This document shows positions 1 to 58,377 of a stretch of DNA of 58,377 nt, piece by piece (the first letter of the stretch is position 1; the number at the start of each line of letters is the position of its first letter). The position numbers and the translations under genes were made by a program. The notes beneath the pieces were generated by a model, which had not been told where the DNA came from, did no database searches, and saw only the letters and a list, made by a program, of their open reading frames with translations. The DNA comes from an uncultured Rickettsiales bacterium (GTDB lineage Bacteria > Pseudomonadota > Alphaproteobacteria > Rickettsiales > SXRF01), in contig CAZAQK010000001.1 of the NCBI GenBank assembly GCA_964487265.1, positions 1 through 58,377 of the forward strand, given 5' to 3'.

Positions 1-43
1 TTACGTGCTTTAATCGTAATAGGAACATACGATAAGTCAATCC

Positions 44-595
44 ATGAACGACACTACAACACATAAAGCTTTTACACTAGGCAGGCCGGTCGTGCTGGTC
101 GGGCTGATGGGCGCGGGTAAAACCACCATTGGTCGCAGGCTTGCGCATGCGCTTGGGTTAGAGTTCGTTGATTCCGACCATGAGATCGTGGAAGCCGCCG
201 GTTGCAGCATTGCCGATATATTTGCCATTTACGGCGAAGAGATTTTCCGCGATGTGGAAAAACGCGTGCTGCTTCGCCTCATCACTGGAAAGCCACAGGT
301 GATCGCAACCGGTGGTGGCGCATTTATGAATGCGGAGATACGTGAAGCCATTCTTAATAATGCCTGGTCGGTGTGGCTGAAGGCTGACCTTCCGGTACTG
401 GTGGAGCGCGTATCGCGGCGCGATACACGGCCACTGCTCAAATCCGGTGATAAAGGTGAGATCCTTGGCAAACTGATGGATGAACGCTACCCGACCTATG
501 CACAGGCCAACATCATTATCGACAGCAACGAAGGCGCGCATGAAGTGGTGGTGCAACGCGTGATTGCCGCATTGAAAGACAAAAGCCATGACTGA
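44..595 (+). CDS. aroK: shikimate kinase
   Basis: 183-aa ORF with P-loop GLMGAGKTTIGRRLA and typical AroK size. It overlaps aroB by 8 nt. Confidence 0.93.
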   Translation: MNDTTTHKAFTLGRPVVLVGLMGAGKTTIGRRLAHALGLEFVDSDHEIVEAAGCSIADIFAIYGEEIFRDVEKRVLLRLITGKPQVIATGGGAFMNAEIREAILNNAWSVWLKADLPVLVERVSRRDTRPLLKSGDKGEILGKLMDERYPTYAQANIIIDSNEGAHEVVVQRVIAALKDKSHD

Positions 596-1694
596 AACCA
601 TCCGTGTTGCACTCGGTACGCACAGCTACGATATAATGGTGGGTGAAAACCTGCTGGCTAAAGCGGGCGAGCTTGCGAAAGCGCATATTCCGGCGGGACG
701 TGCCGTCATTATCAGCGACACGAACGTAGCGCGCTTCTGGCTGCACCGTGTGAGTAACGCACTGGAGGCTGTAAAAATCCAGTATCGTTCCATTGTCATT
801 CCTGCCGGTGAACAGAGCAAAAACTTTGCACAGTTCGGTGAATTGCTGGAAAACCTGCTTGCGCAGGCACCCGACCGTAAGACGGTGATCATTGCACTCG
901 GCGGTGGTATGGTCGGCGACCTTGCTGGATTTGCCGCCAGCGTGCTGCTGCGCGGCGTGCCATATATACAGATCCCGACCAGCCTGCTGGCACAGGTGGA
1001 TAGCTCGGTGGGCGGCAAGACCGCCATTAACTCGCAGCATGGGAAAAACCTGATCGGCAGTTTTCACCAGCCTGCGATGGTACTTACCGATGTAGCAACA
1101 CTTTCCACCCTGCCCGCGCGCGAACTGAAAGCCGGCTACAGCGAAATGCTGAAATACGGCCTCATCGGTGATGAGACATTCTTTGCATGGCTGGAGCAGA
1201 ACGGTGAAAAAATACTTAGCGGTGATGCGCCAGCTGCAACGCACGGCATCGTAAAAAGCTGCAGGGCAAAAGCCGCCATCGTTGCAGAAGATGAGAAAGA
1301 GCAAGGCAGGCGCGCACTGCTTAATTTTGGCCACACCTTCGCGCATGCGCTGGAAGCGGAAACCGGCATGGGTGATGCGCTGCTGCACGGTGAAGCCGTT
1401 GCCATCGGCATGCTGCTTGCCATGCGCGCATCCGTACTCATGAAAAAATGCCCGAAAAGCGATTATGATCGGGTGCTTGCACATTATAACAAGACTGGCC
1501 TGCTCTACACATTACCCGCTGGATTCGAATGGAAGCCAGACAGCATTATGGCGCATTTCGCGCATGATAAAAAAGCTGCCTCCGGCAAACCGGCATTCAT
1601 CCTAAGCAATGGAATTGGAAAGACTTTTATCGAAACCAACCCGGATATGGATGCCATACGGCAAGCCCTTGTGGAGGCCTGTGCAACCGTGTAA
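588..1694 (+). CDS. aroB: 3-dehydroquinate synthase
   Basis: 368-aa ORF with GGGMVGDLAGFAA and HGEAVAIGM motifs typical of AroB, in the classic aroK-aroB pair. Confidence 0.93.
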   Translation: MTETIRVALGTHSYDIMVGENLLAKAGELAKAHIPAGRAVIISDTNVARFWLHRVSNALEAVKIQYRSIVIPAGEQSKNFAQFGELLENLLAQAPDRKTVIIALGGGMVGDLAGFAASVLLRGVPYIQIPTSLLAQVDSSVGGKTAINSQHGKNLIGSFHQPAMVLTDVATLSTLPARELKAGYSEMLKYGLIGDETFFAWLEQNGEKILSGDAPAATHGIVKSCRAKAAIVAEDEKEQGRRALLNFGHTFAHALEAETGMGDALLHGEAVAIGMLLAMRASVLMKKCPKSDYDRVLAHYNKTGLLYTLPAGFEWKPDSIMAHFAHDKKAASGKPAFILSNGIGKTFIETNPDMDAIRQALVEACATV

Positions 1695-1695
1695 T

Positions 1696-2229
1696 ATGCC
1701 GCGACCTATGCCGCACCACGCCCAACCTGTGCCCCTAAGCACCACTACCATCCGTAACATGCAGCCTGATGATGTAAATGCCGTAAGCAAACTGGCGGCA
1801 AGTATCTGGCGTGCGCATTATGTGCCGGATATTGTGACTGCAGAGCAGATTGATTATATGCTGCCACGCGTGGCATCGGCTGCAATATTCACTGAACAGC
1901 TTACAGACAGTAACCGCAGATTGTGGGTCGCGCTTCAGGATAATGCACTGGCCGGATATATGGCCGTGCTTAACCAGCCAAACGGTATATGTTTTATCGA
2001 TAAACTGTATGTGGATACCACACTCCAGCGTTCTGGCCTGGGTTTTGCATTACTCAGCCACTGCATTAACACATTGAAGCCAAAACAACTCACACTACGC
2101 GTCAACCGCAAGAATATCAAAGCCATCAATTTTTATTTCAAACATGGTTTTTCCATTGATGCGCTGGATGTGCTGGATATTGGTGACGGATTTGCGATGG
2201 ATGATTTTTTGATGAAACGCGTCTTATGA
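1696..2229 (+). CDS. GNAT family N-acetyltransferase
   Basis: ATG at 1696 lies 1 nt after the aroB stop. It has an acetyl-CoA-binding style segment LQRSGLGFALLSH and a C-terminal NIKAINFYFKHGF motif. The ORF-track start at 1609 overlaps aroB and is unlikely. Confidence 0.8.
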   Translation: MPRPMPHHAQPVPLSTTTIRNMQPDDVNAVSKLAASIWRAHYVPDIVTAEQIDYMLPRVASAAIFTEQLTDSNRRLWVALQDNALAGYMAVLNQPNGICFIDKLYVDTTLQRSGLGFALLSHCINTLKPKQLTLRVNRKNIKAINFYFKHGFSIDALDVLDIGDGFAMDDFLMKRVL

Positions 2230-3527
2230 GTATCGAATCTGAATTATTCTATTATGGCCTGACCATTTTCTTCTTCCTGCTGCTTTCGGCATTTTTCTCC
2301 GCATCTGAAACTGCACTAACTGCCGTCTCCCGCGCCCGTATCTACCAGCTGGTGATGGATGGCAACAAGCGCGCCAGCATCGTAAGCCGATTGCGCCGCA
2401 ACAAGGAATCGCTTATCGGCACGGTATTGCTTGGGAACAATGCCGTGAATATTGCAGCATCCGCACTGGCTACTTCCATATCCATCCAGCTGTTTGGCAG
2501 CGAGGGCGGACTGGTGATGGTTACCATCCTCATGACGCTGCTCGTTGTGATTTTCACGGAAGTATTGCCTAAGACGTACGCTATCCAGAATGCTGAGCGC
2601 GTGGCTTTGGTATTGTCTCCCATTCTATCTGTGCTGGTAAAACTGCTCTACCCCATCACCCGTGTGATACAACTGTTTATCCATCTGATACTCAAAATTT
2701 TTGGCGTGGATATCACTCGCAGCAACACACTTATCTCTGCCACCGATGTGATACGCGGCACCATTGAACTGCATCACCGCGAAGGCCAGATGATCAAACA
2801 GGACCGTGACATGCTCGGCAGTATACTTGACCTGAATGATGTGGAGGTGGATTCCATCATGGTGCACCGCAAACAGGTGGAAACCATCAATGCCGACCTG
2901 CCACCGCACGAGCTCATCCGCCAGGCCGTAAGCACCATGCATAGCCGTATTCCGCTATGGCGCGGCCAGCCGGATAATATCATCGGGCTGCTGCATGTGA
3001 AAAACCTGATCAAGGTCATCAATGATCATCAGGGTGAACTGACACCTAACAATATACTCGCCATCTGCCACAAGCCATGGTTCATCCCCGAAACCACCAC
3101 ACTGCGCGACCAGTTGCTCGCCTTCCGCAGCAAACGCCAGCATTTCGCCTTTGTGGTGGATGAATACGGCACGTGGGAAGGCATCGTGACGCTGGAAGAT
3201 ATCATCGAGGAGATCGTCGGTGATATTGATGATGAGCATGATGAAGCCTATAACGACATTCTCCCTGCCGGACAGGATACCTACCTGGTAGAAGGCAGTG
3301 TCACGGTGCGTGATGTGAACCGCCACCTCGACTGGAACCTGCCGGATGATGACGCGGCGACTGTTGCCGGTCTGCTGCTGCATGAAGCCGAAGCAATTCC
3401 GGCGGTCGGCGAATCGCACGATATTCTTGGACACCGCTTCACTGTGCTTGAAAAAGACGATACACAGATCACACGGATGCGCATTCAGAAGCTTGAAGCA
3501 TCAAAGACCGATCATGACGAGAGATAA
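2226..3527 (+). CDS. tlyC: hemolysin C / CNNM-family protein (DUF21 membrane domain + CBS pair + CorC_HlyC)
   Basis: 433 aa with N-terminal TM helices (SASETALTAVS motif), a CBS region and a C-terminal transporter-associated domain. ATGA overlap with the GNAT stop. Confidence 0.85.
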   Translation: MSIESELFYYGLTIFFFLLLSAFFSASETALTAVSRARIYQLVMDGNKRASIVSRLRRNKESLIGTVLLGNNAVNIAASALATSISIQLFGSEGGLVMVTILMTLLVVIFTEVLPKTYAIQNAERVALVLSPILSVLVKLLYPITRVIQLFIHLILKIFGVDITRSNTLISATDVIRGTIELHHREGQMIKQDRDMLGSILDLNDVEVDSIMVHRKQVETINADLPPHELIRQAVSTMHSRIPLWRGQPDNIIGLLHVKNLIKVINDHQGELTPNNILAICHKPWFIPETTTLRDQLLAFRSKRQHFAFVVDEYGTWEGIVTLEDIIEEIVGDIDDEHDEAYNDILPAGQDTYLVEGSVTVRDVNRHLDWNLPDDDAATVAGLLLHEAEAIPAVGESHDILGHRFTVLEKDDTQITRMRIQKLEASKTDHDER

Positions 3528-3711
3528 ACATGACGGCTACATCATCGAATACACCATACTCGGCGGCAGCATGAAGGTAACCGCATTTGACCAAAAAACC
3601 TTGCGTGAAGCTTCCATTGTTGCATCGCCAAACGCCTCACGTGAAGAAAGCGCGCAGCTTGCCATCCGTAAATTGCAGTATGTCCTGAGAAACAAGGACG
3701 ATAAGGAATGA
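3514..3711 (+). CDS. small conserved hypothetical protein (65 aa)
   Basis: ATG at 3514. The pattern YIIEYTILGGSMKVTAFD...SIVASP...LAIRKL resembles a small alphaproteobacterial family (DUF6898-like, from memory). It overlaps the tlyC end by 14 nt and the PBP start by ATGA. Confidence 0.55.
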   Translation: MTRDKHDGYIIEYTILGGSMKVTAFDQKTLREASIVASPNASREESAQLAIRKLQYVLRNKDDKE

Positions 3712-5780
3712 AGCTCATTAAAAAACTGCGCAAGCTGCTGCCTAAAAAACGCCGCAAGAAACGCGGTGGTTCGCCGCACACCAGGCGCAACACGCCTAAA
3801 ATGGAATCATCCGGCGCACGCAGCCGCGCTGGTTCCAGCAACAGACCGGCACGCCCACGCGCGCGTAAAAAAAGCTGCCTGCGAACACTGATCCGCCATC
3901 GTTACACTAAGCGTGCGGCAATTGCCGGTGGCGTCATACTCATCGGATTTTATATCACACTACCAAGCATCGACGACCTCGACAAATTCACCCGCAACCA
4001 GAGCATTCTGCTTAAGACTGAAAATGGTGAAATCATAGGCAGTTTCGGCGATATCTATGGTGAGTTCACTTCGTTTGCTGAACTTCCCGCCTCGCTGGTG
4101 GATGCCGTCATTGCCACTGAAGACCGCAATTTTTACTGGCATTTTGGCATCGACCCACTTGGGCTGATACGCGCATCCGTTGCCAACTTCCGCGCCGGCC
4201 GCGTGGTGCAGGGCGGCAGCACCATCACCCAGCAGGTTGCCAAAAACGTATTCCTTACGCCGGAACGTTCCATGCTGCGCAAACTGCGCGAAATGCTTCT
4301 GGCATTCAAGCTGGAATATCGCTTCACCAAAGAACAGATCATGAGCATTTACCTGAACCGCGTATATATGGGTGCAGGAAATTATGGTGTTGATGCCGCT
4401 GCACGCCGCTACTTCAACAAAAGTGCACGCGAACTGACGCTTTCGGAATCCGCTATCATTGCAGGCCTGCTCAAGGCCCCTTCCCGTTTTGCACCAACAG
4501 CCAATATCGAACGTTCCCGCAAGCGCGCCGAACAGGTGCTCGTCAATATGCGTGAAGCAGATTATCTCACTGATGAACAGACGAAAAAAGCCATTGCAGA
4601 GTTGCACAAATCAGCTGAGAAAAAAGCCTATACCGCACAAAGCAATTTATATTTCGCTGACTGGATCATGGACCAGATCCCGGAATTCGTTGGTAATGTG
4701 GAAGAAGACCTCGTGGTCATCACCACACTGAATCCCAACATGCAGCTGGCCGGCGAAAAAGCCATCAGCGAGATCATGGATAAGGAAAGCGAGAAATATA
4801 ACGCTTCACAGGCAGCACTTGTCGCCATGACGCCAGACGGCGCGGTGCGCACTATGATCGGTGGCAGGTCATATGCGGAAAGCCAGTATAACCGCGTGTA
4901 TCAGGCACTTCGCCAGCCTGGTTCTTCCTTCAAATTGTTCGTATATCTGGCCGGGCTTGAAGCAGGTTATACACCTGAAACCATAGTTGATGACCAACCG
5001 ATCACCATTCCTATCCATCGCGGCACCTGGCAACCACAGAACTATTCGCATGAATATCTGGGACCTATTCCTTTACGACAGGCCGTGGCGGAATCCATCA
5101 ACACCGTTGCCGTGCAGGTAAGTGAAACCGCAGGGCGCAACCATGTGATCGATGTAGCGCGCCGCCTGGGTATCACATCCGATATGCAGCCAGTGCCGAG
5201 CATCGCGCTTGGTGCAACAGAAGTAAGTCTTCTGCAGCTTACCGCAGCTTATGCGCATCTTGCGGCAAATGGTTCAGTCGTACAACCCTACGGCATCATC
5301 CAGATCTCCACTACATCCGGCACCACGCTGTATCAGCACCAGGCTTCCAGCAGTGCGGTAGTGCTAAGCTCCGATGTGGTGGGCATGATGAACCAGATGT
5401 TGATGGGTGTGGTAAATTCCGGTACTGGCCGCGGTGCTGCCATCGGCAGGCCAGCTGCCGGTAAAACCGGCACCACCTCAGATTACCGTGACGCATGGTT
5501 TATCGGGTTTACGCCGAATCTTGCAACCGGTGTATGGGTAGGGAACGACAACAATACCGCTATGAAAAAAGTCACAGGCGGCACGCTCCCCGCCCCGATC
5601 TGGCGCACATTCATGCAGGCAGCACTCGCTAATGAGCCGGTGCGCAATATCCCGACCGTGGATGTACCATCACGTCTGCCATGGCAGCCGGATATGACAG
5701 GTGGGCAGGAACACGGTGATGAAGGTAGGCGCGATGTAGAGCTGGGCCCAACCTTCTGGAACAAGCTGATGGGCAATTAG
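3708..5780 (+). CDS. mrcA: penicillin-binding protein 1A (bifunctional glycosyltransferase/transpeptidase)
   Basis: 690 aa. GT51 motifs EDRNFYWHFGIDP and GGSTITQQ; transpeptidase motifs SSFK and KTGTT. An unusually basic ~60-aa N-terminal tail precedes the TM helix. Confidence 0.92.
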   Translation: MKLIKKLRKLLPKKRRKKRGGSPHTRRNTPKMESSGARSRAGSSNRPARPRARKKSCLRTLIRHRYTKRAAIAGGVILIGFYITLPSIDDLDKFTRNQSILLKTENGEIIGSFGDIYGEFTSFAELPASLVDAVIATEDRNFYWHFGIDPLGLIRASVANFRAGRVVQGGSTITQQVAKNVFLTPERSMLRKLREMLLAFKLEYRFTKEQIMSIYLNRVYMGAGNYGVDAAARRYFNKSARELTLSESAIIAGLLKAPSRFAPTANIERSRKRAEQVLVNMREADYLTDEQTKKAIAELHKSAEKKAYTAQSNLYFADWIMDQIPEFVGNVEEDLVVITTLNPNMQLAGEKAISEIMDKESEKYNASQAALVAMTPDGAVRTMIGGRSYAESQYNRVYQALRQPGSSFKLFVYLAGLEAGYTPETIVDDQPITIPIHRGTWQPQNYSHEYLGPIPLRQAVAESINTVAVQVSETAGRNHVIDVARRLGITSDMQPVPSIALGATEVSLLQLTAAYAHLAANGSVVQPYGIIQISTTSGTTLYQHQASSSAVVLSSDVVGMMNQMLMGVVNSGTGRGAAIGRPAAGKTGTTSDYRDAWFIGFTPNLATGVWVGNDNNTAMKKVTGGTLPAPIWRTFMQAALANEPVRNIPTVDVPSRLPWQPDMTGGQEHGDEGRRDVELGPTFWNKLMGN

Positions 5781-5915
5781 CTGCCATTATTAGCAATCGC
5801 TTATATAACCTATTATTTAATAACAATTTTCATTGTCATATATACTTATGCGAAACGTCATCAATTAGTCATATTCTTATTATAAAATGGATACTAGTTA
5901 CCATTGGAGGAGTTT

Positions 5916-6197
5916 ATGAAATATTTACTGATTGCCTTGACCTGCATAACATTCACGGTAGGGATTGTATCCACAAGCAACGCGCAAAAAACGGATGCTA
6001 ATCCATTTTTTGATACTGTTGTCACAGATATAACAAACAGATATGCACCACCGACCAGGCCTTATTATGAAAGCAAAACCTGTGAAAGAGCAAACCAGCT
6101 GGGGCAATTTACTGCTCCTCCCGTACGCTGCAGTATAATTCAGTCATCTGTAATACCAGAAATAAGTTCAGGCATTTGCAGATGCACTGTAATATAG
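5916..6197 (+). CDS. small secreted hypothetical protein (93 aa, 4 Cys in mature part)
   Basis: GGAGG lies 6 nt upstream of the ATG at 5916. Signal peptide MKYLLIALTCITFTVGIVSTSNA-Q. Gene and upstream spacer are visibly AT-rich. Confidence 0.6.
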   Translation: MKYLLIALTCITFTVGIVSTSNAQKTDANPFFDTVVTDITNRYAPPTRPYYESKTCERANQLGQFTAPPVRCSIIQSSVIPEISSGICRCTVI

Positions 6198-6228
6198 TTA
6201 TTTAAGTGCACCCTGCTGCAAATAACTT

Positions 6229-6924
6229 TTAGCCATAGGCATAGAGTTCCGAACCGTGACGTTTAAGCCATGCGCGAGAATGCTGCCACTGCGGACAGAG
6301 TGATGCCACTATATCCCAGAACGCCTTGCTGTGATTGAGCTCCACCAGATGCGCAACCTCATGGCACACCACATATTCCAGCACGGGCGGTGGTGCAAAT
6401 GCCAGCCGCCAGGAAAAAGAAAGTTTTGATTCCGTATTGCAACTGCCCCAGTGTGAACCCGTATCGCGCAGGCTGATTTTCTTGATACGTACATCCAGCC
6501 TGGATGCATGCGCATGCGCCAACGGAATAATCGTTTCGGATGCGGATTGTTTTATCCAGTCACGCACGCGCCTGCTTATGAATGCACGGTCGCCATGCAC
6601 CAGCAGCGTATCGCCATCAACACTCACCGTACCGCGACCGCCTACATGCCGGATGGTATAATGTACACCGCATACCGGCACCACGGCACCATCCTCAAAG
6701 GCAATTTTATGTCTATGATGCAACACTTCATGAGCAATCCATTCCTGTTTGCTCTCTAAAAAATCTAAACCTTGCCTGATGGTGGCGTATCGGGGTAGAG
6801 TCAACCCTATTGTGCCGCGCAGTGGTTGATATCGTAACACCATCCGGCGGGCGGTTTTATGGCGGCGGATAAAAACAGGTAGTGTTTGATCATGAATTGC
6901 GATTTTATATTTAGTAATGGTCAT
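6229..6924 (-). CDS. YgjP-like (DUF45/M48-type) zinc metallopeptidase
   Basis: 231 aa with an HExxH site in VVCHEVAHLVELNHSKAFW near the C-terminus, typical of the YgjP/DUF45 family. Confidence 0.8.
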   Translation of the reverse strand: MTITKYKIAIHDQTLPVFIRRHKTARRMVLRYQPLRGTIGLTLPRYATIRQGLDFLESKQEWIAHEVLHHRHKIAFEDGAVVPVCGVHYTIRHVGGRGTVSVDGDTLLVHGDRAFISRRVRDWIKQSASETIIPLAHAHASRLDVRIKKISLRDTGSHWGSCNTESKLSFSWRLAFAPPPVLEYVVCHEVAHLVELNHSKAFWDIVASLCPQWQHSRAWLKRHGSELYAYG

Positions 6925-6989
6925 AGATTCTGCTAATGAGTAGTATTACCATATTCGGCAACCGACAACAGGCAAATCGAAACTGAATT

Positions 6990-8807
6990 ATGCGCTTTCC
7001 ACCTTCATTCATTGAACGCCTGCGAGACCAGATACAGGTATCTGCTGTGGTGGGCAAGCGCATTGCACTCAAAAAACACGGCAGGGAATTTCATGCCTGC
7101 TGCCCCTTCCATAATGAGAAGACACCATCGTTTACCGTGAACGATGAAAAAGGTTTTTACCACTGCTTCGGTTGCGGCGCGCATGGCGATGTCATCGAAT
7201 TCGTCCGTCGTCATGACAGGCTGAGCTACCCCGAAACCATCGAGCGGCTTGCCGCCGATGCCGGTATGGCATTACCAGAACTTTCGCGTGAAGAAACCAG
7301 CAAGATCGAACGCGAAAAAACATTGCATGATGTGCTGGAAGCCGCCTGTGCATGGTTTGAACAGCAACTCGCCGCTACCCATGGCGCAAGTGCGCGTGAA
7401 TATCTCGAGCGTCGCGGCCTGCAGGCAAACACCATGCGCAAATACCGCGCTGGCTTTGCCCCTGATGATCGCACGGCACTTTACAAACATCTGCTGAAGG
7501 CAGGTTTCACAGAAGCCTTGCAGTCGGAAGCTGGTCTCATCAGCATCGGTGAGCAAGGCACAGTGTATGACCGTTTCCGCGGCCGTATCATTTTCCCTAT
7601 CCGCAGTTCGCGCGGCAACATTATTGCATTCGGTGGCAGATTATTTGCCAAAGACACGCAGAAGAATCTGCCGAAATACCTGAACTCGCCGGAAACACCC
7701 CTGTTCAAAAAAGGCGAGATGCTTTTCAATTTTGATCTTGCCAAGCAGCCAGCCCGCAACACCAATATGGTGGTGGTGATGGAAGGCTACATGGATGTCA
7801 TCTCCTGCGTGCAGGCCGGTGTCGACTACGCAGTGGCCACACTCGGCACTGCGGTGACGCCCGAACATCTGAAACTGCTGTGGCAGGTTGCCAAGGAACC
7901 GATCATCTGTCTCGATGGTGATGCCGCCGGCAAACGCGCCATGTTGCGCGCCCTCGATATCTGCCTGCCGCTTCTGGCACCGGGCTTCAGCCTGCGCTTT
8001 GCCATGCTGCCTGCCGGTGAAGACCCTGACAGCTACGTGACGCGTCATGGCAAGGCAGGATTTGAAAAGATCCTGGCGTCATCGCGCCGCCTGTCACAGG
8101 TCATATGGGAGACGCTTGCGCCGCAATATCATCTTGATCTGCCGGAAGGCCGTGCCGCACTCGAAGATGCCTGCCGCCAGCTCTGCGATAAAATCAGCAA
8201 CCAGACCGTGCGCCAGCATTACCTTTCTTACTTCCGTAAACAGCTATGGGAAACCTCATCGCAAACTCCCGGCAAGACAACTGCTGCCAAAGGCAGGTCA
8301 CTGCATGTTGACCGCATGGCGGCACAGGACCGCACCTCGATCTGCGACAAGCTGGTGCAAACCATGTTCCAGCTCATCCTTAAATACCCTAACCTGATGC
8401 ATTCAGGACACCGCGACGAATCCGTCGCCAGCCTCGACATTCGCGATATCCGCCTGCAGGCGGTGCGCGGGGCACTGCTTTCCTCCATCGGCCATGAGGG
8501 ACAGGAAGCTTTTATCGCCAATATACGCTCACACATTCCAGAGGAAGTACTGGCACCGCTACTCAAGGAACCCTTGAAATTGCCTTATCGCGATGATTTA
8601 TCGGAAGAAATTGCCGCCCAGATCTGGGATGAGACCCTCAAGGCCTATCATATAGCCCGCCTTGAACATGAGCTGGAAGAACTCCAGCATGACATGGCCA
8701 AAGCCATGGATGAAAAGGCACTGGAACGCATGGTGCAACTGCAGCACGCCATTAAAAAAGCCCAGTCCGGCCGTACCTTTGCGCCCGCCGAGGCCGATAG
8801 CCTCTAA
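6990..8807 (+). CDS. dnaG: DNA primase
   Basis: 605 aa with the zinc finger CPFHNEKTPSFTV...CFGCGAHGD and the TOPRIM segment VVVMEGYMDV ... CLDGDAAG. It sits upstream of rpoD as in the MMS operon. Confidence 0.95.
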   Translation: MRFPPSFIERLRDQIQVSAVVGKRIALKKHGREFHACCPFHNEKTPSFTVNDEKGFYHCFGCGAHGDVIEFVRRHDRLSYPETIERLAADAGMALPELSREETSKIEREKTLHDVLEAACAWFEQQLAATHGASAREYLERRGLQANTMRKYRAGFAPDDRTALYKHLLKAGFTEALQSEAGLISIGEQGTVYDRFRGRIIFPIRSSRGNIIAFGGRLFAKDTQKNLPKYLNSPETPLFKKGEMLFNFDLAKQPARNTNMVVVMEGYMDVISCVQAGVDYAVATLGTAVTPEHLKLLWQVAKEPIICLDGDAAGKRAMLRALDICLPLLAPGFSLRFAMLPAGEDPDSYVTRHGKAGFEKILASSRRLSQVIWETLAPQYHLDLPEGRAALEDACRQLCDKISNQTVRQHYLSYFRKQLWETSSQTPGKTTAAKGRSLHVDRMAAQDRTSICDKLVQTMFQLILKYPNLMHSGHRDESVASLDIRDIRLQAVRGALLSSIGHEGQEAFIANIRSHIPEEVLAPLLKEPLKLPYRDDLSEEIAAQIWDETLKAYHIARLEHELEELQHDMAKAMDEKALERMVQLQHAIKKAQSGRTFAPAEADSL

Positions 8808-8961
8808 AAATATTAACAAAACCCATTGAAAAAATTAAAAAATGCCCTATTTCTATCGGGTTTAGGGCGCGTGCGCGTGCGCATAGTGCCAAGGTGTTTT
8901 AATCAGGTTGGCAGACGGTGATTTCACACAGCTGACCCTCGGGCGAAAGGGAATACACCAC

Positions 8962-11346
8962 ATGGCTTCAAGAAGCAATGCAAAAAAGAAATCTGTGTCA
9001 GCCAAAAAACCGCAGCGCAAAAATGTGTCTGGCAAGAAACCAAAGCCAGTGAAAAAAGCAAACGCACCTGCTCGTAAACCAGCTAAAAAAACTGTGGCAA
9101 AAAAACCTGTAAAGAAAATTGCCAAACCACAAAAGAAAATTATTGCAAAGAAACACTCGCCTAAGCCAAAAAAACTGCTAAAAGCTACACCTCCCGCCAA
9201 GAAAGCGGCAGCCGTGATAACCCGTAAAGTGTCCGTTAAAGGAAGCCCTGTTAACATGCCGAAGAAAAAAGAAGACGACAAAAAGAAAAAAGCTGCAACC
9301 AAGGCAGCACCTGCAAAACAAATCTCAGCTGCTAAAAATGCAAAGGGCAAATCGGCCCAGAAAGAAAAAGCCACGCAATCTTCTGCGAAGGACGCTAAGG
9401 AATCCGGCAAGACGGAATTGCAGCAGGCCATTGTCCGCAAACTGCTCGCCATGGGCAAATCACGCGGATTCATTACCTATGATGAACTCAATGCCGTGCT
9501 GCCTGCTGAAGAATTTTCACCGGAAGTTATCGATGCAGCGATCAGTGCTTTAGCATCTGCCGACATCAATGTGGTGGAAGAAGACGCCCAGAGCGACCCG
9601 GCCGACAGGCCCGAAGGTTTGGAAAACGCTGCCGAAGAAGCTGAGAATGTTGGACGTTCGGATGACCCGGTGCGCATGTATCTGCGCGAAATGGGCAACG
9701 TGGAGTTGCTCTCCCGCGAAGGCGAAATTGAAATCGCCAAGCGCATAGAAGCTGGCCGCGAAACCGTTATCTCTGCGCTCACCGAGTGCCCGCTGGTAAT
9801 GAAAGAAATCCTGAGCTGGCGCGATGAACTGGATGCCGGCACGTTGCTGTTGCGTGATGTGATCGACCTAGATGCCACCTATGGCCAGGGAGGTGAAGGC
9901 GGTGCGATGTTTGATAGCAGCAGCCTTGCTCCCGCCCAGCCCACCGATGACTTCGATGACGAAGACGAAGAAGAAAACGAGGATGACGACTCCGAAGACG
10001 GTGATGACAAAGAAGAAGGCGAAGGTGAAGAAGGCAAAGGCGAAGCCGCCGATACTGATGCTGACGAGGATGCCAATGCCGTTTCTCTCCTTGCCATGGA
10101 AAGTGCACTTAAGCCCCAGATCATGGAAACGCTCGATACGTTTGCCAAGATCAGTAAGAAAATGCGTAGCCTGCAGGAAAAACGCCTGAACAAATCGGTC
10201 GGCGAAGGCAAGTACAGCAAGGAAGATGAAAAAGCCTATCAAAAGCTGCATCATGAACTGGTGGAGCTGATGCTTGGCGTGCGCTTTACCATTCAGCGCG
10301 TGGAAGGCCTTATCCTGCGCCTGTATGATTACAGCCGCCGCCTGATGACGCTGGAAGGCCGCCTGCTGCGCCTTGCGGAAGGCCGCAAGATCAATCGCAA
10401 ACTGTTTTTGGAAACCTATATCGGCAGCGAACTCGATCCAACCTGGATGAAAAAAGCCGCCGCCCGCACCGACAAGGGCTGGAAGGAATTTGTCACCAAA
10501 GACAAGGCAGACATTGAATCCATCCGCAGTGAAATTTCCAAAATGGCGGAGGAAGTAGGCCTTGATATCGGCGAGTTCAAACGCATGATCATGGCCGTAC
10601 AAAAAGGCGAGCGCGAAACCAACCGCGCCAAGAAGGAAATGATCGAGGCGAATTTGCGCCTTGTTATTTCCATCGCCAAGAAATACACCAACCGTGGCCT
10701 GCAATTCCTTGACCTCATTCAGGAAGGCAATATCGGCCTGATGAAAGCGGTGGATAAATTCGAATACCGCCGTGGTTATAAATTCTCCACCTATGCCACA
10801 TGGTGGATCCGCCAGGCGATCACCCGCTCGATCGCCGATCAGGCGCGCACCATCCGTATCCCTGTGCATATGATCGAAACGATCAACAAGATCGTCCGCA
10901 CATCACGCCAGATGCTGCATGAAATCGGCCGCGAACCGACACCGGAAGAGCTGGCTGAACGTTTGGTGATGCCGCTTGATAAGGTTCGCAAGGTGATGAA
11001 GATCGCCAAAGAACCGGTATCGCTTGAAACACCGATTGGTGATGAAGAAGATTCGCACCTTGGTGATTTCATTGAAGATAAAAATGCGGTGCTGCCGCTG
11101 GATGCAGCAATTCAATCCAACCTGCGCGAAACCACCACGCGTATACTGGCGAGCCTGACCCCGCGCGAAGAACGCGTGCTGCGCATGCGCTTCGGCATCG
11201 GTATGAATACTGACCACACGCTCGAAGAAGTGGGCCAGCAATTTTCGGTGACGCGTGAACGTATCCGCCAGATCGAAGCGAAGGCACTGCGTAAACTCAA
11301 GCACCCAAGCCGCTCGCGCAAACTCCGGAGCTTTTTGGATTACTAG
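8962..11346 (+). CDS. rpoD: RNA polymerase sigma factor RpoD with lysine-rich N-terminal extension
   Basis: Regions 2-4 are unmistakable ([50 protein letters not shown]; [27 protein letters not shown]). I prefer the ATG at 8962 over the TTG at 8908. Confidence 0.93.
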
Positions 11347-11349
11347 CGC

Positions 11350-11571
11350 ATGATCAGCAGCCTCAGAAGCTGGAAACTGGAAAACGGTGTCTATCATTCA
11401 CCGCCTTTTCCCAATATTACTGGCTTCAACCGAGCAAAGCATTATTTGATCCGCGGCGGCGTTACCATTGATAGCGATGACAGAGGCCGTATCATACGCA
11501 TTCCCATTAGCGGTAAAGCGCACGAACAGAATCTGGGCCAGCTCAAAAAGCTGCGCCTGATAGGGTCATAA
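11350..11571 (+). CDS. hypothetical protein (73 aa)
   Basis: The ORF starts 3 nt after the rpoD stop and ends right at a strong terminator hairpin. No recognisable motif. Confidence 0.35.
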   Translation: MISSLRSWKLENGVYHSPPFPNITGFNRAKHYLIRGGVTIDSDDRGRIIRIPISGKAHEQNLGQLKKLRLIGS

Positions 11572-11602
11572 AAAAAAGCACCCGGGATGCGGGTGCTTTT
11601 TT
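11570..11602. terminator. bidirectional rho-independent terminator
   Basis: A-run, stem GCACCCG (11578-11584) / CGGGTGC (11590-11596) with a 5-nt loop, then a T-run at 11597-11602. It lies between convergent ORFs. Confidence 0.8.
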
Positions 11603-11622
11603 ATTATGTATGTGTCGTGTAA

Positions 11623-11988
11623 TCAGCCTGGGCCGCCCACACCACCATTGCCTTGTGCATTTTCTTTGTCTTTCTCGCGCTGTGCAAACCCTGCGGCTTG
11701 CGCAACCGCTAGGTGTCCGAGATGTTGTGTGCGATCTTCACCTTCCAACAACCGAGCACGCGCTGTTGCACGTTCTTCGTATGTTGTTCTATCACGTAGT
11801 GTTTTTGTATCTTCCGGCGATGCACTTACTACTCCATCTCTGGCAGCATGAGCAGCAGCCGTAATGCCATCTGCCACTTCCTTCAATTTTTTATAATCAA
11901 TAACGCCCTTCTTATCTGTGTAACGCGCTTTCAATTCTGCCTCTTGCTCAGAAGTTAAACCCGCTGGCATATCTTTTGGTTCACTCAT
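11623..11988 (-). CDS. hypothetical protein (121 aa, charged, Gly-rich C-terminus)
   Basis: ATG at 11988 is preceded by GGAGA. The ORF-track start at 12054 lacks an RBS. No recognisable family. Confidence 0.5.
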   Translation of the reverse strand: MSEPKDMPAGLTSEQEAELKARYTDKKGVIDYKKLKEVADGITAAAHAARDGVVSASPEDTKTLRDRTTYEERATARARLLEGEDRTQHLGHLAVAQAAGFAQREKDKENAQGNGGVGGPG

Positions 11989-12169
11989 TTTTTTATCTCC
12001 TTCGTTATGTACTGAATTACCATCAAAACCATCACCATGTTTCGTGGCAGTCATGCTAGCAAACCGCTCCTATCCGTTGTATTAAGATTTTGTTACAAAT
12101 CCATACATAGAAAGCCCCTTGCGCAATTTTCAGGAAGCGACTATAAAATAAGGGAATTATGGAGAAAAT

Positions 12170-12520
12170 ATGACCATCACCACCCGCTTATATACCGCCA
12201 TGTTCGGCGAAGTTGTAGGAAATGACCAGTTCGGCAACCGTTATTTCCGCCGCAAGGCAGCAAAGAACAAACGGGAAAAACGCTGGGTTGTGTATAAAGG
12301 CATTGCCGAGCCTTCCAAAGTTCCTGCCGAATGGCATGGCTGGCTGCATTACACATTCGATGTGCCGCCAAGCGAACGTACTGTTTCGCACCATGAATGG
12401 GAAAAGCCGCATTTGCCGAATTTAACCGGCACCGTGAATGCTTATGTGCCGCCCGGCCATGCGCTGCGCGGTGGCAAACGCGCTGCCAGCACATCTGACT
12501 ACGAAGCGTGGAAGCCTTAA
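12170..12520 (+). CDS. NADH:ubiquinone oxidoreductase subunit NDUFA12 (B17.2-like) family protein
   Basis: 116 aa with the hallmark segments DQFGNRYFR, RWVVY, VPAEWHGWLHYT and HLPNLTGT. Confidence 0.88.
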   Translation: MTITTRLYTAMFGEVVGNDQFGNRYFRRKAAKNKREKRWVVYKGIAEPSKVPAEWHGWLHYTFDVPPSERTVSHHEWEKPHLPNLTGTVNAYVPPGHALRGGKRAASTSDYEAWKP

Positions 12521-12606
12521 GAACGATGAGCGATGAGAAGATGAGCGATAATAGGAATGCTTAATTACTCTTTTTCGTTTCATCTTTCATCGTATTATCG
12601 TTCATC
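12521..12606. repeat. long imperfect hairpin with heptamer-periodic arms (GAGCGAT-like units / TCATCGT-like units)
   Basis: Paired segments 12521-12529/12595-12603, 12531-12538/12585-12592, 12540-12545/12579-12584 and 12546-12551/12572-12577. It fills the whole spacer between convergent genes. Confidence 0.75.
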
Positions 12607-12609
12607 CAC

Positions 12610-13461
12610 CTAAAACAACACCCACATCGTAGTTAGCAGCCATAGCGCAAGATTCGCCAGCTGTAATTTGTCGCGCACTATGACGCTTTCCGGCTCGCCG
12701 CCCTGCCCGTATACATGGATGGATTGCAGGTAACGGAATAATCCAAACGCCACAAACCCCACTGTATAAACCAGCTCCACTCGCCCTAACTGTGCAGAAA
12801 GCTCTGCCGCGTAAATTGCATAGGTCATGAGGGCAGCGCAGCCGGAAATCGTCACCAGCCTATCAAGCAGATCGCGGCTGTAATGCTTGAGGTTCGCTTT
12901 GCTCTCCGCATAGCCAGCTATACCCATTTCGTGGTAACGCTTGCCGAAACCGAGAAACAGCGCGAGGGTGAAGGTGGCAAGCACGATCCACGGCGAGATC
13001 ATCACCTGCAGCGCATAGGCACCCATCAGCACACGCAGCACATAGCAGAATGCCACAAAGAAAATATCCATGATGGCAAAACGCTTGAGCACGCAGGTAT
13101 AAAGACCATTCGATATAACATATAATCCTGCAATCACCGCACATTGCGCTGGCAAGAAAGACGCCAATATAACAACAAATATCGCTGCAACCGCAGCCAG
13201 TATAGATGCCGTCCCCATGCTGAGTTCGCCTGCCGCAAGCGGCCGCGCTTTTTTAACCGGATGCAGGCGGTCTTCCCCGACATCCCGCATATCATTGACG
13301 ATATAAACTAAGCTCGCCATCGCACAGAAACACAGTGCAGCCAGCAGTGTAAGCTGCCACGCGGCAGCATCGGCAAACTGCCCAGAGAAAAAGAGCGGAG
13401 CAAATACAAAGCCGTTTTTAATCCATTGTTTTGGCCTTAGCAGCCTAATGGTCGCGTTCAT
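12610..13461 (-). CDS. UbiA-family prenyltransferase, decaprenyl-phosphate phosphoribosyltransferase (DPPR synthase)-like
   Basis: The N-terminus from the ATG at 13461 (MNATIRLLRPKQWIKNGFVFAPLFFSG) and the NDMRDVGEDRLHPVKKARPLAAG motif are typical of the Rv3806c/NoeC-type branch. It has about 8 TM helices. The longer ORF-track N-terminus overlaps the upstream gene and is unlikely. Confidence 0.8.
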   Translation of the reverse strand: MNATIRLLRPKQWIKNGFVFAPLFFSGQFADAAAWQLTLLAALCFCAMASLVYIVNDMRDVGEDRLHPVKKARPLAAGELSMGTASILAAVAAIFVVILASFLPAQCAVIAGLYVISNGLYTCVLKRFAIMDIFFVAFCYVLRVLMGAYALQVMISPWIVLATFTLALFLGFGKRYHEMGIAGYAESKANLKHYSRDLLDRLVTISGCAALMTYAIYAAELSAQLGRVELVYTVGFVAFGLFRYLQSIHVYGQGGEPESVIVRDKLQLANLALWLLTTMWVLF

Positions 13462-14602
13462 GCGGTGCCCTTGGGTTGTTGGGTTGAAAGAAGGATGATT
13501 GCGAAAATCCTGCCGCCTGCGTGAGCGTGTGCGTGGCAAGCAGCACGAGAAGCGGCAGCACATCGAAAAACACACGGTATTCGCCGGGATTGCCATGCAG
13601 CACGTAGCCCATATAAACAAACGGCAACAGCCACAGCACGTTTTTCAGGAACGCTGGTTTTTGCGTCCAGCGGTAGGTGACCAGGAAGAACAGGATCGCC
13701 ATGTTGATCATCTTGTGGAAGTTGGCCTTACCCAGAATATCCCTGTTGAGGACAAAGAACAGGTTTTCTTCCAGGAACCAGCCGGGGTTTTTGAAATAGG
13801 CCATCGCGAGGATAGCTTTTACCGCAATAAATATCAGGCACTGTATGACCCAGAGCGAGACAAAAACCGGCGTGGTGTAACGCTTATACGCCCAGATGGT
13901 GAAAAAGATAAAAATGAAAATCGACGTCTCGCGGTTCAGGCAGGCCAGTGTAAACAGTAATACATAGGCCTTGTATTGCTGCCTGAGCATAGCGAAATAG
14001 CAGGCTGCTGAAAGGAACAGCACGGGGATGTCATATATATACTGCCACGGCCTGCTGAATGCCGAGATGGCAAGCAGGCCGAATATCGGTGCAAACCATC
14101 GCATCGCCTCGTCGTCCGGCATGAGTGCTGCCGCCAGCCTGTGCAGCATGACGATGTATCCCCAAAGCATCGCATATATGATCAATGTTGATACAATGCG
14201 CGGATAGATGTTTTTTTTATGAAACGTTGGGCCAAGCCATGGCAAAAGCCTTCTGGTTTCCATGGATTCGGGATGGCGCATCCACTCCCTGACGGACCGG
14301 TTGATACCCTGCTGCCATGAATCGGGCGAAACATCCACTACAATAGATGTGAGTTTGGGAATAAGCACACGGTAGACGAAGGGCTTCCACGCCGTGCCCT
14401 CATACATCGCATCATAGGCCGTGCGGTGATAGACATCTCCCAGATGCGAGTTGCTCAGAAAATGCGCCATCACATAGACGGACAGCACGGCATATACAGG
14501 CCCGAATAGTAAAAGCTTATGCCAGCGTATCGCGAAATGCCGGATGCTATCCTGCCACTTCAACATCAATGCTTTTATATCTGTCGTGTCCATATCCTGC
14601 AT
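13445..14602 (-). CDS. polytopic membrane protein, paralogue A (possible GT-C-like glycosyltransferase)
   Basis: 385 aa with about 10 hydrophobic segments. It shares PFVYRVLIP, YDIP, LACLNRETSIFI and PGEYRVFFDVLPLLVLLATHTL with the neighbouring gene. 17-nt overlap with the DPPRS gene. Confidence 0.7.
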   Translation of the reverse strand: MQDMDTTDIKALMLKWQDSIRHFAIRWHKLLLFGPVYAVLSVYVMAHFLSNSHLGDVYHRTAYDAMYEGTAWKPFVYRVLIPKLTSIVVDVSPDSWQQGINRSVREWMRHPESMETRRLLPWLGPTFHKKNIYPRIVSTLIIYAMLWGYIVMLHRLAAALMPDDEAMRWFAPIFGLLAISAFSRPWQYIYDIPVLFLSAACYFAMLRQQYKAYVLLFTLACLNRETSIFIFIFFTIWAYKRYTTPVFVSLWVIQCLIFIAVKAILAMAYFKNPGWFLEENLFFVLNRDILGKANFHKMINMAILFFLVTYRWTQKPAFLKNVLWLLPFVYMGYVLHGNPGEYRVFFDVLPLLVLLATHTLTQAAGFSQSSFFQPNNPRAPHERDH

Positions 14603-14605
14603 GGT

Positions 14606-15703
14606 TTACCGCTGTGCTACAGGTGCAGGATTGAACATGCCGTGGCGCGCAAGGCCAGTGCATTCCACCAGCGTATGGGTGGCAAGCACGGCAAGCAGTG
14701 GCCAGATATCAAGGAATACCCGGTATTCATCCGGCCGGCCGAACAGGAAATAGGCTGCGTACATCAGCACCAGCAATGCCATGCCCATGCGTGCAAATGG
14801 CGGCTTTTGCTGCCAGTTGAATGTGAGCAAAAATACAATAAAGAAAATGGCAGCGAGTGTTTTATAGCCATACCCATCCAGCCACATGGAGGTCTGCTGC
14901 GCCACGTAGGATGTGTTCAGGAATATGCCGGGATTCTCCATGAACTGGAGATATATCACACCCCGCAGCAAAGCAAAAACGGCAAACTGCAAGCCAAGCA
15001 GCATGATGTATGACCGCCTGTCCATCCGCTGATAATAGAAAAGCGCGAAAAACAGGCTGATGAACATCGCGGTTTCTTTATTGATGCAGGCCAGCACAAA
15101 CCAAAGCCAAAACCACTGCCACCGCTTTACTGCCATGGTGTAATAGGCGGCGGCGGCAAGCCCCATGGCCGGCAGATCATACATGAATGCGGTGGGCACA
15201 AGAAGCACCGGCACGACAAGCAGACCAATCACCGGTGTGCACAAAGCCATAGCAGGATTATTTGGAAACAGCACTGCCGACAGGCGGTATAATGCCACGA
15301 TGAACATCCACAAAAAACCATACGCCAAAGCTGCGGCAATAGTGCGTGTAAAGAATGCGCCTGTATCCTCAAGGGCTGTCCTGAACATGCGTTTTTGCGT
15401 GGCAAACGCCTGCGCAACCGGCAATCCTTGTGCAAACCCTGCCGCCTCGGCACCTATGGATTCCTGCAGTGAAGCTGGCATCAACGATTGGACAGCAACG
15501 GTCATGGCAGGTATCAGCCGTCGGTATACGTATGGCCGTTCCGCAGTGCCATCCACCATCGATGAAACGGTGGCTCCGCGCCAGGTATCGCCAAGGTTGG
15601 AGGCGATCAGGTAACGCCCCATGACAAACAGGGAAAGCACCGCATATGCAGCAGCAAACACACACCAGACAACGGGTTTGACAGAAACACCTGATTCGGA
15701 CAC
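14606..15703 (-). CDS. polytopic membrane protein, paralogue B (possible GT-C-like glycosyltransferase)
   Basis: 365 aa with PYVYRRLIP, YDLP, LACINKETAMFI and PDEYRVFLDIWPLLAVLATHTL. It sits 3 nt upstream of paralogue A. Confidence 0.7.
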   Translation of the reverse strand: MSESGVSVKPVVWCVFAAAYAVLSLFVMGRYLIASNLGDTWRGATVSSMVDGTAERPYVYRRLIPAMTVAVQSLMPASLQESIGAEAAGFAQGLPVAQAFATQKRMFRTALEDTGAFFTRTIAAALAYGFLWMFIVALYRLSAVLFPNNPAMALCTPVIGLLVVPVLLVPTAFMYDLPAMGLAAAAYYTMAVKRWQWFWLWFVLACINKETAMFISLFFALFYYQRMDRRSYIMLLGLQFAVFALLRGVIYLQFMENPGIFLNTSYVAQQTSMWLDGYGYKTLAAIFFIVFLLTFNWQQKPPFARMGMALLVLMYAAYFLFGRPDEYRVFLDIWPLLAVLATHTLVECTGLARHGMFNPAPVAQR

Positions 15704-15791
15704 GGCTTAAGCCCTGATTGTTGGTTTTTTGTTTAAGTTACTGTTCTTTTTTGCTATTGAATCTCCTTATAAACAAGCAAAAAGGTGCGTC

Positions 15792-16268
15792 ATGCAGAAA
15801 AATGTCCTAGAAACCCTGATGGGAGCCGTGGTGCTGGCTGTTGCCGGCGGTTTTCTGTTCTTTGCCTATAAAGGCAGCGAAGTGCGTGTGGAAGACGGTT
15901 ATCAGGTGCGTGCCAATTTCAGCAATATTTCAGGCATCACACTCGGCAGCGACGTACGTATCGGCGGCATCAAGGTAGGCTCCGTGACGGATCTGAGCCT
16001 GGACAGCGAAACCTATGATGCCGTTGCCAAAATGAGCATCAATAACGGCACGCAGATTCCCAAGGACTCCACCGCCTCCATCGTCAGCAGCGGCCTGCTG
16101 GGCGATAAATATATCCAGATCTCACCAGGCGGTGATGATGCGATGCTTAAAACCGGCGACAAGATCGATTACACTCAGTCTTCGGTGAACCTTGAAGAAC
16201 TGATCGGTAAATTCATGTTCAGCGGCGGCGGCGTCGATAAAGACAGCAAAGAAACGGCAACACCTTAA
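15792..16268 (+). CDS. mlaD: outer-membrane lipid asymmetry maintenance protein MlaD
   Basis: ATG at 15792. An N-terminal TM helix is followed by an MCE domain (ISGITLGSDVRIGGIKVGSV ... LLGDKYIQISPGG). Confidence 0.88.
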   Translation: MQKNVLETLMGAVVLAVAGGFLFFAYKGSEVRVEDGYQVRANFSNISGITLGSDVRIGGIKVGSVTDLSLDSETYDAVAKMSINNGTQIPKDSTASIVSSGLLGDKYIQISPGGDDAMLKTGDKIDYTQSSVNLEELIGKFMFSGGGVDKDSKETATP

Positions 16269-16273
16269 ATTCT

Positions 16274-16777
16274 GTGACACGCTATCTTAGCATCGCTTTA
16301 TTATTGGCAGCGGCATTTTCCAGCCACGCGCTTGCTGAAGATACGCCAAAAAAATCCATCAGTTCCGAAGAACTGCCGGCTCCCGCCAAGGAAGAACAAC
16401 CGCTGGAATATAGCGTGGTGGTGTTGCAGGGACTAAACAAAGTAACCGGCCAGATACAGAAATTCGATAGCCCGGTCGGCTCCACCACGCGTTTTGGTAC
16501 GCTGGAAATCGCCCTGCATCGCTGCTGGAAATCCGCACCGGAAGACAGGCCGGAAAATGCCGCACTCATGGAAATTTCTGAACTCAAAACCGGCGAAGCA
16601 CCGCAGAAAGTATTCTTCGGCTGGATGTTTTCTTCCACCCCTGGCCTTTCCGGCCTTGAGCACCCTGTGTATGATGTGACGTTGCTTGGCTGCGAAACCA
16701 CTAAGGAAGATGCACCGAAGAAAGAAGAAGAAAAACCTCAGGCTAAAGAGCCGGCCAAGGACAAGAAGAAGCCGTAA
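16274..16777 (+). CDS. DUF2155 domain-containing secreted protein
   Basis: GTG start and signal peptide MTRYLSIALLLAAAFSSHALA. The VVVLQGLNKVTG ... FGTLEIALHRCW ... HPVYDVTLLGC pattern, and the usual position next to mlaD, are as in alphaproteobacteria. Lys/Glu-rich tail. Confidence 0.8.
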   Translation: MTRYLSIALLLAAAFSSHALAEDTPKKSISSEELPAPAKEEQPLEYSVVVLQGLNKVTGQIQKFDSPVGSTTRFGTLEIALHRCWKSAPEDRPENAALMEISELKTGEAPQKVFFGWMFSSTPGLSGLEHPVYDVTLLGCETTKEDAPKKEEEKPQAKEPAKDKKKP

Positions 16778-17845
16778 TTATCTGGTCTCTGCACCCACCG
16801 CTTCGCTGATATGCGAGAATCCATCGCGCTCAAGCAATACCGGCAGTTCCTCGCAGATGCGGCGCACCAGCCCAAATCCCTGATAGACCAGCGCGGAATA
16901 GAGCTGCACCAGCGTGGCACCGGCTTTTATCTTTGCATAGGCATCCTCCGCCGAGGCAATACCGCCAACACCAATGATGGGAATGCTACCCTCTGTTTTA
17001 ATGTAGAACGCCTTGAGCTTTTCAGTTGAAAGCGCAAAGAGCGGCCTGCCGCTCAAGCCTCCCTGCTCTTCCTTGTGTTTGCCAGCCAGTGTTGCTGGCC
17101 GCGATATGGTGGTGTTACTGACGATCAGACCATCCACAGGATGCTCAGCCAGCACCCTAACCACATCATCGACTTCTTCAGTCCGCAGGTCTGGTGCGAC
17201 CTTGAGAAGCAGCGGCACCTGCCTGCCATACTGATTAGCGCAGTAGCTGCGTGTTTTGCGCAGTTCACTGAGCAGATCGGCAAGTGCATCACGCTGTTGC
17301 AGGTCACGCAAGCCTTTGGTATTAGGCGAGGAAATATTGACCGTTACATAATCCGCCAGCGGATAGACTGCCTTAAGGCCGGTGACGTAGTCCTGCACTG
17401 CATCGCTGCTGTCTTTGTTCTTGCCGATATTGGCACCGGCAATGCCTGTTTCCTTGCTGTGCCGTGCGAAATTGCGCAGATACACATCAAGACCATCATT
17501 GTTAAAACCCAGCCGGTTGATAACCGCCTCATCTTCCGGCAGGCGGAAAATCCGTGGCTTGGGATTGCCGGATTGCGGCCGTGGCGTCACTGTTCCAGCC
17601 TCTACAAAGCCGAAACCCTGCGCCAGAAGTGCGTCTATGGCCACCGCGTTTTTATCAAACCCGGCGGCAAGCCCGACAGGATTGGTAAAATGAAGGCCAA
17701 ACGCCTGCACGGCAAGCGATGGTGCTGGTGCAGCAGGTTTTCCTTTCAGCGCGCCATATTTCAGCAGGCAGATACCCAGTTGATGCGCCGCCTCGGGCGC
17801 AAGCAGGTGAACAAAGGGTTTTATGAGGTGAAAACTGTCAGGCAT
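16778..17845 (-). CDS. pyrD: dihydroorotate dehydrogenase (quinone), class 2
   Basis: 355 aa with motifs GLAAGFDKN, GFVEAGTVTP, NISSPNT and GGIASAEDAY. Confidence 0.95.
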   Translation of the reverse strand: MPDSFHLIKPFVHLLAPEAAHQLGICLLKYGALKGKPAAPAPSLAVQAFGLHFTNPVGLAAGFDKNAVAIDALLAQGFGFVEAGTVTPRPQSGNPKPRIFRLPEDEAVINRLGFNNDGLDVYLRNFARHSKETGIAGANIGKNKDSSDAVQDYVTGLKAVYPLADYVTVNISSPNTKGLRDLQQRDALADLLSELRKTRSYCANQYGRQVPLLLKVAPDLRTEEVDDVVRVLAEHPVDGLIVSNTTISRPATLAGKHKEEQGGLSGRPLFALSTEKLKAFYIKTEGSIPIIGVGGIASAEDAYAKIKAGATLVQLYSALVYQGFGLVRRICEELPVLLERDGFSHISEAVGAETR

Positions 17846-17854
17846 GCTGGCAGA

Positions 17855-18187
17855 TTAATCTACCGATTCGTAAATGGAAAGCAGTTGCGAAGCATCGCCG
17901 CCAGAAATCGTGGTGGGCTGTTTGGCATCAAGCTTCAGCGGCTTTGCCTGCTGTTTGTCTTTACTGTAGATAATCGGTTTCTTCGATGGAGCAAAAACCA
18001 GCTTCATCGGTTTTTTCTGGTTGATAGGAAAAAACTTTGCAGCCGGTTCGACGCCCTTCTGGTCTTTCTCACGGTTGAGCGGAAAAAATTTCTGCTGCGG
18101 CGGCGACGCAGCAGCACTACCCGCCGTTACCATCAACAATATGGCAAGCGTTGGGTACACAATATGTTTTACGTAAGCATTCTGCAT
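17855..18187 (-). CDS. secreted hypothetical protein (110 aa) with internal KFFP(L/I)N repeat
   Basis: ATG at 18187, with a signal-like segment HIVYPTLAILLMVTAGSAAA. It lies 9 nt upstream of pyrD. Confidence 0.5.
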   Translation of the reverse strand: MQNAYVKHIVYPTLAILLMVTAGSAAASPPQQKFFPLNREKDQKGVEPAAKFFPINQKKPMKLVFAPSKKPIIYSKDKQQAKPLKLDAKQPTTISGGDASQLLSIYESVD

Positions 18188-18315
18188 GGTTCTTATAATG
18201 CAAATACCGTGCCGACACCTCATATGAATTAAAATGTCACACTGATGCATGAATCACACAAACTTATAACATCTAGTTGTGCTAACCGATGGTTTTATAC
18301 TATATATAGTTAGTG

Positions 18316-20256
18316 ATGGCGCAGGGTTCTCGATTACGAACAACGTTACTGCACGGCACCGTATTGCTTTGCGTGCCGCTATTGCTGTCACTGCCGCAAG
18401 CCGATGCTCAGGCAGCCGAAGCAGCAGGCAGCGCAGCCACTCCTGTTTATAACAGCAACATGAATGCCTACCGCGCACGGCGGATCAAATCACGTGCCGA
18501 ATCATACCAGCAGCGCAAGCAATTCCCTCCTGTTCAGGAGGACGGCACAGCCGCAGAAACTTTGCCAGAACAATCCGAAATCAAGCATGCCCAGCCGCTT
18601 AAAGTGACTATCCCGAATGTTGCGGCAGCACCTTCTGCTGATAGTCGTGGTACCCAGATCGTAACCCGCTCATCTCCTGCCTATAAACAACTTGCGAGCC
18701 CACAACAGGGCAGTTCAGAAATGCAGCCGATTAGCGAGCAGCTGTCGGAAGCAGGCCAAGCGGTGACTTCCGCCATTGGCGATGCTGGCCGCAGCCTGCT
18801 TTCTGTCGTCATGCCCTCACAACCGGCAACCGAAGTAACCGATGATGTTCCGGTGGCCCTGCCATCCACCAGCCTTGCCGCGCAGGAGATGCCAGCTGCG
18901 GTAGCAGCGGCGGAAAACCTGCCTGCACCGTCTGCACCTGAACAGGCTCAGGATAGTGCGAAGCAGCAACCCAAGGAACCTGTGCGCTATTACTCGCCTG
19001 GTATCGTTATCAAAAAAGAAATCGTACGCCTGCCCATTGATGCCGAAACGCTGGCTTCCGCAAGTCCCGAGCAGCTTGCACAACTTGCGCCTGCTGCCGG
19101 AGAATCAACGGCTGGCGTTGATGCACCGCTGATTCCTGCACCGCCACCGTCTGGCGCACCACCAGCACCCACACCACCTGCTGTGCAGCCTGCCGCCACG
19201 CCGGAACTGACACCGCTGGTTGCGCCCGCAGCCGCACCTGCACAGCCTGCCTCCCCAGCGCAGATAACCACACCACAAACACCTGAGGATATTGCCAAGG
19301 TCAAAGAACTGGTGGAAACCCTGCCGGATGAATCCGGCCAGTCGGTGCCTGATGATACGTTGCCTTCGCTGGAAGCTCCTGCAAAATCGGAATCCACGCC
19401 TGAACCCAAAACGCCCATTGCTGCGCCTGCGCCACAGCCAGCAGTAAAAGCAACTGCAAGTGCGCCCGATGCCACGCAGGAGCAACCTTCCGACCTCTCG
19501 CCTAAAAGCAAGCAGATATTGCAAAAGCTGCCAGCCATGGCAGATGAAAAACCAACAGAACCCAAAGGGGCTGAAATTGACCGAAGCAAAGAAACAACCA
19601 ATATTTTCGATGCCGAGGTGCAGGATGCCACGCATGAATCTGCAGGCGTGAAGATCGAGGTCAAGGCACCTTCGATGAATATCGAATATGAGCTGGAAAA
19701 AGCTTACAATGCACTACTCTCTGGACAAAGCACCGCTGCTATCGGGATCTATAAAGACGTGTTGCTCAATGATCCCACAAACGAGGATGCTTTGTTTGGC
19801 CTTGCCACCACTTACCATCGCGCCGGCCAGATAGAAGCCGCCCGCCCACTATATGGTAAAATCCTTGCGCAAAACCCAACCCACCGCGCCGCACTCAATA
19901 ATTTCCTGGTGATGGTTGCTGATGAAGCCCCGCAGGAAGCCCTGATGCAGCTGGAAGCACTGGAGAATAAAAGCCCGTCTTTCAGCCCTATTCCTGCCCA
20001 GATGGCTGTGATCTACCAGAAACTCGGCGACCTACCCAAGGCAACCGAGAAAATGTTCAAAGCCGTTTCCCTTGCGCCGGAAAACCTGACCTATCGCTAT
20101 AACCTGGCTATCCTCATGGATAAGCAGCGTAATTATGAAGAAGCCGTTAAACTCTATGGGCAAATAACGCAAGCCCATGCCCGCGGCGAGATTACCCCTG
20201 GAAATATTAATACAATTCAGGAAAGATTAACCTTTCTGCGCTCTAATAAACGCTGA
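18316..20256 (+). CDS. secreted Pro/Ala-rich protein with C-terminal TPR repeats
   Basis: Signal peptide, a ~170-aa P/A-rich low-complexity middle, and TPR-like repeats in the last ~200 aa (AYNALLSGQSTAAIGIYKDVL..., LFGLATTYHRAGQIEAARPLYGKIL...). It ends 33 nt upstream of pilT. Confidence 0.7.
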   Translation: MAQGSRLRTTLLHGTVLLCVPLLLSLPQADAQAAEAAGSAATPVYNSNMNAYRARRIKSRAESYQQRKQFPPVQEDGTAAETLPEQSEIKHAQPLKVTIPNVAAAPSADSRGTQIVTRSSPAYKQLASPQQGSSEMQPISEQLSEAGQAVTSAIGDAGRSLLSVVMPSQPATEVTDDVPVALPSTSLAAQEMPAAVAAAENLPAPSAPEQAQDSAKQQPKEPVRYYSPGIVIKKEIVRLPIDAETLASASPEQLAQLAPAAGESTAGVDAPLIPAPPPSGAPPAPTPPAVQPAATPELTPLVAPAAAPAQPASPAQITTPQTPEDIAKVKELVETLPDESGQSVPDDTLPSLEAPAKSESTPEPKTPIAAPAPQPAVKATASAPDATQEQPSDLSPKSKQILQKLPAMADEKPTEPKGAEIDRSKETTNIFDAEVQDATHESAGVKIEVKAPSMNIEYELEKAYNALLSGQSTAAIGIYKDVLLNDPTNEDALFGLATTYHRAGQIEAARPLYGKILAQNPTHRAALNNFLVMVADEAPQEALMQLEALENKSPSFSPIPAQMAVIYQKLGDLPKATEKMFKAVSLAPENLTYRYNLAILMDKQRNYEEAVKLYGQITQAHARGEITPGNINTIQERLTFLRSNKR

Positions 20257-20289
20257 GCAAGCTATCTTTTTTAGAGTGGGGGTAGATCG

Positions 20290-21438
20290 ATGGAAATCAC
20301 CGATCTTCTGGTGTTTACACAAAAAAACAAGGCGTCGGATTTACATCTTTCGACTAATAATCCGCCTTATCTGCGTATTTTTGGTGAGATGGTGCCCTAT
20401 AAAACTGCGCCACTTAGCACCGATGATATCAAACAGATGCTCTACTCCATCATGACCGAACAGCAGCGCGCCGATTATGAGCGCGACCTCGAAATCGATT
20501 TCGCGATATCGTTCGGACAGGACATGCGTTTCCGCGTAAACGCATTCAACACGATGAATGGTCCTGCTGCTGTTATGCGTACAATTCCAAACAACATCCA
20601 GTCGCTCGAACAGCTGAATGCGCCAGACATATTGAAAAAACTCAGCATGCTGCATAAAGGCCTTGTGCTGGTGACGGGCCCTACCGGTTCTGGTAAATCA
20701 ACAACCCTTGCGGCAATGGTGGATTTCATTAACGCTAGTGAACCTAAACACATCATCACTATTGAAGATCCTATCGAGTTCCTGCATGTATCGAAAAAAT
20801 CGCTGATCAACCAGCGCGAGGTTGGCAAGAGCACCAAATCATTCTCCCGTGCCTTAAAAAGCGCGCTGCGCGAAGACCCCGACGTGATTCTGGTGGGTGA
20901 GTTGCGCGATATAGAAACCATCCAGCTGGCACTCACCGCCGCAGAAACCGGTCACTTGGTGCTTGGCACGCTGCACACCAACTCCGCGCCCAAAACCATC
21001 GATCGTATCATCGACGTATTTCCGGCTGAAGATAAAGAAATGGTGCGTGCCATGCTTTCCGTATCGCTGGAAGGCGTTGTCACACAGGCCCTGCTCAAAC
21101 GCAAGGAAGGCGGCCGTATCGCCGTGCATGAAATCATGCTGGGTACGCCTGCCGTCAGAAACCTCATCCGCGAAGGCAAAGTGCCGCAACTTTATTCCCT
21201 CATCCAGATGGGCAGTAAACTTGGCATGTGCACCATGAAAGAATCCGTCTACAAGCTGCTGGAAGACGGCGTCATCACGGAAGCAGTTGCGCGTGCGCAA
21301 TTGGCCACCAGTGCTGACGAAGATTCCAGTGATCAGCATAGCGACACCAACACCAGTGCACAAGCTGATGCCAAACCGAAACCAGCCAAAAGAAGCGGTG
21401 GATCAGAAGGGTCCCATAGCGCATATACGGGATTCTGA
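20290..21438 (+). CDS. pilT: type IV pilus retraction ATPase PilT
   Basis: N-terminus KASDLHL, Walker A GPTGSGKST and PilT signature PAVRNLIREGK. An extra ~35-aa acidic/Ser-rich C-terminal tail. Confidence 0.92.
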   Translation: MEITDLLVFTQKNKASDLHLSTNNPPYLRIFGEMVPYKTAPLSTDDIKQMLYSIMTEQQRADYERDLEIDFAISFGQDMRFRVNAFNTMNGPAAVMRTIPNNIQSLEQLNAPDILKKLSMLHKGLVLVTGPTGSGKSTTLAAMVDFINASEPKHIITIEDPIEFLHVSKKSLINQREVGKSTKSFSRALKSALREDPDVILVGELRDIETIQLALTAAETGHLVLGTLHTNSAPKTIDRIIDVFPAEDKEMVRAMLSVSLEGVVTQALLKRKEGGRIAVHEIMLGTPAVRNLIREGKVPQLYSLIQMGSKLGMCTMKESVYKLLEDGVITEAVARAQLATSADEDSSDQHSDTNTSAQADAKPKPAKRSGGSEGSHSAYTGF

Positions 21439-21440
21439 TT

Positions 21441-22571
21441 ATGTCCATCAATCTCGACCAGCTCATCCAACACATGCTCGAGAAGGGCGCGTCAGACCTG
21501 TATCTCACCGTGGGCAAACCTGCCTGCCTGCGCATTGGCAATAACGTTGTGAATATTTCGGCTGATAAATTGACGCAGGCCGACGTGGTAAGCGCCATGC
21601 GCCTGCTGGTGAGTGCAGAAATCATTGAAGAATTCGATTCAACACTGGAATATAACACAGCCATCAACTGGCAGGATAAGGCGCGCTTCCGTGTAAACCT
21701 GTTCCGCCAGCGCCAGAATACCGGAATTGTGCTGCGCCGTATCCAGAGCTTGATTCCTTCCCTTACAGAGCTGAACCTGCCAAAAGTATATGGCGACCTG
21801 ATCATGGAACGTCGTGGCCTTATCCTGATTGTAGGCCCTACCGGCTCCGGTAAATCAACCTCGCTTGCCTCGATGCTGGAACACCGAAATATAAACGGCA
21901 GCGGCCATATCGTGACCATTGAAGACCCCATCGAATATATCATCGAGCACAAGAACTGCATCATCACCCAGCGCGATGTGGGCATTGATACCTATTCCTT
22001 CGGCATCGGCCTGAAGAATGCCCTGCGCCAGACACCCGATGTTATCGTCATCGGTGAAATCCGTGACCGTGAGACCATGGAACATGCCATCGTATTTGCA
22101 GAAACCGGCCATCTCTGCCTTGCCACGCTACACGCCAATAACTCCAACCAGGCAATTGAACGTATCATCAACTTCTTCCCGGAAGAAAAACATCCGCAGA
22201 TATTGCTCAACCTTTCGCTTAACCTGAAGTCCATATTGTCGCAACGCCTGCTTACTAATACGCAGGGATCACGCAGCATTGCCATCGAGATTCTGTTGAA
22301 CCAGGGTCTTATCCGCAACCTGATCCAGGAAGGCCGTGTACGCGAGATCAAGGATTGCATGGAGAAAAACCAGGATATCGGCATGCAGAGCTTCGACCAG
22401 GCACTGATAGAACTGTTTATCAGTGGCACTATCACCGAAGAAGTTGCACTCGCGGAATCTGATAATCCAGCCAACCTGCGCCTCGCCCTCAAGCAATATG
22501 CCATGAGCAATACGGAAGGCCCCTTCCGCACCATTCCCGGGCTTGGCATTATCAATAAGCAGCAGTTCTAA
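21441..22571 (+). CDS. pilU: PilT/PilU-family type IV pilus ATPase
   Basis: 376 aa with GASDLYLT, GPTGSGKSTS and GLIRNLIQEGR. It is the second paralogue, directly after pilT. Confidence 0.88.
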   Translation: MSINLDQLIQHMLEKGASDLYLTVGKPACLRIGNNVVNISADKLTQADVVSAMRLLVSAEIIEEFDSTLEYNTAINWQDKARFRVNLFRQRQNTGIVLRRIQSLIPSLTELNLPKVYGDLIMERRGLILIVGPTGSGKSTSLASMLEHRNINGSGHIVTIEDPIEYIIEHKNCIITQRDVGIDTYSFGIGLKNALRQTPDVIVIGEIRDRETMEHAIVFAETGHLCLATLHANNSNQAIERIINFFPEEKHPQILLNLSLNLKSILSQRLLTNTQGSRSIAIEILLNQGLIRNLIQEGRVREIKDCMEKNQDIGMQSFDQALIELFISGTITEEVALAESDNPANLRLALKQYAMSNTEGPFRTIPGLGIINKQQF

Positions 22572-24541
22572 ATCCTCTCCGGCGATATTGGGTAAACATC
22601 TGACAAGCCTTGATGTAATAAATCAAAAGCTTTCTGTTTCAGAAGGGCACGGTCATTATCAATGGTTATATTTGCCAGGCTTTCCTTGATAGTGAGCCAC
22701 CGGGCAGGCCGGTGTGTGGGTACCACGGCCAGCAACTCCTCGTAAATCGCTATTTTATCTTCCGTGCCTAATGAGGAATTATCTACCGCCTGCAGGAACG
22801 GCGTTGACAGATCATCCCGACGCGGTGCAATCCTTGCAGCGTGCAGCACGGCCGCTTTCCATGCGCTGGTTCCCACACGCAGCGGAGCAGTGGCTGTGAA
22901 ATCGCCGTCGCTTAACTGCTTTTGCAATGCAAGCTCAACGGCAATATATATTGCACTGCTACGTTCATCGTATGCCATTGTTTTCAGTGCGCCCAGCAAC
23001 TGATTTTTCCACTGGATGTCATTATCCGTTGCAAGCTTGCGTATATCACGCGCCTGCAATTGCTGTTGCAGTATAAACGCCAGCCGGTCACTGCCACGCG
23101 CTATATCTTTTTCTATCCAATCTTCAGGATAGTTCTGTGCCGGCTCGTTAAACGCGGCCTGCATCAGGTTTTTTCCATAGCGCATTGCATCATAATGGAG
23201 TGCACTGCTTACAGCCATGACAACCGTTACAACAAACATCAGCAGCAGGCACCACTGCGAAGAAAGCACTTTCCTGGGTGCTCCCCGCAGGCAGGCATGG
23301 GCAAACGCTCCATAACCCAGCGCCACATACGCCAGCTGGACCGGAAAATAAAACCACAGGAAGCTCATCACTATGACGGCACAAAGCACCGGTATCACCT
23401 GCCAGAAATATTGACGTGGCAATGTGCATATCACCGATAGTGGAAACAAAAACCATAGTACCAGACCAACCACGCCCAGCGCCAACAATGCCTCAAGAGC
23501 CTGATCATGGCTATGAAACGATGGGTTTTCATGCAGCGGCGCATACGAATCGAATATGCCGTCCTTGTATAGATGTGTACCCTTGGTCAGTGCGTAACGG
23601 AAATTATCGCTCAGGAAAATACCCCACCCCTCGCCCACCATTAACCGTAGCGGTTTATCGCTAATGGTCTGTACACCTATCTCGTGCATGGCGGCTCGAA
23701 TAGCCATGGATCCGCGCTTATCCGGAAAAAGCGAAGGCTGCAATGCCATCACATTCCATATGACTGCAATACCCAGCACAGCAAAGACAGAGGCTGCGCG
23801 CCAGCGCGTGAGCACACCAGAAAACAAGCGTGTGCTCGAGAATTCCCTGGCGATGTAACAAACCAGTAATGCCGGTAAGATCAGCAATACAGCTGCGCGC
23901 AGTTGTGATGCATATATGGCCAAAGCAACGAATACCGCCATGAAAAAAATATCGCGATAACACATGGTGCGCTTATGCAGAGCATATATGATCCATACCC
24001 ACGCCGCCATATGCGCCAGATACCCGCCAAATGTCGCCGGCAACCAGCTTGCAAACGATGTATGTTCGCCCAGTAATGCAAACATCGATACCTGCACAGC
24101 CGCAAGCCCTATACAGGCATTCACAATGATGCGGCGGGCGAACGGATTGCGCCATAACGCAAACCCCATCAGTGCCGTAAGCCAGACGGCACCATGCCAG
24201 GCAACACCGATGGCATGGGCAGGATACCCGAACCAGGAGCGCCACGCACTTTCTGCAAACGGCAACATGGCAATTTGCCAGAATACCCACGCATGCAGCC
24301 CCCACCAAAGCGGATGGCTGTAATAAACTGCCTGCAGCCGGTTTTTCCATATCCCCCATACGCACCATGCTGCCTGCAGCGCGGCAAGCATCAGGTAGGC
24401 CTGCTCTACCGGCTCAGTCTGAAGCCATAGCCCCGTACGAAACGGCGGCAATGCAAATATAAACAGGGATAGTTGTAAAACCATCAACACCACACCTGCG
24501 CCGGTAAATGCTGCGGGCGTGGCTCGACTGAGGCAAATCAT
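22568..24541 (-). CDS. O-antigen ligase / Wzy_C-family polytopic membrane protein with ~200-aa soluble C-terminal domain
   Basis: 657 aa with at least 10 TM segments. The hallmark loop-plus-helix motif FHSHDQALEALLALGVVGLVLWFLF (nt 23450-23518) matches the HxH(N/D)xxLexlxexGxxG signature of WaaL/PglL/TfpO-type enzymes. ATGA overlap with the upstream ABC gene. Confidence 0.65.
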   Translation of the reverse strand: MICLSRATPAAFTGAGVVLMVLQLSLFIFALPPFRTGLWLQTEPVEQAYLMLAALQAAWCVWGIWKNRLQAVYYSHPLWWGLHAWVFWQIAMLPFAESAWRSWFGYPAHAIGVAWHGAVWLTALMGFALWRNPFARRIIVNACIGLAAVQVSMFALLGEHTSFASWLPATFGGYLAHMAAWVWIIYALHKRTMCYRDIFFMAVFVALAIYASQLRAAVLLILPALLVCYIAREFSSTRLFSGVLTRWRAASVFAVLGIAVIWNVMALQPSLFPDKRGSMAIRAAMHEIGVQTISDKPLRLMVGEGWGIFLSDNFRYALTKGTHLYKDGIFDSYAPLHENPSFHSHDQALEALLALGVVGLVLWFLFPLSVICTLPRQYFWQVIPVLCAVIVMSFLWFYFPVQLAYVALGYGAFAHACLRGAPRKVLSSQWCLLLMFVVTVVMAVSSALHYDAMRYGKNLMQAAFNEPAQNYPEDWIEKDIARGSDRLAFILQQQLQARDIRKLATDNDIQWKNQLLGALKTMAYDERSSAIYIAVELALQKQLSDGDFTATAPLRVGTSAWKAAVLHAARIAPRRDDLSTPFLQAVDNSSLGTEDKIAIYEELLAVVPTHRPARWLTIKESLANITIDNDRALLKQKAFDLLHQGLSDVYPISPERI

Positions 24542-25278
24542 GGGTTCGCTGGAATTACAGATCCATCAATAGATTTTAAAAACGCTTTTTCGAGCGATTG
24601 CTCACCGTAGCGCGCCTTGAACGCATCAGGCTTACCGACATAGCATAGTTTGCCATTATGGATAACACCAATGCGATCGCAGATCTCATCGATATCGGAG
24701 AGGATATGCGAACTGAAGAAAATGGTGCGGCCTTTCGCCTTGGCATCCATCAGCAGGTTTTTCAGACGGATACGGGCGGATGGATCGAGACCGCTCATCG
24801 GTTCATCGAGAATAAGCAGCGGCACGTCCAGCAGCAACCCGCCAAGCAGGCCAAGTTTCTGCCCCATCCCTTTGGAATATGAACCGACGCGCGCATCCAG
24901 CACATCAGGGTTCAGATCAAGGGCAGCGGCCATACTGCGGGCCTTTTCCCTGTCCAGCTTCATGCCGTAATATGAAACTGCCAGATCAAGATATTCCATG
25001 CCCTTCAGGTAGCGCGAGGGCTGGAATTTCTCCGGCAGGTAGGAAAGTTGTTTGCGTGCATCGATATTGGTTGCCTTCAGGCCGAATATTTCGGCGTGCC
25101 CGCCATTAGCGGATGCCAGATCGAGGATGATCTTGATCAACGTGGTTTTGCCAGCTCCGTTCAGGCCAATCAGGCCAAACATCTCGCCTTCAACCAGCGA
25201 AAATTGTATCTGGCTGAGGACCGTGCGATCATTATATTTTTTATCAATATCGCAAATAGTCAGTGGGGCAGCAGTCAT
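24538..25278 (-). CDS. ABC transporter ATP-binding protein (ABC-2/NatA-like subfamily)
   Basis: 246 aa with Walker A GLNGAGKTT, signature YSKGMGQKLGL and Walker B LLILDEP. Confidence 0.9.
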   Translation of the reverse strand: MTAAPLTICDIDKKYNDRTVLSQIQFSLVEGEMFGLIGLNGAGKTTLIKIILDLASANGGHAEIFGLKATNIDARKQLSYLPEKFQPSRYLKGMEYLDLAVSYYGMKLDREKARSMAAALDLNPDVLDARVGSYSKGMGQKLGLLGGLLLDVPLLILDEPMSGLDPSARIRLKNLLMDAKAKGRTIFFSSHILSDIDEICDRIGVIHNGKLCYVGKPDAFKARYGEQSLEKAFLKSIDGSVIPANP

Positions 25279-26111
25279 TGTTTCTTCTCTTCTGTTGTAC
25301 CGTAAATAGCAACTGCTTCTGAAGCAGCAGCAGGCCCAGACGAAACGGGAGTATCCACCGGATTTTCGGCTGGCTTTTCCCCACTTGCTGATTCCGGCAC
25401 GGGTGAATCTGTAGATGAGAACACATCCTGCACGGCTTTCAGCGAATTGTCACTAACGGTTTTCGCCTGGAAATCCCTTTCTATTTCCTGGTTGTCAATC
25501 GTGACTGGCAACACTTTGCCTTCCAGGACTTTCATGACATAAGACGAGAATGTCTGGTTTGGTTTCAGCATAAATGACACAATACCGGCCGATTCATCCA
25601 CTACCGCGCCGCCATGAGCAACTTTGGCCCAGGTCTTCCTGACACGCTCCATATCCGCTGGCCGCCATTCAAGTGAGACCTGATGCTTGTCGATATTCCG
25701 TATCTTTATCTCGCTTTTTTCATGATTTGCTTCCGGCGTAATACGCTGGCCGTTTATCCAAACCGTCCAGTCCGCATCGCTGCGGAACACCAATGATTCA
25801 AGGAAAAACTGCGGATACGTAAAATAGCGCTCCTGCGAGCGCGCCTGCTTGATTTCGCCTGCCTGGTTGAGCCATTCTTCTGCATTAAAATCGGATGGCT
25901 GATCCCCGCCATCTCCACGATTGGCATAGGCAGAGAGTGCCTGGCGGATGCTTGCCACCTCATTGTCGGAATAAAAGATACTTTCAGGCTGAATTGCTTC
26001 TGCAGGAGCCGGCGGCGTATCCTGCGCTGTGGCATTAACCAGCGTGGCTGCATATGATAATGCCAGCAACATCCCATAACCCGTTATCTGCCGGCTGGCT
26101 CTACCGAACAT
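25275..26111 (-). CDS. secreted protein, possibly PilP-like
   Basis: Start at 26111 gives the signal peptide MFGRASRQITGYGMLLALSYAATLVNATA-Q. The beta-rich core LESLVFRSDADWTVWINGQRI resembles the PilP/GspC HR-domain pattern. The position after the PilO-like gene fits. Confidence 0.4.
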   Translation of the reverse strand: MFGRASRQITGYGMLLALSYAATLVNATAQDTPPAPAEAIQPESIFYSDNEVASIRQALSAYANRGDGGDQPSDFNAEEWLNQAGEIKQARSQERYFTYPQFFLESLVFRSDADWTVWINGQRITPEANHEKSEIKIRNIDKHQVSLEWRPADMERVRKTWAKVAHGGAVVDESAGIVSFMLKPNQTFSSYVMKVLEGKVLPVTIDNQEIERDFQAKTVSDNSLKAVQDVFSSTDSPVPESASGEKPAENPVDTPVSSGPAAASEAVAIYGTTEEKKQ

Positions 26112-26757
26112 TCGGTTTACCCTCCGTGCTTTCTGGTGCTTCCACTGGCTCGATGCCAAACCAGTTAAAGATCAGCTTGGCTGTGACAAGCGTGACATGC
26201 CCTTTATCGGCAATCGTTATCAGGGCTTCCTTGGAAACCTTGCTTTCACGCGTAACGGTAAGGCTTGTTACCTTGACTGCTCCTGGAAAATCTGCCTGAA
26301 GCGCATTGATGAGGTGGTAAATATCCTGATCCGTCATTGCTTCGATATTGAGGGTGACTTCATTATAGGTCATCACTGCCGATTTCTTGGCATACACGGG
26401 TGAATCTATTTTCTTTGACGCAGACATGTTGAGATCAATTTTCAACCTGAATTTGCTGCGATAATTTCTCAATATTTTTAAGATCTTTTCATCGCTCGTC
26501 AGCAATTCCTCACTGTCATTTTTGCGCTTGGCTTCTTCGTATACATCATGATTTTTCTGGATCTTGGTATATTTATCATTCAGCGATGCCATTTCATTGT
26601 TAAATTGCGTCATTGTAGTCTGTAGTGACAAATTGTCAGACTGGTATTCGTCATGCAGTGACATCAGCAAAAACAACGCACCCACGCCCAACGCAAGGCC
26701 ACCACCCATGAAGAGACTTTCAACCAGCAGGCGCTTTCTGATGATCTGATATTTCAT
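26101..26757 (-). CDS. PilO-like bitopic pilus alignment protein
   Basis: 218 aa with one TM helix (FMGGGLALGVGALFLLM), a coiled coil and a C-terminal alpha/beta domain. ATGA-type overlap with the upstream gene. Confidence 0.5.
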   Translation of the reverse strand: MKYQIIRKRLLVESLFMGGGLALGVGALFLLMSLHDEYQSDNLSLQTTMTQFNNEMASLNDKYTKIQKNHDVYEEAKRKNDSEELLTSDEKILKILRNYRSKFRLKIDLNMSASKKIDSPVYAKKSAVMTYNEVTLNIEAMTDQDIYHLINALQADFPGAVKVTSLTVTRESKVSKEALITIADKGHVTLVTAKLIFNWFGIEPVEAPESTEGKPNVR

Positions 26758-28514
26758 GGCAGAATCCCCGGTGGTGGAGGCAACAACCTTGATGGACGCA
26801 TTTCGGGTTGTGGCTGTTGGGGTTGTGCGGTAACAACGTCGCTGGGGTTAACAGGCCCTGTAAATTTAACTATCGCTTCCACCGGCCCTGATGGTTCAGG
26901 CGCAGCAGCATCCTGCTCTTCCATATCCTCAATACTGGCCTGTAATGCTGATTGCTCGGCGAAAGCGTCGGGAATATTGGAATAGGTTACAGTGTAGTTC
27001 TTAAGCCAAACCTTCATATCATCCAGTAATTTCTTGGATATGAGCTTGAAGCCTTTCTTGTCTTTAATGACATCAAGGAATTCCACCGTAATCAAGGCTT
27101 CGGATGTTGGCTTTTCAACAGCCATCAGCTTTGCTTCATTAGTTGCCTGCGTTTTGAGATCCCATGTGATCTTTTTTATCCAGACCGGTGATTCTTTAAC
27201 AGGTATCAGGGAGACAATAAACGGAATGGGAGAAGCCTTTTCCTGCTGCAACTGCATGTATAATTCCAGCAGATCGTTGGCTTTCTCGATATCAATATCC
27301 GAACGGTTGATTTCCTGGCGAAGCGTTTCTATCCGGCTGCGCTGCGACTTGATTTTATCTTCCATGTCGGCCGCATCACCCGACATCGAGAACATGTTGA
27401 ACGCAAGCACCGAAACATATCCCACAATCCCAACACCACATACCGTGGCTATCATACGCTGTGCCTTGAGCAGGCCGATATATTGGTTAACCTGCTTTGA
27501 CTGCGCCGTTGGAAGCGGCAGCACATGATTTCGGCTGCAGCCGATAGTTGCTGCCAGAATGACATCGCCGAACTGATCCGTTGGCTGGGTCGCACCTTCA
27601 ATATCCATATGCTGTGCCAGCTCATATGGCGTAAAGACATGAAGTGTAGCTGCCGGAAATTTATTTTTGTCGATTGCAGCCTTGATGCCCGATGAAGCAA
27701 CAATGTATATATCAAGGCCTTCCTGCACACTGAACGACAGCCGCTTCATGTATTCAATGGTGGAAAGCATTTCCTGTTCAATGTTCCCGGCGATCATTTC
27801 AGTGCTTGATTCACCAATTGGCTGGGCCAGACGGGTAAACACGATCCTGCCGTTGCGTAATATAACCTGCCTGAAACCACCTACTTTGTTATGGCTGACA
27901 AAAAATTTCCACTTGGTTGCGGCACGTTCCTTCGTCAGCCCGATGGCCCTGTCGATATATTTGACGATATTTTCAGACTCGACAGATACCAGCTGAATAC
28001 CGCGGAAATAATTGGGCAAATCCTCAACAAAACTGATCCATGTGGCAAGCTGCGGGTTTTTTTCGACCGCAATCATGATAAAGTTCCAGTCTTTCCGTCC
28101 TGTGGTCTCGCGCCCAAGGGTAATCGCTCCTTTGATTTCCATGGCACCAAATTCCCGATCGAGGCGGCGTTTGACCAGCTTGTTCACCGAGAGTGATGAT
28201 ACAGGAGGCAGTGTTTGCTGCAGATAGGTCTGGTCCATATTGTCCAGAACCATAAAAATCGGCGCATCCGTGTCTTTGGCTAACGTCTGGCGGAATTCAC
28301 CAATGCTCTGCAGGCTGGCATCAGGAACGAATTGCCGGCTCTGCACCGCATTGCCCTTGATATAAAGCAGGATGGCACCTTCGTCACCTATCAGCAGTAC
28401 GTATTTATTGCCTGCAGAAGGTTTGAATAATACGCCACCCGACGTGCTTTTTCCGCCTTCGCCTGATTTACGCTGCTTTATTTTTGCGATTTGTCCACCG
28501 ATTGAAAGAGCCAT
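26754..28514 (-). CDS. PilM-like (actin-fold) domain fused to PilN-like TM/coiled-coil domain
   Basis: 586 aa. The N-terminal ~350 aa have PilM-like strands (YVLLIGDEGAILLYI; FFVSHNKVGGFRQVILRNGRIVFTRLAQPIGES). These are followed by a TM helix (MIATVCGVGIVGYVSVLAFNMF), a coiled coil and an alpha/beta domain. Confidence 0.55.
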   Translation of the reverse strand: MALSIGGQIAKIKQRKSGEGGKSTSGGVLFKPSAGNKYVLLIGDEGAILLYIKGNAVQSRQFVPDASLQSIGEFRQTLAKDTDAPIFMVLDNMDQTYLQQTLPPVSSLSVNKLVKRRLDREFGAMEIKGAITLGRETTGRKDWNFIMIAVEKNPQLATWISFVEDLPNYFRGIQLVSVESENIVKYIDRAIGLTKERAATKWKFFVSHNKVGGFRQVILRNGRIVFTRLAQPIGESSTEMIAGNIEQEMLSTIEYMKRLSFSVQEGLDIYIVASSGIKAAIDKNKFPAATLHVFTPYELAQHMDIEGATQPTDQFGDVILAATIGCSRNHVLPLPTAQSKQVNQYIGLLKAQRMIATVCGVGIVGYVSVLAFNMFSMSGDAADMEDKIKSQRSRIETLRQEINRSDIDIEKANDLLELYMQLQQEKASPIPFIVSLIPVKESPVWIKKITWDLKTQATNEAKLMAVEKPTSEALITVEFLDVIKDKKGFKLISKKLLDDMKVWLKNYTVTYSNIPDAFAEQSALQASIEDMEEQDAAAPEPSGPVEAIVKFTGPVNPSDVVTAQPQQPQPEMRPSRLLPPPPGILP

Positions 28515-28579
28515 ACTGCCCTAGCATCCTAACGTACAATAATCCGCTTTGAACATAACACCAATCACCATAATAGATA

Positions 28580-29782
28580 TTAAAATTTCATCTTGCTGAA
28601 GGACTCATACAACGGCCCGAATACCGCAGCAATCACCCAGAAAATAATTACACCCATAACAATTGTGAGCGCAGGCTGTATCATGCCGACCATGGCTTCC
28701 ACCGCATCGTTTACTTCGCGGTTGTAGAAAAAGTTCACATTTTCCAGTGCTTCGGTCATGTTACCGCTGTCTTCGCCGACCTTGAACATACGGATCACCA
28801 GATTCGGGAACTGATTGGAAAGCCTGAGCGACGATGTGAGGCTATTACCTTCCATGACGTTGGTTTTCACCAGCTCGACCGAATCCTTGAGCACACGGTT
28901 GCCCACCACGCCCCTGGCTGCTTCCAGCGATTCCAATATATCGATACCACTGTTGAACATAACCGAGAAAAAGTGCGTAAAACGCGCCATGTCCAGCTTG
29001 CGTATCACCCCGCCAATAACAGGCACGTGCAGCATGAATGCATCCATGCGGTACGCGAAACCCTCGGAAAACCGATACATAATCATGATCAAAATCAGCA
29101 AAAAAGCAGGAACCCCAAGTATCAGATACCAATAATGCTGGAATGCGTAAGATACTGCAATCAGCGCACGGGTATGGATAGGAATATTGAAACCCTGCGA
29201 AACAATGAAATCCACTAGCTTGGGCACGACAAACAGCATAAGCACCGTGATCACGATGGAGATCACAATGACAAGTGCTATCGGATAACGCGTGGCTTTT
29301 TTGACTTTCCTGCGAATATCTGCGGTCCATTTTAAATGTTCCGTCAGGTGCATGAAAGAATCAGCGAGATTACCCGTTTTTTCCCCCGCGGCTACCAGGC
29401 CAACAAACACATTGCTGAACACTTTCGGATAAGCCGCAAATGCTTTGGAAAGCATGCTGCCGTTTTTGACCGACTCATAGACACCGGTCAGGATATCGCG
29501 CAGCTTGTCGGATTCCGTGGAGTCACGCACGTCTGCCAGCGCGTCATGCAGGGGCACCCCTGCCCTGTCCAGTTGCTCAAGATGCATACACAGGATAATC
29601 ATATCCTTGAGTTTGATGCTGCCAAAACGCGATGTTTTCTTAACGCGTGTCAGACGCGCATCAACCAGGTCAAGTCCCAGCTGCTTCAGGCGTGATTCAA
29701 GATCCAGCTCATTATCGGCTACGACGACACCCCGCATTTTGCGGCCTGCCGGGTTGATTGCTACATAGTTATAAATCGGCAT
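28580..29782 (-). CDS. pilC: type IV pilus platform protein PilC (GspF family)
   Basis: 400 aa with two GspF repeats and 3 TM helices. It lies 2 nt downstream of pilB. Confidence 0.9.
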   Translation of the reverse strand: MPIYNYVAINPAGRKMRGVVVADNELDLESRLKQLGLDLVDARLTRVKKTSRFGSIKLKDMIILCMHLEQLDRAGVPLHDALADVRDSTESDKLRDILTGVYESVKNGSMLSKAFAAYPKVFSNVFVGLVAAGEKTGNLADSFMHLTEHLKWTADIRRKVKKATRYPIALVIVISIVITVLMLFVVPKLVDFIVSQGFNIPIHTRALIAVSYAFQHYWYLILGVPAFLLILIMIMYRFSEGFAYRMDAFMLHVPVIGGVIRKLDMARFTHFFSVMFNSGIDILESLEAARGVVGNRVLKDSVELVKTNVMEGNSLTSSLRLSNQFPNLVIRMFKVGEDSGNMTEALENVNFFYNREVNDAVEAMVGMIQPALTIVMGVIIFWVIAAVFGPLYESFSKMKF

Positions 29783-29784
29783 GC

Positions 29785-31551
29785 TTACAACCTGTCTGTA
29801 AGGTCGATAGTGTTGATGAGTTCGTCAATGGTAATTTCACCCGCCAGCACTTTGTTGATGCCATCCTGCTGCATGGTGATAAAGCCATTACTTAGCGCAT
29901 AATCCGCCATAATTTTTCGCGTTGCATTGGTAGCGATAAGCTCGTCAAAGGCACGATCGATGCGCAACACCTCTACAATAGCCGTTCTCCCCTTCACTCC
30001 CTTGCGTGAACATTTCTCACAACCGATGGCATCATAAATATCAGGAGCTTTGGCAGCATCGACACCCAGGATTTTACATTCTTCTGCCGTTGCCTTGCGG
30101 GCCTTGCGGCAGTGCACACATAATTTGCGCGCCAAGCGTTGCGCGAGACAGCCTATGAGGGAGCCCGCCAGAAGATGCGACGGAATACCAATATCGTTCA
30201 AACGTGGAATTGCCCCAAGTGCATCGTTGGTATGCAGCGTAGTATAAACCTGGTGACCGGTAAGTGCTGCGCGCACCGCCATCAGTGCTGTATCTTCGTC
30301 GCGTACCTCACCGATAAAGATGATGTCAGGGTCCTGGCGCATCATCGACTTGATACCGTTGGTGAAATCCATGCCGGTACCTTCACGCACGTTACTCTGG
30401 CGGATAAGCGGCAGCTGGTATTCCACCGGGTCTTCCAGTGTCATGATGTTGGTGTCGATGGAATTGATGTAATTCAGTACCGAGTATAGCGTGGTAGTTT
30501 TACCAGAACCAGTCGGGCCGGTTACGATGATGATACCTTCCGGACGCTTGATCATGCGCTTGAGTATTGCCGTATTGTAATCAGAGAACCCAAGATTTTC
30601 CAGAGGTACCAGCGATTTTGCCTTATCGAGCAGACGCATCACGATATTCTCACCGTGAACGGTCGGCTGTGTTGCCACACGGAAATCGATCTCGCGGCCA
30701 AGCACCGTGTAGGTAATGCGGCCGTCCTGTGGATTACGCGTTTCAGCGATATTCATGCCTGACATAATCTTGATACGCACCGCCATCGCCGCCCAGTAAT
30801 CCAGATGGAGGGAACGAACCTGCACCATGTTACCATCGATACGGTAGCGCAGGCGCAGGAACGAGCCTTCCGGCTCAAAGTGGATATCTGACGCGCCCTG
30901 CTTAATGGCATCCACAAGCAGCGCATTCACCAGGCGCACTGTCGGGTTGACGTAGCCTTCCTGCCGGCCATCGAGCTTTGTGTGCTCGCGGATACCGGTT
31001 TCAATTTCTTTCAGGATCCCGTCGATCGAGATCTCGTAATCGTAATACTGGTCGATGAGCTCAAGGATTTCCGATTCCGTGCAGAATATCGGTACGATCT
31101 TGGCGTTACGCGGCACGTGCCTTCGCACCTGGTCGATCGCAAGCACGTTATACACATCCGCCATCGCCAGCTTAAGCATATCATTTTCGTAAGAAACCGG
31201 CAGCACCTTGTGGCGCACGGCAATTTCCTTCGGCAGCCGGCGTACAATTGCCGAATCGAGCACGGCGGATTTCGGATCGAATTTCTGCGTGCCGGATGAT
31301 TCGGCAAGCACCTCGCCCAGTGCAGATTCCGTGATGAATCCCATCTCGACAAGAATGGCACCGAAAAGTTTTTTGCTGGTCTTTTGCTCGGTCAGTACGA
31401 TCTGCAACTGGTCAGGCGAAATAAGGCCAAGCGACAACAGCTTCTCACCGATACGCATGGGTTTTGCCGGCTTGGCTGCGCCTTCGGCAGGTTCTGCGCC
31501 CGCATCGTCTAATGGGATTTTATCGCCTTCCTTTGACTTATCGGCAGTCAT
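29785..31551 (-). CDS. pilB: type IV pilus assembly ATPase PilB (GspE family) with MshEN-type N-terminal domain
   Basis: 588 aa with Walker A GPTGSGKTTT, Asp/His boxes and the tetracysteine motif CVHCRK...CEKCSRKG. It has an N-terminal T2SSE_N domain. Confidence 0.92.
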   Translation of the reverse strand: MTADKSKEGDKIPLDDAGAEPAEGAAKPAKPMRIGEKLLSLGLISPDQLQIVLTEQKTSKKLFGAILVEMGFITESALGEVLAESSGTQKFDPKSAVLDSAIVRRLPKEIAVRHKVLPVSYENDMLKLAMADVYNVLAIDQVRRHVPRNAKIVPIFCTESEILELIDQYYDYEISIDGILKEIETGIREHTKLDGRQEGYVNPTVRLVNALLVDAIKQGASDIHFEPEGSFLRLRYRIDGNMVQVRSLHLDYWAAMAVRIKIMSGMNIAETRNPQDGRITYTVLGREIDFRVATQPTVHGENIVMRLLDKAKSLVPLENLGFSDYNTAILKRMIKRPEGIIIVTGPTGSGKTTTLYSVLNYINSIDTNIMTLEDPVEYQLPLIRQSNVREGTGMDFTNGIKSMMRQDPDIIFIGEVRDEDTALMAVRAALTGHQVYTTLHTNDALGAIPRLNDIGIPSHLLAGSLIGCLAQRLARKLCVHCRKARKATAEECKILGVDAAKAPDIYDAIGCEKCSRKGVKGRTAIVEVLRIDRAFDELIATNATRKIMADYALSNGFITMQQDGINKVLAGEITIDELINTIDLTDRL

Positions 31552-31664
31552 AAATGTCGCGGCAAATCAGATTGTTAACGAGTGAACAAGTTACTCCAAT
31601 CTGCATTAGAGCCCAAAAAGATTGAGAATCAGTTAACGTATTGAGTTTACAGCTATTACTCTAT

Positions 31665-34600
31665 TCAGGCCGCACTTGCGCGCAGTTGCAGCTTTTTGAG
31701 GCAGAAATCCACCCACTGTGCCGTGAGTTTTTCCTGCACGGAGTTCTGCCTGAGGCGGTCACTCAGGTGTGGGAAATCCACATGGTCCAGAGGCTGATCC
31801 TGATTGAAGCAGGAATAGACATAATACTCCCTGCCGGTTGCTGGATCGATATGTTTCTGCAGGCACTGCGCGCATATCTCTTTCATCATGCACTGCATCG
31901 GCGAGTTGATACTGCCAATAGCCACATGGTCTGACTTCAAATAAGGCTTAAGTACACTGTGACGAGCGGCACCCACTGCCGCCATCATGCGGTCAGAGCC
32001 GATGGCGATGATGTGGTTGATAGTGTCCAGCGGCCAGTGGCCAGTGACCAGTTTTCCACTCGCATAGGCAACCATCGCCTCGACAATATTACCCTTATAA
32101 CTCATATCCTGCGGGCGGTTTTTGGAAAGTTCGGCCTCATCGCAGCACCAGACAATAACATCCGCTGCCTGCTCGATTTCCTCGATCTTGTAGCGGTCGA
32201 TGGCCTTTTTATATCCGGCGAAATAGAGCACCTTCGAGCCTTTTGCCCTCAGTGCCTTGCCGATGGAAAAGAGCACGGCATTACCCAGCCCGCCGCCAAC
32301 CAGCATGACATGTTCATTGGCAGGAATTTCTGTGGGTGTACCCGTCGGGCCCATGAGAATGACTGGTTCTCCATTCTTCAAATGCGCGCACAGATCAGAT
32401 GAACCGCCCATTTCCAGCGCGATAACAGAAATAAGCCCTTTGTCCTTATCCACCCATGCACCCGTCATGGCCAGGCCTTCCATGGCAAGTGTAGTGGCTG
32501 ATATTTTCAGTGCATGTGCCTCAAAATTCTGCAGGCGATAGAACTGCCCGGGCTGGAATTGCTGCGCTGCAAGCGGTGCATGCATCACCACCTCGATAAT
32601 GTTCGGTGTCAGGCGATTCACCGCATGTACGGTAGCGCGTAACTGCTGATTTATTTTTGTTATAAATTCTGAACTCTGCACTCTGAACTCTGCACTCTTC
32701 CTTCTTGCAAGCGCAGCTGTCACCACCGGATAGCCCTGCTTCGCACTGCCCATGGCCTTCACCACATTACCGGCAAATGACGGATGCAGGTCACCAAAGA
32801 AGCTCACACTCCTGCCTTCTTCATCAATCGACATCAGCACATGCACGTCTTTTGGTTTCGATACGCGCTCAGGTTTTACATGGTTTCCGCTGGCATCCAC
32901 TGCCTTGAAATATTTGCCATCGAGCGCGAAGTGCTCGGGATCTTCACGTTGCAGCACTGTGTTAGGGTTCGTACCCGCTGCAATCAAAATGGTGCGGGCG
33001 GGAATGGTGATGGTATCATTCTCCGTACCCGCTTTCTTCAGTGTAATGCTGCTGGCATAGCCAGATTTATCACATCCGATCGCCTGCGGCTCGAAAAGCT
33101 CCGAGAAAAAGATCCCCTCTTCAAATGCTTTCTCTACTTCTTCATGATTCAGGCGGTAACTCGGCGCATCGATCAGCCGTTTGCGGTAAATGAGTTTTAC
33201 CCCACCCCATGCATCAAGCAAACTCCAGACATCCGGTTTTTCTTTTTTCTTTTCTTCACGAATAGCACGGCCATGCGCCAAAAATTCCTCGGCAATCAGT
33301 GTATCTTCCTCACTCCAGCTTTTACGCACCGCTGCTTCGCCGCGCTCTGCAACTAACGCTTCATAACGCGCAAGGAATTTTTCCACCTGCACAGGATAAT
33401 AGGCAAGTGATTCGGTTGCCGTATCAATGGCAGTCAAACCCCCGCCGATCACCACTACCGGCAGGCGCACCTGCAAATTGGCGATGGAATCCTTTTTCGC
33501 GGCACCGGTAAGCTGCAATGCCATCAGGAAATCTGAAGCCGTGCGCACGCCGCGAGAAAGGCCGCCGGGCATATCGATCAGTGTTGGTTTGCCTGCTCCC
33601 ATGCAGAGCGCAATGTGGTCAAAGCCCAGTGCAAAAGCATTCTCATACGTAAGCGATGAACCAAAACGCACCCCGCCGATCATCGCAAATTGCTCGCGCC
33701 GCTCAAGCAGCAGGCGGATGATCTTCAGGTAATTCTTATCCCAGCGCACCGTGATGCCATATTCGGCAACGCCACCAAAGCCCGCCAGCGTGCGCTCATC
33801 GAGTGATTCATAAATGGTGTTGATGTCTTTAATGGGTTCAAACGGCACACGCGTACCAAGTGCTGTTACGCCGGAAATATTTTCTGCCACCGGCTCGATT
33901 TTAAGCCCATCGATGCCAACCACCGTATGCCCATCATTTATCAGGTGATGTGCCAGCGTATAACCCGCAGGGCCAAGGCCTGCCACCAGCACGTTGCGGC
34001 CAGTATCTGCCTTGGGCAGCGGCCGTTCCAGATTCAGCGGATTCCAGCGTGTGAGCAGTGAATAGATTTCGAACCCATATGGCAATTTTAACACATCCTT
34101 CAACACATGCGTTTCCACCAGCGGGATATTCACCGGCTCCTGCTTCTGGTAAATGCAGGATTTCATGCAATCATTACAGATGCGATGCCCCGTGCCGGCA
34201 CACATGGGGTTATCCACCGTCACCATCGCCAGTGCACCAAGCGGCACACCTTCCGATTTCAGCATGTTCATTTCAGATATTTTTTCTTCGAGCGGGCAAC
34301 CGGCAAGCGTAATGTTGAGCGCATTTTTCTTATAAGCAGTGGCTGGAGTTTGGAGTTTAGAGTTTGGCAAAGACATCTCTTCACCAGACTCTAAACTCAA
34401 ACCACCAACCACTTTCTCCTTCATGCCTTTTGAGCAGGAATCTTTGCCCTGATTGTGGCAGAAGATGCAGTAATTCGCATGGTCGAGTGCTTGCTGTAAT
34501 GTACCAGCATCATCAGTAAGCTTAAAGCCATCGCGTGCGCGCAGATGGTGTTTGTGGGAGCGCATCACCGTCACGCCATCACGCAGTTCCGTTTCTACTG

Positions 34601-35195
34601 CTACTAAATTCTCTGCATCTAATTTACGCGGAGATTTAAATAAAATCCCGCCTGCATGCCGCGCCCGCCCTGTTTCCGTAAGCAATGCCCACGCGGCATA
34701 ACGCGCCGCCATCTCGAGCAATGATTTATGCTGCGCCTCATTTTCCAGCCAACCCATCACCGTCTTAGCGAATGCCAGTTCAAAGAATTCATCCTGCACC
34801 GGCACAAGTGGAAGCATCTGCAAGATCGCATCGGCATTTAAGCGTTCTGCTTCCTCCTGCTTCAGTGCTTTCGCAGCACGCCGCTGCACAAATAAACGCT
34901 TGCAGGCATAGAGCGGTGCCAGCGTATGATGCCACTCGGCAAGTTTCTGCACTTCTGTTTCAATACCAAACAGTTTGGCAATAAAATCTTCCGCATACGG
35001 CGCAATATCAATAAGTAATTGCGAATACGCCTTGTCATCCAGCGAGGCTCTCTCCGCGCGTGCTGCCACAAAACGATTGAAGAGCTCAATATCAGCTGCC
35101 TTCAGTTCATCACAAAAAATACCGTCGAGCTTCACCAACCCATCGCGATGATAGAATTCATCAAATCGTATTTCAAAGCCGAACTGTTTATTCAT
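31665..35195 (-). CDS. large fused flavo-iron-sulfur oxidoreductase (unknown N-domain + GltD/SudA-like + PyrK/SudB-like)
   Basis: 1176 aa. Cys clusters CIFCHNQGKDSC and CAGTGHRICNDCMKSC. Two Rossmann motifs, VLVAGLGPAGYTLA and VVVIGGGLTAIDTA. An FNR-like module follows (RLTPNIIEV ... VMLVGGGLGNAV) with a C-terminal 2Fe-2S-type Cys motif CMMKEICAQC...SC. It starts 6 nt after the cysNC stop. Confidence 0.75.
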   Translation of the reverse strand: MNKQFGFEIRFDEFYHRDGLVKLDGIFCDELKAADIELFNRFVAARAERASLDDKAYSQLLIDIAPYAEDFIAKLFGIETEVQKLAEWHHTLAPLYACKRLFVQRRAAKALKQEEAERLNADAILQMLPLVPVQDEFFELAFAKTVMGWLENEAQHKSLLEMAARYAAWALLTETGRARHAGGILFKSPRKLDAENLVAVETELRDGVTVMRSHKHHLRARDGFKLTDDAGTLQQALDHANYCIFCHNQGKDSCSKGMKEKVVGGLSLESGEEMSLPNSKLQTPATAYKKNALNITLAGCPLEEKISEMNMLKSEGVPLGALAMVTVDNPMCAGTGHRICNDCMKSCIYQKQEPVNIPLVETHVLKDVLKLPYGFEIYSLLTRWNPLNLERPLPKADTGRNVLVAGLGPAGYTLAHHLINDGHTVVGIDGLKIEPVAENISGVTALGTRVPFEPIKDINTIYESLDERTLAGFGGVAEYGITVRWDKNYLKIIRLLLERREQFAMIGGVRFGSSLTYENAFALGFDHIALCMGAGKPTLIDMPGGLSRGVRTASDFLMALQLTGAAKKDSIANLQVRLPVVVIGGGLTAIDTATESLAYYPVQVEKFLARYEALVAERGEAAVRKSWSEEDTLIAEEFLAHGRAIREEKKKEKPDVWSLLDAWGGVKLIYRKRLIDAPSYRLNHEEVEKAFEEGIFFSELFEPQAIGCDKSGYASSITLKKAGTENDTITIPARTILIAAGTNPNTVLQREDPEHFALDGKYFKAVDASGNHVKPERVSKPKDVHVLMSIDEEGRSVSFFGDLHPSFAGNVVKAMGSAKQGYPVVTAALARRKSAEFRVQSSEFITKINQQLRATVHAVNRLTPNIIEVVMHAPLAAQQFQPGQFYRLQNFEAHALKISATTLAMEGLAMTGAWVDKDKGLISVIALEMGGSSDLCAHLKNGEPVILMGPTGTPTEIPANEHVMLVGGGLGNAVLFSIGKALRAKGSKVLYFAGYKKAIDRYKIEEIEQAADVIVWCCDEAELSKNRPQDMSYKGNIVEAMVAYASGKLVTGHWPLDTINHIIAIGSDRMMAAVGAARHSVLKPYLKSDHVAIGSINSPMQCMMKEICAQCLQKHIDPATGREYYVYSCFNQDQPLDHVDFPHLSDRLRQNSVQEKLTAQWVDFCLKKLQLRASAA
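32671..32698. repeat. four tandem heptamers (GAACTCT GCACTCT GAACTCT GCACTCT) inside the oxidoreductase CDS
   Basis: Read directly from the sequence. It is translated (minus strand) within the segment RRKSAEFRVQSSEFITK, at the junction of the GltD-like and PyrK-like modules. Confidence 0.85.
34341..34410. repeat. hairpin with heptamer-periodic arms (GGAGTTT units) inside the oxidoreductase CDS
   Basis: Arms 34341-34367 / 34384-34410 give 22 Watson-Crick pairs + 1 G-T of 27, with a 16-nt loop. It is in frame and translated within the segment GGLSLESGEEMSLPNSKLQTP. Confidence 0.85.
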
Positions 35196-35201
35196 ACTAC
35201 A

Positions 35202-37169
35202 CTAAATACCTGTTCCTTCATAATCTCCACTGCCAGCGTCATCGAATGCCAGGTTCTTCACCGGATCCACCAGATAATGCTCAACATATTTCACCAGTGC
35301 ATTTACACAAGCCACAATGCTTTGTGCCTCTGTATCCAGCACGATATCCGGATTTTCCGGTTCTTCATACGGCGCACTGATACCAGTGAAATCCTTTATC
35401 TCCCCTACACGCGCTTTCTTATACAGTCCTTTTACATCGCGCGCTTCGCACGCTTCCACCGATGCTTTCACATAGACATTGTGGAAAAAATCCGGTGCAA
35501 CGGCACGCGCCTTCCTGCGATCTTCGCGGTAAGGTGAGATGAATGATGTGATCACGATAGTACCAGACTGCGCAAAGAGTGCAGCAACCTCTGCAACACG
35601 GCGGATATTTTCGCTACGGTCTTCCGGCGAGAATCCAAGGTCACGGTTCAAACCTTTGCGGATAGAATCACCATCCAGCACGAACACATTGTAACCCTTA
35701 TCAAACAGGCGCTTCTGCAGCTGTACGGCAATAGTGGATTTACCGGAACCAGAAAGGCCGGTGAACCACAGCACGCCCCCAAAATGCCCATTTTGCAATG
35801 CACGCTGGCGTACATCCACGCCAAAATCCGTTTCGGAAAGATTCTTGGATTTAACCTGCGACTGCATGGCAGCTCGCTGGTCATAGAACCCTTCCATGCT
35901 GATGATGCCGCCACCTGCCACATCATAATCCTGCAATATCACGAACCGGCCAAGCTGCGGGTTAGTGCCAAATTCATCAAGTGCCACCACACTGCGTGTG
36001 CGAAGCACTACTTCCGCCACGTTATTTCGCTCCACGCGATTAGCAGGCAATTGCGCCAGCGTATCCGCATCGATCACATGCTCGATGGCTTTGATCTCTG
36101 CCATCACTGATGCCGTGCCGAGCTTTATTTTGTAACGTTTGCCCTGCTCTAGTGGCCGCTGCCCCAGCCAGAAGATATGTGCGCGGAACACGTTGGTAAG
36201 CATCGGCGCGTTCGCTTCATGGCTTGCCACATGCCCACGCTCCACAAATATCTGGTCAGCAAGTGTAATGCCCACACTCTGGCCTGCATACGCTTCTTTC
36301 ACAGTGCCATTCTGTGGCCAACTCTCAATGCTTGCTACTTTCACATTGGTATTGCTTGGGGAAAATACCAGCATATCTCCTACCTTGAGCGAACCGCTTT
36401 CAATGCGCCCGGCGATGATCCGCCGCTCATCGAACTTATACACATCCTGCACTGGAAAGCGCAGAGGTTTGCTGGTATCTGCCGAAGCCACATCAAAATG
36501 CTCCAGCGCATCAAGTACCGCATCACCTTTATACCATTTCAGGTTCTGCGTGATTTCCGCGATACCATCGCCCTCACGTGCTGAAACCGGAATGAAGCAG
36601 GTCGGCTCCACGCCAACCGTCTTCAAATAGGCACGATATTCTTTTTCAATTGCCGCAAAAATTTTCTGGTCGTAACCCACCATATCCATTTTGTTGACGA
36701 TAACGGCGATCTGGCGAACACCTAGCAAATGCAACAAATATCCGTGCCTTTTACTTTGCTCGCGTATGCCTTCCTTGGCATCGATAATGAGCAGTGCAGC
36801 ATCTGCCTGTGCGGCACCGGTTATCATATTTTTCAGGAATTCCTTGTGGCCGGGCGCATCGATGATGACCACATCGCGGTGCTTGGTGCGCAACCATATC
36901 TGTGTAGTATCAATAGTGATGCCCTGATCGCGCTCGGCCTGCAGCGCATCAAGCAAAAATGACCATTCAAACGGCATGCCGCGCTTTTTACAGCTGGCCT
37001 GAATGGCTTCAAATTTTCCATCGGGCAGCGAATGCGTATCGTGCAACAGACGACCAACCAGTGTTGATTTTCCATGATCGACATGGCCAACAATCACCAG
37101 CTTCAATTGCTGGCGGACGGTATGTGAGCTGAATAATTTTTTGAGTGGGTTCATATTACATGTATCCAT
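35202..37169 (-). CDS. cysNC: bifunctional sulfate adenylyltransferase subunit 1 / adenylylsulfate kinase (CysN-CysC fusion)
   Basis: GTPase motifs GHVDHGKST and DAPGH. The C-terminal APS kinase has the P-loop [11 protein letters not shown]. An alternative in-frame start at 37154 lies 1 nt after the cysD stop. Confidence 0.93.
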
Positions 37170-37995
37170 CGGCTCTTAGTCGCTCAAAGCTCGATTCATC
37201 CTCATCCGCACCCATCGGGCGGCCTGAACGTTCGGACACTTTGGTAGTTTTTAGTTCTTCGATGATTGCATCGATCGTTGCAGCACCGCTTGCAATCGGC
37301 CAGGTGATACCTCTCTCACCAAGTGAACGAAAACGCATCATCTGCCCATTGAAACTCCGACCTTCAAATTCATGATAAACCCGCGCGAAATATAGCGGCA
37401 CAATGGGGATATTTTCACGTTTGATATATTGCCAGATATCCAGCTCCGTCCAGTGCAGGAGCGGATGGATACGAAGCGACGTGCCGGGTGCAAAATCCGT
37501 TTTATACTGATCCCAGAATTCCGGTGGTTGCTCTTTCACATCCCATCCACCTTCCACGCCACGTGGCGAGAACACGCGTTCTTTCGCGCGCGTTGCTTCT
37601 TCATCACGGCGAATGCCTGCTATCACACCAGTGAACCCATGACGTTCCAATACCTGCTTCAAACCCAGCGTTTTACGGGATGCCACGCGGGCAGCATGTG
37701 GCAATGAATTATCGGTTTCTTCCAGCGGTGGGCATACGGGAGCTATTAAATTGATGTTCCACTCTTTCACATATTTATCACGGAAAGCATAGACCTCTTC
37801 CATTTCCAGTTCGGTATCGCAGTGAATAAGTGGAAACGGTACCTGCCCGAAAAATGCTTTGCGTGCTAAGTGGATCATCACGTTGGAATCTTTGCCGAAA
37901 GACCACAACATGGCGAGCTTGTCGATGGCGTTGAAAGCCTCGCGGAAGATGTAGATGGATTGTGCTTCTAATTGGTCAAGATGGTTGTGGGTCAT
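37156..37995 (-). CDS. cysD: sulfate adenylyltransferase subunit 2
   Basis: 279 aa with [21 protein letters not shown] and the PP-loop family pattern. Its ATG forms an ATGA overlap with the stop of the preceding four-helix-bundle ORF. Confidence 0.94.
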
Positions 37996-38007
37996 TGGTC
38001 ATTAGTC
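37991..38007. repeat. left arm of inverted repeat bracketing the four-helix-bundle ORF (GGTCATT heptamer units)
   Basis: GTCATTGGTCATTAGTC is complementary at 15/17 positions to 38351-38367. It contains the cysD start codon and the stop of the four-helix-bundle ORF. Confidence 0.8.
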
Positions 38008-38363
38008 TTTTGGGATTGTATAAGTTTTCCAAGCATTCTGTTGATACTTTCAATTATACTTGAAAGTTCTATATAATTATCCGTTGAAAGATATTTTCTG
38101 GATTGCGCGATAATCAGCTGCGTTTCCAATTCAGCGATTGAACCGCGTGCAATATATAAGAACTGTACAAATTCTTTTTTACTGTTTCGTGCACTGCCTT
38201 CTGCAATATTCGACGGTATAGATACCGCGCAACGCTGTATCTGCTGCGTCAGGCCGTATCGCTGATCGGCAGGAAATTTTTCAGTAGCAGTGTAAACTTT
38301 ATCCACCAGCGTCATAGACAAATTCCACACTTCCAAGTTCTTAAACCCATGACTCATGACCAT
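37992..38363 (-). CDS. four-helix-bundle protein (23S rRNA intervening-sequence protein / Avd family)
   Basis: 123 aa with family hallmarks FKNLEVWN, FPADQRYGLTQQIQRCAVSIPSNIAEGSAR and FLYIARGSIAELETQL. The real start may be Met3 at 38357. Confidence 0.85.
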   Translation of the reverse strand: MVMSHGFKNLEVWNLSMTLVDKVYTATEKFPADQRYGLTQQIQRCAVSIPSNIAEGSARNSKKEFVQFLYIARGSIAELETQLIIAQSRKYLSTDNYIELSSIIESINRMLGKLIQSQKTNDQ

Positions 38364-38367
38364 TGAC
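38351..38367. repeat. right arm of inverted repeat bracketing the four-helix-bundle ORF (CATGACN heptamer units)
   Basis: GACTCATGACCATTGAC pairs with 37991-38007. Weaker complementarity continues outward to about 37982/38376. It contains the start codons of the four-helix-bundle ORF. Confidence 0.8.
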
Positions 38368-38378
38368 GCATGACTAAA

Positions 38379-39116
38379 TTAAACGCTCCAATCCGATACC
38401 TGGTCGGACGACAGATGTATGCCACATTCAGTTTTCTTTTCATCTTCAATCCCGATCGTATGCGCCCAGCGGCCAGCACGCTCATCCTGCCCCGCCTGCA
38501 CTTTAGCCGTGCATGGCGCACAGCCGATGGAAAGATAACCTTCCTTGACCAGCGGATGTTCCGGCAGCTTGCGCTCTTTTGTTTCTTTTTTCTGGCGTTC
38601 CTTATCCCAGAAGGCAAGCGGGTTGATGCGGAAAATGCCTTTATCATCCAACTCTATCGTTTGCATTTCAGCGCGCTCAAGCGTCTGGTAACGCTTGCGG
38701 CCTGTGATGAGTGCAGTAAGTTTTAATTGCTCCACGGCACGGTTCAGAGGTTCTACCTTGCGCAACCAGCAACAGCGGTTGGGTTGAGTGCTCCAGAGTT
38801 TGCCATCCGGATCGATACGTTTTTCCATCTCTGCATCTGGTGTAAGCCAATGCACATTGGTAAGGCCAAGTTGCTTGGAAAGCGTACGCGCATACTCCAG
38901 CGTTTCGGGGAAATGCTTGTGCGTTTCAAGAAATAAAATTGGTGTTGATTTATCGACTTCGGCAACCAGCGCAAGCAGCAATGCAGCATCCGCCCCGAAG
39001 GAAGAAATAAGGCCGATCTTTCCTTTAAATTCTTCACGTATCATCACGCGCAGGAGTGCCGTGGCATCCAGCGAGCCATAGAACATCTGCAGGCGCGAAA
39101 GGGAGACATCACTCAT
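38379..39116 (-). CDS. cysH: phosphoadenosine/adenosine phosphosulfate reductase, Fe-S (APS-reductase) type
   Basis: 245 aa with the Cys pairs NRCCWLRKVEPL and SIGCAPCT plus the C-terminal KTECGIHL. Confidence 0.9.
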   Translation of the reverse strand: MSDVSLSRLQMFYGSLDATALLRVMIREEFKGKIGLISSFGADAALLLALVAEVDKSTPILFLETHKHFPETLEYARTLSKQLGLTNVHWLTPDAEMEKRIDPDGKLWSTQPNRCCWLRKVEPLNRAVEQLKLTALITGRKRYQTLERAEMQTIELDDKGIFRINPLAFWDKERQKKETKERKLPEHPLVKEGYLSIGCAPCTAKVQAGQDERAGRWAHTIGIEDEKKTECGIHLSSDQVSDWSV

Positions 39117-39619
39117 GACAGCCAGCCTTTTTCTTTGATGTAGGCTTCGCTAAGCTGCATCATTTCCTGCATAGGCTTGCCTTGCTTTTTCCACTCAAGG
39201 CGTTTACTGGCGGCTTCTGCTACCCGGCCTTCCCACGCGGCATCGAATATCCCTGCGATGTAATCCCGTATCTTGCGGGCAAGTGTGGGCGATGCACCGC
39301 TGGTGGAGACCGCGATGATCAGATCACCACGACGTACATTCGCGGTGAAATAAAAATCACAGAGATCGTTCACGTCTTCTACATTCACGAGCTTTCCAGC
39401 TGCGCGAGCAAGGCCAGCGATATGTGTGGATTCCTCCCGCGGCAGGCCTGCCACCATGATAATGCTGTGTTTTGCAATATCGTCACTACTCGCAGATTCC
39501 TGCACACTCACCTGTGCTGCCCCCGCATCACGCAGCATCTGCAGGCGTCGCGTAACCAGTTCGCCCTTGCCTACCAGCAGGACAGGAATTTTTGCTACAT
39601 TGAGTGCAACAGGATACAT
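39113..39619 (-). CDS. precorrin-2 dehydrogenase / sirohydrochlorin ferrochelatase (CysG N-terminal domain-like, SirC/Met8 type)
   Basis: 168 aa with Rossmann motif PVLLVGKGELVTRRLQML, NVEDVNDLCDFYF and IAVSTSGASPTLARKIR. No uroporphyrinogen methyltransferase domain. Confidence 0.8.
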   Translation of the reverse strand: MYPVALNVAKIPVLLVGKGELVTRRLQMLRDAGAAQVSVQESASSDDIAKHSIIMVAGLPREESTHIAGLARAAGKLVNVEDVNDLCDFYFTANVRRGDLIIAVSTSGASPTLARKIRDYIAGIFDAAWEGRVAEAASKRLEWKKQGKPMQEMMQLSEAYIKEKGWLS

Positions 39620-39620
39620 A

Positions 39621-41354
39621 TCACTTCACCCAATTTGCATCCGGGAATGTATTGGCGGTCGCCTGCTTCATGCCCTCAAGGCCCACACGGTGGCAGAAAT
39701 CACCGAAGCCTTCGCCCTCTTCGCGCTTGGCATGCCACTGCGCGAACATCGGCTCGAGCGATGCAGCAATCAATTCATATGGCACTTTATCGAACACTTT
39801 GGTGTTAAGGCGCGTGCCTTCAAAATCGCCGCCAATATAAAGCGCATAGGTATCCGGCGTGCGGCCAACAATGCCGATATCGCCTACATACGGGCGTGAG
39901 CAGCCATTCGGGCAGCCGGCAATGCGGATGGCGATATTTTCATCGATCACCCCTTGCCGTTTCATCACTTCTTCCAGCTTGAGAATGATCGGATGCGCCA
40001 CGCGTTCGGCCTCCGCCAACGCTTTGCCGCAAGTAGGCAGTGCCACACAGGCGAGGAAATTCTTTGCCATCAGCGATAAGTCTTCTTTGAGTTTAATGCC
40101 ATGCTTGCGAAGCATATTCTCAATCGCAGGTTTTTCCGCTTCTTCAATATCGCATAGCAGAATATTCTGGTCAGCCGTCAGGCGTATATCCATGCCGTAC
40201 TCTAAAATTACGGCGCGAATGCCAGTGCGGATCTGTTCCTGCTCCGTATCAATAATGCGCCCGCTGGGAATGGGCACGCCTAAGAACCATTTGCCATCGC
40301 CCTGCGCGTTCCAACCCATATGGTCAACCACTGCCCATTTCTTCATCGGGCGCGGGTCGTCCATGCTGCGGCCTAAATATTTTTCCAGTTCCGCCTTTAT
40401 CCACGCCACACCTTTTTCGGCGACAAGATATTTCAGGCGGGCATGCTGGCGATTACTGCGGTCGCCAAAATCACGCTGGAGTTTGATGACGGCTTCGGTT
40501 GCGGGAATGAATAAATCCTGCGGCACATACATGATGTTCTGCGCAAGATATGGGTAGGTTTTGGGCGAGTTATGCTTCATGCCCAGCCCACCGCCAAGCG
40601 CGAAATTGTAGCCTTTATGTTCCTGCTTTTCACCTTCAAACAACGATAAAATCGCAAGGTCGTTGCACAGCGCATCCATGCAATTATCATCCGGCGCACC
40701 GATTGCTATCTTGAATTTACGCGGCATATAAGTGTCGCCATAAAGCGGCTCGCCATCTGCTGCTTCCGGGGCAAACGCATAATCCGCCACGCGCTCACCA
40801 TCCAGCCATACTTCATAATAGGAGCTAGTTTTCGGCGCACAATGTTTGGCCAGCAGGAAGGTATCTTCCTCCAGTTTCGCATGTTCTCGGTCCTTGATGG
40901 GTGCTGGACAGGTGATAATATTACGCACCACATCTCCACAGCCGCCGAGTGTGGAAAGCAACAGATGGTTGATGTCGGCAATGAGCGGCTTCATCCCGGT
41001 TTTTCTGATGCAGTGGAACTGGAAGGTCTCACGCGTGGTAATGCGCATAGTGCCGTTTGCATATTTTTCTGAAAGCACATCGAGTGCCACATATTGCGCA
41101 GCCGTTAAACGCCCACCCGGGCATTTCATGCGCACCATGAACTCATATTCTTTGTCGAGGCCCTTTTGTTTGCGCTCGGTGGCCGAGTCGCGGTCATAGC
41201 CGAAATAACTGCCGTGGAATTTAAGCAGCTCATACGTGGCGTCCGACACTTCAGGCGTGGAATTATCGGCAAGTTCTTCTGCTATCGAGCCTTTAAGCCA
41301 GTTGCTCGTTTTTTTGATGGTTTCTTGCGAGGAGAGTTTTACTGGGTCAGTCAT
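39621..41354 (-). CDS. cysI: assimilatory sulfite reductase hemoprotein (siroheme/4Fe-4S) subunit
   Basis: 577 aa with LKFHGSYFGYDRD, TTRETFQFH and the Cys cluster region ACVALPTCGKA ... AGCPNGCSRP. Confidence 0.92.
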   Translation of the reverse strand: MTDPVKLSSQETIKKTSNWLKGSIAEELADNSTPEVSDATYELLKFHGSYFGYDRDSATERKQKGLDKEYEFMVRMKCPGGRLTAAQYVALDVLSEKYANGTMRITTRETFQFHCIRKTGMKPLIADINHLLLSTLGGCGDVVRNIITCPAPIKDREHAKLEEDTFLLAKHCAPKTSSYYEVWLDGERVADYAFAPEAADGEPLYGDTYMPRKFKIAIGAPDDNCMDALCNDLAILSLFEGEKQEHKGYNFALGGGLGMKHNSPKTYPYLAQNIMYVPQDLFIPATEAVIKLQRDFGDRSNRQHARLKYLVAEKGVAWIKAELEKYLGRSMDDPRPMKKWAVVDHMGWNAQGDGKWFLGVPIPSGRIIDTEQEQIRTGIRAVILEYGMDIRLTADQNILLCDIEEAEKPAIENMLRKHGIKLKEDLSLMAKNFLACVALPTCGKALAEAERVAHPIILKLEEVMKRQGVIDENIAIRIAGCPNGCSRPYVGDIGIVGRTPDTYALYIGGDFEGTRLNTKVFDKVPYELIAASLEPMFAQWHAKREEGEGFGDFCHRVGLEGMKQATANTFPDANWVK

Positions 41355-41413
41355 GGTGTTTATTCAGTGGGTTGGTGCATATAACACAGTAGCATATGGT
41401 GTAATTATGTATA

Positions 41414-42199
41414 TTACATATTTTTGATGTGTATATCGACTGATTGCTGCATCATTTTCAATAGGTTGAATGTCTCGGGATAGATAGCACAGGCAAATAG
41501 CGCGACTGCCAAAGCAGGCCCGAATGGGAATAATTTCCCCTTCCCCAATATGCGCCAGAGTATGCCGGTTATCACACCAAACACACCAGCAAAGAACAGG
41601 AACGGCACAAAATTAGCGATGGTGAGCCACACGCCCGCCACCGCGAAAAACTTCACATCGCCATAACCAAGCCCTTCGGTTTTGCGTAACCAGCGGTAAC
41701 CATGATGCAGCAAAAGCCCCATGCCCGCACCGGCTAAGAATCCATAGAGCACATCCAGCCAGTCGGTGCCTGCGAGGTAGTGATACGCAAGCCCCAGCGG
41801 CAGCAGCACCACATGAATTGAATCAGGAATAATATAATGCTCCAGATCAACCACGATCATGATAAGCAGTGCCACGGCAAACAGCGCAACCACCACACCC
41901 TGCAGGGTTAAGCCAAACTTGGCATAGACCAGCAGGAACGCGCCAAGCGTTACCAGTTCAATGAGTGGATAACGAATACCAATGGGATTTTTGCAATGCC
42001 GGCATTTGCCGCCGGACGTCATCCATGACAGCACTGGGAATAAGTCCTTGAACCCCAGCTTGGTTTTGCAGCTCGTGCACTGCGAGGGTTTCACCACAAT
42101 ATCTTCCTCGCGCGGCAGCCGCCACGCAGCGAGCGTTACAAAGCTGCCGAAGGTCAAGCCGGTGAGGATTACAAAGAGGAGTTCAATGGTCATCGGCAA
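41414..42199 (-). CDS. pilD: prepilin peptidase / N-methyltransferase (A24 family)
   Basis: 261 aa with the N-terminal zinc motif CTSCKTKL...CRHCKN, catalytic Asp-containing segments and about 7 TM helices. Confidence 0.9.
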   Translation of the reverse strand: MPMTIELLFVILTGLTFGSFVTLAAWRLPREEDIVVKPSQCTSCKTKLGFKDLFPVLSWMTSGGKCRHCKNPIGIRYPLIELVTLGAFLLVYAKFGLTLQGVVVALFAVALLIMIVVDLEHYIIPDSIHVVLLPLGLAYHYLAGTDWLDVLYGFLAGAGMGLLLHHGYRWLRKTEGLGYGDVKFFAVAGVWLTIANFVPFLFFAGVFGVITGILWRILGKGKLFPFGPALAVALFACAIYPETFNLLKMMQQSVDIHIKNM

Positions 42200-42324
42200 T
42201 TGATACGTGATTAGGCATAGTTTTGGAATTTATAGTATTTTTCTGCCAAAGACCAAGATTAATCATGCCATTAAATACTTTCATGAAATCTTCATATATC
42301 TGATATTGTTTACCGACCCTTGGC

Positions 42325-42344
42325 TTGTTAACATTTGTTAACAT
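42325..42344. promoter_or_regulatory. perfect tandem 10-bp repeat TTGTTAACAT x2 (each with palindrome GTTAAC) upstream of the P-loop kinase gene
   Basis: Read directly from the sequence. It lies 19 nt upstream of the ATG at 42363, in an AT-rich spacer. Confidence 0.5.
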
Positions 42345-42362
42345 AAGCTAGCAGAGGAATTG

Positions 42363-42959
42363 ATGACTAAACCAGAACGTCACGTCGTATTTTTGATAGG
42401 ACTACCTGGATCAGGCAAAAGTCTTTTTCTGAAAGAAGCCGGAAAAATATACCCTGGTTATGAAGTCATTGAACGCGATCAAATTGTGCGTGAATTAGGC
42501 GATGTTCCGCCAGATAGTTCGCGACTAGACCAAGCATTAATTCTTTATAGAGATGAAGCTGAACGTATTTATGATGAAAGAGTTGAATCTGCAATTAAGG
42601 CAGGGAAAAATATTATTCTAGAAAGACCACACGACAATCCTGCGCTACGCTCGAAAAGCCTTAAAACCGCTAAATCATGCAAAGATTATGCATACAAAAC
42701 TACCGCTTTAATTATTTCGCCACCTAACCAAGAATTGCATTTGGATATACTAGTTAGACGCTTTATGAATGAAGGCACCCGCTCCGTAAATTATGCGAAC
42801 CGAAATAAAATGCTCCTTCCTGTCGCCGGAGATGGCGAATTTGACGAAGTAAAGCTGTTTGGAGAACCTTCTAAAAATCCCCTATTTCATGAATATGACG
42901 AAACGCCTGATGCAATACAATCTCTATTGCGAGATCAAAATACCACTCGAACAAGATAA
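42363..42959 (+). CDS. P-loop NTPase/kinase (AAA_33 / zeta-toxin-like fold)
   Basis: AGAGGA RBS, then ATG at 42363. Walker A VVFLIGLPGSGKS at the extreme N-terminus. 198 aa, in a visibly AT-rich gene. Confidence 0.65.
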   Translation: MTKPERHVVFLIGLPGSGKSLFLKEAGKIYPGYEVIERDQIVRELGDVPPDSSRLDQALILYRDEAERIYDERVESAIKAGKNIILERPHDNPALRSKSLKTAKSCKDYAYKTTALIISPPNQELHLDILVRRFMNEGTRSVNYANRNKMLLPVAGDGEFDEVKLFGEPSKNPLFHEYDETPDAIQSLLRDQNTTRTR

Positions 42960-42989
42960 TTCAGATTATCTAAGCTGCCTGTATAATAA

Positions 42990-44768
42990 TTAAAGATTCG
43001 CCGCCATCATGCTTTTGCTGCCATTGGTGATGGAGGCAAGCAGGCCGATATTCTGTGGCAGTATCTTCTGCATATAAAAACGCGCTGTATCAATTTTACC
43101 TTGGTAAAATTCTTTGTCGCCACCTGCTGCCAGTTTTTCCTGCGCGATGAGTGCCTGTTTTGCCCAGATATAGGCCAGTGCCACCTGCGCGAACATACGC
43201 TGGTATTCCACCGCGCCGCCACCCACATCATCCAGATTACCCATGCTTTTCATGGCAAGCCAGAGTGTCGCTTGCTGCAAATAGCCGATATGTACATGCA
43301 GCGGTTTGGTGAATTCCGCCATCGCCGGATTATCGCGATGTTTGGCCACAAATTCCGTTGCCGGATGGAAGAATGAGCGCAGATAACGCCCCATGCTCAC
43401 GGGCAGCTTGCGGCCCACAAGGTCAAGTGCCTGAATGCCGTTGGTGCCTTCATAGATCATGGTGATGCGCGCATCACGCATATATTGCTCAACGCCATGT
43501 TCGGTGATGAAGCCAGCACCCCCGTAAACCTGCACGGTGAGCGATGCCACATCAAAACCACCATCGGTGAGGTATGATTTAGTGATAGGTGTCATCAGCT
43601 GCACGAAATCATCGCATTCCTTCTGCACGTTCTTATCAGGATGGCGATGCGCCAGGTCAATTTTAAGTGCCATTTCCATGGCGAGCGCACGAGAACCTTC
43701 ACAGAAGGCTTTTTGTGTGAGAATCATGCGACGCACATCCGGATGCACGATGATGGGATCGGCAGGTTTATCCGGCGCTTTCACGCCAGTAAGCGAGCGC
43801 ATCTGCAAACGGTCTTTCGCGTAGACAAGCGCGTTCTGATACGCCACCTCGCCAATACCAAGCCCCTGCACGCCCACATAGAGGCGCGCCGAATTCATCA
43901 TGGTGAACATGGCGCGCATACCCTTGTGTTTCTCGCCCACAAGATAGGCTTTGCAACCATCATAATTCATCACGCAGGTGGGAGAAGCATGAATACCCAT
44001 TTTATGTTCAATGCCGTCGCAGCGCACTTTGTTGCGCTCGCCGAGCGAACCATCTTCATTCACATGAAATTTGGACGAAATAAAAAGCGAAATACCTTTA
44101 ATGCCAGCAGGCGCATCCGGCAGGCGCGCTAAAATAAGATGCACAATATTTTCGCACATCTCATGCTCGCCGGAGGAAATAAAAATCTTACCGCCGGTGA
44201 TGTTATATGAACCATCGGCATTCGGCTCTGCCTTGGTGCGTAGAAGCCCCAGATCCGTGCCAGCGTGCGATTCGGTCAAACACATCACACCCGACCAATG
44301 ACCGGTCACCATCTTCGGTAGATAGCGTTTTTTGAGTTCATCGGATGCATGCAGCATGATGGCGTTATACGCACCGTGCGAAAGACCCGGCGTTAAACCA
44401 AATGACAGATTTGAGGAACACACCATTTCCATCAGCGGCATGTTGAGCACTTCAGGCAGCCCCTGCCCACCATACGCTGGGTCACAGGTGAAGCTCGGCC
44501 AGCCACCTTCCACATACGTATCGTATGCTTCCTTGAAACCATCCGGCATGGTGACCACGCCGTCTTTATATTTGAGTCCCTGCCTGTCGGCTTTCTGGTT
44601 GAGGGGAAACAGCACTTCCTCGCAATATTGGGCGGCTGCTTCCAGCACCGGATTCATCAGATCCGGTCCGGCATCGGCAAAACCCGGTACATCTTTATAC
44701 TGGCTGACGTTCAGATACTCGTTGAGTACGAACTGGAAATCACGGATGGGGGCTTTGTAAACCGGCAT
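42990..44768 (-). CDS. long-form acyl-CoA dehydrogenase
   Basis: 592 aa with ACAD N/M/C domains (MCLTESHAGTDLG, IFISSGEH, QVYGGAGFI) and an extra C-terminal domain. Confidence 0.9.
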   Translation of the reverse strand: MPVYKAPIRDFQFVLNEYLNVSQYKDVPGFADAGPDLMNPVLEAAAQYCEEVLFPLNQKADRQGLKYKDGVVTMPDGFKEAYDTYVEGGWPSFTCDPAYGGQGLPEVLNMPLMEMVCSSNLSFGLTPGLSHGAYNAIMLHASDELKKRYLPKMVTGHWSGVMCLTESHAGTDLGLLRTKAEPNADGSYNITGGKIFISSGEHEMCENIVHLILARLPDAPAGIKGISLFISSKFHVNEDGSLGERNKVRCDGIEHKMGIHASPTCVMNYDGCKAYLVGEKHKGMRAMFTMMNSARLYVGVQGLGIGEVAYQNALVYAKDRLQMRSLTGVKAPDKPADPIIVHPDVRRMILTQKAFCEGSRALAMEMALKIDLAHRHPDKNVQKECDDFVQLMTPITKSYLTDGGFDVASLTVQVYGGAGFITEHGVEQYMRDARITMIYEGTNGIQALDLVGRKLPVSMGRYLRSFFHPATEFVAKHRDNPAMAEFTKPLHVHIGYLQQATLWLAMKSMGNLDDVGGGAVEYQRMFAQVALAYIWAKQALIAQEKLAAGGDKEFYQGKIDTARFYMQKILPQNIGLLASITNGSKSMMAANL

Positions 44769-44793
44769 AAAAACCTCAAGAATATGAGGTTTT
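44769..44793 (-). promoter_or_regulatory. 9-bp hairpin that contains the Shine-Dalgarno GAGG of the acyl-CoA dehydrogenase gene
   Basis: The minus strand reads AAAACCTCA-tattct-TGAGGTTTT-tATG. It could equally be a terminator for the upstream DUF475 gene. Confidence 0.5.
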
Positions 44794-44827
44794 ATGGTAC
44801 CAAAACGCCGCTAACAAAGCGTTAAAT

Positions 44828-45847
44828 TCAGGCCTTCAAAACGCGGTTTTTGCGGTTATATTGCACGGAAGACCAAAGGGATAGCAGGATAAAGCCCAGC
44901 CCGATGAGGCCGGTGATGATCTCCGATACATGGATGGTCATGGACATGAGCATAATGGCCGCAAGCGCCCCGATGCCCCAATGCGCGCCGTGCTCAAGGT
45001 AAATATACGCATCAAGCGTGCCCTTGCGCACCATATAGATAGTCATCGAACGCACGAACATGGCACCAATGCCAAGGCCGACCATGATGATCACCACATC
45101 CTTGCTGATGGCAAACGCACCGATCACACCATCGAGCGAGAAGGACGCGTCAAGAAGTTGCAGATACATGAAACCCATGAAGCCAGCGTAACCGACTGAT
45201 TTAGTAGCCTGCTCTGCCGCATCTTCGCCACCGCCGCACAGTGCGGTGAGGCTTCCAATCGCCACATATAGCACCACGCCAATGATGCCTGAAAGCAGTG
45301 CGCTGTGCTGTTCATGCTCCGGCAGTAATGATTGCATCACCAGCAGTAGTGACATGGCAAGAATCACTTCCACCGATTCTAGTTTTCCGAGGATGGCAAG
45401 CTTATGCTCCACCCAGTTTATCCAGTGCACATCCTTGCTGGCATCCAGCACGAATTTGAGAAATACCATCAGCAGGAACATGCCGCCGAACGATGCAATA
45501 GCAATATGCGAATCCAGCACATGCTTGCTGTATTCATCGGGATTTTCGAGCGCCAGATGCCCCACATCCCACATGGAAAGCCCCGTGGCAAATGCCACAA
45601 TAACAAGCGGGAACAAGAACCGCATGCCGAACACGGCAATTAAAATACCCCAGGTCAGGAACCGCTGCTGCCACTTCTCACTCATATGCCGAAGCACAGT
45701 GGCGTTCACCACGGCGTTATCGAACGAAAGCGATACTTCCATGATGGTAAGAAGCGTGGCGATGATAAGCCCATCCACCCCTGCCCACATATAGGCAATG
45801 ACAAGACCGACGATGGTGACGATGAAAGAAACAGTGAAGTAGCGCAT
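44828..45847 (-). CDS. DUF475 / TerC-like integral membrane protein
   Basis: 339 aa, polytopic, with the SLSFDNAVVNA and LDASFSLDGVIGAFA motifs typical of DUF475. Confidence 0.75.
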   Translation of the reverse strand: MRYFTVSFIVTIVGLVIAYMWAGVDGLIIATLLTIMEVSLSFDNAVVNATVLRHMSEKWQQRFLTWGILIAVFGMRFLFPLVIVAFATGLSMWDVGHLALENPDEYSKHVLDSHIAIASFGGMFLLMVFLKFVLDASKDVHWINWVEHKLAILGKLESVEVILAMSLLLVMQSLLPEHEQHSALLSGIIGVVLYVAIGSLTALCGGGEDAAEQATKSVGYAGFMGFMYLQLLDASFSLDGVIGAFAISKDVVIIMVGLGIGAMFVRSMTIYMVRKGTLDAYIYLEHGAHWGIGALAAIMLMSMTIHVSEIITGLIGLGFILLSLWSSVQYNRKNRVLKA

Positions 45848-45852
45848 AAATG

Positions 45853-45921
45853 TGGTTGCTTGTTACTAGTTGTTGGTTGTTAGAAGCAATACACTAGCAA
45901 CTAACAACCAGCAACTAACAA
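45853..45921. repeat. hairpin with heptamer-periodic arms (TAGTTGT/TGGTTGT units)
   Basis: Core stem 45867-45883 / 45901-45917 gives 16 Watson-Crick pairs + 1 G-T of 17, with a 17-nt loop. It fills the fadB-like/DUF475 spacer. Confidence 0.85.
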
Positions 45922-48279
45922 CTAATTCCTCAGGGGCTTGCCCGTATCCAATATATGTTCAATACGCGCCAGTGAATCCTTGTGCTTCACCAGCTCCATG
46001 AAGGATTCGAACTCCAGGTCGAGCAACTGCTGTTCAGTCATTGCTTCCGACATATCGGTATCACCGCCGGAAAGCACTGTTGCCAAGTGCCGGCAAACCA
46101 CCACATCATGCGGTGTTGCCTTGCCTGCTGCCTTGAACCCATCCACCGCCATATTCATCGCAACTTTTGCTGATTTGCCCGGCAGGTGCAACGTGGCTTG
46201 TTCTGGCGTGACATAATCCTTCGCCATTTCCATGCAGCGCGCTTTTGCATCCGCCAGCACACGCACGCGGTTCATGGTGATACCATCGCTCTCACGGAGT
46301 ATTTTCATATCGCGCGCTTCTTCGGCAGAGAGGCCAACCTTCGCGGTCGCGATCGCTTCGAACACTTTGGTGATGGCAGGCATCGCACCACCCGTTGCCA
46401 TCAGGTTCCCGATCATGCCACCGGATGAGCCTTTCTTCTCGCCTAAATGCCGGATCAGCATTTCCTTACAGCCGCCCCACGCCGGGATCAGGCCCACGCC
46501 CACTTCCACAAGGCCGGGATAGGATTCGATATGCGCCTGCACTGCATTGGAGTGCAGCACAATTTCACACCCGCCCCCAAGCGCACGGCCAGTAAGCGAT
46601 GCCACCACCGGGAACGGTGCATATTTAAGCGCCATCACGGCGCGCTGACCGGCACGTATCACTTCGCCGATCTGCCCCCATGCCGCAATATTTGCTGCCA
46701 TCAATACGAAGCCAAGGTTTGCGCCTACGGAGAAATTATCCGCATCATTACCAACCACTAACCCTTTGAAATCCTGCTTCACAATGCCAATTGACTGCTC
46801 GATCATCGAAAGGATATCCGGATCAACTGAATTCATTTTTGAGGTGAGCTCCAGGCAGGCAATGCCATCTCCTAAATCCCAAAGCGATGCCGATGGATTT
46901 TTTGCAATCGGTTTGGCAGTAAGTTTGATATCAGACACCATAAGCGAACCATCCGGCGGGATGATCGCTTCATACTGCCCGCCAATGGTGAAGGCCTGAC
47001 GTTTGCCAGCTTCCGCACCATACAGTTTTTTGCCGCGCGCTTTTTCAATGATCGCTGGAACCGTTTTGCCATCGGCTTTCAGCTGGTCAGCAAACCAGTC
47101 TGCGCCCATGCGGTCGATCATCTCGAACGGGCCGTATTTCCAGTTATAGCCCATCTTCATCGCGCCATCGATATCGGCGATATGGTCAGAAATTTCTGGC
47201 ACCAGCGATGCTGCATAATGCAGCGTGCCAAGCAACACGCTTCTCGCATATTGCCCACCAATATCCTTGTGCGACATGAGTGGTGCCATGCCACCTTTTG
47301 CTGCTTCAATGCTCGCGAGCTCAACTTTTTTCGGCTGGGTGTAATACTCACCCGTTTGCAAATTGATGACTTCTTTTATTTTTTTGTCATCCACCTTGTT
47401 CACACGGTAAAAACCACCTTTGCCTTTGCGGCCGGTGTAGCCATCCGCGATCATTTTGGTGACCAGTGCTGGCTCCTGATACGCGGTGTTGAACGCATCT
47501 CTCGCCGGAAGCGTTGCTTTCATCTCACGCGCAATCAGCGGCATGAGGTCGATACCGATGAGGTCGAATAACCCGAACACACCGGTCTTTGGAATGCCAA
47601 CAGGCTTACCCATCACCGCATCTGCTTGCTCGACAGTGATGCCAAGGCGAATCGCTTCGGTTAAACCCAGCATCAGCCAGTACACGCCAATGCGATTGGC
47701 GATAAAGCCCGGCGTATCCTTGCAATGCACCACACCTTTGCCCAGATGCACATCGGCAAAATTGCAGATAGCATCAAATGCCGGCTTCTCGCACGCACCC
47801 TGCACCACTTCCAGCAGGCGCATATAGCGCGGCGGGTTGAAGAAATGGGTGATCATGAAATGCTTCTTGAAACCGTCAGAGAAGCCTTTGGTCAGCTCAT
47901 GCAGCGGAATGGTGGAAGTGTTGGAGGAAACCACCGCGTCAGCTTTGCGCACCGACTCGATCTTTTTATACACATCATGCTTCACTTCGAGTTTCTCGAG
48001 CACCACTTCGATGATCCAGTCGCAATCGGCAAGGAGCTTCAGGTCATCTTCCAGATTGCCGCAGGTGATGAGTTTGGCGCGGTCTTTATGGACAAACCCG
48101 GCAGGATTAGCTTTTAACTGTTTTTCTACAGCGGATTCAGTGAGTTGGTTGCGATTCGTGGCACCTTTTGGCACAATATCCAATAAAACCACTTTGGTGC
48201 CGGAATTGGCGATCTGGGCGGCAATCCCGCTACCCATGACACCCGAACCCAAAACCCCAACTTTTTTGATATTTGCCAT
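45922..48279 (-). CDS. 3-hydroxyacyl-CoA dehydrogenase / enoyl-CoA hydratase family protein (FadN-type domain order)
   Basis: 785 aa with the N-terminal NAD site VGVLGSGVMGSGIA, 3HCDH domains, and a crotonase-like C-terminal part. Confidence 0.9.
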   Translation of the reverse strand: MANIKKVGVLGSGVMGSGIAAQIANSGTKVVLLDIVPKGATNRNQLTESAVEKQLKANPAGFVHKDRAKLITCGNLEDDLKLLADCDWIIEVVLEKLEVKHDVYKKIESVRKADAVVSSNTSTIPLHELTKGFSDGFKKHFMITHFFNPPRYMRLLEVVQGACEKPAFDAICNFADVHLGKGVVHCKDTPGFIANRIGVYWLMLGLTEAIRLGITVEQADAVMGKPVGIPKTGVFGLFDLIGIDLMPLIAREMKATLPARDAFNTAYQEPALVTKMIADGYTGRKGKGGFYRVNKVDDKKIKEVINLQTGEYYTQPKKVELASIEAAKGGMAPLMSHKDIGGQYARSVLLGTLHYAASLVPEISDHIADIDGAMKMGYNWKYGPFEMIDRMGADWFADQLKADGKTVPAIIEKARGKKLYGAEAGKRQAFTIGGQYEAIIPPDGSLMVSDIKLTAKPIAKNPSASLWDLGDGIACLELTSKMNSVDPDILSMIEQSIGIVKQDFKGLVVGNDADNFSVGANLGFVLMAANIAAWGQIGEVIRAGQRAVMALKYAPFPVVASLTGRALGGGCEIVLHSNAVQAHIESYPGLVEVGVGLIPAWGGCKEMLIRHLGEKKGSSGGMIGNLMATGGAMPAITKVFEAIATAKVGLSAEEARDMKILRESDGITMNRVRVLADAKARCMEMAKDYVTPEQATLHLPGKSAKVAMNMAVDGFKAAGKATPHDVVVCRHLATVLSGGDTDMSEAMTEQQLLDLEFESFMELVKHKDSLARIEHILDTGKPLRN

Positions 48280-48424
48280 AGAGTTATATCCTTAATAAGG
48301 CTGCATTGGACTAGGATTAGCAGATTTTTTTAGCGGCGCATAGGGTAACTTCATGAAACCTTAACATAAAACCGGTAAATTTGCGTTAATATAAGTAGCA
48401 GTGAAGCGAAACAAAGGATTTCCT

Positions 48425-48823
48425 ATGGACAATGAAAAGCCAGTGCGCGGTAATCAGAAAATCGCCGTAGGCGGCGTGAATGTGCACATTATTCCGAAAA
48501 ACGGAACAGGGGTTGAGCTTGGCATTAACCAGAAAAGGGGTTTACAAGGCAAGGCGCAAGATGCAGCCTTTGCTGTTATTGCGCAAACCGCCAAAGAAAA
48601 GTTTGGTGACAGGGTAAAAGTAGAACACGGTCAGGGCTGGGAGGGTGCCCACGGGGTAAGGATACAATACACAGCCAAAGACAAGGCAACGGATCAAGAT
48701 TTGCCGGCTGTTACTATGGATGATGTAAAAACCATGCTGAATGAATTAAACGATCAATACCCCCGCAGGGCAGCACTGCACAAGGCAGCCAGACAATTAA
48801 GCGGGCAAAAGGGCCGAGGCTGA
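48425..48823 (+). CDS. hypothetical protein, 132 aa (paralogue 1)
   Basis: ATG at 48425 after AAAGGA. It shares a Q(K/R)xxxxGxxxVxxxxxxGxGV...K(R/G)G core and a C-terminal helix with the next ORF. Confidence 0.55.
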   Translation: MDNEKPVRGNQKIAVGGVNVHIIPKNGTGVELGINQKRGLQGKAQDAAFAVIAQTAKEKFGDRVKVEHGQGWEGAHGVRIQYTAKDKATDQDLPAVTMDDVKTMLNELNDQYPRRAALHKAARQLSGQKGRG

Positions 48824-48922
48824 ATTATGCTGTTCGGCAAGCCAGCGCACCGCTGCCATCGCTGAGCGTTTCAGGCAGAATGGCAAAGCCCATTAAGGTT
48901 GCCAGAACAGATATAGGGATTT

Positions 48923-49321
48923 ATGGGACTTTTCGATAGATTAAAAAAGAGAAAACAAGTTACCATTAATCCCAACGCGCCAAAACAACGTGTTTTTATT
49001 ATTGGTGATCTTGAGGTTTCTGTCCATCAACGTCATGGCGCAGGTGTTATTGCAGATCTGACTGTAAAAGGCGGCATAGAGCAGCAAAGGGAAGTGCTTT
49101 CTACTGCTATTCTCGGAAAACTATTCCCCGATTATCAATTTGATCAGAGCACTTCGGATACTGATCATGAAATATGTTTAACGTTTTCTGATCCCAACAT
49201 GTCATCCCTGGATACAGGTACACGCCATGATGCCGGTAAACCCGTTATCAGTTTTGACGCGGTGTTGAATGCGGCAGAAAGCGTTATCCAGCGATTCCAA
49301 CGCAGGCAAATTGGCGGCTAG
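48923..49321 (+). CDS. hypothetical protein, 132 aa (paralogue 2)
   Basis: Same length and a similar core (QRVFIIGDLEVSVHQRHGAGVIADLTVKGG) as 48425-48823. Its 3' end overlaps the fadA stop by 4 nt. Confidence 0.55.
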   Translation: MGLFDRLKKRKQVTINPNAPKQRVFIIGDLEVSVHQRHGAGVIADLTVKGGIEQQREVLSTAILGKLFPDYQFDQSTSDTDHEICLTFSDPNMSSLDTGTRHDAGKPVISFDAVLNAAESVIQRFQRRQIGG

Positions 49322-50442
49322 ATCTTCTCCAGCACGGTGGCCATACCCATACCACCACCCACGCACAGGCAGGAGAGTGCATATTTCTTACCGTGTTTGT
49401 GCAGCAATAGCGAAGCCTTACCTGTCACACGCGCACCAGATGCCCCCAGCGGATGGCCGATGGCAACCGCCCCGCCCTCCACATTGAGTTTTGCTGCATC
49501 AATACCGAGTTCTTTAATAACTGACATCGCCTGCACCGCGAATGCTTCATTCAGTTCCACAAAATCAATATCCGCCATGCTGATACCCGCACGCTTCAGT
49601 GCCTTGCGGCTTGCTTCCACGGGCCCAAGCCCCATGATCTCCGGCTCCAGGCCAGAAACCGCCATGCTTTTAATGCGGGCGAGTTTCGGCAGTTTGTGCT
49701 TATCAGCATAGGACTCACTGGCAACGATCACCACCGATGCACCATCGGTGACAGGCGAAGATGTCGCAGCCGTCACCGTACCGCTTGCATCAAATGCAGG
49801 CGCAAGTGTTGACATTTTTTCGAGGCTGGTATCGGCACGCACACACCCATCAACACTCACTGTTTCTTTTCTGTGGATGATCTGGATAAGCTCGCCTGAT
49901 ACATCAACTTTTGCAGCCTTTTGATGGCTATTCAGCGCGAATTTTTCCTGCTCAGCGCGTGCGATATTATATTTCTTGGCAAGGTTTTCCGCCGTGAGTC
50001 CCATCGATAAATAGGCATTGGGCATCACCTCATAGAGATCCGGATTCGGTGATGGGTTGAACCCGCCCATCGGCACACGAGACATGGATTCCACACCGGA
50101 AGCAATGAACAATTCACCCGAACCGCTAACAATTTTACCCGCCGCCATGTGAATAGCTTCCATGGATGAGCCACACCAGCGGTTAATAGTGGAACCGGCA
50201 ACCGTAAGCGGCAGGCCGGCAAGCAGCGCGGTCATGCGGCCAATATTGAATCCCTGCTCACCTTCAGGGAACGCGCAGCCAACGATCATGTCCTCAATGT
50301 CAGCAGTGTTAACTGGCGTTTTGGCCAGCACACCCTTTATCACCTGCGCAAGCAGGTCGTCTGGGCGCATTTTGGCAAGCTGGCCTTTATTAGCAGGAGT
50401 AAATGGCGAACGCCCATAGGCGCAGATTACTGCAGAGGTCAT
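49318..50442 (-). CDS. fadA: acetyl-CoA C-acyltransferase (thiolase I)
   Basis: 374 aa with the active-site Cys region INRWCGSSMEAI and C-terminal NVEGGAVAIGHPLGASGAR and CVGGGMG. Confidence 0.93.
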   Translation of the reverse strand: MTSAVICAYGRSPFTPANKGQLAKMRPDDLLAQVIKGVLAKTPVNTADIEDMIVGCAFPEGEQGFNIGRMTALLAGLPLTVAGSTINRWCGSSMEAIHMAAGKIVSGSGELFIASGVESMSRVPMGGFNPSPNPDLYEVMPNAYLSMGLTAENLAKKYNIARAEQEKFALNSHQKAAKVDVSGELIQIIHRKETVSVDGCVRADTSLEKMSTLAPAFDASGTVTAATSSPVTDGASVVIVASESYADKHKLPKLARIKSMAVSGLEPEIMGLGPVEASRKALKRAGISMADIDFVELNEAFAVQAMSVIKELGIDAAKLNVEGGAVAIGHPLGASGARVTGKASLLLHKHGKKYALSCLCVGGGMGMATVLEKI

Positions 50443-50511
50443 AGTAATTCCTTTCTGAAGCGATTATTTTGCCAAAAAACCCTTACTTTTTCGTTAGTTT
50501 TTAGGTAATAA

Positions 50512-50593
50512 GGTCGTCATTGCGAGCGAAGCGAAGCAATCCAGCTTAATCTGGATCGCCACGTCGGCCTTCAGCCTCCTCGCGATGACGAGG
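50512..50593. repeat. MITE-like palindromic element (GTCATTGCGAGCGAAGCGAAGCAATCCAG type)
   Basis: Terminal inverted repeats CGTCATTGCGAG / CTCGCGATGACG match at 11/12. There is an inner palindrome ATCCAG-cttaat-CTGGAT. It ends 4 nt before the ATG of the next gene. Confidence 0.75.
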
Positions 50594-50597
50594 AAAC

Positions 50598-51605
50598 ATG
50601 AGTACATACGAAACCGATATTGTCATTGTAGGTGCAGGCCCTGTCGGGCTTTTTGCCATTTTTGAAGCCGGCATGCTTAAAATGAAATGCCATGTGGTGG
50701 ATACGCTTGAAGCCATTGGCGGGCAGTGCGCGGCATTATACCCCGAAAAACCGATCTACGATATTCCGGCCTACCCTTCCATTATGGCAGCAGAACTCAT
50801 CAATCGCCTGGAAGAACAGGCTGAGCCTTTTGCGCCCGTTTACCATCTTGGCCAGCGTGTGGATAAAGTAGAAAGAACAGCATCAGGATTCACTGTGGAA
50901 ACCTCCACCGGAAACAGCATCACCTGCAAAGCCATAATAATAGCCGCAGGTTGCGGCGCATTCGGGCCGAACCGCCCGCCGCTGGAAAACTTGGAAAGTT
51001 ACGAAGGAAAAAGCGTATTTTACCTCGTGAACAAGCGTGAAGCCTTCCGCGGCAAAAAAGTAGTCATCGCCGGTGGCGGTGACTCCGCCGTGGACTGGGC
51101 GATATCGCTTTCCGAACTCACGGAAAAATTATACGTGGTGCACCGCCGTGATAAATTCCGCTGCGCGCCTGAAAGTGCGGAGAAAATGAAAGCACTTGCT
51201 GATTCCGGTAAGATCGAAATGGTCGTGCCATACCAGCTGCATAGTCTGGAGGGTAGCAATGGCCAGCTTTCTGCCGTGAATGTGGCAACGCTCGACGGGC
51301 AGGTAAAAAAGCTTGATGCGGATACGCTCCTTCCTTTCTTCGGCCTTGCCATGGAACTGGGGCCGATAGCCGATTGGGGGCTTAACCTCAACATGAACCA
51401 CATCACCGTGAAGCAATCTACCTGCGAGACCTCTGCGGCGGGCATCTTCGCTATTGGCGACATTGCGACTTATGAGAGTAAATTAAAGCTCATTCTTTCC
51501 GGCTTTTCAGAAGCCGCCTCTGCCTGCCATGCTGCCTATAAACTCGTGCATCCGAATGAGGCACTGCATTTCGAATATTCCACATCCAAAGGCGTTCCTG
51601 CATGA
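50598..51605 (+). CDS. thioredoxin-reductase-like ferredoxin-NADP(+) reductase
   Basis: 335 aa with [31 protein letters not shown] and [14 protein letters not shown]. Confidence 0.88.
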
Positions 51606-52459
51606 GCGCGAAAGTGATTGATGGCAAAGCATTCGCTGCAAATCTTCGCACTGACATTGCAAAGCGAGTTGCAAAACTCAAAGCCGAAAAAGGCATCACA
51701 CCCGGCCTTGCCGTAGTACTGGTGGGCAGTGATCCCGCCAGTGAAGTGTACGTAAAAAGCAAAGGTAAACAGACGCTGGAAGCTGGCATGAATTCCTATG
51801 AATTAAAACTGCCGGACACCACAACGCAGGCGCAACTCCTTGAAAAAGTGCATGAACTCAATAATAATCCACAGGTGCATGGCATATTGGTGCAGCTGCC
51901 TTTGCCCAAGCATATTAATGAAGATGCCATCATCAATGCCATCTCGCCGGATAAGGATGTGGATGGATTCCATGTGATAAATGCTGGCCGCCTTGCCACT
52001 GGCCAACAGGCATTTGTACCGTGCACCCCGCTTGGCTGTTTAATGCTGCTGAAAGATACGGTTGGAAATCTCGCGGGTAAACACGCAGTCGTCATTGGCC
52101 GCTCCAACATTGTGGGTAAACCTATGGCTGCTTTATTGCTGAAAGAAAGCTGCACGGTAACTATTGCCCATTCTAAAACGGCAAATCTGCCGGATGTAGT
52201 GAAACTTGCTGATATCGTGGTCGCCGCCGTTGGCCGCCCTGAGATGGTCAAAGGTGAATGGCTAAAGCACGGAGCCGTGGTCATCGATGTGGGGATAAAT
52301 CGGCTAAGCCTGCCAGATGGAAAGACAAAACTGGTGGGCGATGTCGATTATGAATCCTGCATTAGCGTGGCATCCGCCATCACACCAGTGCCCGGAGGCG
52401 TCGGCCCGATGACCATCGCCTGCCTGCTGGAAAATACGCTAAGAGCAGCAAATAGGTAG
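51602..52459 (+). CDS. folD: bifunctional methylenetetrahydrofolate dehydrogenase/cyclohydrolase
   Basis: 285 aa with [25 protein letters not shown] and PGGVGPMT. Confidence 0.95.
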
Positions 52460-52553
52460 AAATATCAGTTAATTACCATATTTCATCATAACGTAATATT
52501 TCTATAATCAGTGTATGTTATGCTGATTCGGATATTTAATTCATGAGGATACT

Positions 52554-52931
52554 ATGAAAAAAACACGTGTAGTAGATAAACTCCCAGAATCAGTTAATGC
52601 CGTTATCCGCGATTTTAATGATAAGGTACGTGCATTGGATGAAGCCAATGGCGCAGAAACACCAACGACAATCGACTGGACAGACCTGGCCCGCGCTGCA
52701 ACCACTTATGCAAAAAGCGAAACGGCTGGTGCTCATGTAAGCCCTACTGCATTGCTGCAGGAAATGATGGCAGCTAAGCGTGCAATTCGCGAAGATCCGG
52801 CTAAGCCTGACTATATCACAGAAGGATTTCTGGATGATTTTGCTGCAGCTGTTGTTGATGCCGCACAAAGCAAAACAGCAGGAATTAATGCAAAGAAAGC
52901 CAGCGGCAACAGCGAAATGGTAAAGGGATAA
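52554..52931 (+). CDS. hypothetical protein (125 aa)
   Basis: ORF preceded by GAGGA in an AT-rich spacer. No recognisable motif. Confidence 0.45.
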   Translation: MKKTRVVDKLPESVNAVIRDFNDKVRALDEANGAETPTTIDWTDLARAATTYAKSETAGAHVSPTALLQEMMAAKRAIREDPAKPDYITEGFLDDFAAAVVDAAQSKTAGINAKKASGNSEMVKG

Positions 52932-52952
52932 AACTCAAAACTACTGAGTTTT
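52930..52952. terminator. hairpin AAAACTCA-aaactac-TGAGTTTT between convergent genes
   Basis: 8-bp stem at 52930-52937 / 52945-52952. The T-run is part of the stem. The 3' arm overlaps the last codons of mltG. Confidence 0.4.
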
Positions 52953-53930
52953 CTTCTGCCCGCTTAACACTTTCCGGTACTCACGCACAAACGCATTATG
53001 CTGGTTAAGCGTTTCCGAGAAGTTATGGCCACCGGTACCGGTTGCGACAAAATATAACTCCTTGGTTTCTGGCGGGTTCAGCACGGCCTCAATAGATGCA
53101 CGGCCGGGATTGGCGATCGGTGCCGGCGGCAGACCTTCATACATATAGGTGTTGTAACGCGAATCATATTTAAGGTCTGCGCTTGTAAGCGCACCTTTGA
53201 GTGGACCTTTATCTTTTTCCACGCCATATGCCACCGTCGGGTCAGATTGCAGTTTCATACCGCGATTCAAACGGTTGATGAACACCGCCGCCACACGCGG
53301 ACGTTCGGATTTCACGCCGGTTTCTTTTTCCACGATGGAAGCCAACACAATTGCCTCTTCTACCGTGCGTATGGGAAGGTTGGTTTTGCGCTTGGGCCAC
53401 AGTTCCGCAAGCAATGCCTGCATGGAAGCCTGCATGCGCTCCACGATCAACTGGCGGGAATCGCCATACGTATAATGATAGGTTTCTGGCAGCAGGAAGC
53501 CTTCCCTAAGTCCTTCCGGCACGCCACCTTCCAGCACAGGTTCTTCGGCAAGCAGCTCTTTGATTTCTGCAACAGTAAGACCTTCCGGAATGGTGATCTT
53601 GTGCACCACTACCTGGCCTTCAGCGATCATATCCATCACCAGTCGTGGGCTGATGCCTGCTGAAAATGCATATTCACCAGCTTTGAATTTACGGCCATCA
53701 CCAGTTGCAGCAGCAATTGCTTTAAACAAGATGGGTTGGGTTATCACACCCTTTTCCGCCATATGGTCAACGATGGCCTGGAAGCCCATGCCTTTGCGGA
53801 AAATGATGTTCGTGGGTTCAGGCAATGGCCCTGCTGAATCATAGTAATATTTGGTGTAGATGCCGGTTGCAGCACCGAGAATCGCAAGAAAAATGAGTAG
53901 GCTGGAAAATTTCTTCACAGCCCTTGGCAT
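52941..53930 (-). CDS. mltG: endolytic murein transglycosylase MltG (YceG family)
   Basis: ATG at 53930 overlaps the fabF stop by 1 nt (TGATG). It has an N-terminal TM helix, and the EASIVEKETG and GLPPAPIANPG motifs. Confidence 0.9.
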   Translation of the reverse strand: MPRAVKKFSSLLIFLAILGAATGIYTKYYYDSAGPLPEPTNIIFRKGMGFQAIVDHMAEKGVITQPILFKAIAAATGDGRKFKAGEYAFSAGISPRLVMDMIAEGQVVVHKITIPEGLTVAEIKELLAEEPVLEGGVPEGLREGFLLPETYHYTYGDSRQLIVERMQASMQALLAELWPKRKTNLPIRTVEEAIVLASIVEKETGVKSERPRVAAVFINRLNRGMKLQSDPTVAYGVEKDKGPLKGALTSADLKYDSRYNTYMYEGLPPAPIANPGRASIEAVLNPPETKELYFVATGTGGHNFSETLNQHNAFVREYRKVLSGQKKTQ

Positions 53931-55186
53931 CAGACGCGCTTGAACACTACTGATGCGTTGGTGCCACCGAATCCGAACGAGTTGGAAAGCGCAGCATCCA
54001 CTTTGCGTTGTTTTGCGGTGTGCGGCACGAGGTCGATGTCGCACCCTTCGGATGGGTCATCGAGGTTGAGTGTAGGTGGCACTGTATTATGCACTATGGA
54101 AAGCACTGCAAACGCCGCTTCCACAGCACCTGCTGCCCCAAGCAAATGGCCGATGGCCGACTTGGTGGAAGACATGGAAATTGTATTCGCCGCATCACCG
54201 AACAGGCGTTTTACTGCACCAAGTTCTATCTCATCACCCAGTGGCGTAGATGTGCCGTGCGCATTCACATAATCAACATCAGATGGGTTGAGGTTTGCGC
54301 GTTTGAGTGCTGCCTGCATAGCGCGGAACCCGCCATCGCCGCCCGGAGCCGGAGCAGTGATGTGATACGCATCACCCGATAAACCATAACCCACGATCTC
54401 AGCATAAATCTTTGCACCGCGTTTTTTCGCATGCTCATATTCTTCCAGCACCAGAATACCAGCGCCCTCACCCATCACGAAACCATCGCGGCCTTTATCC
54501 CATGGGCGGGAGGCTTTTTCCGGCGTGTCATTGTAGGATGTGGAAAGTGCGCGCGCCGCAGCAAACCCTGCAAGGCCGATGCGGCAGATGGTTGCTTCGG
54601 CACCGCCTGCAACCATAATATCGGCATCGCCAAATTGAATAAGGCGTGAAGCATCACCAATGGCGTGCGCGCCGGTGGAGCATGCCGTCACCACCGAATG
54701 GTTGGGGCCTTTGAAGCCGTATTTAATCGAAACCTGTCCGGAGGCTAAGTTGATAAGGCAGGCCGGAATGAAGAACGGGCTCACGCGGCGCGGGCCTTTT
54801 TCCTTCATCATCAGCACGGTTTCTTCGATCGCGTTCAGGCCACCGATACCAGAGCCGATCATCACGCCCGTGCGGAGTTTTTCCTCATCGCTTAAATTAG
54901 TGATGCCTGCATCTTCTACCGCTTCCGTTGCCGCACCAAAAGCAAAATGGATAAAATCATCCATCTTCTTCTGCTCTTTCACCTCAATGTAATTATCGGC
55001 ATTGAACTGGCCTGCTTCCAACCCACGCGGCACCTGCCCCGCGATACGCGCAGGAATATCAGACACATCAATACGGGTGATGGTGGATATGCCGGACTTT
55101 GAGGCGGTCAAATTATCCCACGTGGTTTTAACACCGCAACCCAGCGGTGTAACCAACCCCATACCTGTGATAACGACACGTCTCAT
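53930..55186 (-). CDS. fabF: beta-ketoacyl-ACP synthase II
   Basis: Start MRRVVITGMGLVTPLG at 55186, with active-site TACSTGAHAIG, HGTSTPLGD and SFGFGGTNA. The ORF-track start at 55249 runs into the hairpin repeat. Confidence 0.95.
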   Translation of the reverse strand: MRRVVITGMGLVTPLGCGVKTTWDNLTASKSGISTITRIDVSDIPARIAGQVPRGLEAGQFNADNYIEVKEQKKMDDFIHFAFGAATEAVEDAGITNLSDEEKLRTGVMIGSGIGGLNAIEETVLMMKEKGPRRVSPFFIPACLINLASGQVSIKYGFKGPNHSVVTACSTGAHAIGDASRLIQFGDADIMVAGGAEATICRIGLAGFAAARALSTSYNDTPEKASRPWDKGRDGFVMGEGAGILVLEEYEHAKKRGAKIYAEIVGYGLSGDAYHITAPAPGGDGGFRAMQAALKRANLNPSDVDYVNAHGTSTPLGDEIELGAVKRLFGDAANTISMSSTKSAIGHLLGAAGAVEAAFAVLSIVHNTVPPTLNLDDPSEGCDIDLVPHTAKQRKVDAALSNSFGFGGTNASVVFKRV

Positions 55187-55197
55187 AAGTGTGGCTC

Positions 55198-55266
55198 GGT
55201 GGCTTGGTGGCTCGGTGACTTGGTGGTTCTTACTGAGCCACCTGGTCACTCAGTCACCTAGTCACT
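55198..55266. repeat. hairpin with octamer-periodic arms (GGTGGCTY / AGTCACCT units)
   Basis: Arms 55198-55226 / 55238-55266 give 21 Watson-Crick pairs + 5 G-T of 29, with an 11-nt loop. It fills the acpP-fabF spacer. Confidence 0.85.
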
Positions 55267-55267
55267 A

Positions 55268-55510
55268 TTAAGCTGCTTTAGCGTGGCTTTGGATGTAGTT
55301 CACTGCATCCTGAAGGGTCAGGATCTTTTCAGCAGCATCATCAGGGATTTCGATGTTAAATTCTTCTTCAAACGCCATAACCAGCTCTACGGTGTCGAGA
55401 CTGTCTGCGCCCAGGTCATCGATAAAGCTTGCTTCTAAAACCGCTTTGGCTTCATCAACGCCGAGATGTTCAACAACAATCTTCTTCACGCGTTCTGCAA
55501 TATCACTCAT
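55268..55510 (-). CDS. acpP: acyl carrier protein
   Basis: [12 protein letters not shown]... with the [15 protein letters not shown] phosphopantetheine site. AAGGA lies 7 nt upstream of the ATG at 55510. Confidence 0.95.
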
Positions 55511-55627
55511 GGTGTTCATCCTTGATAGTTAATAATCTCAACGAGCGGCAGACAATAACCAACCTGCCTGAAACGTCAAGTGATTGATTGGGGTTAGCAT
55601 AAGCGTTTGTGTTTGTGAAGGAAAATA

Positions 55628-55695
55628 GTGTGCGTGTGGGTGTGAGTGCGGGTGATTTATACTTTCTTCACCCACACCCGCACCAGCACTGCCAC
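55628..55695. repeat. hairpin with ~8-nt periodic GT-rich / CA-rich arms
   Basis: Arms 55628-55655 / 55668-55695 give 20 Watson-Crick pairs + 2 G-T of 28, with a 12-nt loop. It lies in the fabG-acpP spacer. Confidence 0.8.
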
Positions 55696-56429
55696 TAATT
55701 CATATACATTCCACCATTGATATGCAGCGTCTGACCAGTGATATAGGCCGCCTCATCACTCGCCAGATATAACGCACCGGCAGCGATTTCATTTGCTGAC
55801 CCCATGCGGCCAAGCGGAATGTTATTGTTGATTTTAGATTTTTGATCTTCGGTCAGCACTTCAGTCATGCTGGTGGCGATGAAGCCTGGGGCAATGCAGT
55901 TCACGGTGATGCCGCGGCTTGCAATTTCCTGCGCAAAAGATTTCGCCATGCCGGTAAGGCCTGCTTTACTCGCGCAGTAATTCGCCTGCCCCGGGTTACC
56001 TGAGTGCCCCACCACGGAGGTGATGTAAATGATGCGGCCAAATCTCCGCTTCATCATGCCTTTTATGCAGGCGCGCGTGAGTTTGAAGCTCGCAGTGAGG
56101 TTTACATCGATCACCTGTTGCCACTCTTCGTCTTTCATGCGCATGCTCAGATTATCGCGCGTCACACCGGCGTTGCAGATTAAAATATCAAGCCCGCCAA
56201 GTTTTTCTTCCGCTTCCTTGATGAGGTTTTCAACCGTATCAAGTTTGGAGAGGTCACACGCAATCGGCACTGCACCGCTTATTTGGGAAACCAGTGCCTC
56301 AAGCTTTTCCACCTTGCTGCCGGAGACGGCAACGGTCGCACCCGCACCGTGCAATGCTTTTGCGATCTCGCCGCCAATGCCACCCGTGGCACCGGTCACC
56401 AATGCTTTTTTACCTGTAAGAGAGAACAT
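55695..56429 (-). CDS. fabG: 3-oxoacyl-ACP reductase
   Basis: Start MFSLTGKKALVTGATGGIG at 56429, with NAG, YCASKAG and the SDR pattern. The longer ORF-track N-terminus is read-through of the palindromic element. Confidence 0.95.
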   Translation of the reverse strand: MFSLTGKKALVTGATGGIGGEIAKALHGAGATVAVSGSKVEKLEALVSQISGAVPIACDLSKLDTVENLIKEAEEKLGGLDILICNAGVTRDNLSMRMKDEEWQQVIDVNLTASFKLTRACIKGMMKRRFGRIIYITSVVGHSGNPGQANYCASKAGLTGMAKSFAQEIASRGITVNCIAPGFIATSMTEVLTEDQKSKINNNIPLGRMGSANEIAAGALYLASDEAAYITGQTLHINGGMYMN

Positions 56430-56443
56430 AAAACCACCTATCT

Positions 56444-56545
56444 TGTCATCCTCGGGCAAGCGAAGCGCGATCCGGGGATCCATCTTAAAAAATACTGTGG
56501 ATTTTATGAAGGAGATAGATGCCCGGGTCAAGCCCGAGCATGACA
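56444..56545. repeat. MITE-like palindromic element (TGTCATCCTCGGGC ... GCCCGAGCATGACA)
   Basis: 14-nt terminal inverted repeats match at 13/14. The left half shares GTCAT..GCGAAGCG..ATCC with the element at 50512. It lies in the fabD-fabG spacer. Confidence 0.75.
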
Positions 56546-56557
56546 CCCTAAAAGCAA

Positions 56558-57496
56558 TTACACTTTCACAAATGCCTCAAGGTCAGCTGGCGTGCCAACA
56601 TTCAAACTCACCATCTCCGGCGCATTACGCTTGTTGAGGCCGGAGAGCACCTTGCCAGCACCAATTTCAATGGTGCGGGTCACGCCCTGATTCCACAGAT
56701 ACTCGATCGATTCCCGCCAGCGCACCACGCCGGTCACCTGATCCACCAGAAGCTGGCGCAGCATATCCGGGTTGCTTTCAGCACTGGCCGTCACATTCGC
56801 CACCACCGGCACACAGGGTGCCAAGAATTTGGCAACGCTGAGTGCTTCTGCCATCGCACCCGATGCCGGTGCCATTAATGCACAATGAAATGGCGCACTT
56901 ACATCAAGGAGTATGGCGCGTTTAATACCTTTAGCTTTGGCAATCTCCACCGCGCGTTCGATCGCCGCTTTGGCACCACTTATCACCACTTGGCCTGCTG
57001 CATTGTCATTCGCCACCGAGCACACATCACCCTGTGCTGCTTCTTTTGCGACTTCTTCGGCCTGCGCAAAATCTGCACCAATCAAAGCCGCCATCGCCCC
57101 CTGTCCTTTAGGCACGGCCTGCTGCATGGCCTTGCCGCGCAGGCGAAGGAGTCGCGCAGTATCGGTAAGGCTTAAGGCACCTGCCGCGCACAGTGCCGAA
57201 TATTCACCCAGCGAATGACCAGCAACGAAGGCAGCCTGCGATTTCACATCGAACCCCTGCTCTTTTTGCAGCACGCGGAGCACTGCCATACTGGTTGCCA
57301 TAATAGCTGGTTGGGCGTTTTCCGTAAGCGTCAGGGTTTCCTGCGGGCCTTCGAAGATAATGGCAGAAAGCCTCTCAGAGAGGGCACTGTCCACCTCATC
57401 AAACACCTCGCGGGCGGCTGTGAACTGTGCCGCTAAGTCCTTGCCCATACCGACAATTTGCGATCCCTGGCCGGGGAAAAGCAGTGCTGTTTTCAT
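56558..57496 (-). CDS. fabD: ACP S-malonyltransferase
   Basis: Start MKTALLFPGQGSQ at 57496, with the active site GHSLGEYSAL. Confidence 0.95.
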   Translation of the reverse strand: MKTALLFPGQGSQIVGMGKDLAAQFTAAREVFDEVDSALSERLSAIIFEGPQETLTLTENAQPAIMATSMAVLRVLQKEQGFDVKSQAAFVAGHSLGEYSALCAAGALSLTDTARLLRLRGKAMQQAVPKGQGAMAALIGADFAQAEEVAKEAAQGDVCSVANDNAAGQVVISGAKAAIERAVEIAKAKGIKRAILLDVSAPFHCALMAPASGAMAEALSVAKFLAPCVPVVANVTASAESNPDMLRQLLVDQVTGVVRWRESIEYLWNQGVTRTIEIGAGKVLSGLNKRNAPEMVSLNVGTPADLEAFVKV

Positions 57497-57687
57497 GTGT
57501 GTTCCTGTGTTAGCTGATTGATTGTTCATGATATTCCGTTTTAGAGCCGTTTTATTAGCGCAAAGCGGTGGTTTTAGCAACAATTCTGCTTGCTTTAGTG
57601 CGCAAAATGGCTATTAGTTATAGCCCTTTTTATCCACAGGCTCGGGCAAGTGGCTAAAATATAATTATATTTCAGGAGTTTATAGTA

Positions 57688-58077
57688 ATGCCTTTATACG
57701 AAAGTACATTCATCACCCGTCAGGATCTGTCACGTCAGGACGTGTCTAAGATCGCTGATGCACTCGGTGCGATCATCGAGCAGGGCGGTGGCAAGATCGT
57801 AAAGAATGAATACTGGGGTCTTAAAACCCTCGCCTATAAAATCAACAAACATCGCAAAGGGCATTACAACATGCTCGCGATCGATTCGCCTCCAGCTGCG
57901 CTCCATGAAATGGAACGCAACATGCGCATCAATGAAGATATCGTGCGCACGCTGACCATCCGCGTAGATGCTATTGAAGAAGGCCCGTCTGTGCAGATGC
58001 AGCAGGCGCGTGGCCGTGATGAATATGCTTCCACTGACACTGATGCAGGCGAAACAACTAATGAGGCTGTGAACTAA
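57688..58077 (+). CDS. rpsF: 30S ribosomal protein S6
   Basis: [23 protein letters not shown] ... GLKTLAYKI, with an acidic C-terminal tail. Confidence 0.95.
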
Positions 58078-58078
58078 T

Positions 58079-58342
58079 ATGAGAGAGAACACACAAAGAA
58101 ATCAGGATGCAGGCGCAGGCCGTAAGGTATTTTTCCGCCGCAAGAAAACCTGCCCGCTCACCGGCGCAAACGCTCCGAAGATCGATTATAAGGATGTGAA
58201 GCTGCTTTCGCGTTTCGTTTCTGAACGTGGTAAGATCCTGCCTTCACGCATCACTTCCGTGTGCCACAAGAAACAGCGTGAGCTGACGGGCGCCATTAAA
58301 CGTGCCCGCAACCTGGCACTGCTTCCTTTCGTTACGAAATAA
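58079..58342 (+). CDS. rpsR: 30S ribosomal protein S18
   Basis: 87 aa with [25 protein letters not shown] and [20 protein letters not shown]. Confidence 0.95.
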
Positions 58343-58377
58343 GCAACGACATACTTCCTTATTTAAGGCCTCCGGTT

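Follow-up and report, generated by a model that had tools for sequence, protein, structure and literature searches.

Hairpins with tandemly periodic arms, with and without a four-helix-bundle gene, in an uncultured freshwater alphaproteobacterium

Several long hairpins in this DNA are built from short tandem units, with a different unit sequence at every locus, which raises the question of whether they are local structures of independent origin or copies of one kind of element. The window, i.e., the whole stretch of 58,377 nt that we analysed, is a single contig of 58 kb from an uncultured freshwater alphaproteobacterium. RNA folds and a repeat search identified five long, imperfectly paired hairpins in it whose arms are tandemly periodic, with period 7 at three loci and 8 at one. 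At 55628-55695 the period is 6/12 and not the ~8 first described (Table 1). The initial annotation had proposed seven loci with a common architecture but no common sequence. Five of them are indeed periodic hairpins and one carries an ORF; the remaining one, 32671-32698, is a solo array for which, as already noted there, we found neither a fold nor an inverted partner (z not significant). This array shares one CDS, 31665-35195(-), with the hairpin listed at 34341, and the same CDS has an unlisted heptamer array (32022-32052).

Table 1. Coordinates of the arrays, hairpins and four-helix-bundle (4HB) ORF in the window.
Feature	Position	Strand	Units or properties
ORF-less periodic hairpin	12521..12606	.	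GAACGAT/GAGCGAT/GATGAGN; fold z -5.7 on + strand
Solo heptamer array	32022..32052	-	AGTGGCC x4.4 on +; TRF and detector
Solo tandem array	32668..32698	-	TCTGAAC/TCTGCAC on +, GAGTGCA/GAGTTCA on -
Periodic hairpin	34338..34413	-	in frame in 1176-aa oxidoreductase; -48.9 kcal/mol, z -9.3 on - strand
3' arm of ORF-carrying element	37987..38007	-	GACTAAT GACCAAT GACCCAC
4HB ORF	37992..38363	-	123 aa; TIGR02436, PF05635 '23S rRNA IVS protein'/S23p, Avd-like
5' arm of ORF-carrying element	38349..38376	-	TAGTCAT GCGTCAA TGGTCAT GAGTCAT
ORF-less periodic hairpin	45853..45924	.	TAGTTGT TAGTTGC TGGTTGT TAGTTGC ... complement; z about -4
ORF-less periodic hairpin	55191..55266	.	8-nt units GGTGGCTY/GGTGACTT; occupies acpP to fabF spacer
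ORF-less periodic hairpin	55626..55697	.	6/12-nt units GTGTGC GTGTGG GTGTGA GTGCGG; z -6.6

Periodic hairpins in the window and at orthologous sites

The stems of the window hairpins are 17-30 bp long, with regularly placed mismatches and no U-tract, and their loops span 4-33 nt, a wider range than the 11-20 nt first given. Period-7 tracts number 5 in the window vs an expectation of 0.28. At four loci a tandem tract has a reverse-complement partner at most 120 nt away, vs none in 60 dinucleotide shuffles, and the architecture is not due to chance.

The hairpin at 12521 (TRF period 7/15) takes up the entire spacer between two convergent genes, from the NDUFA12 stop (12518-12520) to the stop of a UbiA-family gene (12610-12612). 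Among relatives (L numbers), it is missing in L168, where the genes overlap, and in L169 (spacer of 10 nt), and is found in L170, an independent assembly, with 79 of 89 nt identical (89%) vs 55% identity at UbiA third codon positions of the same pair. At least this copy is thus under sequence constraint. The 45853 hairpin occupies the spacer from a fadB-like to a TerC-like gene, the 3' arm ending 5 nt ahead of the TerC ATG; in this spacer, L010, L016 and L017 have other heptamer hairpins, L012 has none, L181 has abutting genes and L182 a non-periodic hairpin. The 55191 hairpin (-48.2 kcal/mol, z -7.1 on the + strand; -30.2 on the - strand; TRF period 8/16) has hairpin-free counterparts of 22-36 nt in L008, L012, L013, L016 and L017, and other hairpins in L005, L006 and L182. 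The one at 55626 directly follows the fabG stop (55695-55697), upstream of the conserved acpP leader/promoter (promoter-like site at 55579-55552(-)); different heptamer hairpins are found there in L005 and L182, and a small simple one in L012.

The CDS 31665-35195(-) encodes a FAD oxidoreductase (PRK06567/RP005-like) of 1176 aa. Its hairpin preserves the reading frame and encodes residues ~261-286, VVGGLSLESGEEMSLPNSKLQTPATA; in L001/L003, where this site is empty, the sequence is AAA ACC GGT GAA TAT, which gives a net gain of +69 nt, and L085, L086 and L087 carry other heptamer hairpins at this site. The two solo arrays fall in a variable segment of the CDS (32022-32052; alignment A1) and in an inter-domain linker (32668-32698; TRF unit 14 nt, 100%). 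The latter encodes SAEFRVQSSEF, its unit GAGTGCA also builds a hairpin in L016, and the same linker site of L003 is occupied by another heptamer array (AGTCRCC x4).

Presence or absence differs at every orthologous site examined in relatives, which is the polymorphism that the initial annotation had proposed to look for, and the syntenic 57.5 kb of GCA_964535825.1 (a relative, at 97-98% FabF identity) contain no periodic hairpin. Close relatives have gained and lost the elements. Their placement is precise: they fill the interval from a stop codon to the following start or stop, or lie in frame in protein loops that tolerate insertions.

Four-helix-bundle genes and their flanking arrays

The ORF-carrying element lies between cysH and cysD, and the 4HB ORF forms its loop. 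The ORF matches the NCBIfam profile NF008911 (1e-40), TIGR02436 (1e-37) and Avd (8e-10), as well as PDB 2GSC (XCC0516; E 1.4e-24). The 5' arm comes directly after the cysH stop (38379-38381) and includes the ORF start codon; the 3' arm spans the stop codon of the ORF and supplies cysD with a new start, which makes the N-terminus of CysD MTHN... and not MD.... The ORF had been described as lying between inverted heptamer arms: these are present, with 17 of 20 positions complementary, but their ends had to be moved to 38351-38370 and 37988-38007, and taken alone they are modestly significant (score reached in 3 of 200 shuffles). At the same junction, the ORF is absent from L001/L003, and L087 has a 49%-identical 4HB ORF with different arms.

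We searched for inverted arms (score of at least 17) around 73 4HB ORFs from unrelated metagenomes. Inverted tandem arrays enclose 55 of them, vs 1.2% of 1186 control ORFs, and arrays are present at both ends in 40/73 vs 0/1177 controls. The period is 7 in 47 of the 55, and the arms have a median of 4.6 units. The same architecture surrounds 4HB genes in Nostoc, Anabaena, Geminocystis, Picosynechococcus and Riemerella plasmids, and short 7-nt tandem arrays flank those on Nostoc, Calothrix and Anabaena plasmids; at some 4HB genes of Pseudanabaena and Gemmatirosa the arrays are direct, not inverted. None of the 73 ORFs, none of 80 related loci and none of the window elements is located in rRNA. 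The ORF-carrying locus of the window is typical of its gene family, which is a new result.

Arm similarity is 0.63 between elements whose 4HB proteins are 70-80% identical and 0.19 below 60% identity, and the outer flanks are unrelated. The arms travel or co-evolve with the 4HB gene and are not dictated by the insertion site. GC skew reveals the same polarity, with the G-rich array 5', in 50 of the 55 elements, and inward-reading arms have stops in all three frames in 25/53 and 24/53 cases vs 15% in shuffles. Mismatches on the sense strand show no G.U bias (78 G.U vs 86 A.C). With arm complementarity kept symmetrically and no preference for G.U relative to A.C, the inverted repeat seems to be a feature at the DNA level; the lack of bias also argues against selection on a sense RNA stem and weakens any RNase III or RNA-function step.

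In 1.35 Mb of relatives, 28 of 57 period-7 tracts have an inverted partner, vs 7 of 188 period-5 and 7 of 201 period-6 tracts: among tandem tracts, hairpin pairing is specific to period 7. The 5' arm is the richer in G/T in 30 of 31 period-7/8 hairpins. 4HB genes are rare in the clade, with two in about 1.45 Mb of relatives vs ~35 hairpins, and local hairpin density shows no visible link to 4HB presence: in L040 and L011 hairpins are numerous, and the stretch examined lacks a 4HB gene. ORF-less hairpins share the unit of the same genome's 4HB element in L087, L135 and L144/L149. The units of the ORF-less window loci all differ from those in the arms around the local 4HB gene, and their kinship with it is therefore by architecture only.

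Origin of the elements

On balance, we lean towards the view that all these loci represent a single type of insertion element that forms hairpins and that is called an intervening sequence (IVS) when it lies in a 23S rRNA gene. A local origin is rather unlikely: a 7-nt unit would have arisen by slippage, template switching or fold-back copying would have made the inverted arm, and the stem-loop would have been kept as useful there, 4HB genes being separate selfish cassettes that preferentially land or are retained in such hairpins. This would account for the private unit of every window locus and for the reuse of existing sequence. The first unit of the 45853 hairpin opens with the fadB stop TAG (45922-45924), and the upstream stop codon is likewise part of the first unit in L005, L010 and L016; AGCGTGT from the end of cysH recurs at the beginning of the L087 arm; and two lineages, the window and L087, still have the ancestral GGTGAA at the tip of the in-CDS hairpin, as if arms had grown around existing sequence and not been inserted ready-made. 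Moreover, bacterial heptamer SSRs are over-represented, with slippage proposed as the reason (PMC4692102), and array copy number differs among Coxiella strains (PMC4990558). However, arm units follow the 4HB lineage across unrelated insertion sites, and the same families of units turn up at various loci of various genomes (GACAGAT, in L005, L011 and L014; GGCATTA/GGGATTA; TAGTTAC/TGGTTGC; GAGTGCA). Both observations contradict the purely local slippage/fold-back mechanism considered at first. Slippage does not predict the strict G-rich-5' polarity either, and the hairpin-free syntenic region of the close relative fits a burst of spread better.

It is improbable that the hairpins are immobile structures, unrelated to the 4HB gene, that act as lineage-specific transcription terminators, as attenuators, or simply to stabilise mRNA 3' ends. 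Like rho-independent terminators, they are stem-loops directly after stop codons (all intergenic copies begin 0-3 nt from the upstream one), the acpP-fabF spacer of L181 has a classic GC stem with a T-run, as if some stem-loop were wanted there, and the 12521 copy is conserved above the neutral level. Yet, as initially stated, none resembles a terminator: all lack a T-tail, although the genome has canonical terminators (one was found at 11572-11602), and their long, regularly mismatched stems also occur within operons and a CDS. Two stand between co-directional genes, 5 nt (45853) and ~5-11 nt (55191) before an ATG, and one is in frame in a CDS; G.U does not exceed A.C in the 4HB set; and spacers of 0-40 nt suffice in most relatives. 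Finally, tandem repeats and palindromes can be mis-assembled in a MAG contig, but we reject chance or artefact as scarcely conceivable given the absence of partnered tracts from all 60 shuffles, the recovery of the 12521 hairpin in L170, the dozens of independent assemblies and finished plasmids with the same architecture, and the frame kept by the in-CDS copy.

Proposed element and its parallels in known systems

The insertion element that we favour would consist of two inverted arrays of ~3-5 tandem units each, usually of 7 nt and sometimes of 6, 8 or 9; the 5' array would be the G-rich one (usually G/T-rich) and the 3' array its complement. Between them would lie a short loop (12521, 34338, 45853, 55191, 55626) or an S23p/Avd-like 4HB gene (37992-38363), and the solo arrays 32022 and 32668 would be half- or degraded copies.

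Comparable systems exist. REP/REPIN sequences are reportedly hairpins or inverted doublets scattered in spacers, with a RAYT gene flanked by inverted copies. The likeness lies in scattered intergenic hairpin repeats together with a gene itself flanked by inverted repeat copies, but the gene here encodes a 120-aa helical bundle and not a Y1 transposase, and the arms are tandem arrays with units unconserved between window copies instead of a fixed 20-40-nt palindrome. Rickettsia palindromic elements, also alphaproteobacterial, are said to insert in frame into protein-coding genes and to be translated; their families have a conserved 100-150-bp consensus without 7-nt periodicity, whereas here architecture alone is common.

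Heptamer SSRs (cyanobacterial STRR, Xanthomonas GGGAATC, and TAACTGA of Beggiatoaceae, Cyanobacteria and Bacteroidetes) are likewise short 7-nt tandem arrays, mostly of 2-6 copies, mostly intergenic and near start or stop codons. They differ in having one or few units per genome, whereas each locus has its own within 58 kb here, in an alphaproteobacterial and not a cyanobacterial host, with copies in frame in a CDS. To our knowledge, a link between these systems and a protein has never been proposed. One STRR unit is reportedly TTGGTCA, which would match the GGTCATT of the ORF-carrying element, a link by resemblance only. XCC0516, the gene of the crystallised S23p, has its start codon overlapped by one GGGAATC array. 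Xanthomonas genomes have 70-75 such arrays each, in convergent inverted pairs (PMC4692102).

The 23S IVS of Leptospira, Coxiella burnetii, Brucella and Haemophilus share with the present element a PF05635 4HB ORF looped by terminal inverted repeats. In Coxiella, the S23p ORF is in the loop of a 28-bp stem whose 5' side has 2-3 tandem GACAGAT heptamers, in strain-dependent number, RNase III cutting the first repeat (PMC4990558); this is also the unit of the L005, L011 and L014 hairpins. Unlike these IVS, the present elements are outside rRNA. Their settings are mRNA operons, spacers of convergent genes, or a CDS; the majority carry no ORF, and RNase III processing of their stems is presumed. 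The initial suggestion that the ORF-less loci are IVS-like relatives draws support from the arrays around 4HB genes, the Coxiella heptamers and the units shared in L087, L135 and L144/L149, the window loci being tied to it by their architecture.

No DNA-moving enzyme was found associated with the elements, and their mode of spread and the role of the 4HB protein are what we infer here. The arrays may be acted on in trans by the pentameric protein, perhaps with one subunit per unit, and the ORF-less copies would then be non-autonomous relatives of the 4HB element, in a relation like that of REPINs to RAYTs. In transcripts, the stems would behave like those of IVS, as double-stranded RNA cut by RNase III, which would uncouple or end-protect the adjacent cistrons. 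The G/T-rich inward-facing arrays, often with stops in all three frames, would insulate the element translationally, and in-CDS copies would simply be read through. Arms of this kind flank S23p genes in many bacteria, which links two features that had long lacked an explanation.

Array elements of the window

The best-supported reading of the seven loci listed in the initial annotation, together with a heptamer array at 32022-32052 that was missing from that list, is that they are heptamer-array elements resembling the intervening sequences (IVSs) of 23S rRNA: one carries an ORF, five are ORF-less hairpins and two are solo arrays. The 58,377-bp window has a G+C content of about 51% and encodes housekeeping genes, namely NDUFA12, a UbiA-family prenyltransferase, a 1176-aa FAD oxidoreductase (PRK06567/RP005 type), cysH-cysD-cysNC, fadB- and fadA-like genes, and fabD-fabG-acpP-fabF. 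Exact or near matches to it come from MAGs of uncultured freshwater bacteria that carry the label 'Alphaproteobacteria bacterium' or 'Rickettsiales bacterium', followed in relatedness by Dongia, Azospirillum and Reyranella. Rfam and tRNA scans gave no match to an rRNA, a tRNA or an Rfam family anywhere in the window, so that it offers neither a known RNA family nor an rRNA setting.

Hairpins, solo arrays and ORF-carrying element of the window
Position	Type	Period or unit	Setting and remarks
12521-12606	ORF-less hairpin		between two convergent stop codons; fills spacer
32022-32052	solo heptamer array	7	in CDS 31665-35195(-)
32668-32698	solo array	perfect 14-nt (2 x 7) tandem	in CDS 31665-35195(-); no partner, no fold
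34338-34413	hairpin		inside CDS 31665-35195(-)
38351-38370 and 37988-38007	arms of the ORF locus		17/20 complementary
45853-45924	ORF-less hairpin		fadB stop codon is first 3 bases of first unit; ends 5 nt before next ATG
55191-55266	ORF-less hairpin	8	spans acpP to fabF
55626-55697	ORF-less hairpin	6/12	from fabG stop; precedes conserved acpP leader

Long imperfect hairpins form at five loci, on both strands, with equally good folds in 0-1 of 200 shuffles. TRF and our own detector found their arms to be tandemly periodic, with period 7 at three hairpins, 8 at 55191 and 6/12 at 55628, where a unit of about 8 had been proposed. The detector takes a tandem tract with a gapped inverted partner; it replaced an ungapped inverted-repeat scoring that was too strict and missed most loci. 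Of the hairpin architecture initially ascribed to the loci in common, these five cases stand, but the tract at 32671, rightly described as having no inverted partner, does not fold either. The arms of the ORF locus are inverted as claimed, although their complementarity is modest when taken alone (3/200 shuffles reach its score). The window contains 5 period-7 tracts versus 0.28 expected, and partnered tandem tracts occur at four loci versus none in 60 dinucleotide shuffles. Every locus has its own unit, none of which recurs at a second locus within the 58-kb window. The search for a unit motif common to all loci compared gave a weak signal (4.44 bits vs 3.87 +/- 0.05, roughly G-T-K-W-T-Y-N), which related loci inflate. 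Intergenic copies occupy their whole spacer. Within genes the elements are tolerated in frame: CDS 31665-35195(-) remains open through both solo arrays and the 34338 hairpin. The hairpin at 55191-55266 folds at -48.2 kcal/mol on the + strand (through G.U pairs) and at -30.2 on the transcribed - strand, which is the opposite of what selection on mRNA structure would lead one to expect.

The ORF at 37992-38363(-) encodes a four-helix-bundle (4HB) protein (TIGR02436 1e-37, PF05635 family, weaker match to Avd) that matches the crystallised XCC0516 (PDB 2GSC, 1.4e-24). The cysH and cysD genes of the two closest relatives overlap (GTGTGATGG); at this point the window has an insertion of about 395 nt. 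The ORF starts inside the 5' arm (TAGTCAT GCGTCAA TGGTCAT GAGTCAT), and its stop lies inside the 3' arm together with a new cysD start. At this junction a more distant relative, L087, carries a 4HB ORF of 49% identity, set between different arms (GTGTTCY ... GAACACR). No other window locus carries a PF05635/TIGR02436 ORF, the 20 window ORFs scanned around the loci include no transposase, and about 1.4 Mb of relatives' loci hold no further 4HB gene.

Gain, loss and constraint among relatives

The comparisons cover loci that are samples rather than a census, and 58 kb of the window genome. Every orthologous site examined is polymorphic for the presence of the element, and gain and loss are rapid. 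The 34338-34413 hairpin is absent from 87%-identical orthologues, where the empty site reads AAA ACC GGT GAA TAT; 78 nt in the window replace 9, which adds 69 nt net and keeps the reading frame. Insertions at this protein site also occur in four other lineages, and the three for which DNA was examined (L085, L086, L087) have different heptamer hairpins at the same codon boundary; that of L087 is built from the unit family of its own 4HB arms (GTGTTCY). The genes flanking the 12521 spacer overlap in GCA_964535825.1 and are 10 nt apart in another MAG. In genomes that are 97-98% identical in FabF, the fab and fad spacers hold a GC stem plus T-run, unrelated long hairpins or a heptamer hairpin of another unit, or the genes abut. 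The 57.5 kb of GCA_964535825.1 syntenic with the window contain no periodic hairpin. The 12521 hairpin itself was found in L170, with 79/89 nt identical versus 55% at third codon positions of the adjacent UbiA gene; this is the only direct evidence that the sequence of a copy is constrained.

In 1.35 Mb of relatives, 28/57 period-7 tracts have an inverted partner versus 7/188 for period 5 and 7/201 for period 6. The partnered period-7 hairpins are limited to a clade of MAGs with 47-57% G+C, and none was found in Azospirillum, Dongia or Reyranella. Units recur within one genome in L040, L011 and L087. Comparison of filled and empty sites revealed no direct target-site duplication.

Several other features of these regions deserve mention. 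The acpP leader (window 55511-55625, CTTATGCTAACCCCAATCAATCACTTGACGTTT...GGTTATTGTCTGCCGC..., with a promoter-like site at 55579-55552(-)) is near-identical in L005, L006, L012, L181 and L182, despite which the hairpin just upstream differs among those genomes. Of the relatives with arrays, the closest is L003, whose oxidoreductase CDS contains solo arrays of heptamers at 10148-10180 and 12446-12476: CAGAGTY x4 accounts for an N-terminal insert (...NPESRVQSSE...), and AGTCRCC x4 occupies the linker site equivalent to window 32668-32698. The peptide NPESRI/V recurs in several homologues and, back-translated from the peptide rather than read from their DNA, appears to be translated AATCCAG-type heptamers. 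A second, non-periodic hairpin family occurs at window 50512-50595 and 56444-56545 (GTCATTGCGAGCGAAGCGAAGCAATCC...CTCGCGATGAC and TGTCATCCTCGGGC...GCCCGAGCATGACA, -40 to -46 kcal/mol), with a relative (TTGTCATTCCCGCG.AAGCGGGAATCC...) in the acpP to fabF spacer of L005 and L006. A G/C-rich palindromic element (GGGGGAGGG...CCCTCCCCC, about -79 kcal/mol) lies inside the oxidoreductase gene at ~12490-12610 in L086 and ~12240-12360 in L087; it is in frame and translated as ...PLPNPPPQGGR..., so a third hairpin family of this clade has entered coding sequence as well. The same operon junctions have taken up other small or medium-sized genes in relatives: an unrelated 167-aa ORF between cysH and cysD (L086 6561-7064), a 394-aa FAD-binding gene between fabG and acpP (L181 8400-9584) and a DUF2238 gene between cysNC and the oxidoreductase (L001 9384-10004). 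Such junctions appear to be hot spots at which genes insert quite generally.

Association of 4HB genes with inverted arrays

Our main new result is a general association of 4HB genes with inverted heptamer arrays. Aligning the 4HB proteins of the window and of L087 retrieved 80 loci from public metagenomes, none of them in rRNA. The start region is complementary to the stop region, with a score of at least 17, in 55 of the 73 evaluable 4HB ORFs versus 1.2% of 1186 control ORFs; the arm period of these 55 is 7 in 47, 8 in 7 and 9 in 1, and the median arm of 4HB elements is 32 nt, or 4.6 units. A tandem array lies within 120 nt of at least one end in 60/73 and of both ends in 40/73 (controls 6.6% and 0%). 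Arms co-vary with the genes they flank: arm similarity increases with 4HB protein identity, also where the outer flanks are unrelated, and is 0.63 at 70-80% identity and 0.19 below 60%. ORF-less or long-loop hairpins beside a 4HB element carry its unit in L144/L149, L135, L150 and L087. Together with the 55/73 ORFs between inverted arrays, these shared units favour the initial suggestion that the ORF-less loci are relatives of an IVS-like element; that such copies depend on the 4HB protein is what we infer.

The elements have a constant polarity. In all but one of 31 period-7/8 hairpins the G/T-rich array is 5' and the A/C-rich array 3', on both strands, and by GC skew 50/55 4HB elements have the polarity of the ORF-less hairpins. 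Non-Watson-Crick positions on the sense strand of 53 distinct 4HB elements comprise 78 G.U and 86 A.C; as G.U is not favoured over A.C, there is no sign of selection seeing the sense RNA stem, and the test lends RNA-level selection on this strand no support. The pairing of the arms behaves like a feature of the DNA, or of both strands alike. All three frames are closed in 25/53 and 24/53 cases when the arms are read inward (shuffled arms, 15%) and in 7/53 and 4/53 when they are read outward, because their composition is C-poor and their period is not a multiple of three. Such closure may be a benefit (translational insulation).

In finished plasmids from named organisms, the genes separated by a 4HB gene are those for the RNR subunits, cas6 and cas4 (twice), and cas10 and cmr3. 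Inverted arrays flank the 4HB gene, with 7-nt units in Nostoc, Geminocystis, Anabaena and Riemerella and with 8-nt units in Picosynechococcus. The arrays are direct, not inverted, in Pseudanabaena and Gemmatirosa, hence a hairpin is not obligatory around a 4HB gene. The Pseudanabaena galeata plasmid (L177) has (AAAGCTA)x14 upstream and (AAAGCCA)x10 downstream of the gene, and the Gemmatirosa plasmid (L178) has CTCCTGC-type arrays on both sides. The carriers at cas/RNR junctions are L175 (Anabaena sp. 90), L177, L176 (Picosynechococcus) and L171 (Nostoc edaphicum), with the cas6/cas4 placement in two independent genera; this may be the reason why PF05635 appears in 'cas-associated' gene catalogues.

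Known systems, alternatives and implications

Over-represented heptamer repeats in bacterial genomes have been known as STRR since 1990. The canonical units of Mazel et al. 1990 are reportedly CCCCAGT, TTGGTCA and CAACAGT. Among the window loci, only the arms of the 4HB element resemble a canonical unit, in that GGTCATT is a rotated TTGGTCA. The window elements are likewise few-copy tandem arrays of a 7-nt unit (with the exceptions of 55191, period 8, and 55628, period 6/12), but their host is an alphaproteobacterial MAG and that of STRR is cyanobacterial. Heptamer over-representation has been reported elsewhere, with GGGAATC arrays forming 70-75 inverted pairs per Xanthomonas genome, one of them overlapping the start codon of XCC0516 (table of PMC4692102), and TAACTGA repeats in Beggiatoaceae, Cyanobacteria and Bacteroidetes (PMC4679880).

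The IVSs encoding S23p, the PF05635-type '23S rRNA intervening-sequence protein', resemble the window element at 37992-38363, the only one there with a 4HB ORF inside, whose terminal inverted repeats can pair round the ORF (17/20 complementary; 55/73 homologous loci have arms that score at least 17). They differ in location: between cysH and cysD here, in the 23S rRNA gene (helix 25 or 45) for IVSs. In Coxiella burnetii the S23p ORF lies in the loop of a 28-bp stem with a variable number of tandem GACAGAT heptamers; RNase III cuts at the first repeat, and its excision of the stem-loop has been demonstrated experimentally for rRNA IVSs only (PMC4990558). GACAGAT also builds hairpins in L005, L011 and L014. 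Literature searches turned up no description of a general link between S23p/4HB genes and heptamer repeats, only this Coxiella paper. Among other repeats, REPINs are conserved across copies and associated with a RAYT, a Y1 (IS200/IS605-like) transposase whose gene lies between inverted copies of the repeat, whereas window units differ at each locus and the flanked gene encodes a four-helix bundle. Rickettsia palindromic elements share in-frame insertion into a protein-coding gene (34338-34413), but RPE-1 to RPE-8 have a fixed consensus and the window arms are locus-specific heptamers. MITEs have conserved TIRs and a target duplication, unlike the window arms, which vary between copies and show no such duplication.

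The main rival, which has some support, is that local slippage and fold-back make the arrays and that 4HB cassettes are secondary settlers. The locus-specific units, the stop codon that forms part of a first unit and the ancestral GGTGAA kept at the apex of two hairpins (window 34338 and L087) speak for it. A terminator role is poorly supported: as the initial annotation held, the hairpins differ from intrinsic terminators, none having a T/U tract after the stem or figuring among the terminator-like sites called, unlike the canonical bidirectional terminator at 11572-11602. An artefact is poorly supported as well. Arms derived from the target, whether as copies of insertion-site sequence or as reiterated target-site duplications, are hinted at by the same stop codon and by a duplicated AGCGTGT in L087; we rejected this origin as a general rule because the units of the arms track 4HB lineage even where the sites are unrelated.

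Reading the loci as IVS-like array elements, the 4HB protein would bind the arrays, RNase III may process the element stems in mRNAs, and new copies would arise by a route that may involve this protein. A wider view, which we consider possible but doubtful, is that S23p/Avd-like 4HB proteins and tandem heptamer arrays belong to a single widespread system whose parts had not been connected before. Its arrays would include cyanobacterial STRR, Xanthomonas GGGAATC and TAACTGA-type repeats, rRNA IVS stems and the window hairpins. A pentameric protein would recognise its cognate array, with about one 7-nt unit per subunit, and drive or protect the spread of array-flanked cassettes and ORF-less hairpins into gene boundaries, operons (cysH/cysD, cas6/cas4, cas10/cmr3, RNR subunits), rRNA genes and coding sequences. 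On this view the mechanism, which could for example add templated repeats to both 3' ends of a break, would have left its mark in the constant polarity: on either side the G-rich strand reads 5'->3' towards the interior.

These elements are tolerable in frame within an essential-looking enzyme, and their turnover is fast among genomes whose FabF is 97-98% identical. In MAG annotation they lead to spurious peptides, to fused or extended ORFs and to shifted start codons. Followed outward, the finding would join in one testable picture three things that have lacked an explanation for decades: the over-representation of heptamers, the origin of 23S IVSs and the function of S23p proteins outside diversity-generating retroelements.

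Follow-up and report, generated by a model that had tools for sequence, protein, structure and literature searches.

The 58,377-nt stretch of DNA analysed here (the window) most likely, at a probability of about 0.8, encodes the part of a retractile type IV pilus machine that sits at the inner membrane and forms its core; this machine would fall within the T4aP/MSH-T2SS branch of the type IV filament superfamily and be confined to a large group of alphaproteobacteria, all uncultured. Its ORFs are tightly packed on the minus strand and begin with pilB (29785-31551), whose product, a hexameric extension ATPase, bears an MshEN-type c-di-GMP-binding motif at its N-terminus, and pilC (28580-29782), encoding a polytopic platform protein. 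These are followed by the genes for MN586 (26754-28514; 586 aa), a fused PilM-like and PilN-like protein of GspL-like architecture, O218 (26101-26757; 218 aa), a PilO/GspM-like bitopic protein, and P294, a candidate secretin-binding adaptor (25275-26159 from a TTG, 294 aa, or 25275-26111 from an ATG, 278 aa, the latter being the form in the database gene call). An ABC ATPase consisting of a nucleotide-binding domain only (24538-25278) is the conserved last gene of the module, and a Wzy_C-family polytopic membrane protein (22568-24541) completes the series. pilB and pilC are separated by 2 nt and pilC and the MN586 gene by 65 nt, while the MN/O, O/P, P/ABC and ABC/Wzy_C junctions overlap by 4-11 nt, the last of these when the longest Wzy_C ORF is taken; ORF coordinates and Pfam matches thus agree with the tightly packed operon of the preliminary description. 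On the plus strand lie the genes for a secreted TPR protein, TPR647 (18313-20256), the retraction ATPase PilT (20290-21438) and its paralogue PilU (21441-22571), TPR647 being the first gene of this unit. The prepilin peptidase/N-methyltransferase gene pilD (41414-42199) is found upstream of pilB and on the same strand. Both pilD and the TPR647 gene, directly upstream of pilT, had gone unmentioned in that description.

Sixty-one loci in alphaproteobacterial MAGs share the order pilB-pilC-MN-O-P-ABC, which is kept down to 25% identity in MN586; since these loci are independent, the arrangement lies far beyond chance. A survey of the module across genomes, which had been proposed earlier, recovered these six genes, but in none of the 61 loci the Wzy_C gene. 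Junctions in 47 related loci are overlaps or short gaps, with MN-O and O-P never more than 12 nt apart, and roughly half of all related loci have the TPR-pilT-pilU unit convergent to the operon. In distant relatives the full cluster consists of pilD, an MshL-like secretin gene, a candidate ABC-2 permease gene (u255 family), a gene for a bitopic protein (u241) and prepilin genes, and then the same operon. As secretin, prepilins and pilD accompany the operon there, the system is best understood as a pilin- and secretin-dependent type IV pilus. Prepilin genes lie near the operon in L005, L010, L013, L028 and L052-L058; the prepilins of related clusters are 240-790 aa long and resemble GspG in their N-terminal part only, and no GspG-K set was seen in these clusters. 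A secretin is encoded in L055, L057 and L058, and the one tested, from L058, scored best on the NCBIfam MshL model (214.8 bits, under the cutoff of 250.2), with GspD at 129 bits, also under its cutoff.

The window itself contains no prepilin motif in six frames, also with the +5 residue relaxed, and no secretin detectable by tblastn with GspD/HofQ or with a secretin HMM built from related loci, and 40 of its larger ORFs match neither secretin nor ABC-2 permease families in Pfam. The window likewise showed no homologue of the pilin, secretin, u255 or u241, and L001-L051 showed none at a distance of up to 10 kb from the operon. The secretin-permease-pilin block of distant relatives sits between pilD and pilB, an interval that holds sulfate-assimilation and GltD-like genes in the window's clade. 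The block probably lies elsewhere in the genome, outside the 58-kb contig, but it may also have been lost in this lineage rather than relocated. The earlier observation that pilin and secretin are missing from the window is thus correct, but a machine devoid of both does not follow from it, since in relatives a single cluster combines pilD with genes for prepilins and an MshL-like secretin. Both this absence and the presence of Wzy_C appear to be accidents of how one genome is laid out.

The motor proteins are readily assigned. PilB matches Pfam T2SSE (407.9 bits) and MshEN (62.7 bits), and its c-di-GMP motif, RIGEKLLSLGLISPDQLQIVLTEQ, reaches 60.7 bits on NF053729 (cutoff 38). PilC matches Pfam T2SSF in two stretches (169.7 bits) and has three TM segments. 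PilT and PilU both exceed the cutoff of the NCBIfam pilT_fam model (473.1 and 412.2 bits, cutoff 319), and pilU adjoins pilT conservedly in related loci. PilD matches Pfam A24_N_bact (98.5 bits) and Peptidase_A24 (62.4 bits), and its presence implies prepilin substrates somewhere in this genome. TPR647 has a long Pro/Ala-rich linker followed by a C-terminal TPR domain (Pfam TPR families), with weak NCBIfam matches to PilW (39 bits) and Tgl (25 bits), both well below cutoff; a homologue adjoins pilT in 28 loci and is found upstream of pilD in metagenomic full clusters. It is a candidate PilF/PilW/Tgl- or MshN-like accessory protein.

The middle proteins are far more divergent. MN586, O218 and P294 gave no PilM/N/O/P, GspL/M/C or other confident match in Pfam or NCBIfam, even when whole families were tried with E values up to 1; MN586 and O218 had no PDB sequence match, and E. 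coli Gsp and Hof proteins returned nothing against the family profiles (profile against single sequence). Structure searches were more informative for MN586. Its AlphaFold2 model (mean pLDDT 79.8) comprises a cytoplasmic actin-fold domain (residues ~30-335), a single predicted TM segment (354-372), a coiled coil, a periplasmic domain (~430-554) and a Pro-rich tail. The top Foldseek match in the PDB was PilM 5eou (E 1e-10), alongside PilM 2ych, FtsA and the cytoplasmic domain of EpsL/GspL (1yf5, 4pht, 5tkw). The periplasmic domain is modelled as alpha-beta-beta-alpha-beta-beta (H430-441, E444-454, E470-479, H486-503, E508-513, E545-554), an order that we take to match the two alpha-beta-beta repeats of PilO/PilN (PDB 2RJZ). 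The model thereby supports the proposed fusion of a PilM-like actin fold, through one TM helix, to a PilN-like part, in a GspL-like architecture; the family has 341 homologues, none of which bears a name. The suggestion of a degenerate nucleotide site is half borne out: among 36 homologues, the second phosphate motif, within FFVSHNKVGG (residues 204-213), departs from DxG and reads as an invariant H-x-K-x-x-G (H208, K210, G213), but the first motif is kept as an invariant G43-D44-x-G46.

O218 has one TM helix (residues 14-32), a coiled coil and a C-terminal globular domain, and its family (455 clusters at 50% identity) is uniformly ~215-240 aa long. Aligned with hhalign, the O218 family profile matches that of the C-terminal half of MN586 over 137 columns (probability 93%, E 3e-7), most of the signal being in the coiled coil (coiled coil 92%, globular part 35%, controls <1%). 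O218 thus appears to be paralogous to the C-terminal half of MN586, in keeping with the PilO-like bitopic protein described previously. P294, secreted or signal-anchored, combines helices with a beta-rich domain (residues 96-206; pLDDT >90 across ~100-200). Foldseek gave no significant structural match for it (best E 0.19); the non-significant matches include PilP (2ivw, 4av2_M) and the HR domain of GspC (3oss_C; probability 0.77, rmsd 3.1 A over 53 columns). The family profile aligns with the GspB periplasmic domain 4wfw at E 0.037, including an HR-like motif, and Pfam T2SSB is the only recurrent weak match (4 of 34 members, best E 0.0065). These matches to the GspB/GspC-HR/PilP domain type are weak but convergent; they agree with the PilP-like beta core noted before and make P294 a candidate secretin-binding adaptor. 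Its N-terminal region has no visible Cys, and it is therefore not a lipoprotein like PilP.

T4aP, MSH and T2SS machines all have PilMNOP homologues (PMC6668835). By analogy, MN586 would, like PilM and GspL, dock PilB/PilC from the cytoplasmic side, and its periplasmic part would pair with the paralogous O218, like PilN-PilO and GspL-GspM. The beta domain of P294 would then connect the two proteins with an MshL-like secretin, at the latter's N-terminal domains, in the manner of PilP, GspC-HR and GspB, and TPR647 might help the outer-membrane part. Likenesses to the T4aP of Pseudomonas aeruginosa, Myxococcus xanthus and Thermus thermophilus include the motor set PilB, PilC, PilT, PilU and PilD, the PilM fold of MN586, the succession of a bitopic coiled-coil partner and a secreted beta-domain protein in N/O/P order, and the secretin and prepilins of related clusters. 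Unlike in T4aP, PilM and PilN are fused, the P protein is no lipoprotein, Pfam and NCBIfam PilM/N/O/P models find nothing, the MNOP-like genes come after pilBC and not ahead of pilQ, the only associated secretin that was tested scores as MshL-like and not PilQ-like, and an ABC ATPase is fixed at the operon end. The description of this region as a variant type IV pilus machine therefore stands.

MSHA of Vibrio cholerae provides a second point of reference, and its pili are retracted by PilT (PMC9815625). Shared with it are an extension ATPase whose MshEN c-di-GMP motif exceeds the curated cutoff, a related-cluster secretin with MshL as its best, sub-cutoff model, and a TPR protein in the cluster, comparable to MshN. 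A fused PilM/PilN-type protein is a further common trait, MshI being such a fusion. The gene order differs, being E-G-I-J-K-like here and I-J-K-L-M-N-E-G in Vibrio, as do the extra ATPase, here an ABC nucleotide-binding domain and there the P-loop protein MshM, and the encoding of PilT/PilU with the system.

The conserved ABC ATPase (Pfam ABC_tran, 73.4 bits) has DrrA, RbbA and GldA types as best NCBIfam matches and ABCA nucleotide-binding domains, TM0544, NosF and Rv1218c as best matches among solved structures; judged by sequence, it is a typical transporter domain of the ABC-2/ABCA/NosF type. Across 51 orthologues, most positions in the Walker A, signature (S-K-G), Walker B, D-loop and H-loop motifs do not vary. 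The gene follows the P gene in 47 loci, to which tblastn adds two with an ambiguous longest-ORF call; it overlaps the P stop codon in 16 of the 47 and follows within 30 nt in 25 others (41/47 in total). This supports the ABC ATPase as a conserved, tightly linked operon member, as previously claimed. That it has no separate permease holds for the window, but not for related clusters, in which the ~255-aa u255 protein, with 5-6 TM segments, is encoded next to the secretin. In four of four homologues tested, the best Pfam match of u255 is a colinear ABC2_membrane_4 (E 5e-4 to 0.47); these matches are sub-threshold, and u255 has no PDB sequence match. Among 27 metagenomic loci with this candidate permease, a secretin precedes it in 20 and u241, a small bitopic protein of unknown family, follows it in 24, a missing neighbour coinciding with a contig end; longer loci run on into pilin-pilB-pilC-MN-O-P-ABC.

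The ABC ATPase could thus drive an ABC-2-type permease of the u255 family with u241 as bitopic partner, both presumably encoded elsewhere in this genome, and the three might be the counterpart of M. xanthus PilH/PilI/PilG. PilGHI is needed for type IV pilus biogenesis in that organism (PMC3724824, citing Wu et al. 1998; PMC6060248). By description, both systems place an ABC ATPase within a type IV pilus cluster, to which related clusters add a polytopic ABC-2-like and a small bitopic protein; they differ in that the ATPase gene is here coupled to the PilP-like gene and apart from the candidate permease gene, which adjoins the secretin gene together with the accessory gene. It is conceivable, though rather doubtful, that the ATPase instead works without a dedicated permease, as a soluble or peripheral subunit that regulates or energises the alignment complex, e.g., by acting on the PilM-like domain. 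Its close coupling to the P gene, the at least six genes that always separate it from the candidate permease gene, the lack of a permease gene within 10 kb of the operon in most clades and the altered phosphate-2 motif of MN586 would all fit such a role. Against this, its domain is of a transporter type, the full cluster has as a fixed member a 5-6-TM protein that consistently resembles ABC2_membrane_4, and the Myxococcus precedent, PilGHI, is a complete transporter (PMC3724824).

A pseudopilus piston of the type II secretion kind, building no surface pilus and with MN586 as GspL, O218 as GspM and P294 as a GspC/GspB-like adaptor, is unlikely. In its favour, the classical case of a PilM-PilN fusion is PulL/GspL, in which an actin-like cytoplasmic domain is joined through one TM helix to a periplasmic domain of ferredoxin-like fold (PMC10191384). 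The fold matches of MN586 include the cytoplasmic domains of GspL/EpsL, and GspM is a bitopic paralogue-like partner comparable to O218. In addition, the only recurrent weak matches of P294 are to GspB and GspC, the latter's HR domain included, and in NCBIfam GspE (507.9 bits) and GspF (308 bits) score at or above the pilus models (PilB, 504.4 bits; PilC models, 225-239 bits). However, all these scores, like that of GspD, are below the curated cutoffs, and there are no T2SSL, T2SSM or T2SSC Pfam matches. Comparison of PilB with solved structures is divided: the ATPase core alone is closer to GspE 1p9r (351 bits) than to the Thermus PilF core (315 bits), but the full-length protein is nearest to T4aP PilF/PilB (415-370 bits), with GspE at 357. 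The large related prepilins without a G-K pseudopilin set and the preference of the one secretin tested for MshL over GspD further favour a pilus, as does the linkage of PilT/PilU to the operon as conserved convergent neighbours; T2SSs are not known to have a retraction ATPase.

The Wzy_C protein scores 43.9 bits on its Pfam model (cutoff 31.7) and has ~8-9 hydrophobic segments and a soluble C-terminal domain of ~200 aa. The 4-nt overlap with the ABC stop codon belongs to the longest ORF only, as the database call (638 aa) starts 19 codons later, at ~24484, which removes it. At E 1e-3, tblastn gave no match in any of the 61 related loci, not even in the nearest, which are 70-94% identical; in the closest of all, ABC and pilU are ~10 nt apart. 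In the window, the Wzy_C gene takes up exactly the interval between ABC and pilU and shows no GC anomaly. Only four homologues, all distant (best 29% identity), were found in 5.8 billion proteins, and the contigs of three show housekeeping neighbours or are too short to tell, with no adjoining pil genes. We infer that Wzy_C is unrelated or at most an accessory, lineage-specific insertion; it lies outside the module, which leaves a distinct glycosylation system without support. That a pilin-less, secretin-less core would join with the ABC and Wzy_C proteins to export or ligate a glycan or other non-pilin substrate, as the preliminary description had it, fits the longest-ORF overlap, the contig without pilin, secretin and permease genes and the missing pilD-pilB block of this clade, but is very improbable given the record of Wzy_C in relatives, the retention of pilD, the prepilin genes close to the operon in nearer-clade relatives, and PilT/PilU, whose retention would make sense only with a retractable filament.

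Compared with the Wzy_C family (WaaL, Wzy, PglL/TfpO), the protein is alike in its above-cutoff domain, polytopic nature and location near pilus genes. In P. aeruginosa, TfpO/PilO adjoins pilA. Here, the gene is unconserved with the operon in relatives, nearly orphan and without an adjacent pilin gene. In L005, a relative of the same clade as the window, the exact slot held here by Wzy_C contains a prepilin gene. The extra soluble C-terminal domain also sets the protein apart from the family; it occurs as a separate ORF in L065.

The pilus genes of the window run on the reverse strand from pilB (29785-31551; Pfam T2SSE, 407.9 bits, and an MshEN match) to pilC (28580-29782; Pfam T2SSF, 169.7 bits), followed by three genes whose products have no Pfam or NCBIfam match at E 0.01: MN586 (26754-28514; 586 aa, resembling a PilM-PilN fusion), O218 (26101-26757; 218 aa, PilO-like) and P294 (PilP-like; 25275-26159 from a TTG start, giving 294 aa, the database call being a 278-aa form with an ATG start at 26111). 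Next come an ABC ATPase consisting of an ABC nucleotide-binding domain (24538-25278), recognized by both Pfam and NCBIfam, and a 657-aa Wzy_C protein (22568-24541; 638 aa in the database call). The MN586/O218, O218/P294, P294/ABC and ABC/Wzy_C junctions all overlap by 4-11 nt. Convergent with this operon, the forward strand carries the gene for TPR647, a secreted TPR protein (18313-20256), followed by pilT (20290-21438) and pilU (21441-22571), whose products both score above the PilT-family cutoff. The prepilin peptidase gene pilD (41414-42199) lies upstream of pilB on the same strand, with sulfate-assimilation genes and a GltD-like gene in between, and the remainder of the contig consists of housekeeping genes. 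PilB matches the c-di-GMP motif model NF053729 with 60.7 bits (cutoff 38), and tandem motifs are visible in its sequence. A scan of the 18-32 kb region for promoters and terminators gave matches no more frequent than the shuffled expectation. The coordinates and gene list of the preliminary description were confirmed by an ORF check of the window.

This gene set belongs to a widespread family of loci. Scanning one genome per GTDB species, we found 61 related loci, all from uncultured alphaproteobacteria except one short contig labeled Candidatus Actinomarina; the latter, given its 2.3 kb length, 27% GC and 22%-identical match, has probably been binned wrongly or is related at no more than chance level. 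The order pilB-pilC-MN-O-P-ABC, determined by tblastn and ORF maps, is constant wherever the contig is long enough and is maintained down to 25% MN586 identity. In the 47 loci where gaps were measured, MN-O and O-P never exceed 12 nt and P-ABC is at most 30 nt in 41. The TPR-pilT-pilU row is convergent with the operon in about half of the loci. In one distant relative, L058, the TPR protein adjoining pilT (16232-17857, reverse strand) also bears an SLT lytic transglycosylase domain (PF01464, E 3e-9), which suggests peptidoglycan remodeling for insertion of the machine; TPR647 itself has no SLT match in Pfam. The system is also abundant, with at least 341 MN586 homologues, none of them named and all from alphaproteobacterial or 'Rickettsiales' MAGs, and 455 O218 clusters at 50% identity.

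PilM has a cytoplasmic actin-like fold, while PilN and PilO are paralogous bitopic proteins, each with a TM segment, a coiled coil and a ferredoxin-like periplasmic domain. An AlphaFold2 model of MN586 built from 36 homologues (mean pLDDT 79.8) contains an alpha/beta domain (residues 30-335, mostly above 90), a helix of about 70 residues including a single TM segment (354-372), an alpha-beta-beta-alpha-beta-beta domain and a disordered Pro-rich tail. Foldseek placed PilM at the top of the list for the N-terminal domain (5eou, E 1e-10; then 2ych and 3jc8_Ma), followed by FtsA and by the cytoplasmic domain of GspL/EpsL, also with significant matches (1yf5, 4pht, 1w97, 5tkw). MN586 thus has the PilM-type actin-like fold (ASKHA, FtsA-type), as first proposed for its N-terminal half, and its architecture is that of GspL, with an actin-like cytoplasmic domain, one TM segment and a periplasmic ferredoxin-like domain in a single polypeptide. 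It had also been proposed that its nucleotide site is degenerate. The FFVSHNKVGG sequence is indeed present, with H208, K210 and G213 invariant in the family; the first phosphate motif is nonetheless kept as an invariant G43-D44-x-G46, so that the deviation from DxG is confined to the second phosphate site.

O218 has one N-terminal TM helix. When its family was compared with the C-terminal half of the MN586 family by hhalign, the two aligned over 137 columns with 93% probability (E 3e-7), unrelated control pairings remaining below 1%. Split in two, the alignment gave 92% for the coiled coil and 35% for the globular part; O218 is hence likely to be a paralogue of the C-terminal half of MN586, with support coming mostly from the coiled coil. 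Such a relationship, if real, mirrors those of PilN/PilO and GspL/GspM.

PilP is an inner-membrane lipoprotein whose beta-sandwich domain binds the N0 domain of the secretin. P294 has a signal peptide or anchor, then a Pro-rich linker that is variable, a pair of helices and a beta domain that AlphaFold2 models with confidence; no Cys is visible in its N-terminal region, and there is therefore no lipobox. Foldseek returned nothing significant for this protein (best E 0.19), the list including PilP (2ivw, E 0.36, and 4av2_M) and the GspC HR domain (3oss_C, probability 0.77, rmsd 3.1 A). The P294 family profile retrieved titin Fn3 fragments and GspB from PDB sequences; its alignment with the GspB periplasmic domain (4wfw, E 0.037) brings a typical HR-type motif into register. 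T2SSB is the sole Pfam family matched by more than one P294 relative, weakly, in four of 34 members (best E 0.0065). Each of the Foldseek, 4wfw and T2SSB signals is weak, and their convergence makes a secretin adaptor of the PilP/GspC/GspB type the best, albeit unproven, reading of P294.

Sequence models alone would have missed all three proteins. None of them belongs to the curated PilM, PilN, PilO or PilP models of Pfam and NCBIfam, nor did scanning 36 MN586, 56 O218 and 34 P294 family members in these libraries up to E 1 reveal any PilM/N/O/P or GspL/M/C match, the weak T2SSB hits of the P294 family being the exception. No match to MshI/J/K/M models was found in the same libraries. In hhalign, the family profiles showed no similarity to individual GspB/C/L/M and HofM/N/O/P sequences of E. 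coli; the highest-scoring pair was the C-terminal half of MN586 and GspL (24% probability). Against PDB sequences, the MN586 profile gave one non-significant match (E 0.45) and the O218 profile only coiled-coil noise. The proposed kinship with PilM/N/O/P holds for the actin-like fold of MN586; it finds no counterpart in sequence models, and the fold of P294 gives no significant match. Since the proteins of the alignment complex are invisible to Pfam and NCBIfam, standard pipelines would call such systems incomplete.

The preliminary description regarded the absence of pilin and secretin genes as characteristic of the operon. A six-frame search of the window indeed gave no prepilin motif, also when the residue at +5 was relaxed, and neither tblastn with GspD/HofQ nor an HMM from related loci detected a secretin in it. 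The relatives nevertheless carry both. In L053-L058, the layout is pilD-secretin-u255-u241-prepilin-pilB-pilC-MN-O-P-ABC ... pilU-pilT-TPR-prepilin, where u255 and u241 encode a candidate ABC-2 permease and a bitopic partner protein; prepilin, prepilin peptidase and secretin genes are all present in these distant clusters, of which pilD is found in the window, and related clusters have one to three prepilins, all large. In the window's own clade, pilD still lies upstream of pilB, the sulfate-assimilation and GltD-like genes occupying the place of the secretin-permease-pilin block. Within this clade, exactly the place that Wzy_C takes in the window is filled in L005 by a gene for an N_methyl prepilin. 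Three other loci encode, a few kb from the operon, pilin-like proteins of about 780 aa (L010 17916-20270, L013 15812-18181 and L028 11070-13409, all on the reverse strand); their N-terminus is of the GFTLIQ type, a class III signal with the canonical Glu+5 replaced by Gln (KGFTLIQ, DGFSLLQ), and their N-terminal 150-220 aa are common to pilin2, a prepilin family of the full clusters. No pilin of this type was found in the window.

Wzy_C had likewise been considered part of the system. The domain is clearly present in the 657-aa protein (PF04932, 43.9 bits versus a cutoff of 31.7); tblastn, run down to a threshold of E 1e-3, detected it nowhere in the 61 related loci. In L001, the closest relative (PilB 93% identical), the ABC gene and pilU are about 10 nt apart, and it is this gap that Wzy_C fills in the window. 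Only four distant homologues were found among 5.8 billion proteins, the best with 29% identity, and the three whose contigs were inspected are surrounded by housekeeping genes or lie on contigs too short to judge, with neither pil genes nor an adjacent pilin. Wzy_C is therefore a lineage-specific insertion, and of the proposed module of PilM-PilN fusion, ABC ATPase and Wzy_C, the first two are conserved across loci and the third is not. The protein may be an LPS or glycan ligase, with a role in pilin glycosylation being conceivable; that it acts as a pilin glycosyltransferase is unsupported, no pilin being adjacent to it in the window or beside its homologues. Base composition (GC 0.52, GC3 0.55) is like that of the neighboring genes and gives no indication of horizontal origin. 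In the homologue of L065 (1764-3814, forward strand), the soluble C-terminal domain (motif APRRDD..PFL...AVxPxHR) is a separate downstream ORF, and the window protein would therefore be a two-module fusion, unless L065 carries a frameshift. The absent pilin and secretin, as well as Wzy_C, which had prompted the initial interest in the operon, are particular to this contig and its lineage.

The ABC ATPase, by contrast with Wzy_C, belongs to the operon as originally proposed: 47 loci have its gene directly behind the P gene, and tblastn added another two. Its identity among loci (49-87%) is above that of the MN, O and P proteins, and in 51 orthologues the majority of positions in the Walker A, signature S-K-G, Walker B, D-loop and H-loop motifs show no variation. 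This marks the protein as a functional ATPase maintained by selection and as a genuine part of the module; as in a PilGHI-type arrangement, it is conserved together with its pilus cluster. An unusual case is L034, where a 619-aa ABC protein (13202-15061, forward strand), ABC-F-like by its length and N-terminal sequence, stands after the P gene in place of the 240-aa ABC domain.

That this ATPase comes without a separate permease is true of the window and of L001-L051, in which HMMs of u255, u241 and the secretin have no match; distant clusters do carry the candidate permease u255. This 255-aa protein has 5-6 TM segments and, in L053, L055, L057, L058 and 27 metagenomic loci, is encoded between the secretin and the bitopic protein as far as the contigs reach. 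For four u255 homologues, ABC2_membrane_4 is the top Pfam match, colinear and in every case below cutoff (E 5e-4 to 0.47). Among the 27 loci retrieved by scanning metagenomes with u255, 20 have the secretin before it and 24 have u241 after it, the contig ending at that point wherever a neighbor is missing, and the longer loci run on into pilin(s)-pilB-pilC-MN-O-P-ABC. In three low-GC loci, pilD-secretin-u255 lies away from pilB, followed by u241 and then housekeeping genes in two, the third contig ending inside u255; a split layout therefore exists in nature. A permease encoded directly after the ABC gene in other loci was also considered and rejected, the downstream ORFs there encoding DUF1275, Alph_Pro_TM or GIY-YIG proteins, or being absent. 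DUF1275 is found at this position in a low-GC subclade (L019 13924-14700, L020 5561-6343 and L021 13857-14576, forward strand), and Alph_Pro_TM (PF09608) in L027.

PilMNOP homologues occur in the T4aP, MSH and T2SS branches (PMC6668835), and the machine encoded here shares features with each. With the MSH pilus it has in common the MshEN motif, above cutoff in the window's PilB, a probably MshL-like secretin in L058 and a TPR protein; it differs in that its extra ATPase is an ABC domain. Resemblance to a T2SS comes from the GspL-like fusion and the candidate GspB/GspC-like adaptor, and with the GspE and GspF models the scores equal or exceed those of the pilus models. A T2SS has the GspG-K pseudopilins and the GspD secretin, and is devoid of a retraction ATPase. 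This combination is not what is seen here: pilT and pilU are adjacent to the operon, and the L058 secretin, in which Pfam Secretin_N_2 is matched weakly, is best described by MshL (TIGR02519, 214.8 bits, below the cutoff of 250.2), ahead of GspD (129) and PilQ (95). PilT and PilU are shared with T4aP, and full-length PilB is nearest to T4aP PilF/PilB among solved structures; curated sequence membership is lacking throughout on both the T4aP (PilM/N/O/P) and the T2SS (GspL/M/C) side. Altogether, the window region most likely encodes a c-di-GMP-responsive, retractile type IV pilus. The first observation is confirmed and its interpretation upheld in part.

In this pilus, PilB would drive PilC, with the actin-like domain of MN586 holding the motor and its periplasmic part pairing with O218. 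P294 would bridge to an MshL-like secretin, aided by the TPR protein, while PilT/PilU would retract the pilus and PilD would process prepilins encoded elsewhere. By analogy with PilH/PilI/PilG, the ABC ATPase may energize the u255 permease and its bitopic partner u241. In M. xanthus, PilH, PilI and PilG are required for piliation and reportedly for pilin translocation (PMC3724824, PMC6060248), and both systems have an ABC ATPase in the pilus cluster. We tentatively propose, with a probability of about one in three, that the ABC transporter is an ancestral and obligatory module of this alphaproteobacterial pilus lineage, its ATPase being genetically coupled to the PilP-like adaptor of the inner membrane and its permease and bitopic partner to the secretin, with a direct mechanical or substrate-handling role in biogenesis. 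This could be membrane extraction or insertion of pilins, or handling of lipids or glycans at the machine. An obligatory transporter would have its role in pilus biogenesis itself, rather than being a neighboring housekeeping exporter. It would form, together with the Myxococcus PilGHI, a class of components that recurs in type IV filament machines but has been overlooked, and MN586, O218, P294, u255 and u241 would be new unannotated families of this superfamily. To our knowledge, the reason for the dependence of certain type IV pili on an ABC transporter has been an open question since the description of PilGHI, which reportedly dates from 1998; a strictly conserved ABC module would provide an independent comparative handle on it.

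Type IV pili retracted by PilT are familiar from beta-, gamma- and deltaproteobacteria and from cyanobacteria, alphaproteobacteria being regarded as users of Tad/Cpa pili. In full-text literature searches, no account of an alphaproteobacterial T4aP-type system with PilMNOP came up. The durable result is a large unannotated type IV pilus lineage in uncultured members of this class, in which PilM and PilN are fused, the PilO- and PilP-like parts are orphans in sequence and an ABC module is built in. With PilT/PilU alongside a fusion like GspL, an ATPase like MshE and a secretin like MshL, the lineage has an intermediate architecture, useful for tracing the divergence of T4aP, MSH and T2SS.

Several flanking genes are also of note. 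Directly upstream of pilB, an 1176-aa fusion (31665-35195, reverse strand) matches NCBIfam PRK06567, a 'glutamate synthase beta / 2-polyprenylphenol hydroxylase'-like model, with 836.8 bits (below the cutoff of 1072); it is found there in the majority of loci from the window's clade and may be co-transcribed with cysDN. Between cysD and cysH in the sulfate-assimilation row lies a gene for a 123-aa 23S rRNA intervening-sequence protein (37992-38363, reverse strand; PF05635, 138 bits), a bAvd-like four-helix bundle with no tblastn homologue in the 61 related loci at E 1e-3. Finally, two adjacent paralogous polytopic proteins of 385 and 365 aa (13445-14602 and 14606-15703, both reverse strand), without a Pfam match, are kept beyond the MlaD/DUF2155 genes in L001, L002, L011, L017, L018 and L031.

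Follow-up and report, generated by a model that had tools for sequence, protein, structure and literature searches.

A four-helix-bundle gene in a heptamer-repeat stem at the cysH-cysD junction of an uncultured alphaproteobacterium, a probable cassette of the rRNA intervening-sequence type

In one uncultured alphaproteobacterial lineage, the genes cysH and cysD are separated by an open reading frame for a four-helix-bundle (4HB) protein that is bracketed by the arms of a heptamer-repeat stem. We consider it likely that this is a cassette of the type known from 23S rRNA intervening sequences (IVS), about 390 nt long, which was inserted co-directionally and exactly at the TGATG where cysH and cysD meet. 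It would then belong to a widespread class of 4HB genes in heptamer stems, including the ORF-bearing 23S IVS and the XCC0516 locus, that are mobile or horizontally exchanged and hitchhike in transcription units. The window, i.e. the whole stretch of DNA analysed, comprises 58,377 nt of a single contig, and the features discussed here are collected in Table 1.

On the minus strand, cysH is followed by the 4HB ORF, with candidate start codons at 38363 and 38357, and by cysD. The neighbourhood contains cysI, a sirC-like gene, cysH, cysD and cysNC. The first-pass annotation had located an ORF between cysH and cysD, and this gene order was confirmed, the protein having 123 aa when counted from 38363. 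From 38357 it has 121 aa (MSHGFKN...), and this second start is favoured by the homologues and is the more likely one. The cysH stop is a TAA at 38381-38379 and the 5' arm starts 3 nt further on. The 4HB ORF has its two candidate start codons inside the 5' arm, whereas its stop TGA (37994-37992) overlaps the cysD ATG (37995-37993) as ATGA. The earlier placement of one arm over the cysD start and the ORF stop, and of the other over the ORF start codons, holds at both ends. No Shine-Dalgarno sequence is visible for the 4HB ORF or for cysD; the ancestral one of cysD, a GGAG within the final codons of cysH, has ended up some 390 nt upstream when counted along the linear sequence. Two extra residues at the CysD N-terminus are encoded by the 3' arm (MTHN.. 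compared to the ancestral MD..). When the 4HB ORF was searched for a promoter or terminator of its own, the matches were at chance level without any excess; one -35/-10-like site lies inside the 3' end of the ORF at 38044-38015. No Rfam family was found in the whole 58-kb window, and the cassette is flanked by cysH and cysD, not by rRNA.

Table 1. Positions of the cassette, its flanking genes and the ORF-less hairpins in the window
Feature	Position	Strand	Evidence or property
cysD (sulfate adenylyltransferase small subunit), downstream cistron	37156..37995	-	NF003587 1.2e-102
3' arm, heptamer array GACTAAT GACCAAT GACCCAC	37987..38007	-	complementary to 5' arm
4HB ORF, 23S-rRNA-IVS protein family PF05635/TIGR02436	37992..38363	-	profiles, structure model
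5' arm, heptamer array AGTCATG CGTCAAT GGTCATG AGTCATG GG	38346..38375	-	sequence, repeat search
cysH (PAPS/APS reductase), upstream cistron	38379..39116	-	NF002537 1.3e-69, PF01507
In-gene heptamer hairpin	34338..34413	-	36-nt arms, 81% complementary; fold -48.9 kcal/mol
Heptamer hairpin (TTAGTTG)n - loop - (CTAACAA)n	45848..45921	-	22-nt arms, 86% complementary
Octamer-repeat hairpin, GGTGAC-type 8-mers paired with CCACCAAG/TCACCGAG	55187..55267	-	26-nt arms, 73% complementary

The 4HB ORF was analysed by profile searches. It matched PF05635 with an E-value of 1.4e-40 (138.2 bits, cut-off 33.8), TIGR02436 with 1.2e-37 (128.5 bits, cut-off 24) and NF008911 with a score of 138.9 (cut-off 137). 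The nearest solved structure was PDB 2GSC (E=1.4e-24). An AlphaFold monomer model with a pLDDT of 94.6 showed helices at residues 9-25, 30-55, 60-86 and 92-118, and was superposed with a TM of 0.93 on 2GSC (Xanthomonas XCC0516) and of 0.79 on 2RLD (BT_0352). The structures 2GSC, 2RLD and 4DWL are homopentamers. The family core motif R-x(3)-S-[IV]-P-S-N-[IV]-A-E-G and E-x(2)-T-Q is found in the window ORF, which also has all of the residues S46, S49, N50, E53, G54, E76, T79 and Q80 that are invariant in 41 sequences; I51 is invariant in these 41 as well, and I/V variation at this position was seen in a set of 8 sequences. Between the 4HB copies pN is 0.08-0.21 against a saturated pS of 0.7-0.8, and the RGTCATG arms are meanwhile conserved. 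These substitution values indicate that the 4HB protein is under strong purifying selection. Apart from the 4HB domain, no further Pfam match and no transposase or recombinase was detected in the ORF. PADLOC gave no match of the cassette to a defence system, and membership in such a system was rejected.

The first-pass annotation had assigned the ORF to a four-helix-bundle family shared by IVS proteins and Avd, the accessory protein of diversity-generating retroelements (DGRs). The PF05635 search and the superposition of the model on XCC0516 and Avd bear this out. We also asked whether the ORF could itself be a DGR Avd protein or a remnant of one. The model resembles the Avd structure 4DWL (TM 0.80) and likewise the DGR RNP 8UB7, and there were weak matches to the bAvd and DivGenRetAVD models. 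However, PF22296 scored 38.1 with a cut-off of 40 and NF033474 scored 38.9 with a cut-off of 80. Since the Avd-specific models stay below their cut-offs, the ORF is assigned to the IVS-type proteins. With cysH and cysD as flanks, and neither a reverse transcriptase nor a template/variable repeat pair within the operon, the identity as a DGR Avd is extremely improbable and for practical purposes refuted.

The two arms that bracket the 4HB ORF are arrays of (R)GTCATG and CATGAC(Y) heptamers. A 17-nt inverted repeat with weaker pairing further out, and with arms built of heptamers, had been described before. We found the repeat at 37991-38007 and 38351-38367 with 15 of 17 positions complementary, as given previously; the repeat search lengthened it to 37988-38007 and 38351-38370 (20 nt, 85% complementary), and the heptamer arrays could be read out on both sides of the ORF. 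The pattern GTCATNNGTCAT occurs in the 58 kb only at the two arms, with an expectation of 0.09. When the region 37960-38400 was folded, the long-range stem appeared in the MFE and in the centroid structure (z = -3.06) and 0 of 100 shuffles were as good. The duplex of the two arms alone has -27.8 kcal/mol, which was reached by 5 of 500 dinucleotide shuffles and by 6 of 2000 random genomic 41-mers. The predicted stem thus folds better than the shuffled controls; with a z of about -2.8, the arm duplex of the window copy is only moderately exceptional.

The cysH-cysD junction was then compared in related genomes. In eight relatives, including the two closest ones (L001 and L002, CysD 94% identical), the site is empty: cysH ends with a TGA and overlaps the ATG of cysD as TGATG, and the CysD N-terminus is MDH. 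The two genes are normally adjacent, as had been assumed, with nothing between them, and the junction alignment proposed at that time has yielded the empty sites. Wherever a relative has an ORF at this junction, complementary arms accompany it; an ORF without the inverted repeat was not seen there. In the host tree, the filled sites (the window copy, L006 and L009) are interleaved with empty ones. Other cassettes at the cysH-cysD junction have self-complementary arms made of different heptamers, namely GTTGAGT, CGTGTTT, TTGTAGC and TGGTCTT; in some relatives, sequence encoded by the arm takes the place of the CysH tail. The arms are entirely different in the sister lineages L011 and L036 (CysD 93%), whose ORFs are only 59% identical, and L017 has a 4HB cassette at the cysI-sirC junction. 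The closest 4HB homologue, P0002 (75%), was found at another locus, after a RidA-like gene beside TrbC/VirB4/TraX, where its arms are AGTCATG/CATGAC as in the window cassette. The closest homologues L006, L166, L167 and L170 are flanked by arrays of the window family. No clear target-site duplication was observed in the junction comparison for the window copy or L006, and L009 has a possible GATGG/ATGG duplication from which the empty sequence is not exactly regenerated. A profile search of the window and of L001-L080 gave no 4HB copies other than those already listed, and the available 58 kb contain one 4HB cassette and three ORF-less hairpins with other repeat units. Taken together, the junction sequences support an insertion of the cassette between cysH and cysD, and they indicate that this junction is hit repeatedly by independent cassettes.

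The cassette could instead be an ancient vertical resident of the cysH-cysD junction that was precisely lost many times and is not currently mobile. The identity of the 4HB proteins tracks that of the CysH proteins, with 73 versus 76% for the window copy and L006, 69 versus 72% for the window copy and L009, and 76 versus 76% for L006 and L009, so that for these three copies an ancient vertical presence with many precise losses is conceivable. Saturated synonymous sites between the copies and GGTCATG-type remnants at the cysH-cysD junction of L005 fit the same history. However, it would take about 6-7 independent deletions, all of them restoring the identical TGATG and the MDH N-terminus. The wholly different arms and diverged ORFs of the L011/L036 sisters, and the position of P0002 at another locus, also argue against it. 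We regard a purely vertical history as unlikely and prefer the insertion of a mobile or exchanged cassette.

Similar cassettes were found far beyond this junction and in different bacterial phyla. Period-7 arrays were present on both sides of 40 of 67 metagenomic 4HB genes (60%), compared to 6 of 175 control ORFs (3.4%). The duplexes of cognate arms had a median of -28 kcal/mol and those of non-cognate pairs -17 kcal/mol (p=8e-11). Co-direction with both neighbours, with short gaps, was observed for 40 of 57 cassettes. Examples come from Nostoc edaphicum, Riemerella and Xanthomonas (accB-XCC0516-accC), and the settings include accBC, nrdAB, a tRNA cluster, a ridA/T4SS context and cysI-sirC. 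An rRNA context was looked for at 19 metagenomic 4HB loci and found at none of them; L085 lies between two tRNA genes. On the contigs L142, L100, L090, L089 and L156 the flanking repeat is also dispersed without an ORF. The same applies to Xanthomonas, where GGGAATC flanks the 4HB gene and also occurs in a dispersed, ORF-less form (PMC4692102), whereas dispersed ORF-less copies of the GGTCATG family were not seen within our window. Outside the Coxiella IVS, a full-text search of the openly accessible literature found no publication in which PF05635 genes are linked to inverted heptamer repeats at their flanks. From these counts, 4HB genes in heptamer stems are a widespread class of cassettes and the window element is no one-off.

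The range of settings also bears on a possible benefit for the host. A domesticated regulatory insert could uncouple or tune cysH versus cysDN according to the sulfur status; its position over the cysD start would give leverage on cysD translation, and an intact ORF with conserved arms is kept at the junction in several lineages. Yet the module occurs in unrelated operons, the closest relatives manage without it, and nothing ties the 4HB protein family to sulfur metabolism. We therefore see little reason to expect a regulatory insert of this kind and rank it even below a vertical history.

The mismatches in the arms were used to look for selection at the RNA level. If the sense transcript were selected for pairing, G:U mismatches should exceed A:C mismatches. 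Among 174 mismatches in 41 cassettes, 40 were of the G:U type and 38 of the A:C type, giving no sign of RNA-level selection on arm pairing. As the two types are about equal, maintenance at the RNA level is not demonstrable by this comparison, and the complementarity could arise from the way the DNA is synthesised or repaired. A G-rich 5' arm was found in 43 of 48 cassettes. This was rejected as a signal of transcription direction, since the polarity of an inverted repeat is the same from either strand and says nothing about direction. We also rejected, as a general rule, that a period of 7 supplies every one of the three frames with stops and starts; in 48 cassettes, the densities of stops and ATGs in the arms are about those predicted from the base composition. 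The rule holds in the GTCATGA family, which has an ATGA in every repeat, and also for the TAACTGA repeats (PMC4679880).

The lack of a wobble bias and the strand-independent polarity of the G-rich arm are in line with arms that act at the DNA level, as terminal inverted repeats or hairpin ends of a mobile element that are recognised or generated by recombination or replication. The RNA stem and the codon overlap would then be tolerated by-products. The arms also accompany the ORF to unrelated loci, and MITE-like ORF-less hairpins of similar build exist, including a 69-nt in-frame insertion. On the other hand, we found neither a transposase or recombinase nor a target-site duplication, and we know of no catalytic activity and of no recognised catalytic site in the 4HB fold. 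In addition, the arms are placed codon-precisely on the stops and starts of the neighbours at many independent sites, and such precision points to additional selection on expression. We take a DNA-level role of the arms seriously without favouring it; it would be compatible with the cassette explanation as such.

For the inserted cassette, a mechanism can be proposed from its geometry. The operon cysH-4HB-cysD would be read as one mRNA, in line with the lack of a promoter or terminator excess at the 4HB ORF. A ribosome that terminates at cysH, immediately ahead of the 5' arm, would melt the stem and free the 4HB start codons within this arm for re-initiation. Termination of the 4HB ORF at its UGA could then pass the ribosome on to the overlapping AUG of cysD (AUGA). 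In this way the ancestral coupling of cysH and cysD would be rebuilt as a relay from cysH to 4HB to cysD and, with coupling restored, the insertion may cost the host little. In untranslated RNA, the arms would pair (about -28 kcal/mol, at least 20 bp) and hide both start codons. The paired arms would be the kind of duplex that is cut by RNase III in the homologous rRNA elements. From this analogy and the geometry we infer that RNase III processing and translational coupling may both take place. However, a cut in the stem would take away the initiation region of cysD and would be costly in an mRNA, which counts against processing.

The three hairpins without an ORF are also placed closely with respect to genes. 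The hairpin at 45848 fills the spacer between a fadB-like and a DUF475/TerC-like gene (Pfam); the upstream TAG stop lies in its first repeat and its 3' arm stops 5 nt short of the ATG downstream. The octamer hairpin fills the acpP-fabF spacer from stop codon to start codon (Pfam). The hairpin at 34338 is inside an ORF for a 1176-aa oxidoreductase, where it makes an in-frame insertion of 23 codons (69 nt, ..VVGGLSLESGEEMSLPNSKLQTPATA..). Protein and DNA alignments with L001, L002, L006, L007 and others showed that it is absent from the closest relatives, and L014 and L038 have independent insertion counterparts at the same codon. The loop GGTGAAGAG appeared to keep the ancestral sequence ACCGGTGAG, but this was not seen in L014 and L038 and is probably due to chance.

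To our knowledge, three matters have gone without an explanation for 20-35 years: what the IVS or 'S23p' proteins do (thousands of copies, two crystal structures and no role), where the rRNA intervening sequences come from, and why intergenic heptamer tandem repeats are in excess in bacteria (STRR, TAACTGA, GGGAATC). The locus and the comparative data tie together the IVS proteins, the rRNA IVS and the bacterial heptamer repeats: the gene of the IVS protein typically lies in a heptamer stem, co-directionally in rRNA, tRNA clusters and mRNA operons, and in mRNAs the cassette sits codon-precisely between a stop and a start. Such insertions change annotated start codons and the N- or C-termini of essential genes. 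The accB-XCC0516-accC locus of Xanthomonas campestris, whose genome also has about 70 convergent pairs of GGGAATC arrays and roughly 186 such arrays, is a tractable place to ask about processing, coupling and the binding or maintenance of the repeats. More speculatively, and rather against our own expectation, the PF05635 4HB proteins and the heptamer hairpins might be one cross-phylum two-component system. The 4HB gene would then always lie in a stem built of the heptamer of its own genome and would encode a trans-acting partner (a binder, chaperone or mobility/maintenance factor) of the dispersed ORF-less hairpins. Its model would be the relation of RAYT to the REPs, or that of the homologous Avd to the RNA-RT complex of DGRs. 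If this were true, 23S IVS, STRR, GGGAATC repeats and in-frame palindromes like that at 34338-34413 would be one element family.

Several known systems resemble parts of the cassette. Bacterial heptamer repeats include the cyanobacterial STRR and the TAACTGA repeats of Beggiatoaceae (PMC4679880), which are also tandem 7-mers in spacers, just upstream of starts or over upstream stops. Such intergenic heptamers occur in Cyanobacteria, Bacteroidota and Proteobacteria. In the literature searched, however, they figure as direct repeats without an assigned function, and inverted arms around a PF05635 gene are not mentioned.

With MITE or Correia-type elements the cassette shares terminal inverted repeats, empty sites and a second locus that has the ORF together with its arms. 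Neisseria Correia/NEMIS, ERIC and REP/BIME are inverted repeats that lie within operons and form stem-loops in the transcript; those of the Correia type are cut by RNase III, and REPs modulate mRNA stability. These families have neither an ORF nor tandem heptamers and are defined by their sequence, whereas the 4HB cassettes have in common only the period-7 architecture of their arms, with heptamers that vary in sequence. A gene flanked by inverted copies of a genome-dispersed repeat, as found for 4HB in Xanthomonas and on many metagenomic contigs, recalls the REP-RAYT systems. The RAYT is an HUH transposase of known activity and, unlike in REP-RAYT, the ORF-less hairpins of the window use heptamers other than those of the cassette. 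The Rickettsia palindromic elements (RPE) were reportedly described by Ogata and colleagues in 2000 as in-frame insertions in genes. The hairpin at 34338 is similar to them, being a palindromic in-frame insertion in a Rickettsiales-labelled lineage that is absent from close relatives. RPEs are sequence families of 100-150 bp and not heptamer arrays, and the focal cassette is intercistronic and contains a gene. The DGR Avd shares the pentamer-type four-helix-bundle fold and the superfamily, but the window ORF has no RT or TR/VR beside it and follows a different genomic logic.

Close agreement is seen with the ORF-bearing 23S IVS of Coxiella burnetii and Leptospira, whose ends likewise pair into a long stem with a PF05635 ORF in its loop. 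The 5' stem strand of the Coxiella 23S IVS contains tandem heptamers immediately ahead of the S23p ORF, and RNase III cuts at the first heptamer repeat (PMC4990558). As in the window, the heptamers directly precede the ORF start and the Shine-Dalgarno is poor or absent, and the distribution among relatives is sporadic (PMC4990558). The first-pass annotation had seen an IVS architecture in a biosynthetic mRNA, and the stem-closed insert, the S23p-type ORF and the Coxiella-type heptamers between flanks other than rRNA agree with it. In contrast to the IVS, which are in rRNA (23S helix 25 or 45), the window cassette is in a protein-coding operon, its arms overlap the flanking stop and start codons and would rebuild translational coupling. 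Excision by RNase III is shown for the IVS and would apply to the cassette by analogy; the Coxiella IVS ORF is decaying, whereas the window 4HB ORF is under purifying selection.

The protein XCC0516, a structural-genomics target, and the GGGAATC repeats of xanthomonads, studied as G-quadruplex formers with 70 convergent pairs (Rehm et al. 2015, PMC4692102), have been described separately in the literature and never connected. XCC0516 is 41-43% identical to the window 4HB protein. Its gene lies co-directionally between accB and accC in a stem of GGGAATC / GATTCCC-type arrays, and the 3' arm abuts the accC ATG. The XCC0516 locus has the same architecture as cysH-4HB-cysD, with a different heptamer and a different host operon.

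The cysI, sirC-like, cysH, cysD and cysNC genes of the window were identified securely, and all neighbours in this minus-strand region overlap or are spaced by at most 15 nt (see the table). The small ORF between cysH and cysD had been assigned in a first-pass annotation to the four-helix-bundle (4HB) family, and an HMM search placed it there with PF05635 and TIGR02436. It also matched XCC0516, a crystallised Xanthomonas protein (2GSC), with E=1.4e-24. An AlphaFold model with 41 homologues as input had four helices (pLDDT 94.6) and was superposed on 2GSC with a TM score of 0.93, on BT_0352 with 0.79 and on the DGR accessory protein Avd with 0.80. Since the scores with Avd-specific profiles were under the cut-offs and no reverse transcriptase was found near the ORF, a DGR component was rejected and the ORF was taken as a 4HB protein of the type borne by intervening sequences (IVS) of 23S rRNA. 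The public record of the protein, P0001 (107 aa), places its start later (region 38315-38363). Since L8, V10 and W11 near the N-terminus are conserved and lie upstream of that annotated start, the real start codon is at 38357 or 38363.

Features of the window, and arm heptamers of the cassettes in relatives
Feature	Position	Strand	Details
cysI	41354-39621	minus	
sirC-like gene	39619-39113	minus	
cysH	39116-38379	minus	
Small (4HB) ORF	38363-37992	minus	PF05635 E=1.4e-40; TIGR02436 1.2e-37
cysD	37995-37156	minus	
cysNC	37169-35202	minus	
Inverted repeat around 4HB ORF	37988-38007 vs 38351-38370		20 nt, 85%
Heptamer hairpin	45848-45921		(TTAGTTG)n - 10-nt loop - (CTAACAA)n; fills fadB-like / DUF475/TerC-like spacer
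Octamer-repeat hairpin	55187-55267		fills acpP-fabF spacer, stop to start
In-frame heptamer hairpin	34338-34413		23 codons; inside 1176-aa oxidoreductase ORF 35195-31665; -48.9 kcal/mol
Cassette arms, L015			GTTGAGT / ACTCAAC
Cassette arms, L011			CGTGTTT / CACGAAA
Cassette arms, L036			TTGTAGC.. / ..CTACAAA
Cassette arms, L009			TGGTCTT / AAGACCA
Cassette arms, L017			GGTCGTT / AACGA..

The inverted repeat that the first-pass annotation had described around the ORF was present and proved slightly longer. Along the gene strand, the cysH stop is followed after 3 nt by the 5' arm (AGTCATG CGTCAAT GGTCATG AGTCATG), in which both candidate 4HB starts lie, and the 3' arm (GACTAAT GACCAAT GACCCAC) holds the 4HB stop and the cysD start, overlapping as ATGA; this codon placement agrees with the first reading. 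The motif GTCATNNGTCAT had no further occurrence in the 58 kb beyond the two arms (expected 0.09). The proposed long-range stem was found in MFE and centroid folds alike and was better than in shuffled controls (z = -3.06), and the arm duplex of -27.8 kcal/mol was equalled by 5/500 shuffles and 6/2000 random genomic 41-mers. Shine-Dalgarno sequences were absent for the 4HB ORF and for cysD, and promoter and terminator signals showed no excess at the cassette, that is, the ORF with its bracketing arms.

Scanning species-representative genomes for CysD yielded 80 loci of uncultured Alphaproteobacteria, many labelled Rickettsiales. At eight of these, including the two closest relatives (CysD 94%, CysH 91-93%), the junction was empty and cysH and cysD overlapped as GTG-TGATG-GAY-CAT with nothing between, which bears out the claim that these genes are normally adjacent. 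In the window, cysH terminates with TAA, CysD has two extra arm-encoded residues (MTHN.. vs MD.. at empty sites) and the ancestral Shine-Dalgarno sequence (GGAG, in the last cysH codons) now precedes the cysD ATG by about 390 nt. In a CysD+CysH tree, the filled sites of the window, L006 and L009 were mixed among empty ones. We conclude with high confidence that the cassette is correctly identified and was inserted at this junction.

A 4HB gene was also found at the cysH-cysD junction in L006, L009, L010, L011/L012, L015, L020, L036 and L167-L172, and between cysI and sirC in L017. The heptamer is specific to each cassette lineage, and within a cassette the two arrays, 5' and 3', were complementary in every case. 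In three loci (L005:3831-3992, L011:3540-3592, L036:3556-3600), the C-terminal tail of CysH has been replaced by one that the 5' heptamer arm encodes; L005 has kept GGTCATG-type repeats, but another small ORF stands where the others have the 4HB gene. Among the window, L006 and L009, the 4HB identity roughly follows the CysH identity, so the cassette may to some extent have descended vertically in this group. However, the sister lineages L011 and L036 (CysD 93%) bear unrelated arms, and about seven precise deletions, each restoring TGATG, would be needed, which is not parsimonious.

At least 7989 matches make the 4HB family a very large one. Among the matches listed, the closest homologue (P0002, 75%) is encoded outside the cys operon, after a RidA-like gene and beside TrbC, VirB4/TrbE and TraX (L166:2017-2888), and its flanks, AGTCATG GGTCATT GGTCATG AGTCATG ... 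CTCATGA CCAATGA CTCATGA CCAATGA CC, are arms of the window type. This conjugative-element-like context suggests a route for horizontal spread. Between these copies, pS was saturated at 0.7-0.83 and pN was 0.08-0.21, indicating strong purifying selection on the protein. The RGTCATG arms were still recognisable across this distance.

The generality of the architecture was analysed with 80 metagenomic loci encoding 4HB proteins 41-61% identical; the 67 whose flanks extended 200 nt or more both ways were counted. Period-7 arrays stood on both sides of 40 of the 67 4HB genes (60%), compared with 6 of 175 control ORFs on the same contigs (3.4%). For period 8 the values were 6% and 0%, and arrays of period 6 or 9 were essentially missing. 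A separate inverted-repeat score marked 51% of the 4HB genes and 3.8% of the controls. Cognate arm pairs had a median of -28 kcal/mol vs -17 for non-cognate pairs (p=8e-11), 40 of 57 cassettes shared the direction of both neighbours and lay close to them, and many contigs carried, near the cassette, hairpins that lack an ORF but belong to the same heptamer family. One cassette (L085:187-791), with TCGTCGT / ACGAATC-type arms, has a tRNA gene on either side, the two being co-directional. Such a site in a stable-RNA precursor ranks between the mRNA cassettes and the IVS of rRNA.

In Nostoc edaphicum, a 4HB gene with the arms (GTAGGGA)x8 ... (TCCCTAC)x5 lies between nrdB and nrdA, and that of Riemerella anatipestifer has the arms AAGGTTC / GAACCTT. 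The XCC0516 orthologue of Xanthomonas campestris (L173:2424-2872) is inserted between the cistrons accB and accC. Its 5' arm is GACGGGAATCGGGAGTGGAGAATCGGGAATCGG, its 3' arm CCCATTCCCCATTCTCGACTCCCTATTCCC adjoins the accC ATG, and in the MFE fold the arm stem closes the entire cassette. The enclosing repeats are the published GGGAATC heptamers of xanthomonads, described as G-quadruplex-forming in a study that counts 186 arrays in Xcc, with 70 convergent pairs, and does not mention XCC0516 (PMC4692102). In the 23S IVS of Coxiella, the start of the IVS-borne protein S23p follows two or three GACAGAT heptamers, strain-variable in copy number, at the first of which RNase III cuts (PMC4990558). Outside this IVS, no link between PF05635 genes and flanking heptamer inverted repeats was found in the openly accessible literature. 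The window cassette probably belongs to a class of 4HB genes in heptamer stems.

Three hairpins in the window have repeat-built arms and no ORF. At 45848-45921, the first repeat includes the TAG stop of the upstream gene, and 5 nt separate the end of the 3' arm from the ATG. At 55187-55267, the arms reach from the acpP stop, which the 5' arm directly follows, to the fabF ATG, where the 3' arm ends. Both share the ending ..CCACAYTT-ATG. Heptamer structures without an ORF also occupy the cysH-cysD junction in L029 and L023; that of L029 (TAGTTGC/GCAACTA) is of the same heptamer family as 45848-45921. The cysD-cysNC spacers of relatives contain further ORF-less heptamer hairpins (L009:4838-4957, L011:4856-4988, L029:4837-4932), each of a heptamer family that recurs in a second element, either of that genome or of a sister genome; the L011 hairpin has that of the L036 cassette arms. 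The in-frame insertion at 34338-34413 is missing from L001, L002, L006, L007 and most others, and L014 and L038 have, at this codon position, independent hairpins built from different heptamers. The host oxidoreductase gene is conserved, and the situation is the RPE-like one of selfish DNA in a coding gene. Two more period-7 arrays in this ORF, 32021-32056 (..KLVTGHWPLD..) and 32660-32708 (..KSAEFRVQSSEF..), had no complementary partner arrays and may be half-elements or old insertions.

The geometry of the window cassette, in which the cysH stop is followed by the 5' arm with the 4HB starts, the ORF, and the 3' arm with the 4HB stop and the cysD start, allows a tentative RNA mechanism. With the cys operon presumably transcribed as one mRNA, a ribosome finishing at cysH would melt the stem and may re-initiate at the 4HB starts; after termination at the UGA, it would pass on to the cysD AUG that overlaps this stop. 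In this way the relay would re-establish the cysH-cysD coupling of the ancestor and make the insertion nearly harmless. In untranslated RNA the arms would pair, hide both start codons and form a duplex of at least 20 bp, like the RNase III targets in the rRNA homologues. However, the cysD initiation region would be lost as well if the stem were cut. Arm mismatches showed no excess of G:U (40) over A:C (38), so the complementarity may instead be kept by a DNA-level process, the arms perhaps being primarily the ends of the element. The stop-arm ... arm-start placement recurs at accB/accC and at the ORF-less hairpins, which argues for selection on how members of the class fit between cistrons.

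That the 4HB proteins and the heptamer hairpins form one system is a possible but less likely proposition, of high interest if true. Correia and REP elements likewise lie between cistrons, RPEs resemble the in-frame copy, and REP-RAYT is similar in that a gene is flanked by the dispersed repeat of its genome, but none of these is matched by the window element in sequence or enzyme. Avd has the fold in common with the 4HB protein and differs in genomic context. The window cassette appears to work like an rRNA IVS, but it lies outside rRNA, the location that defines an IVS.
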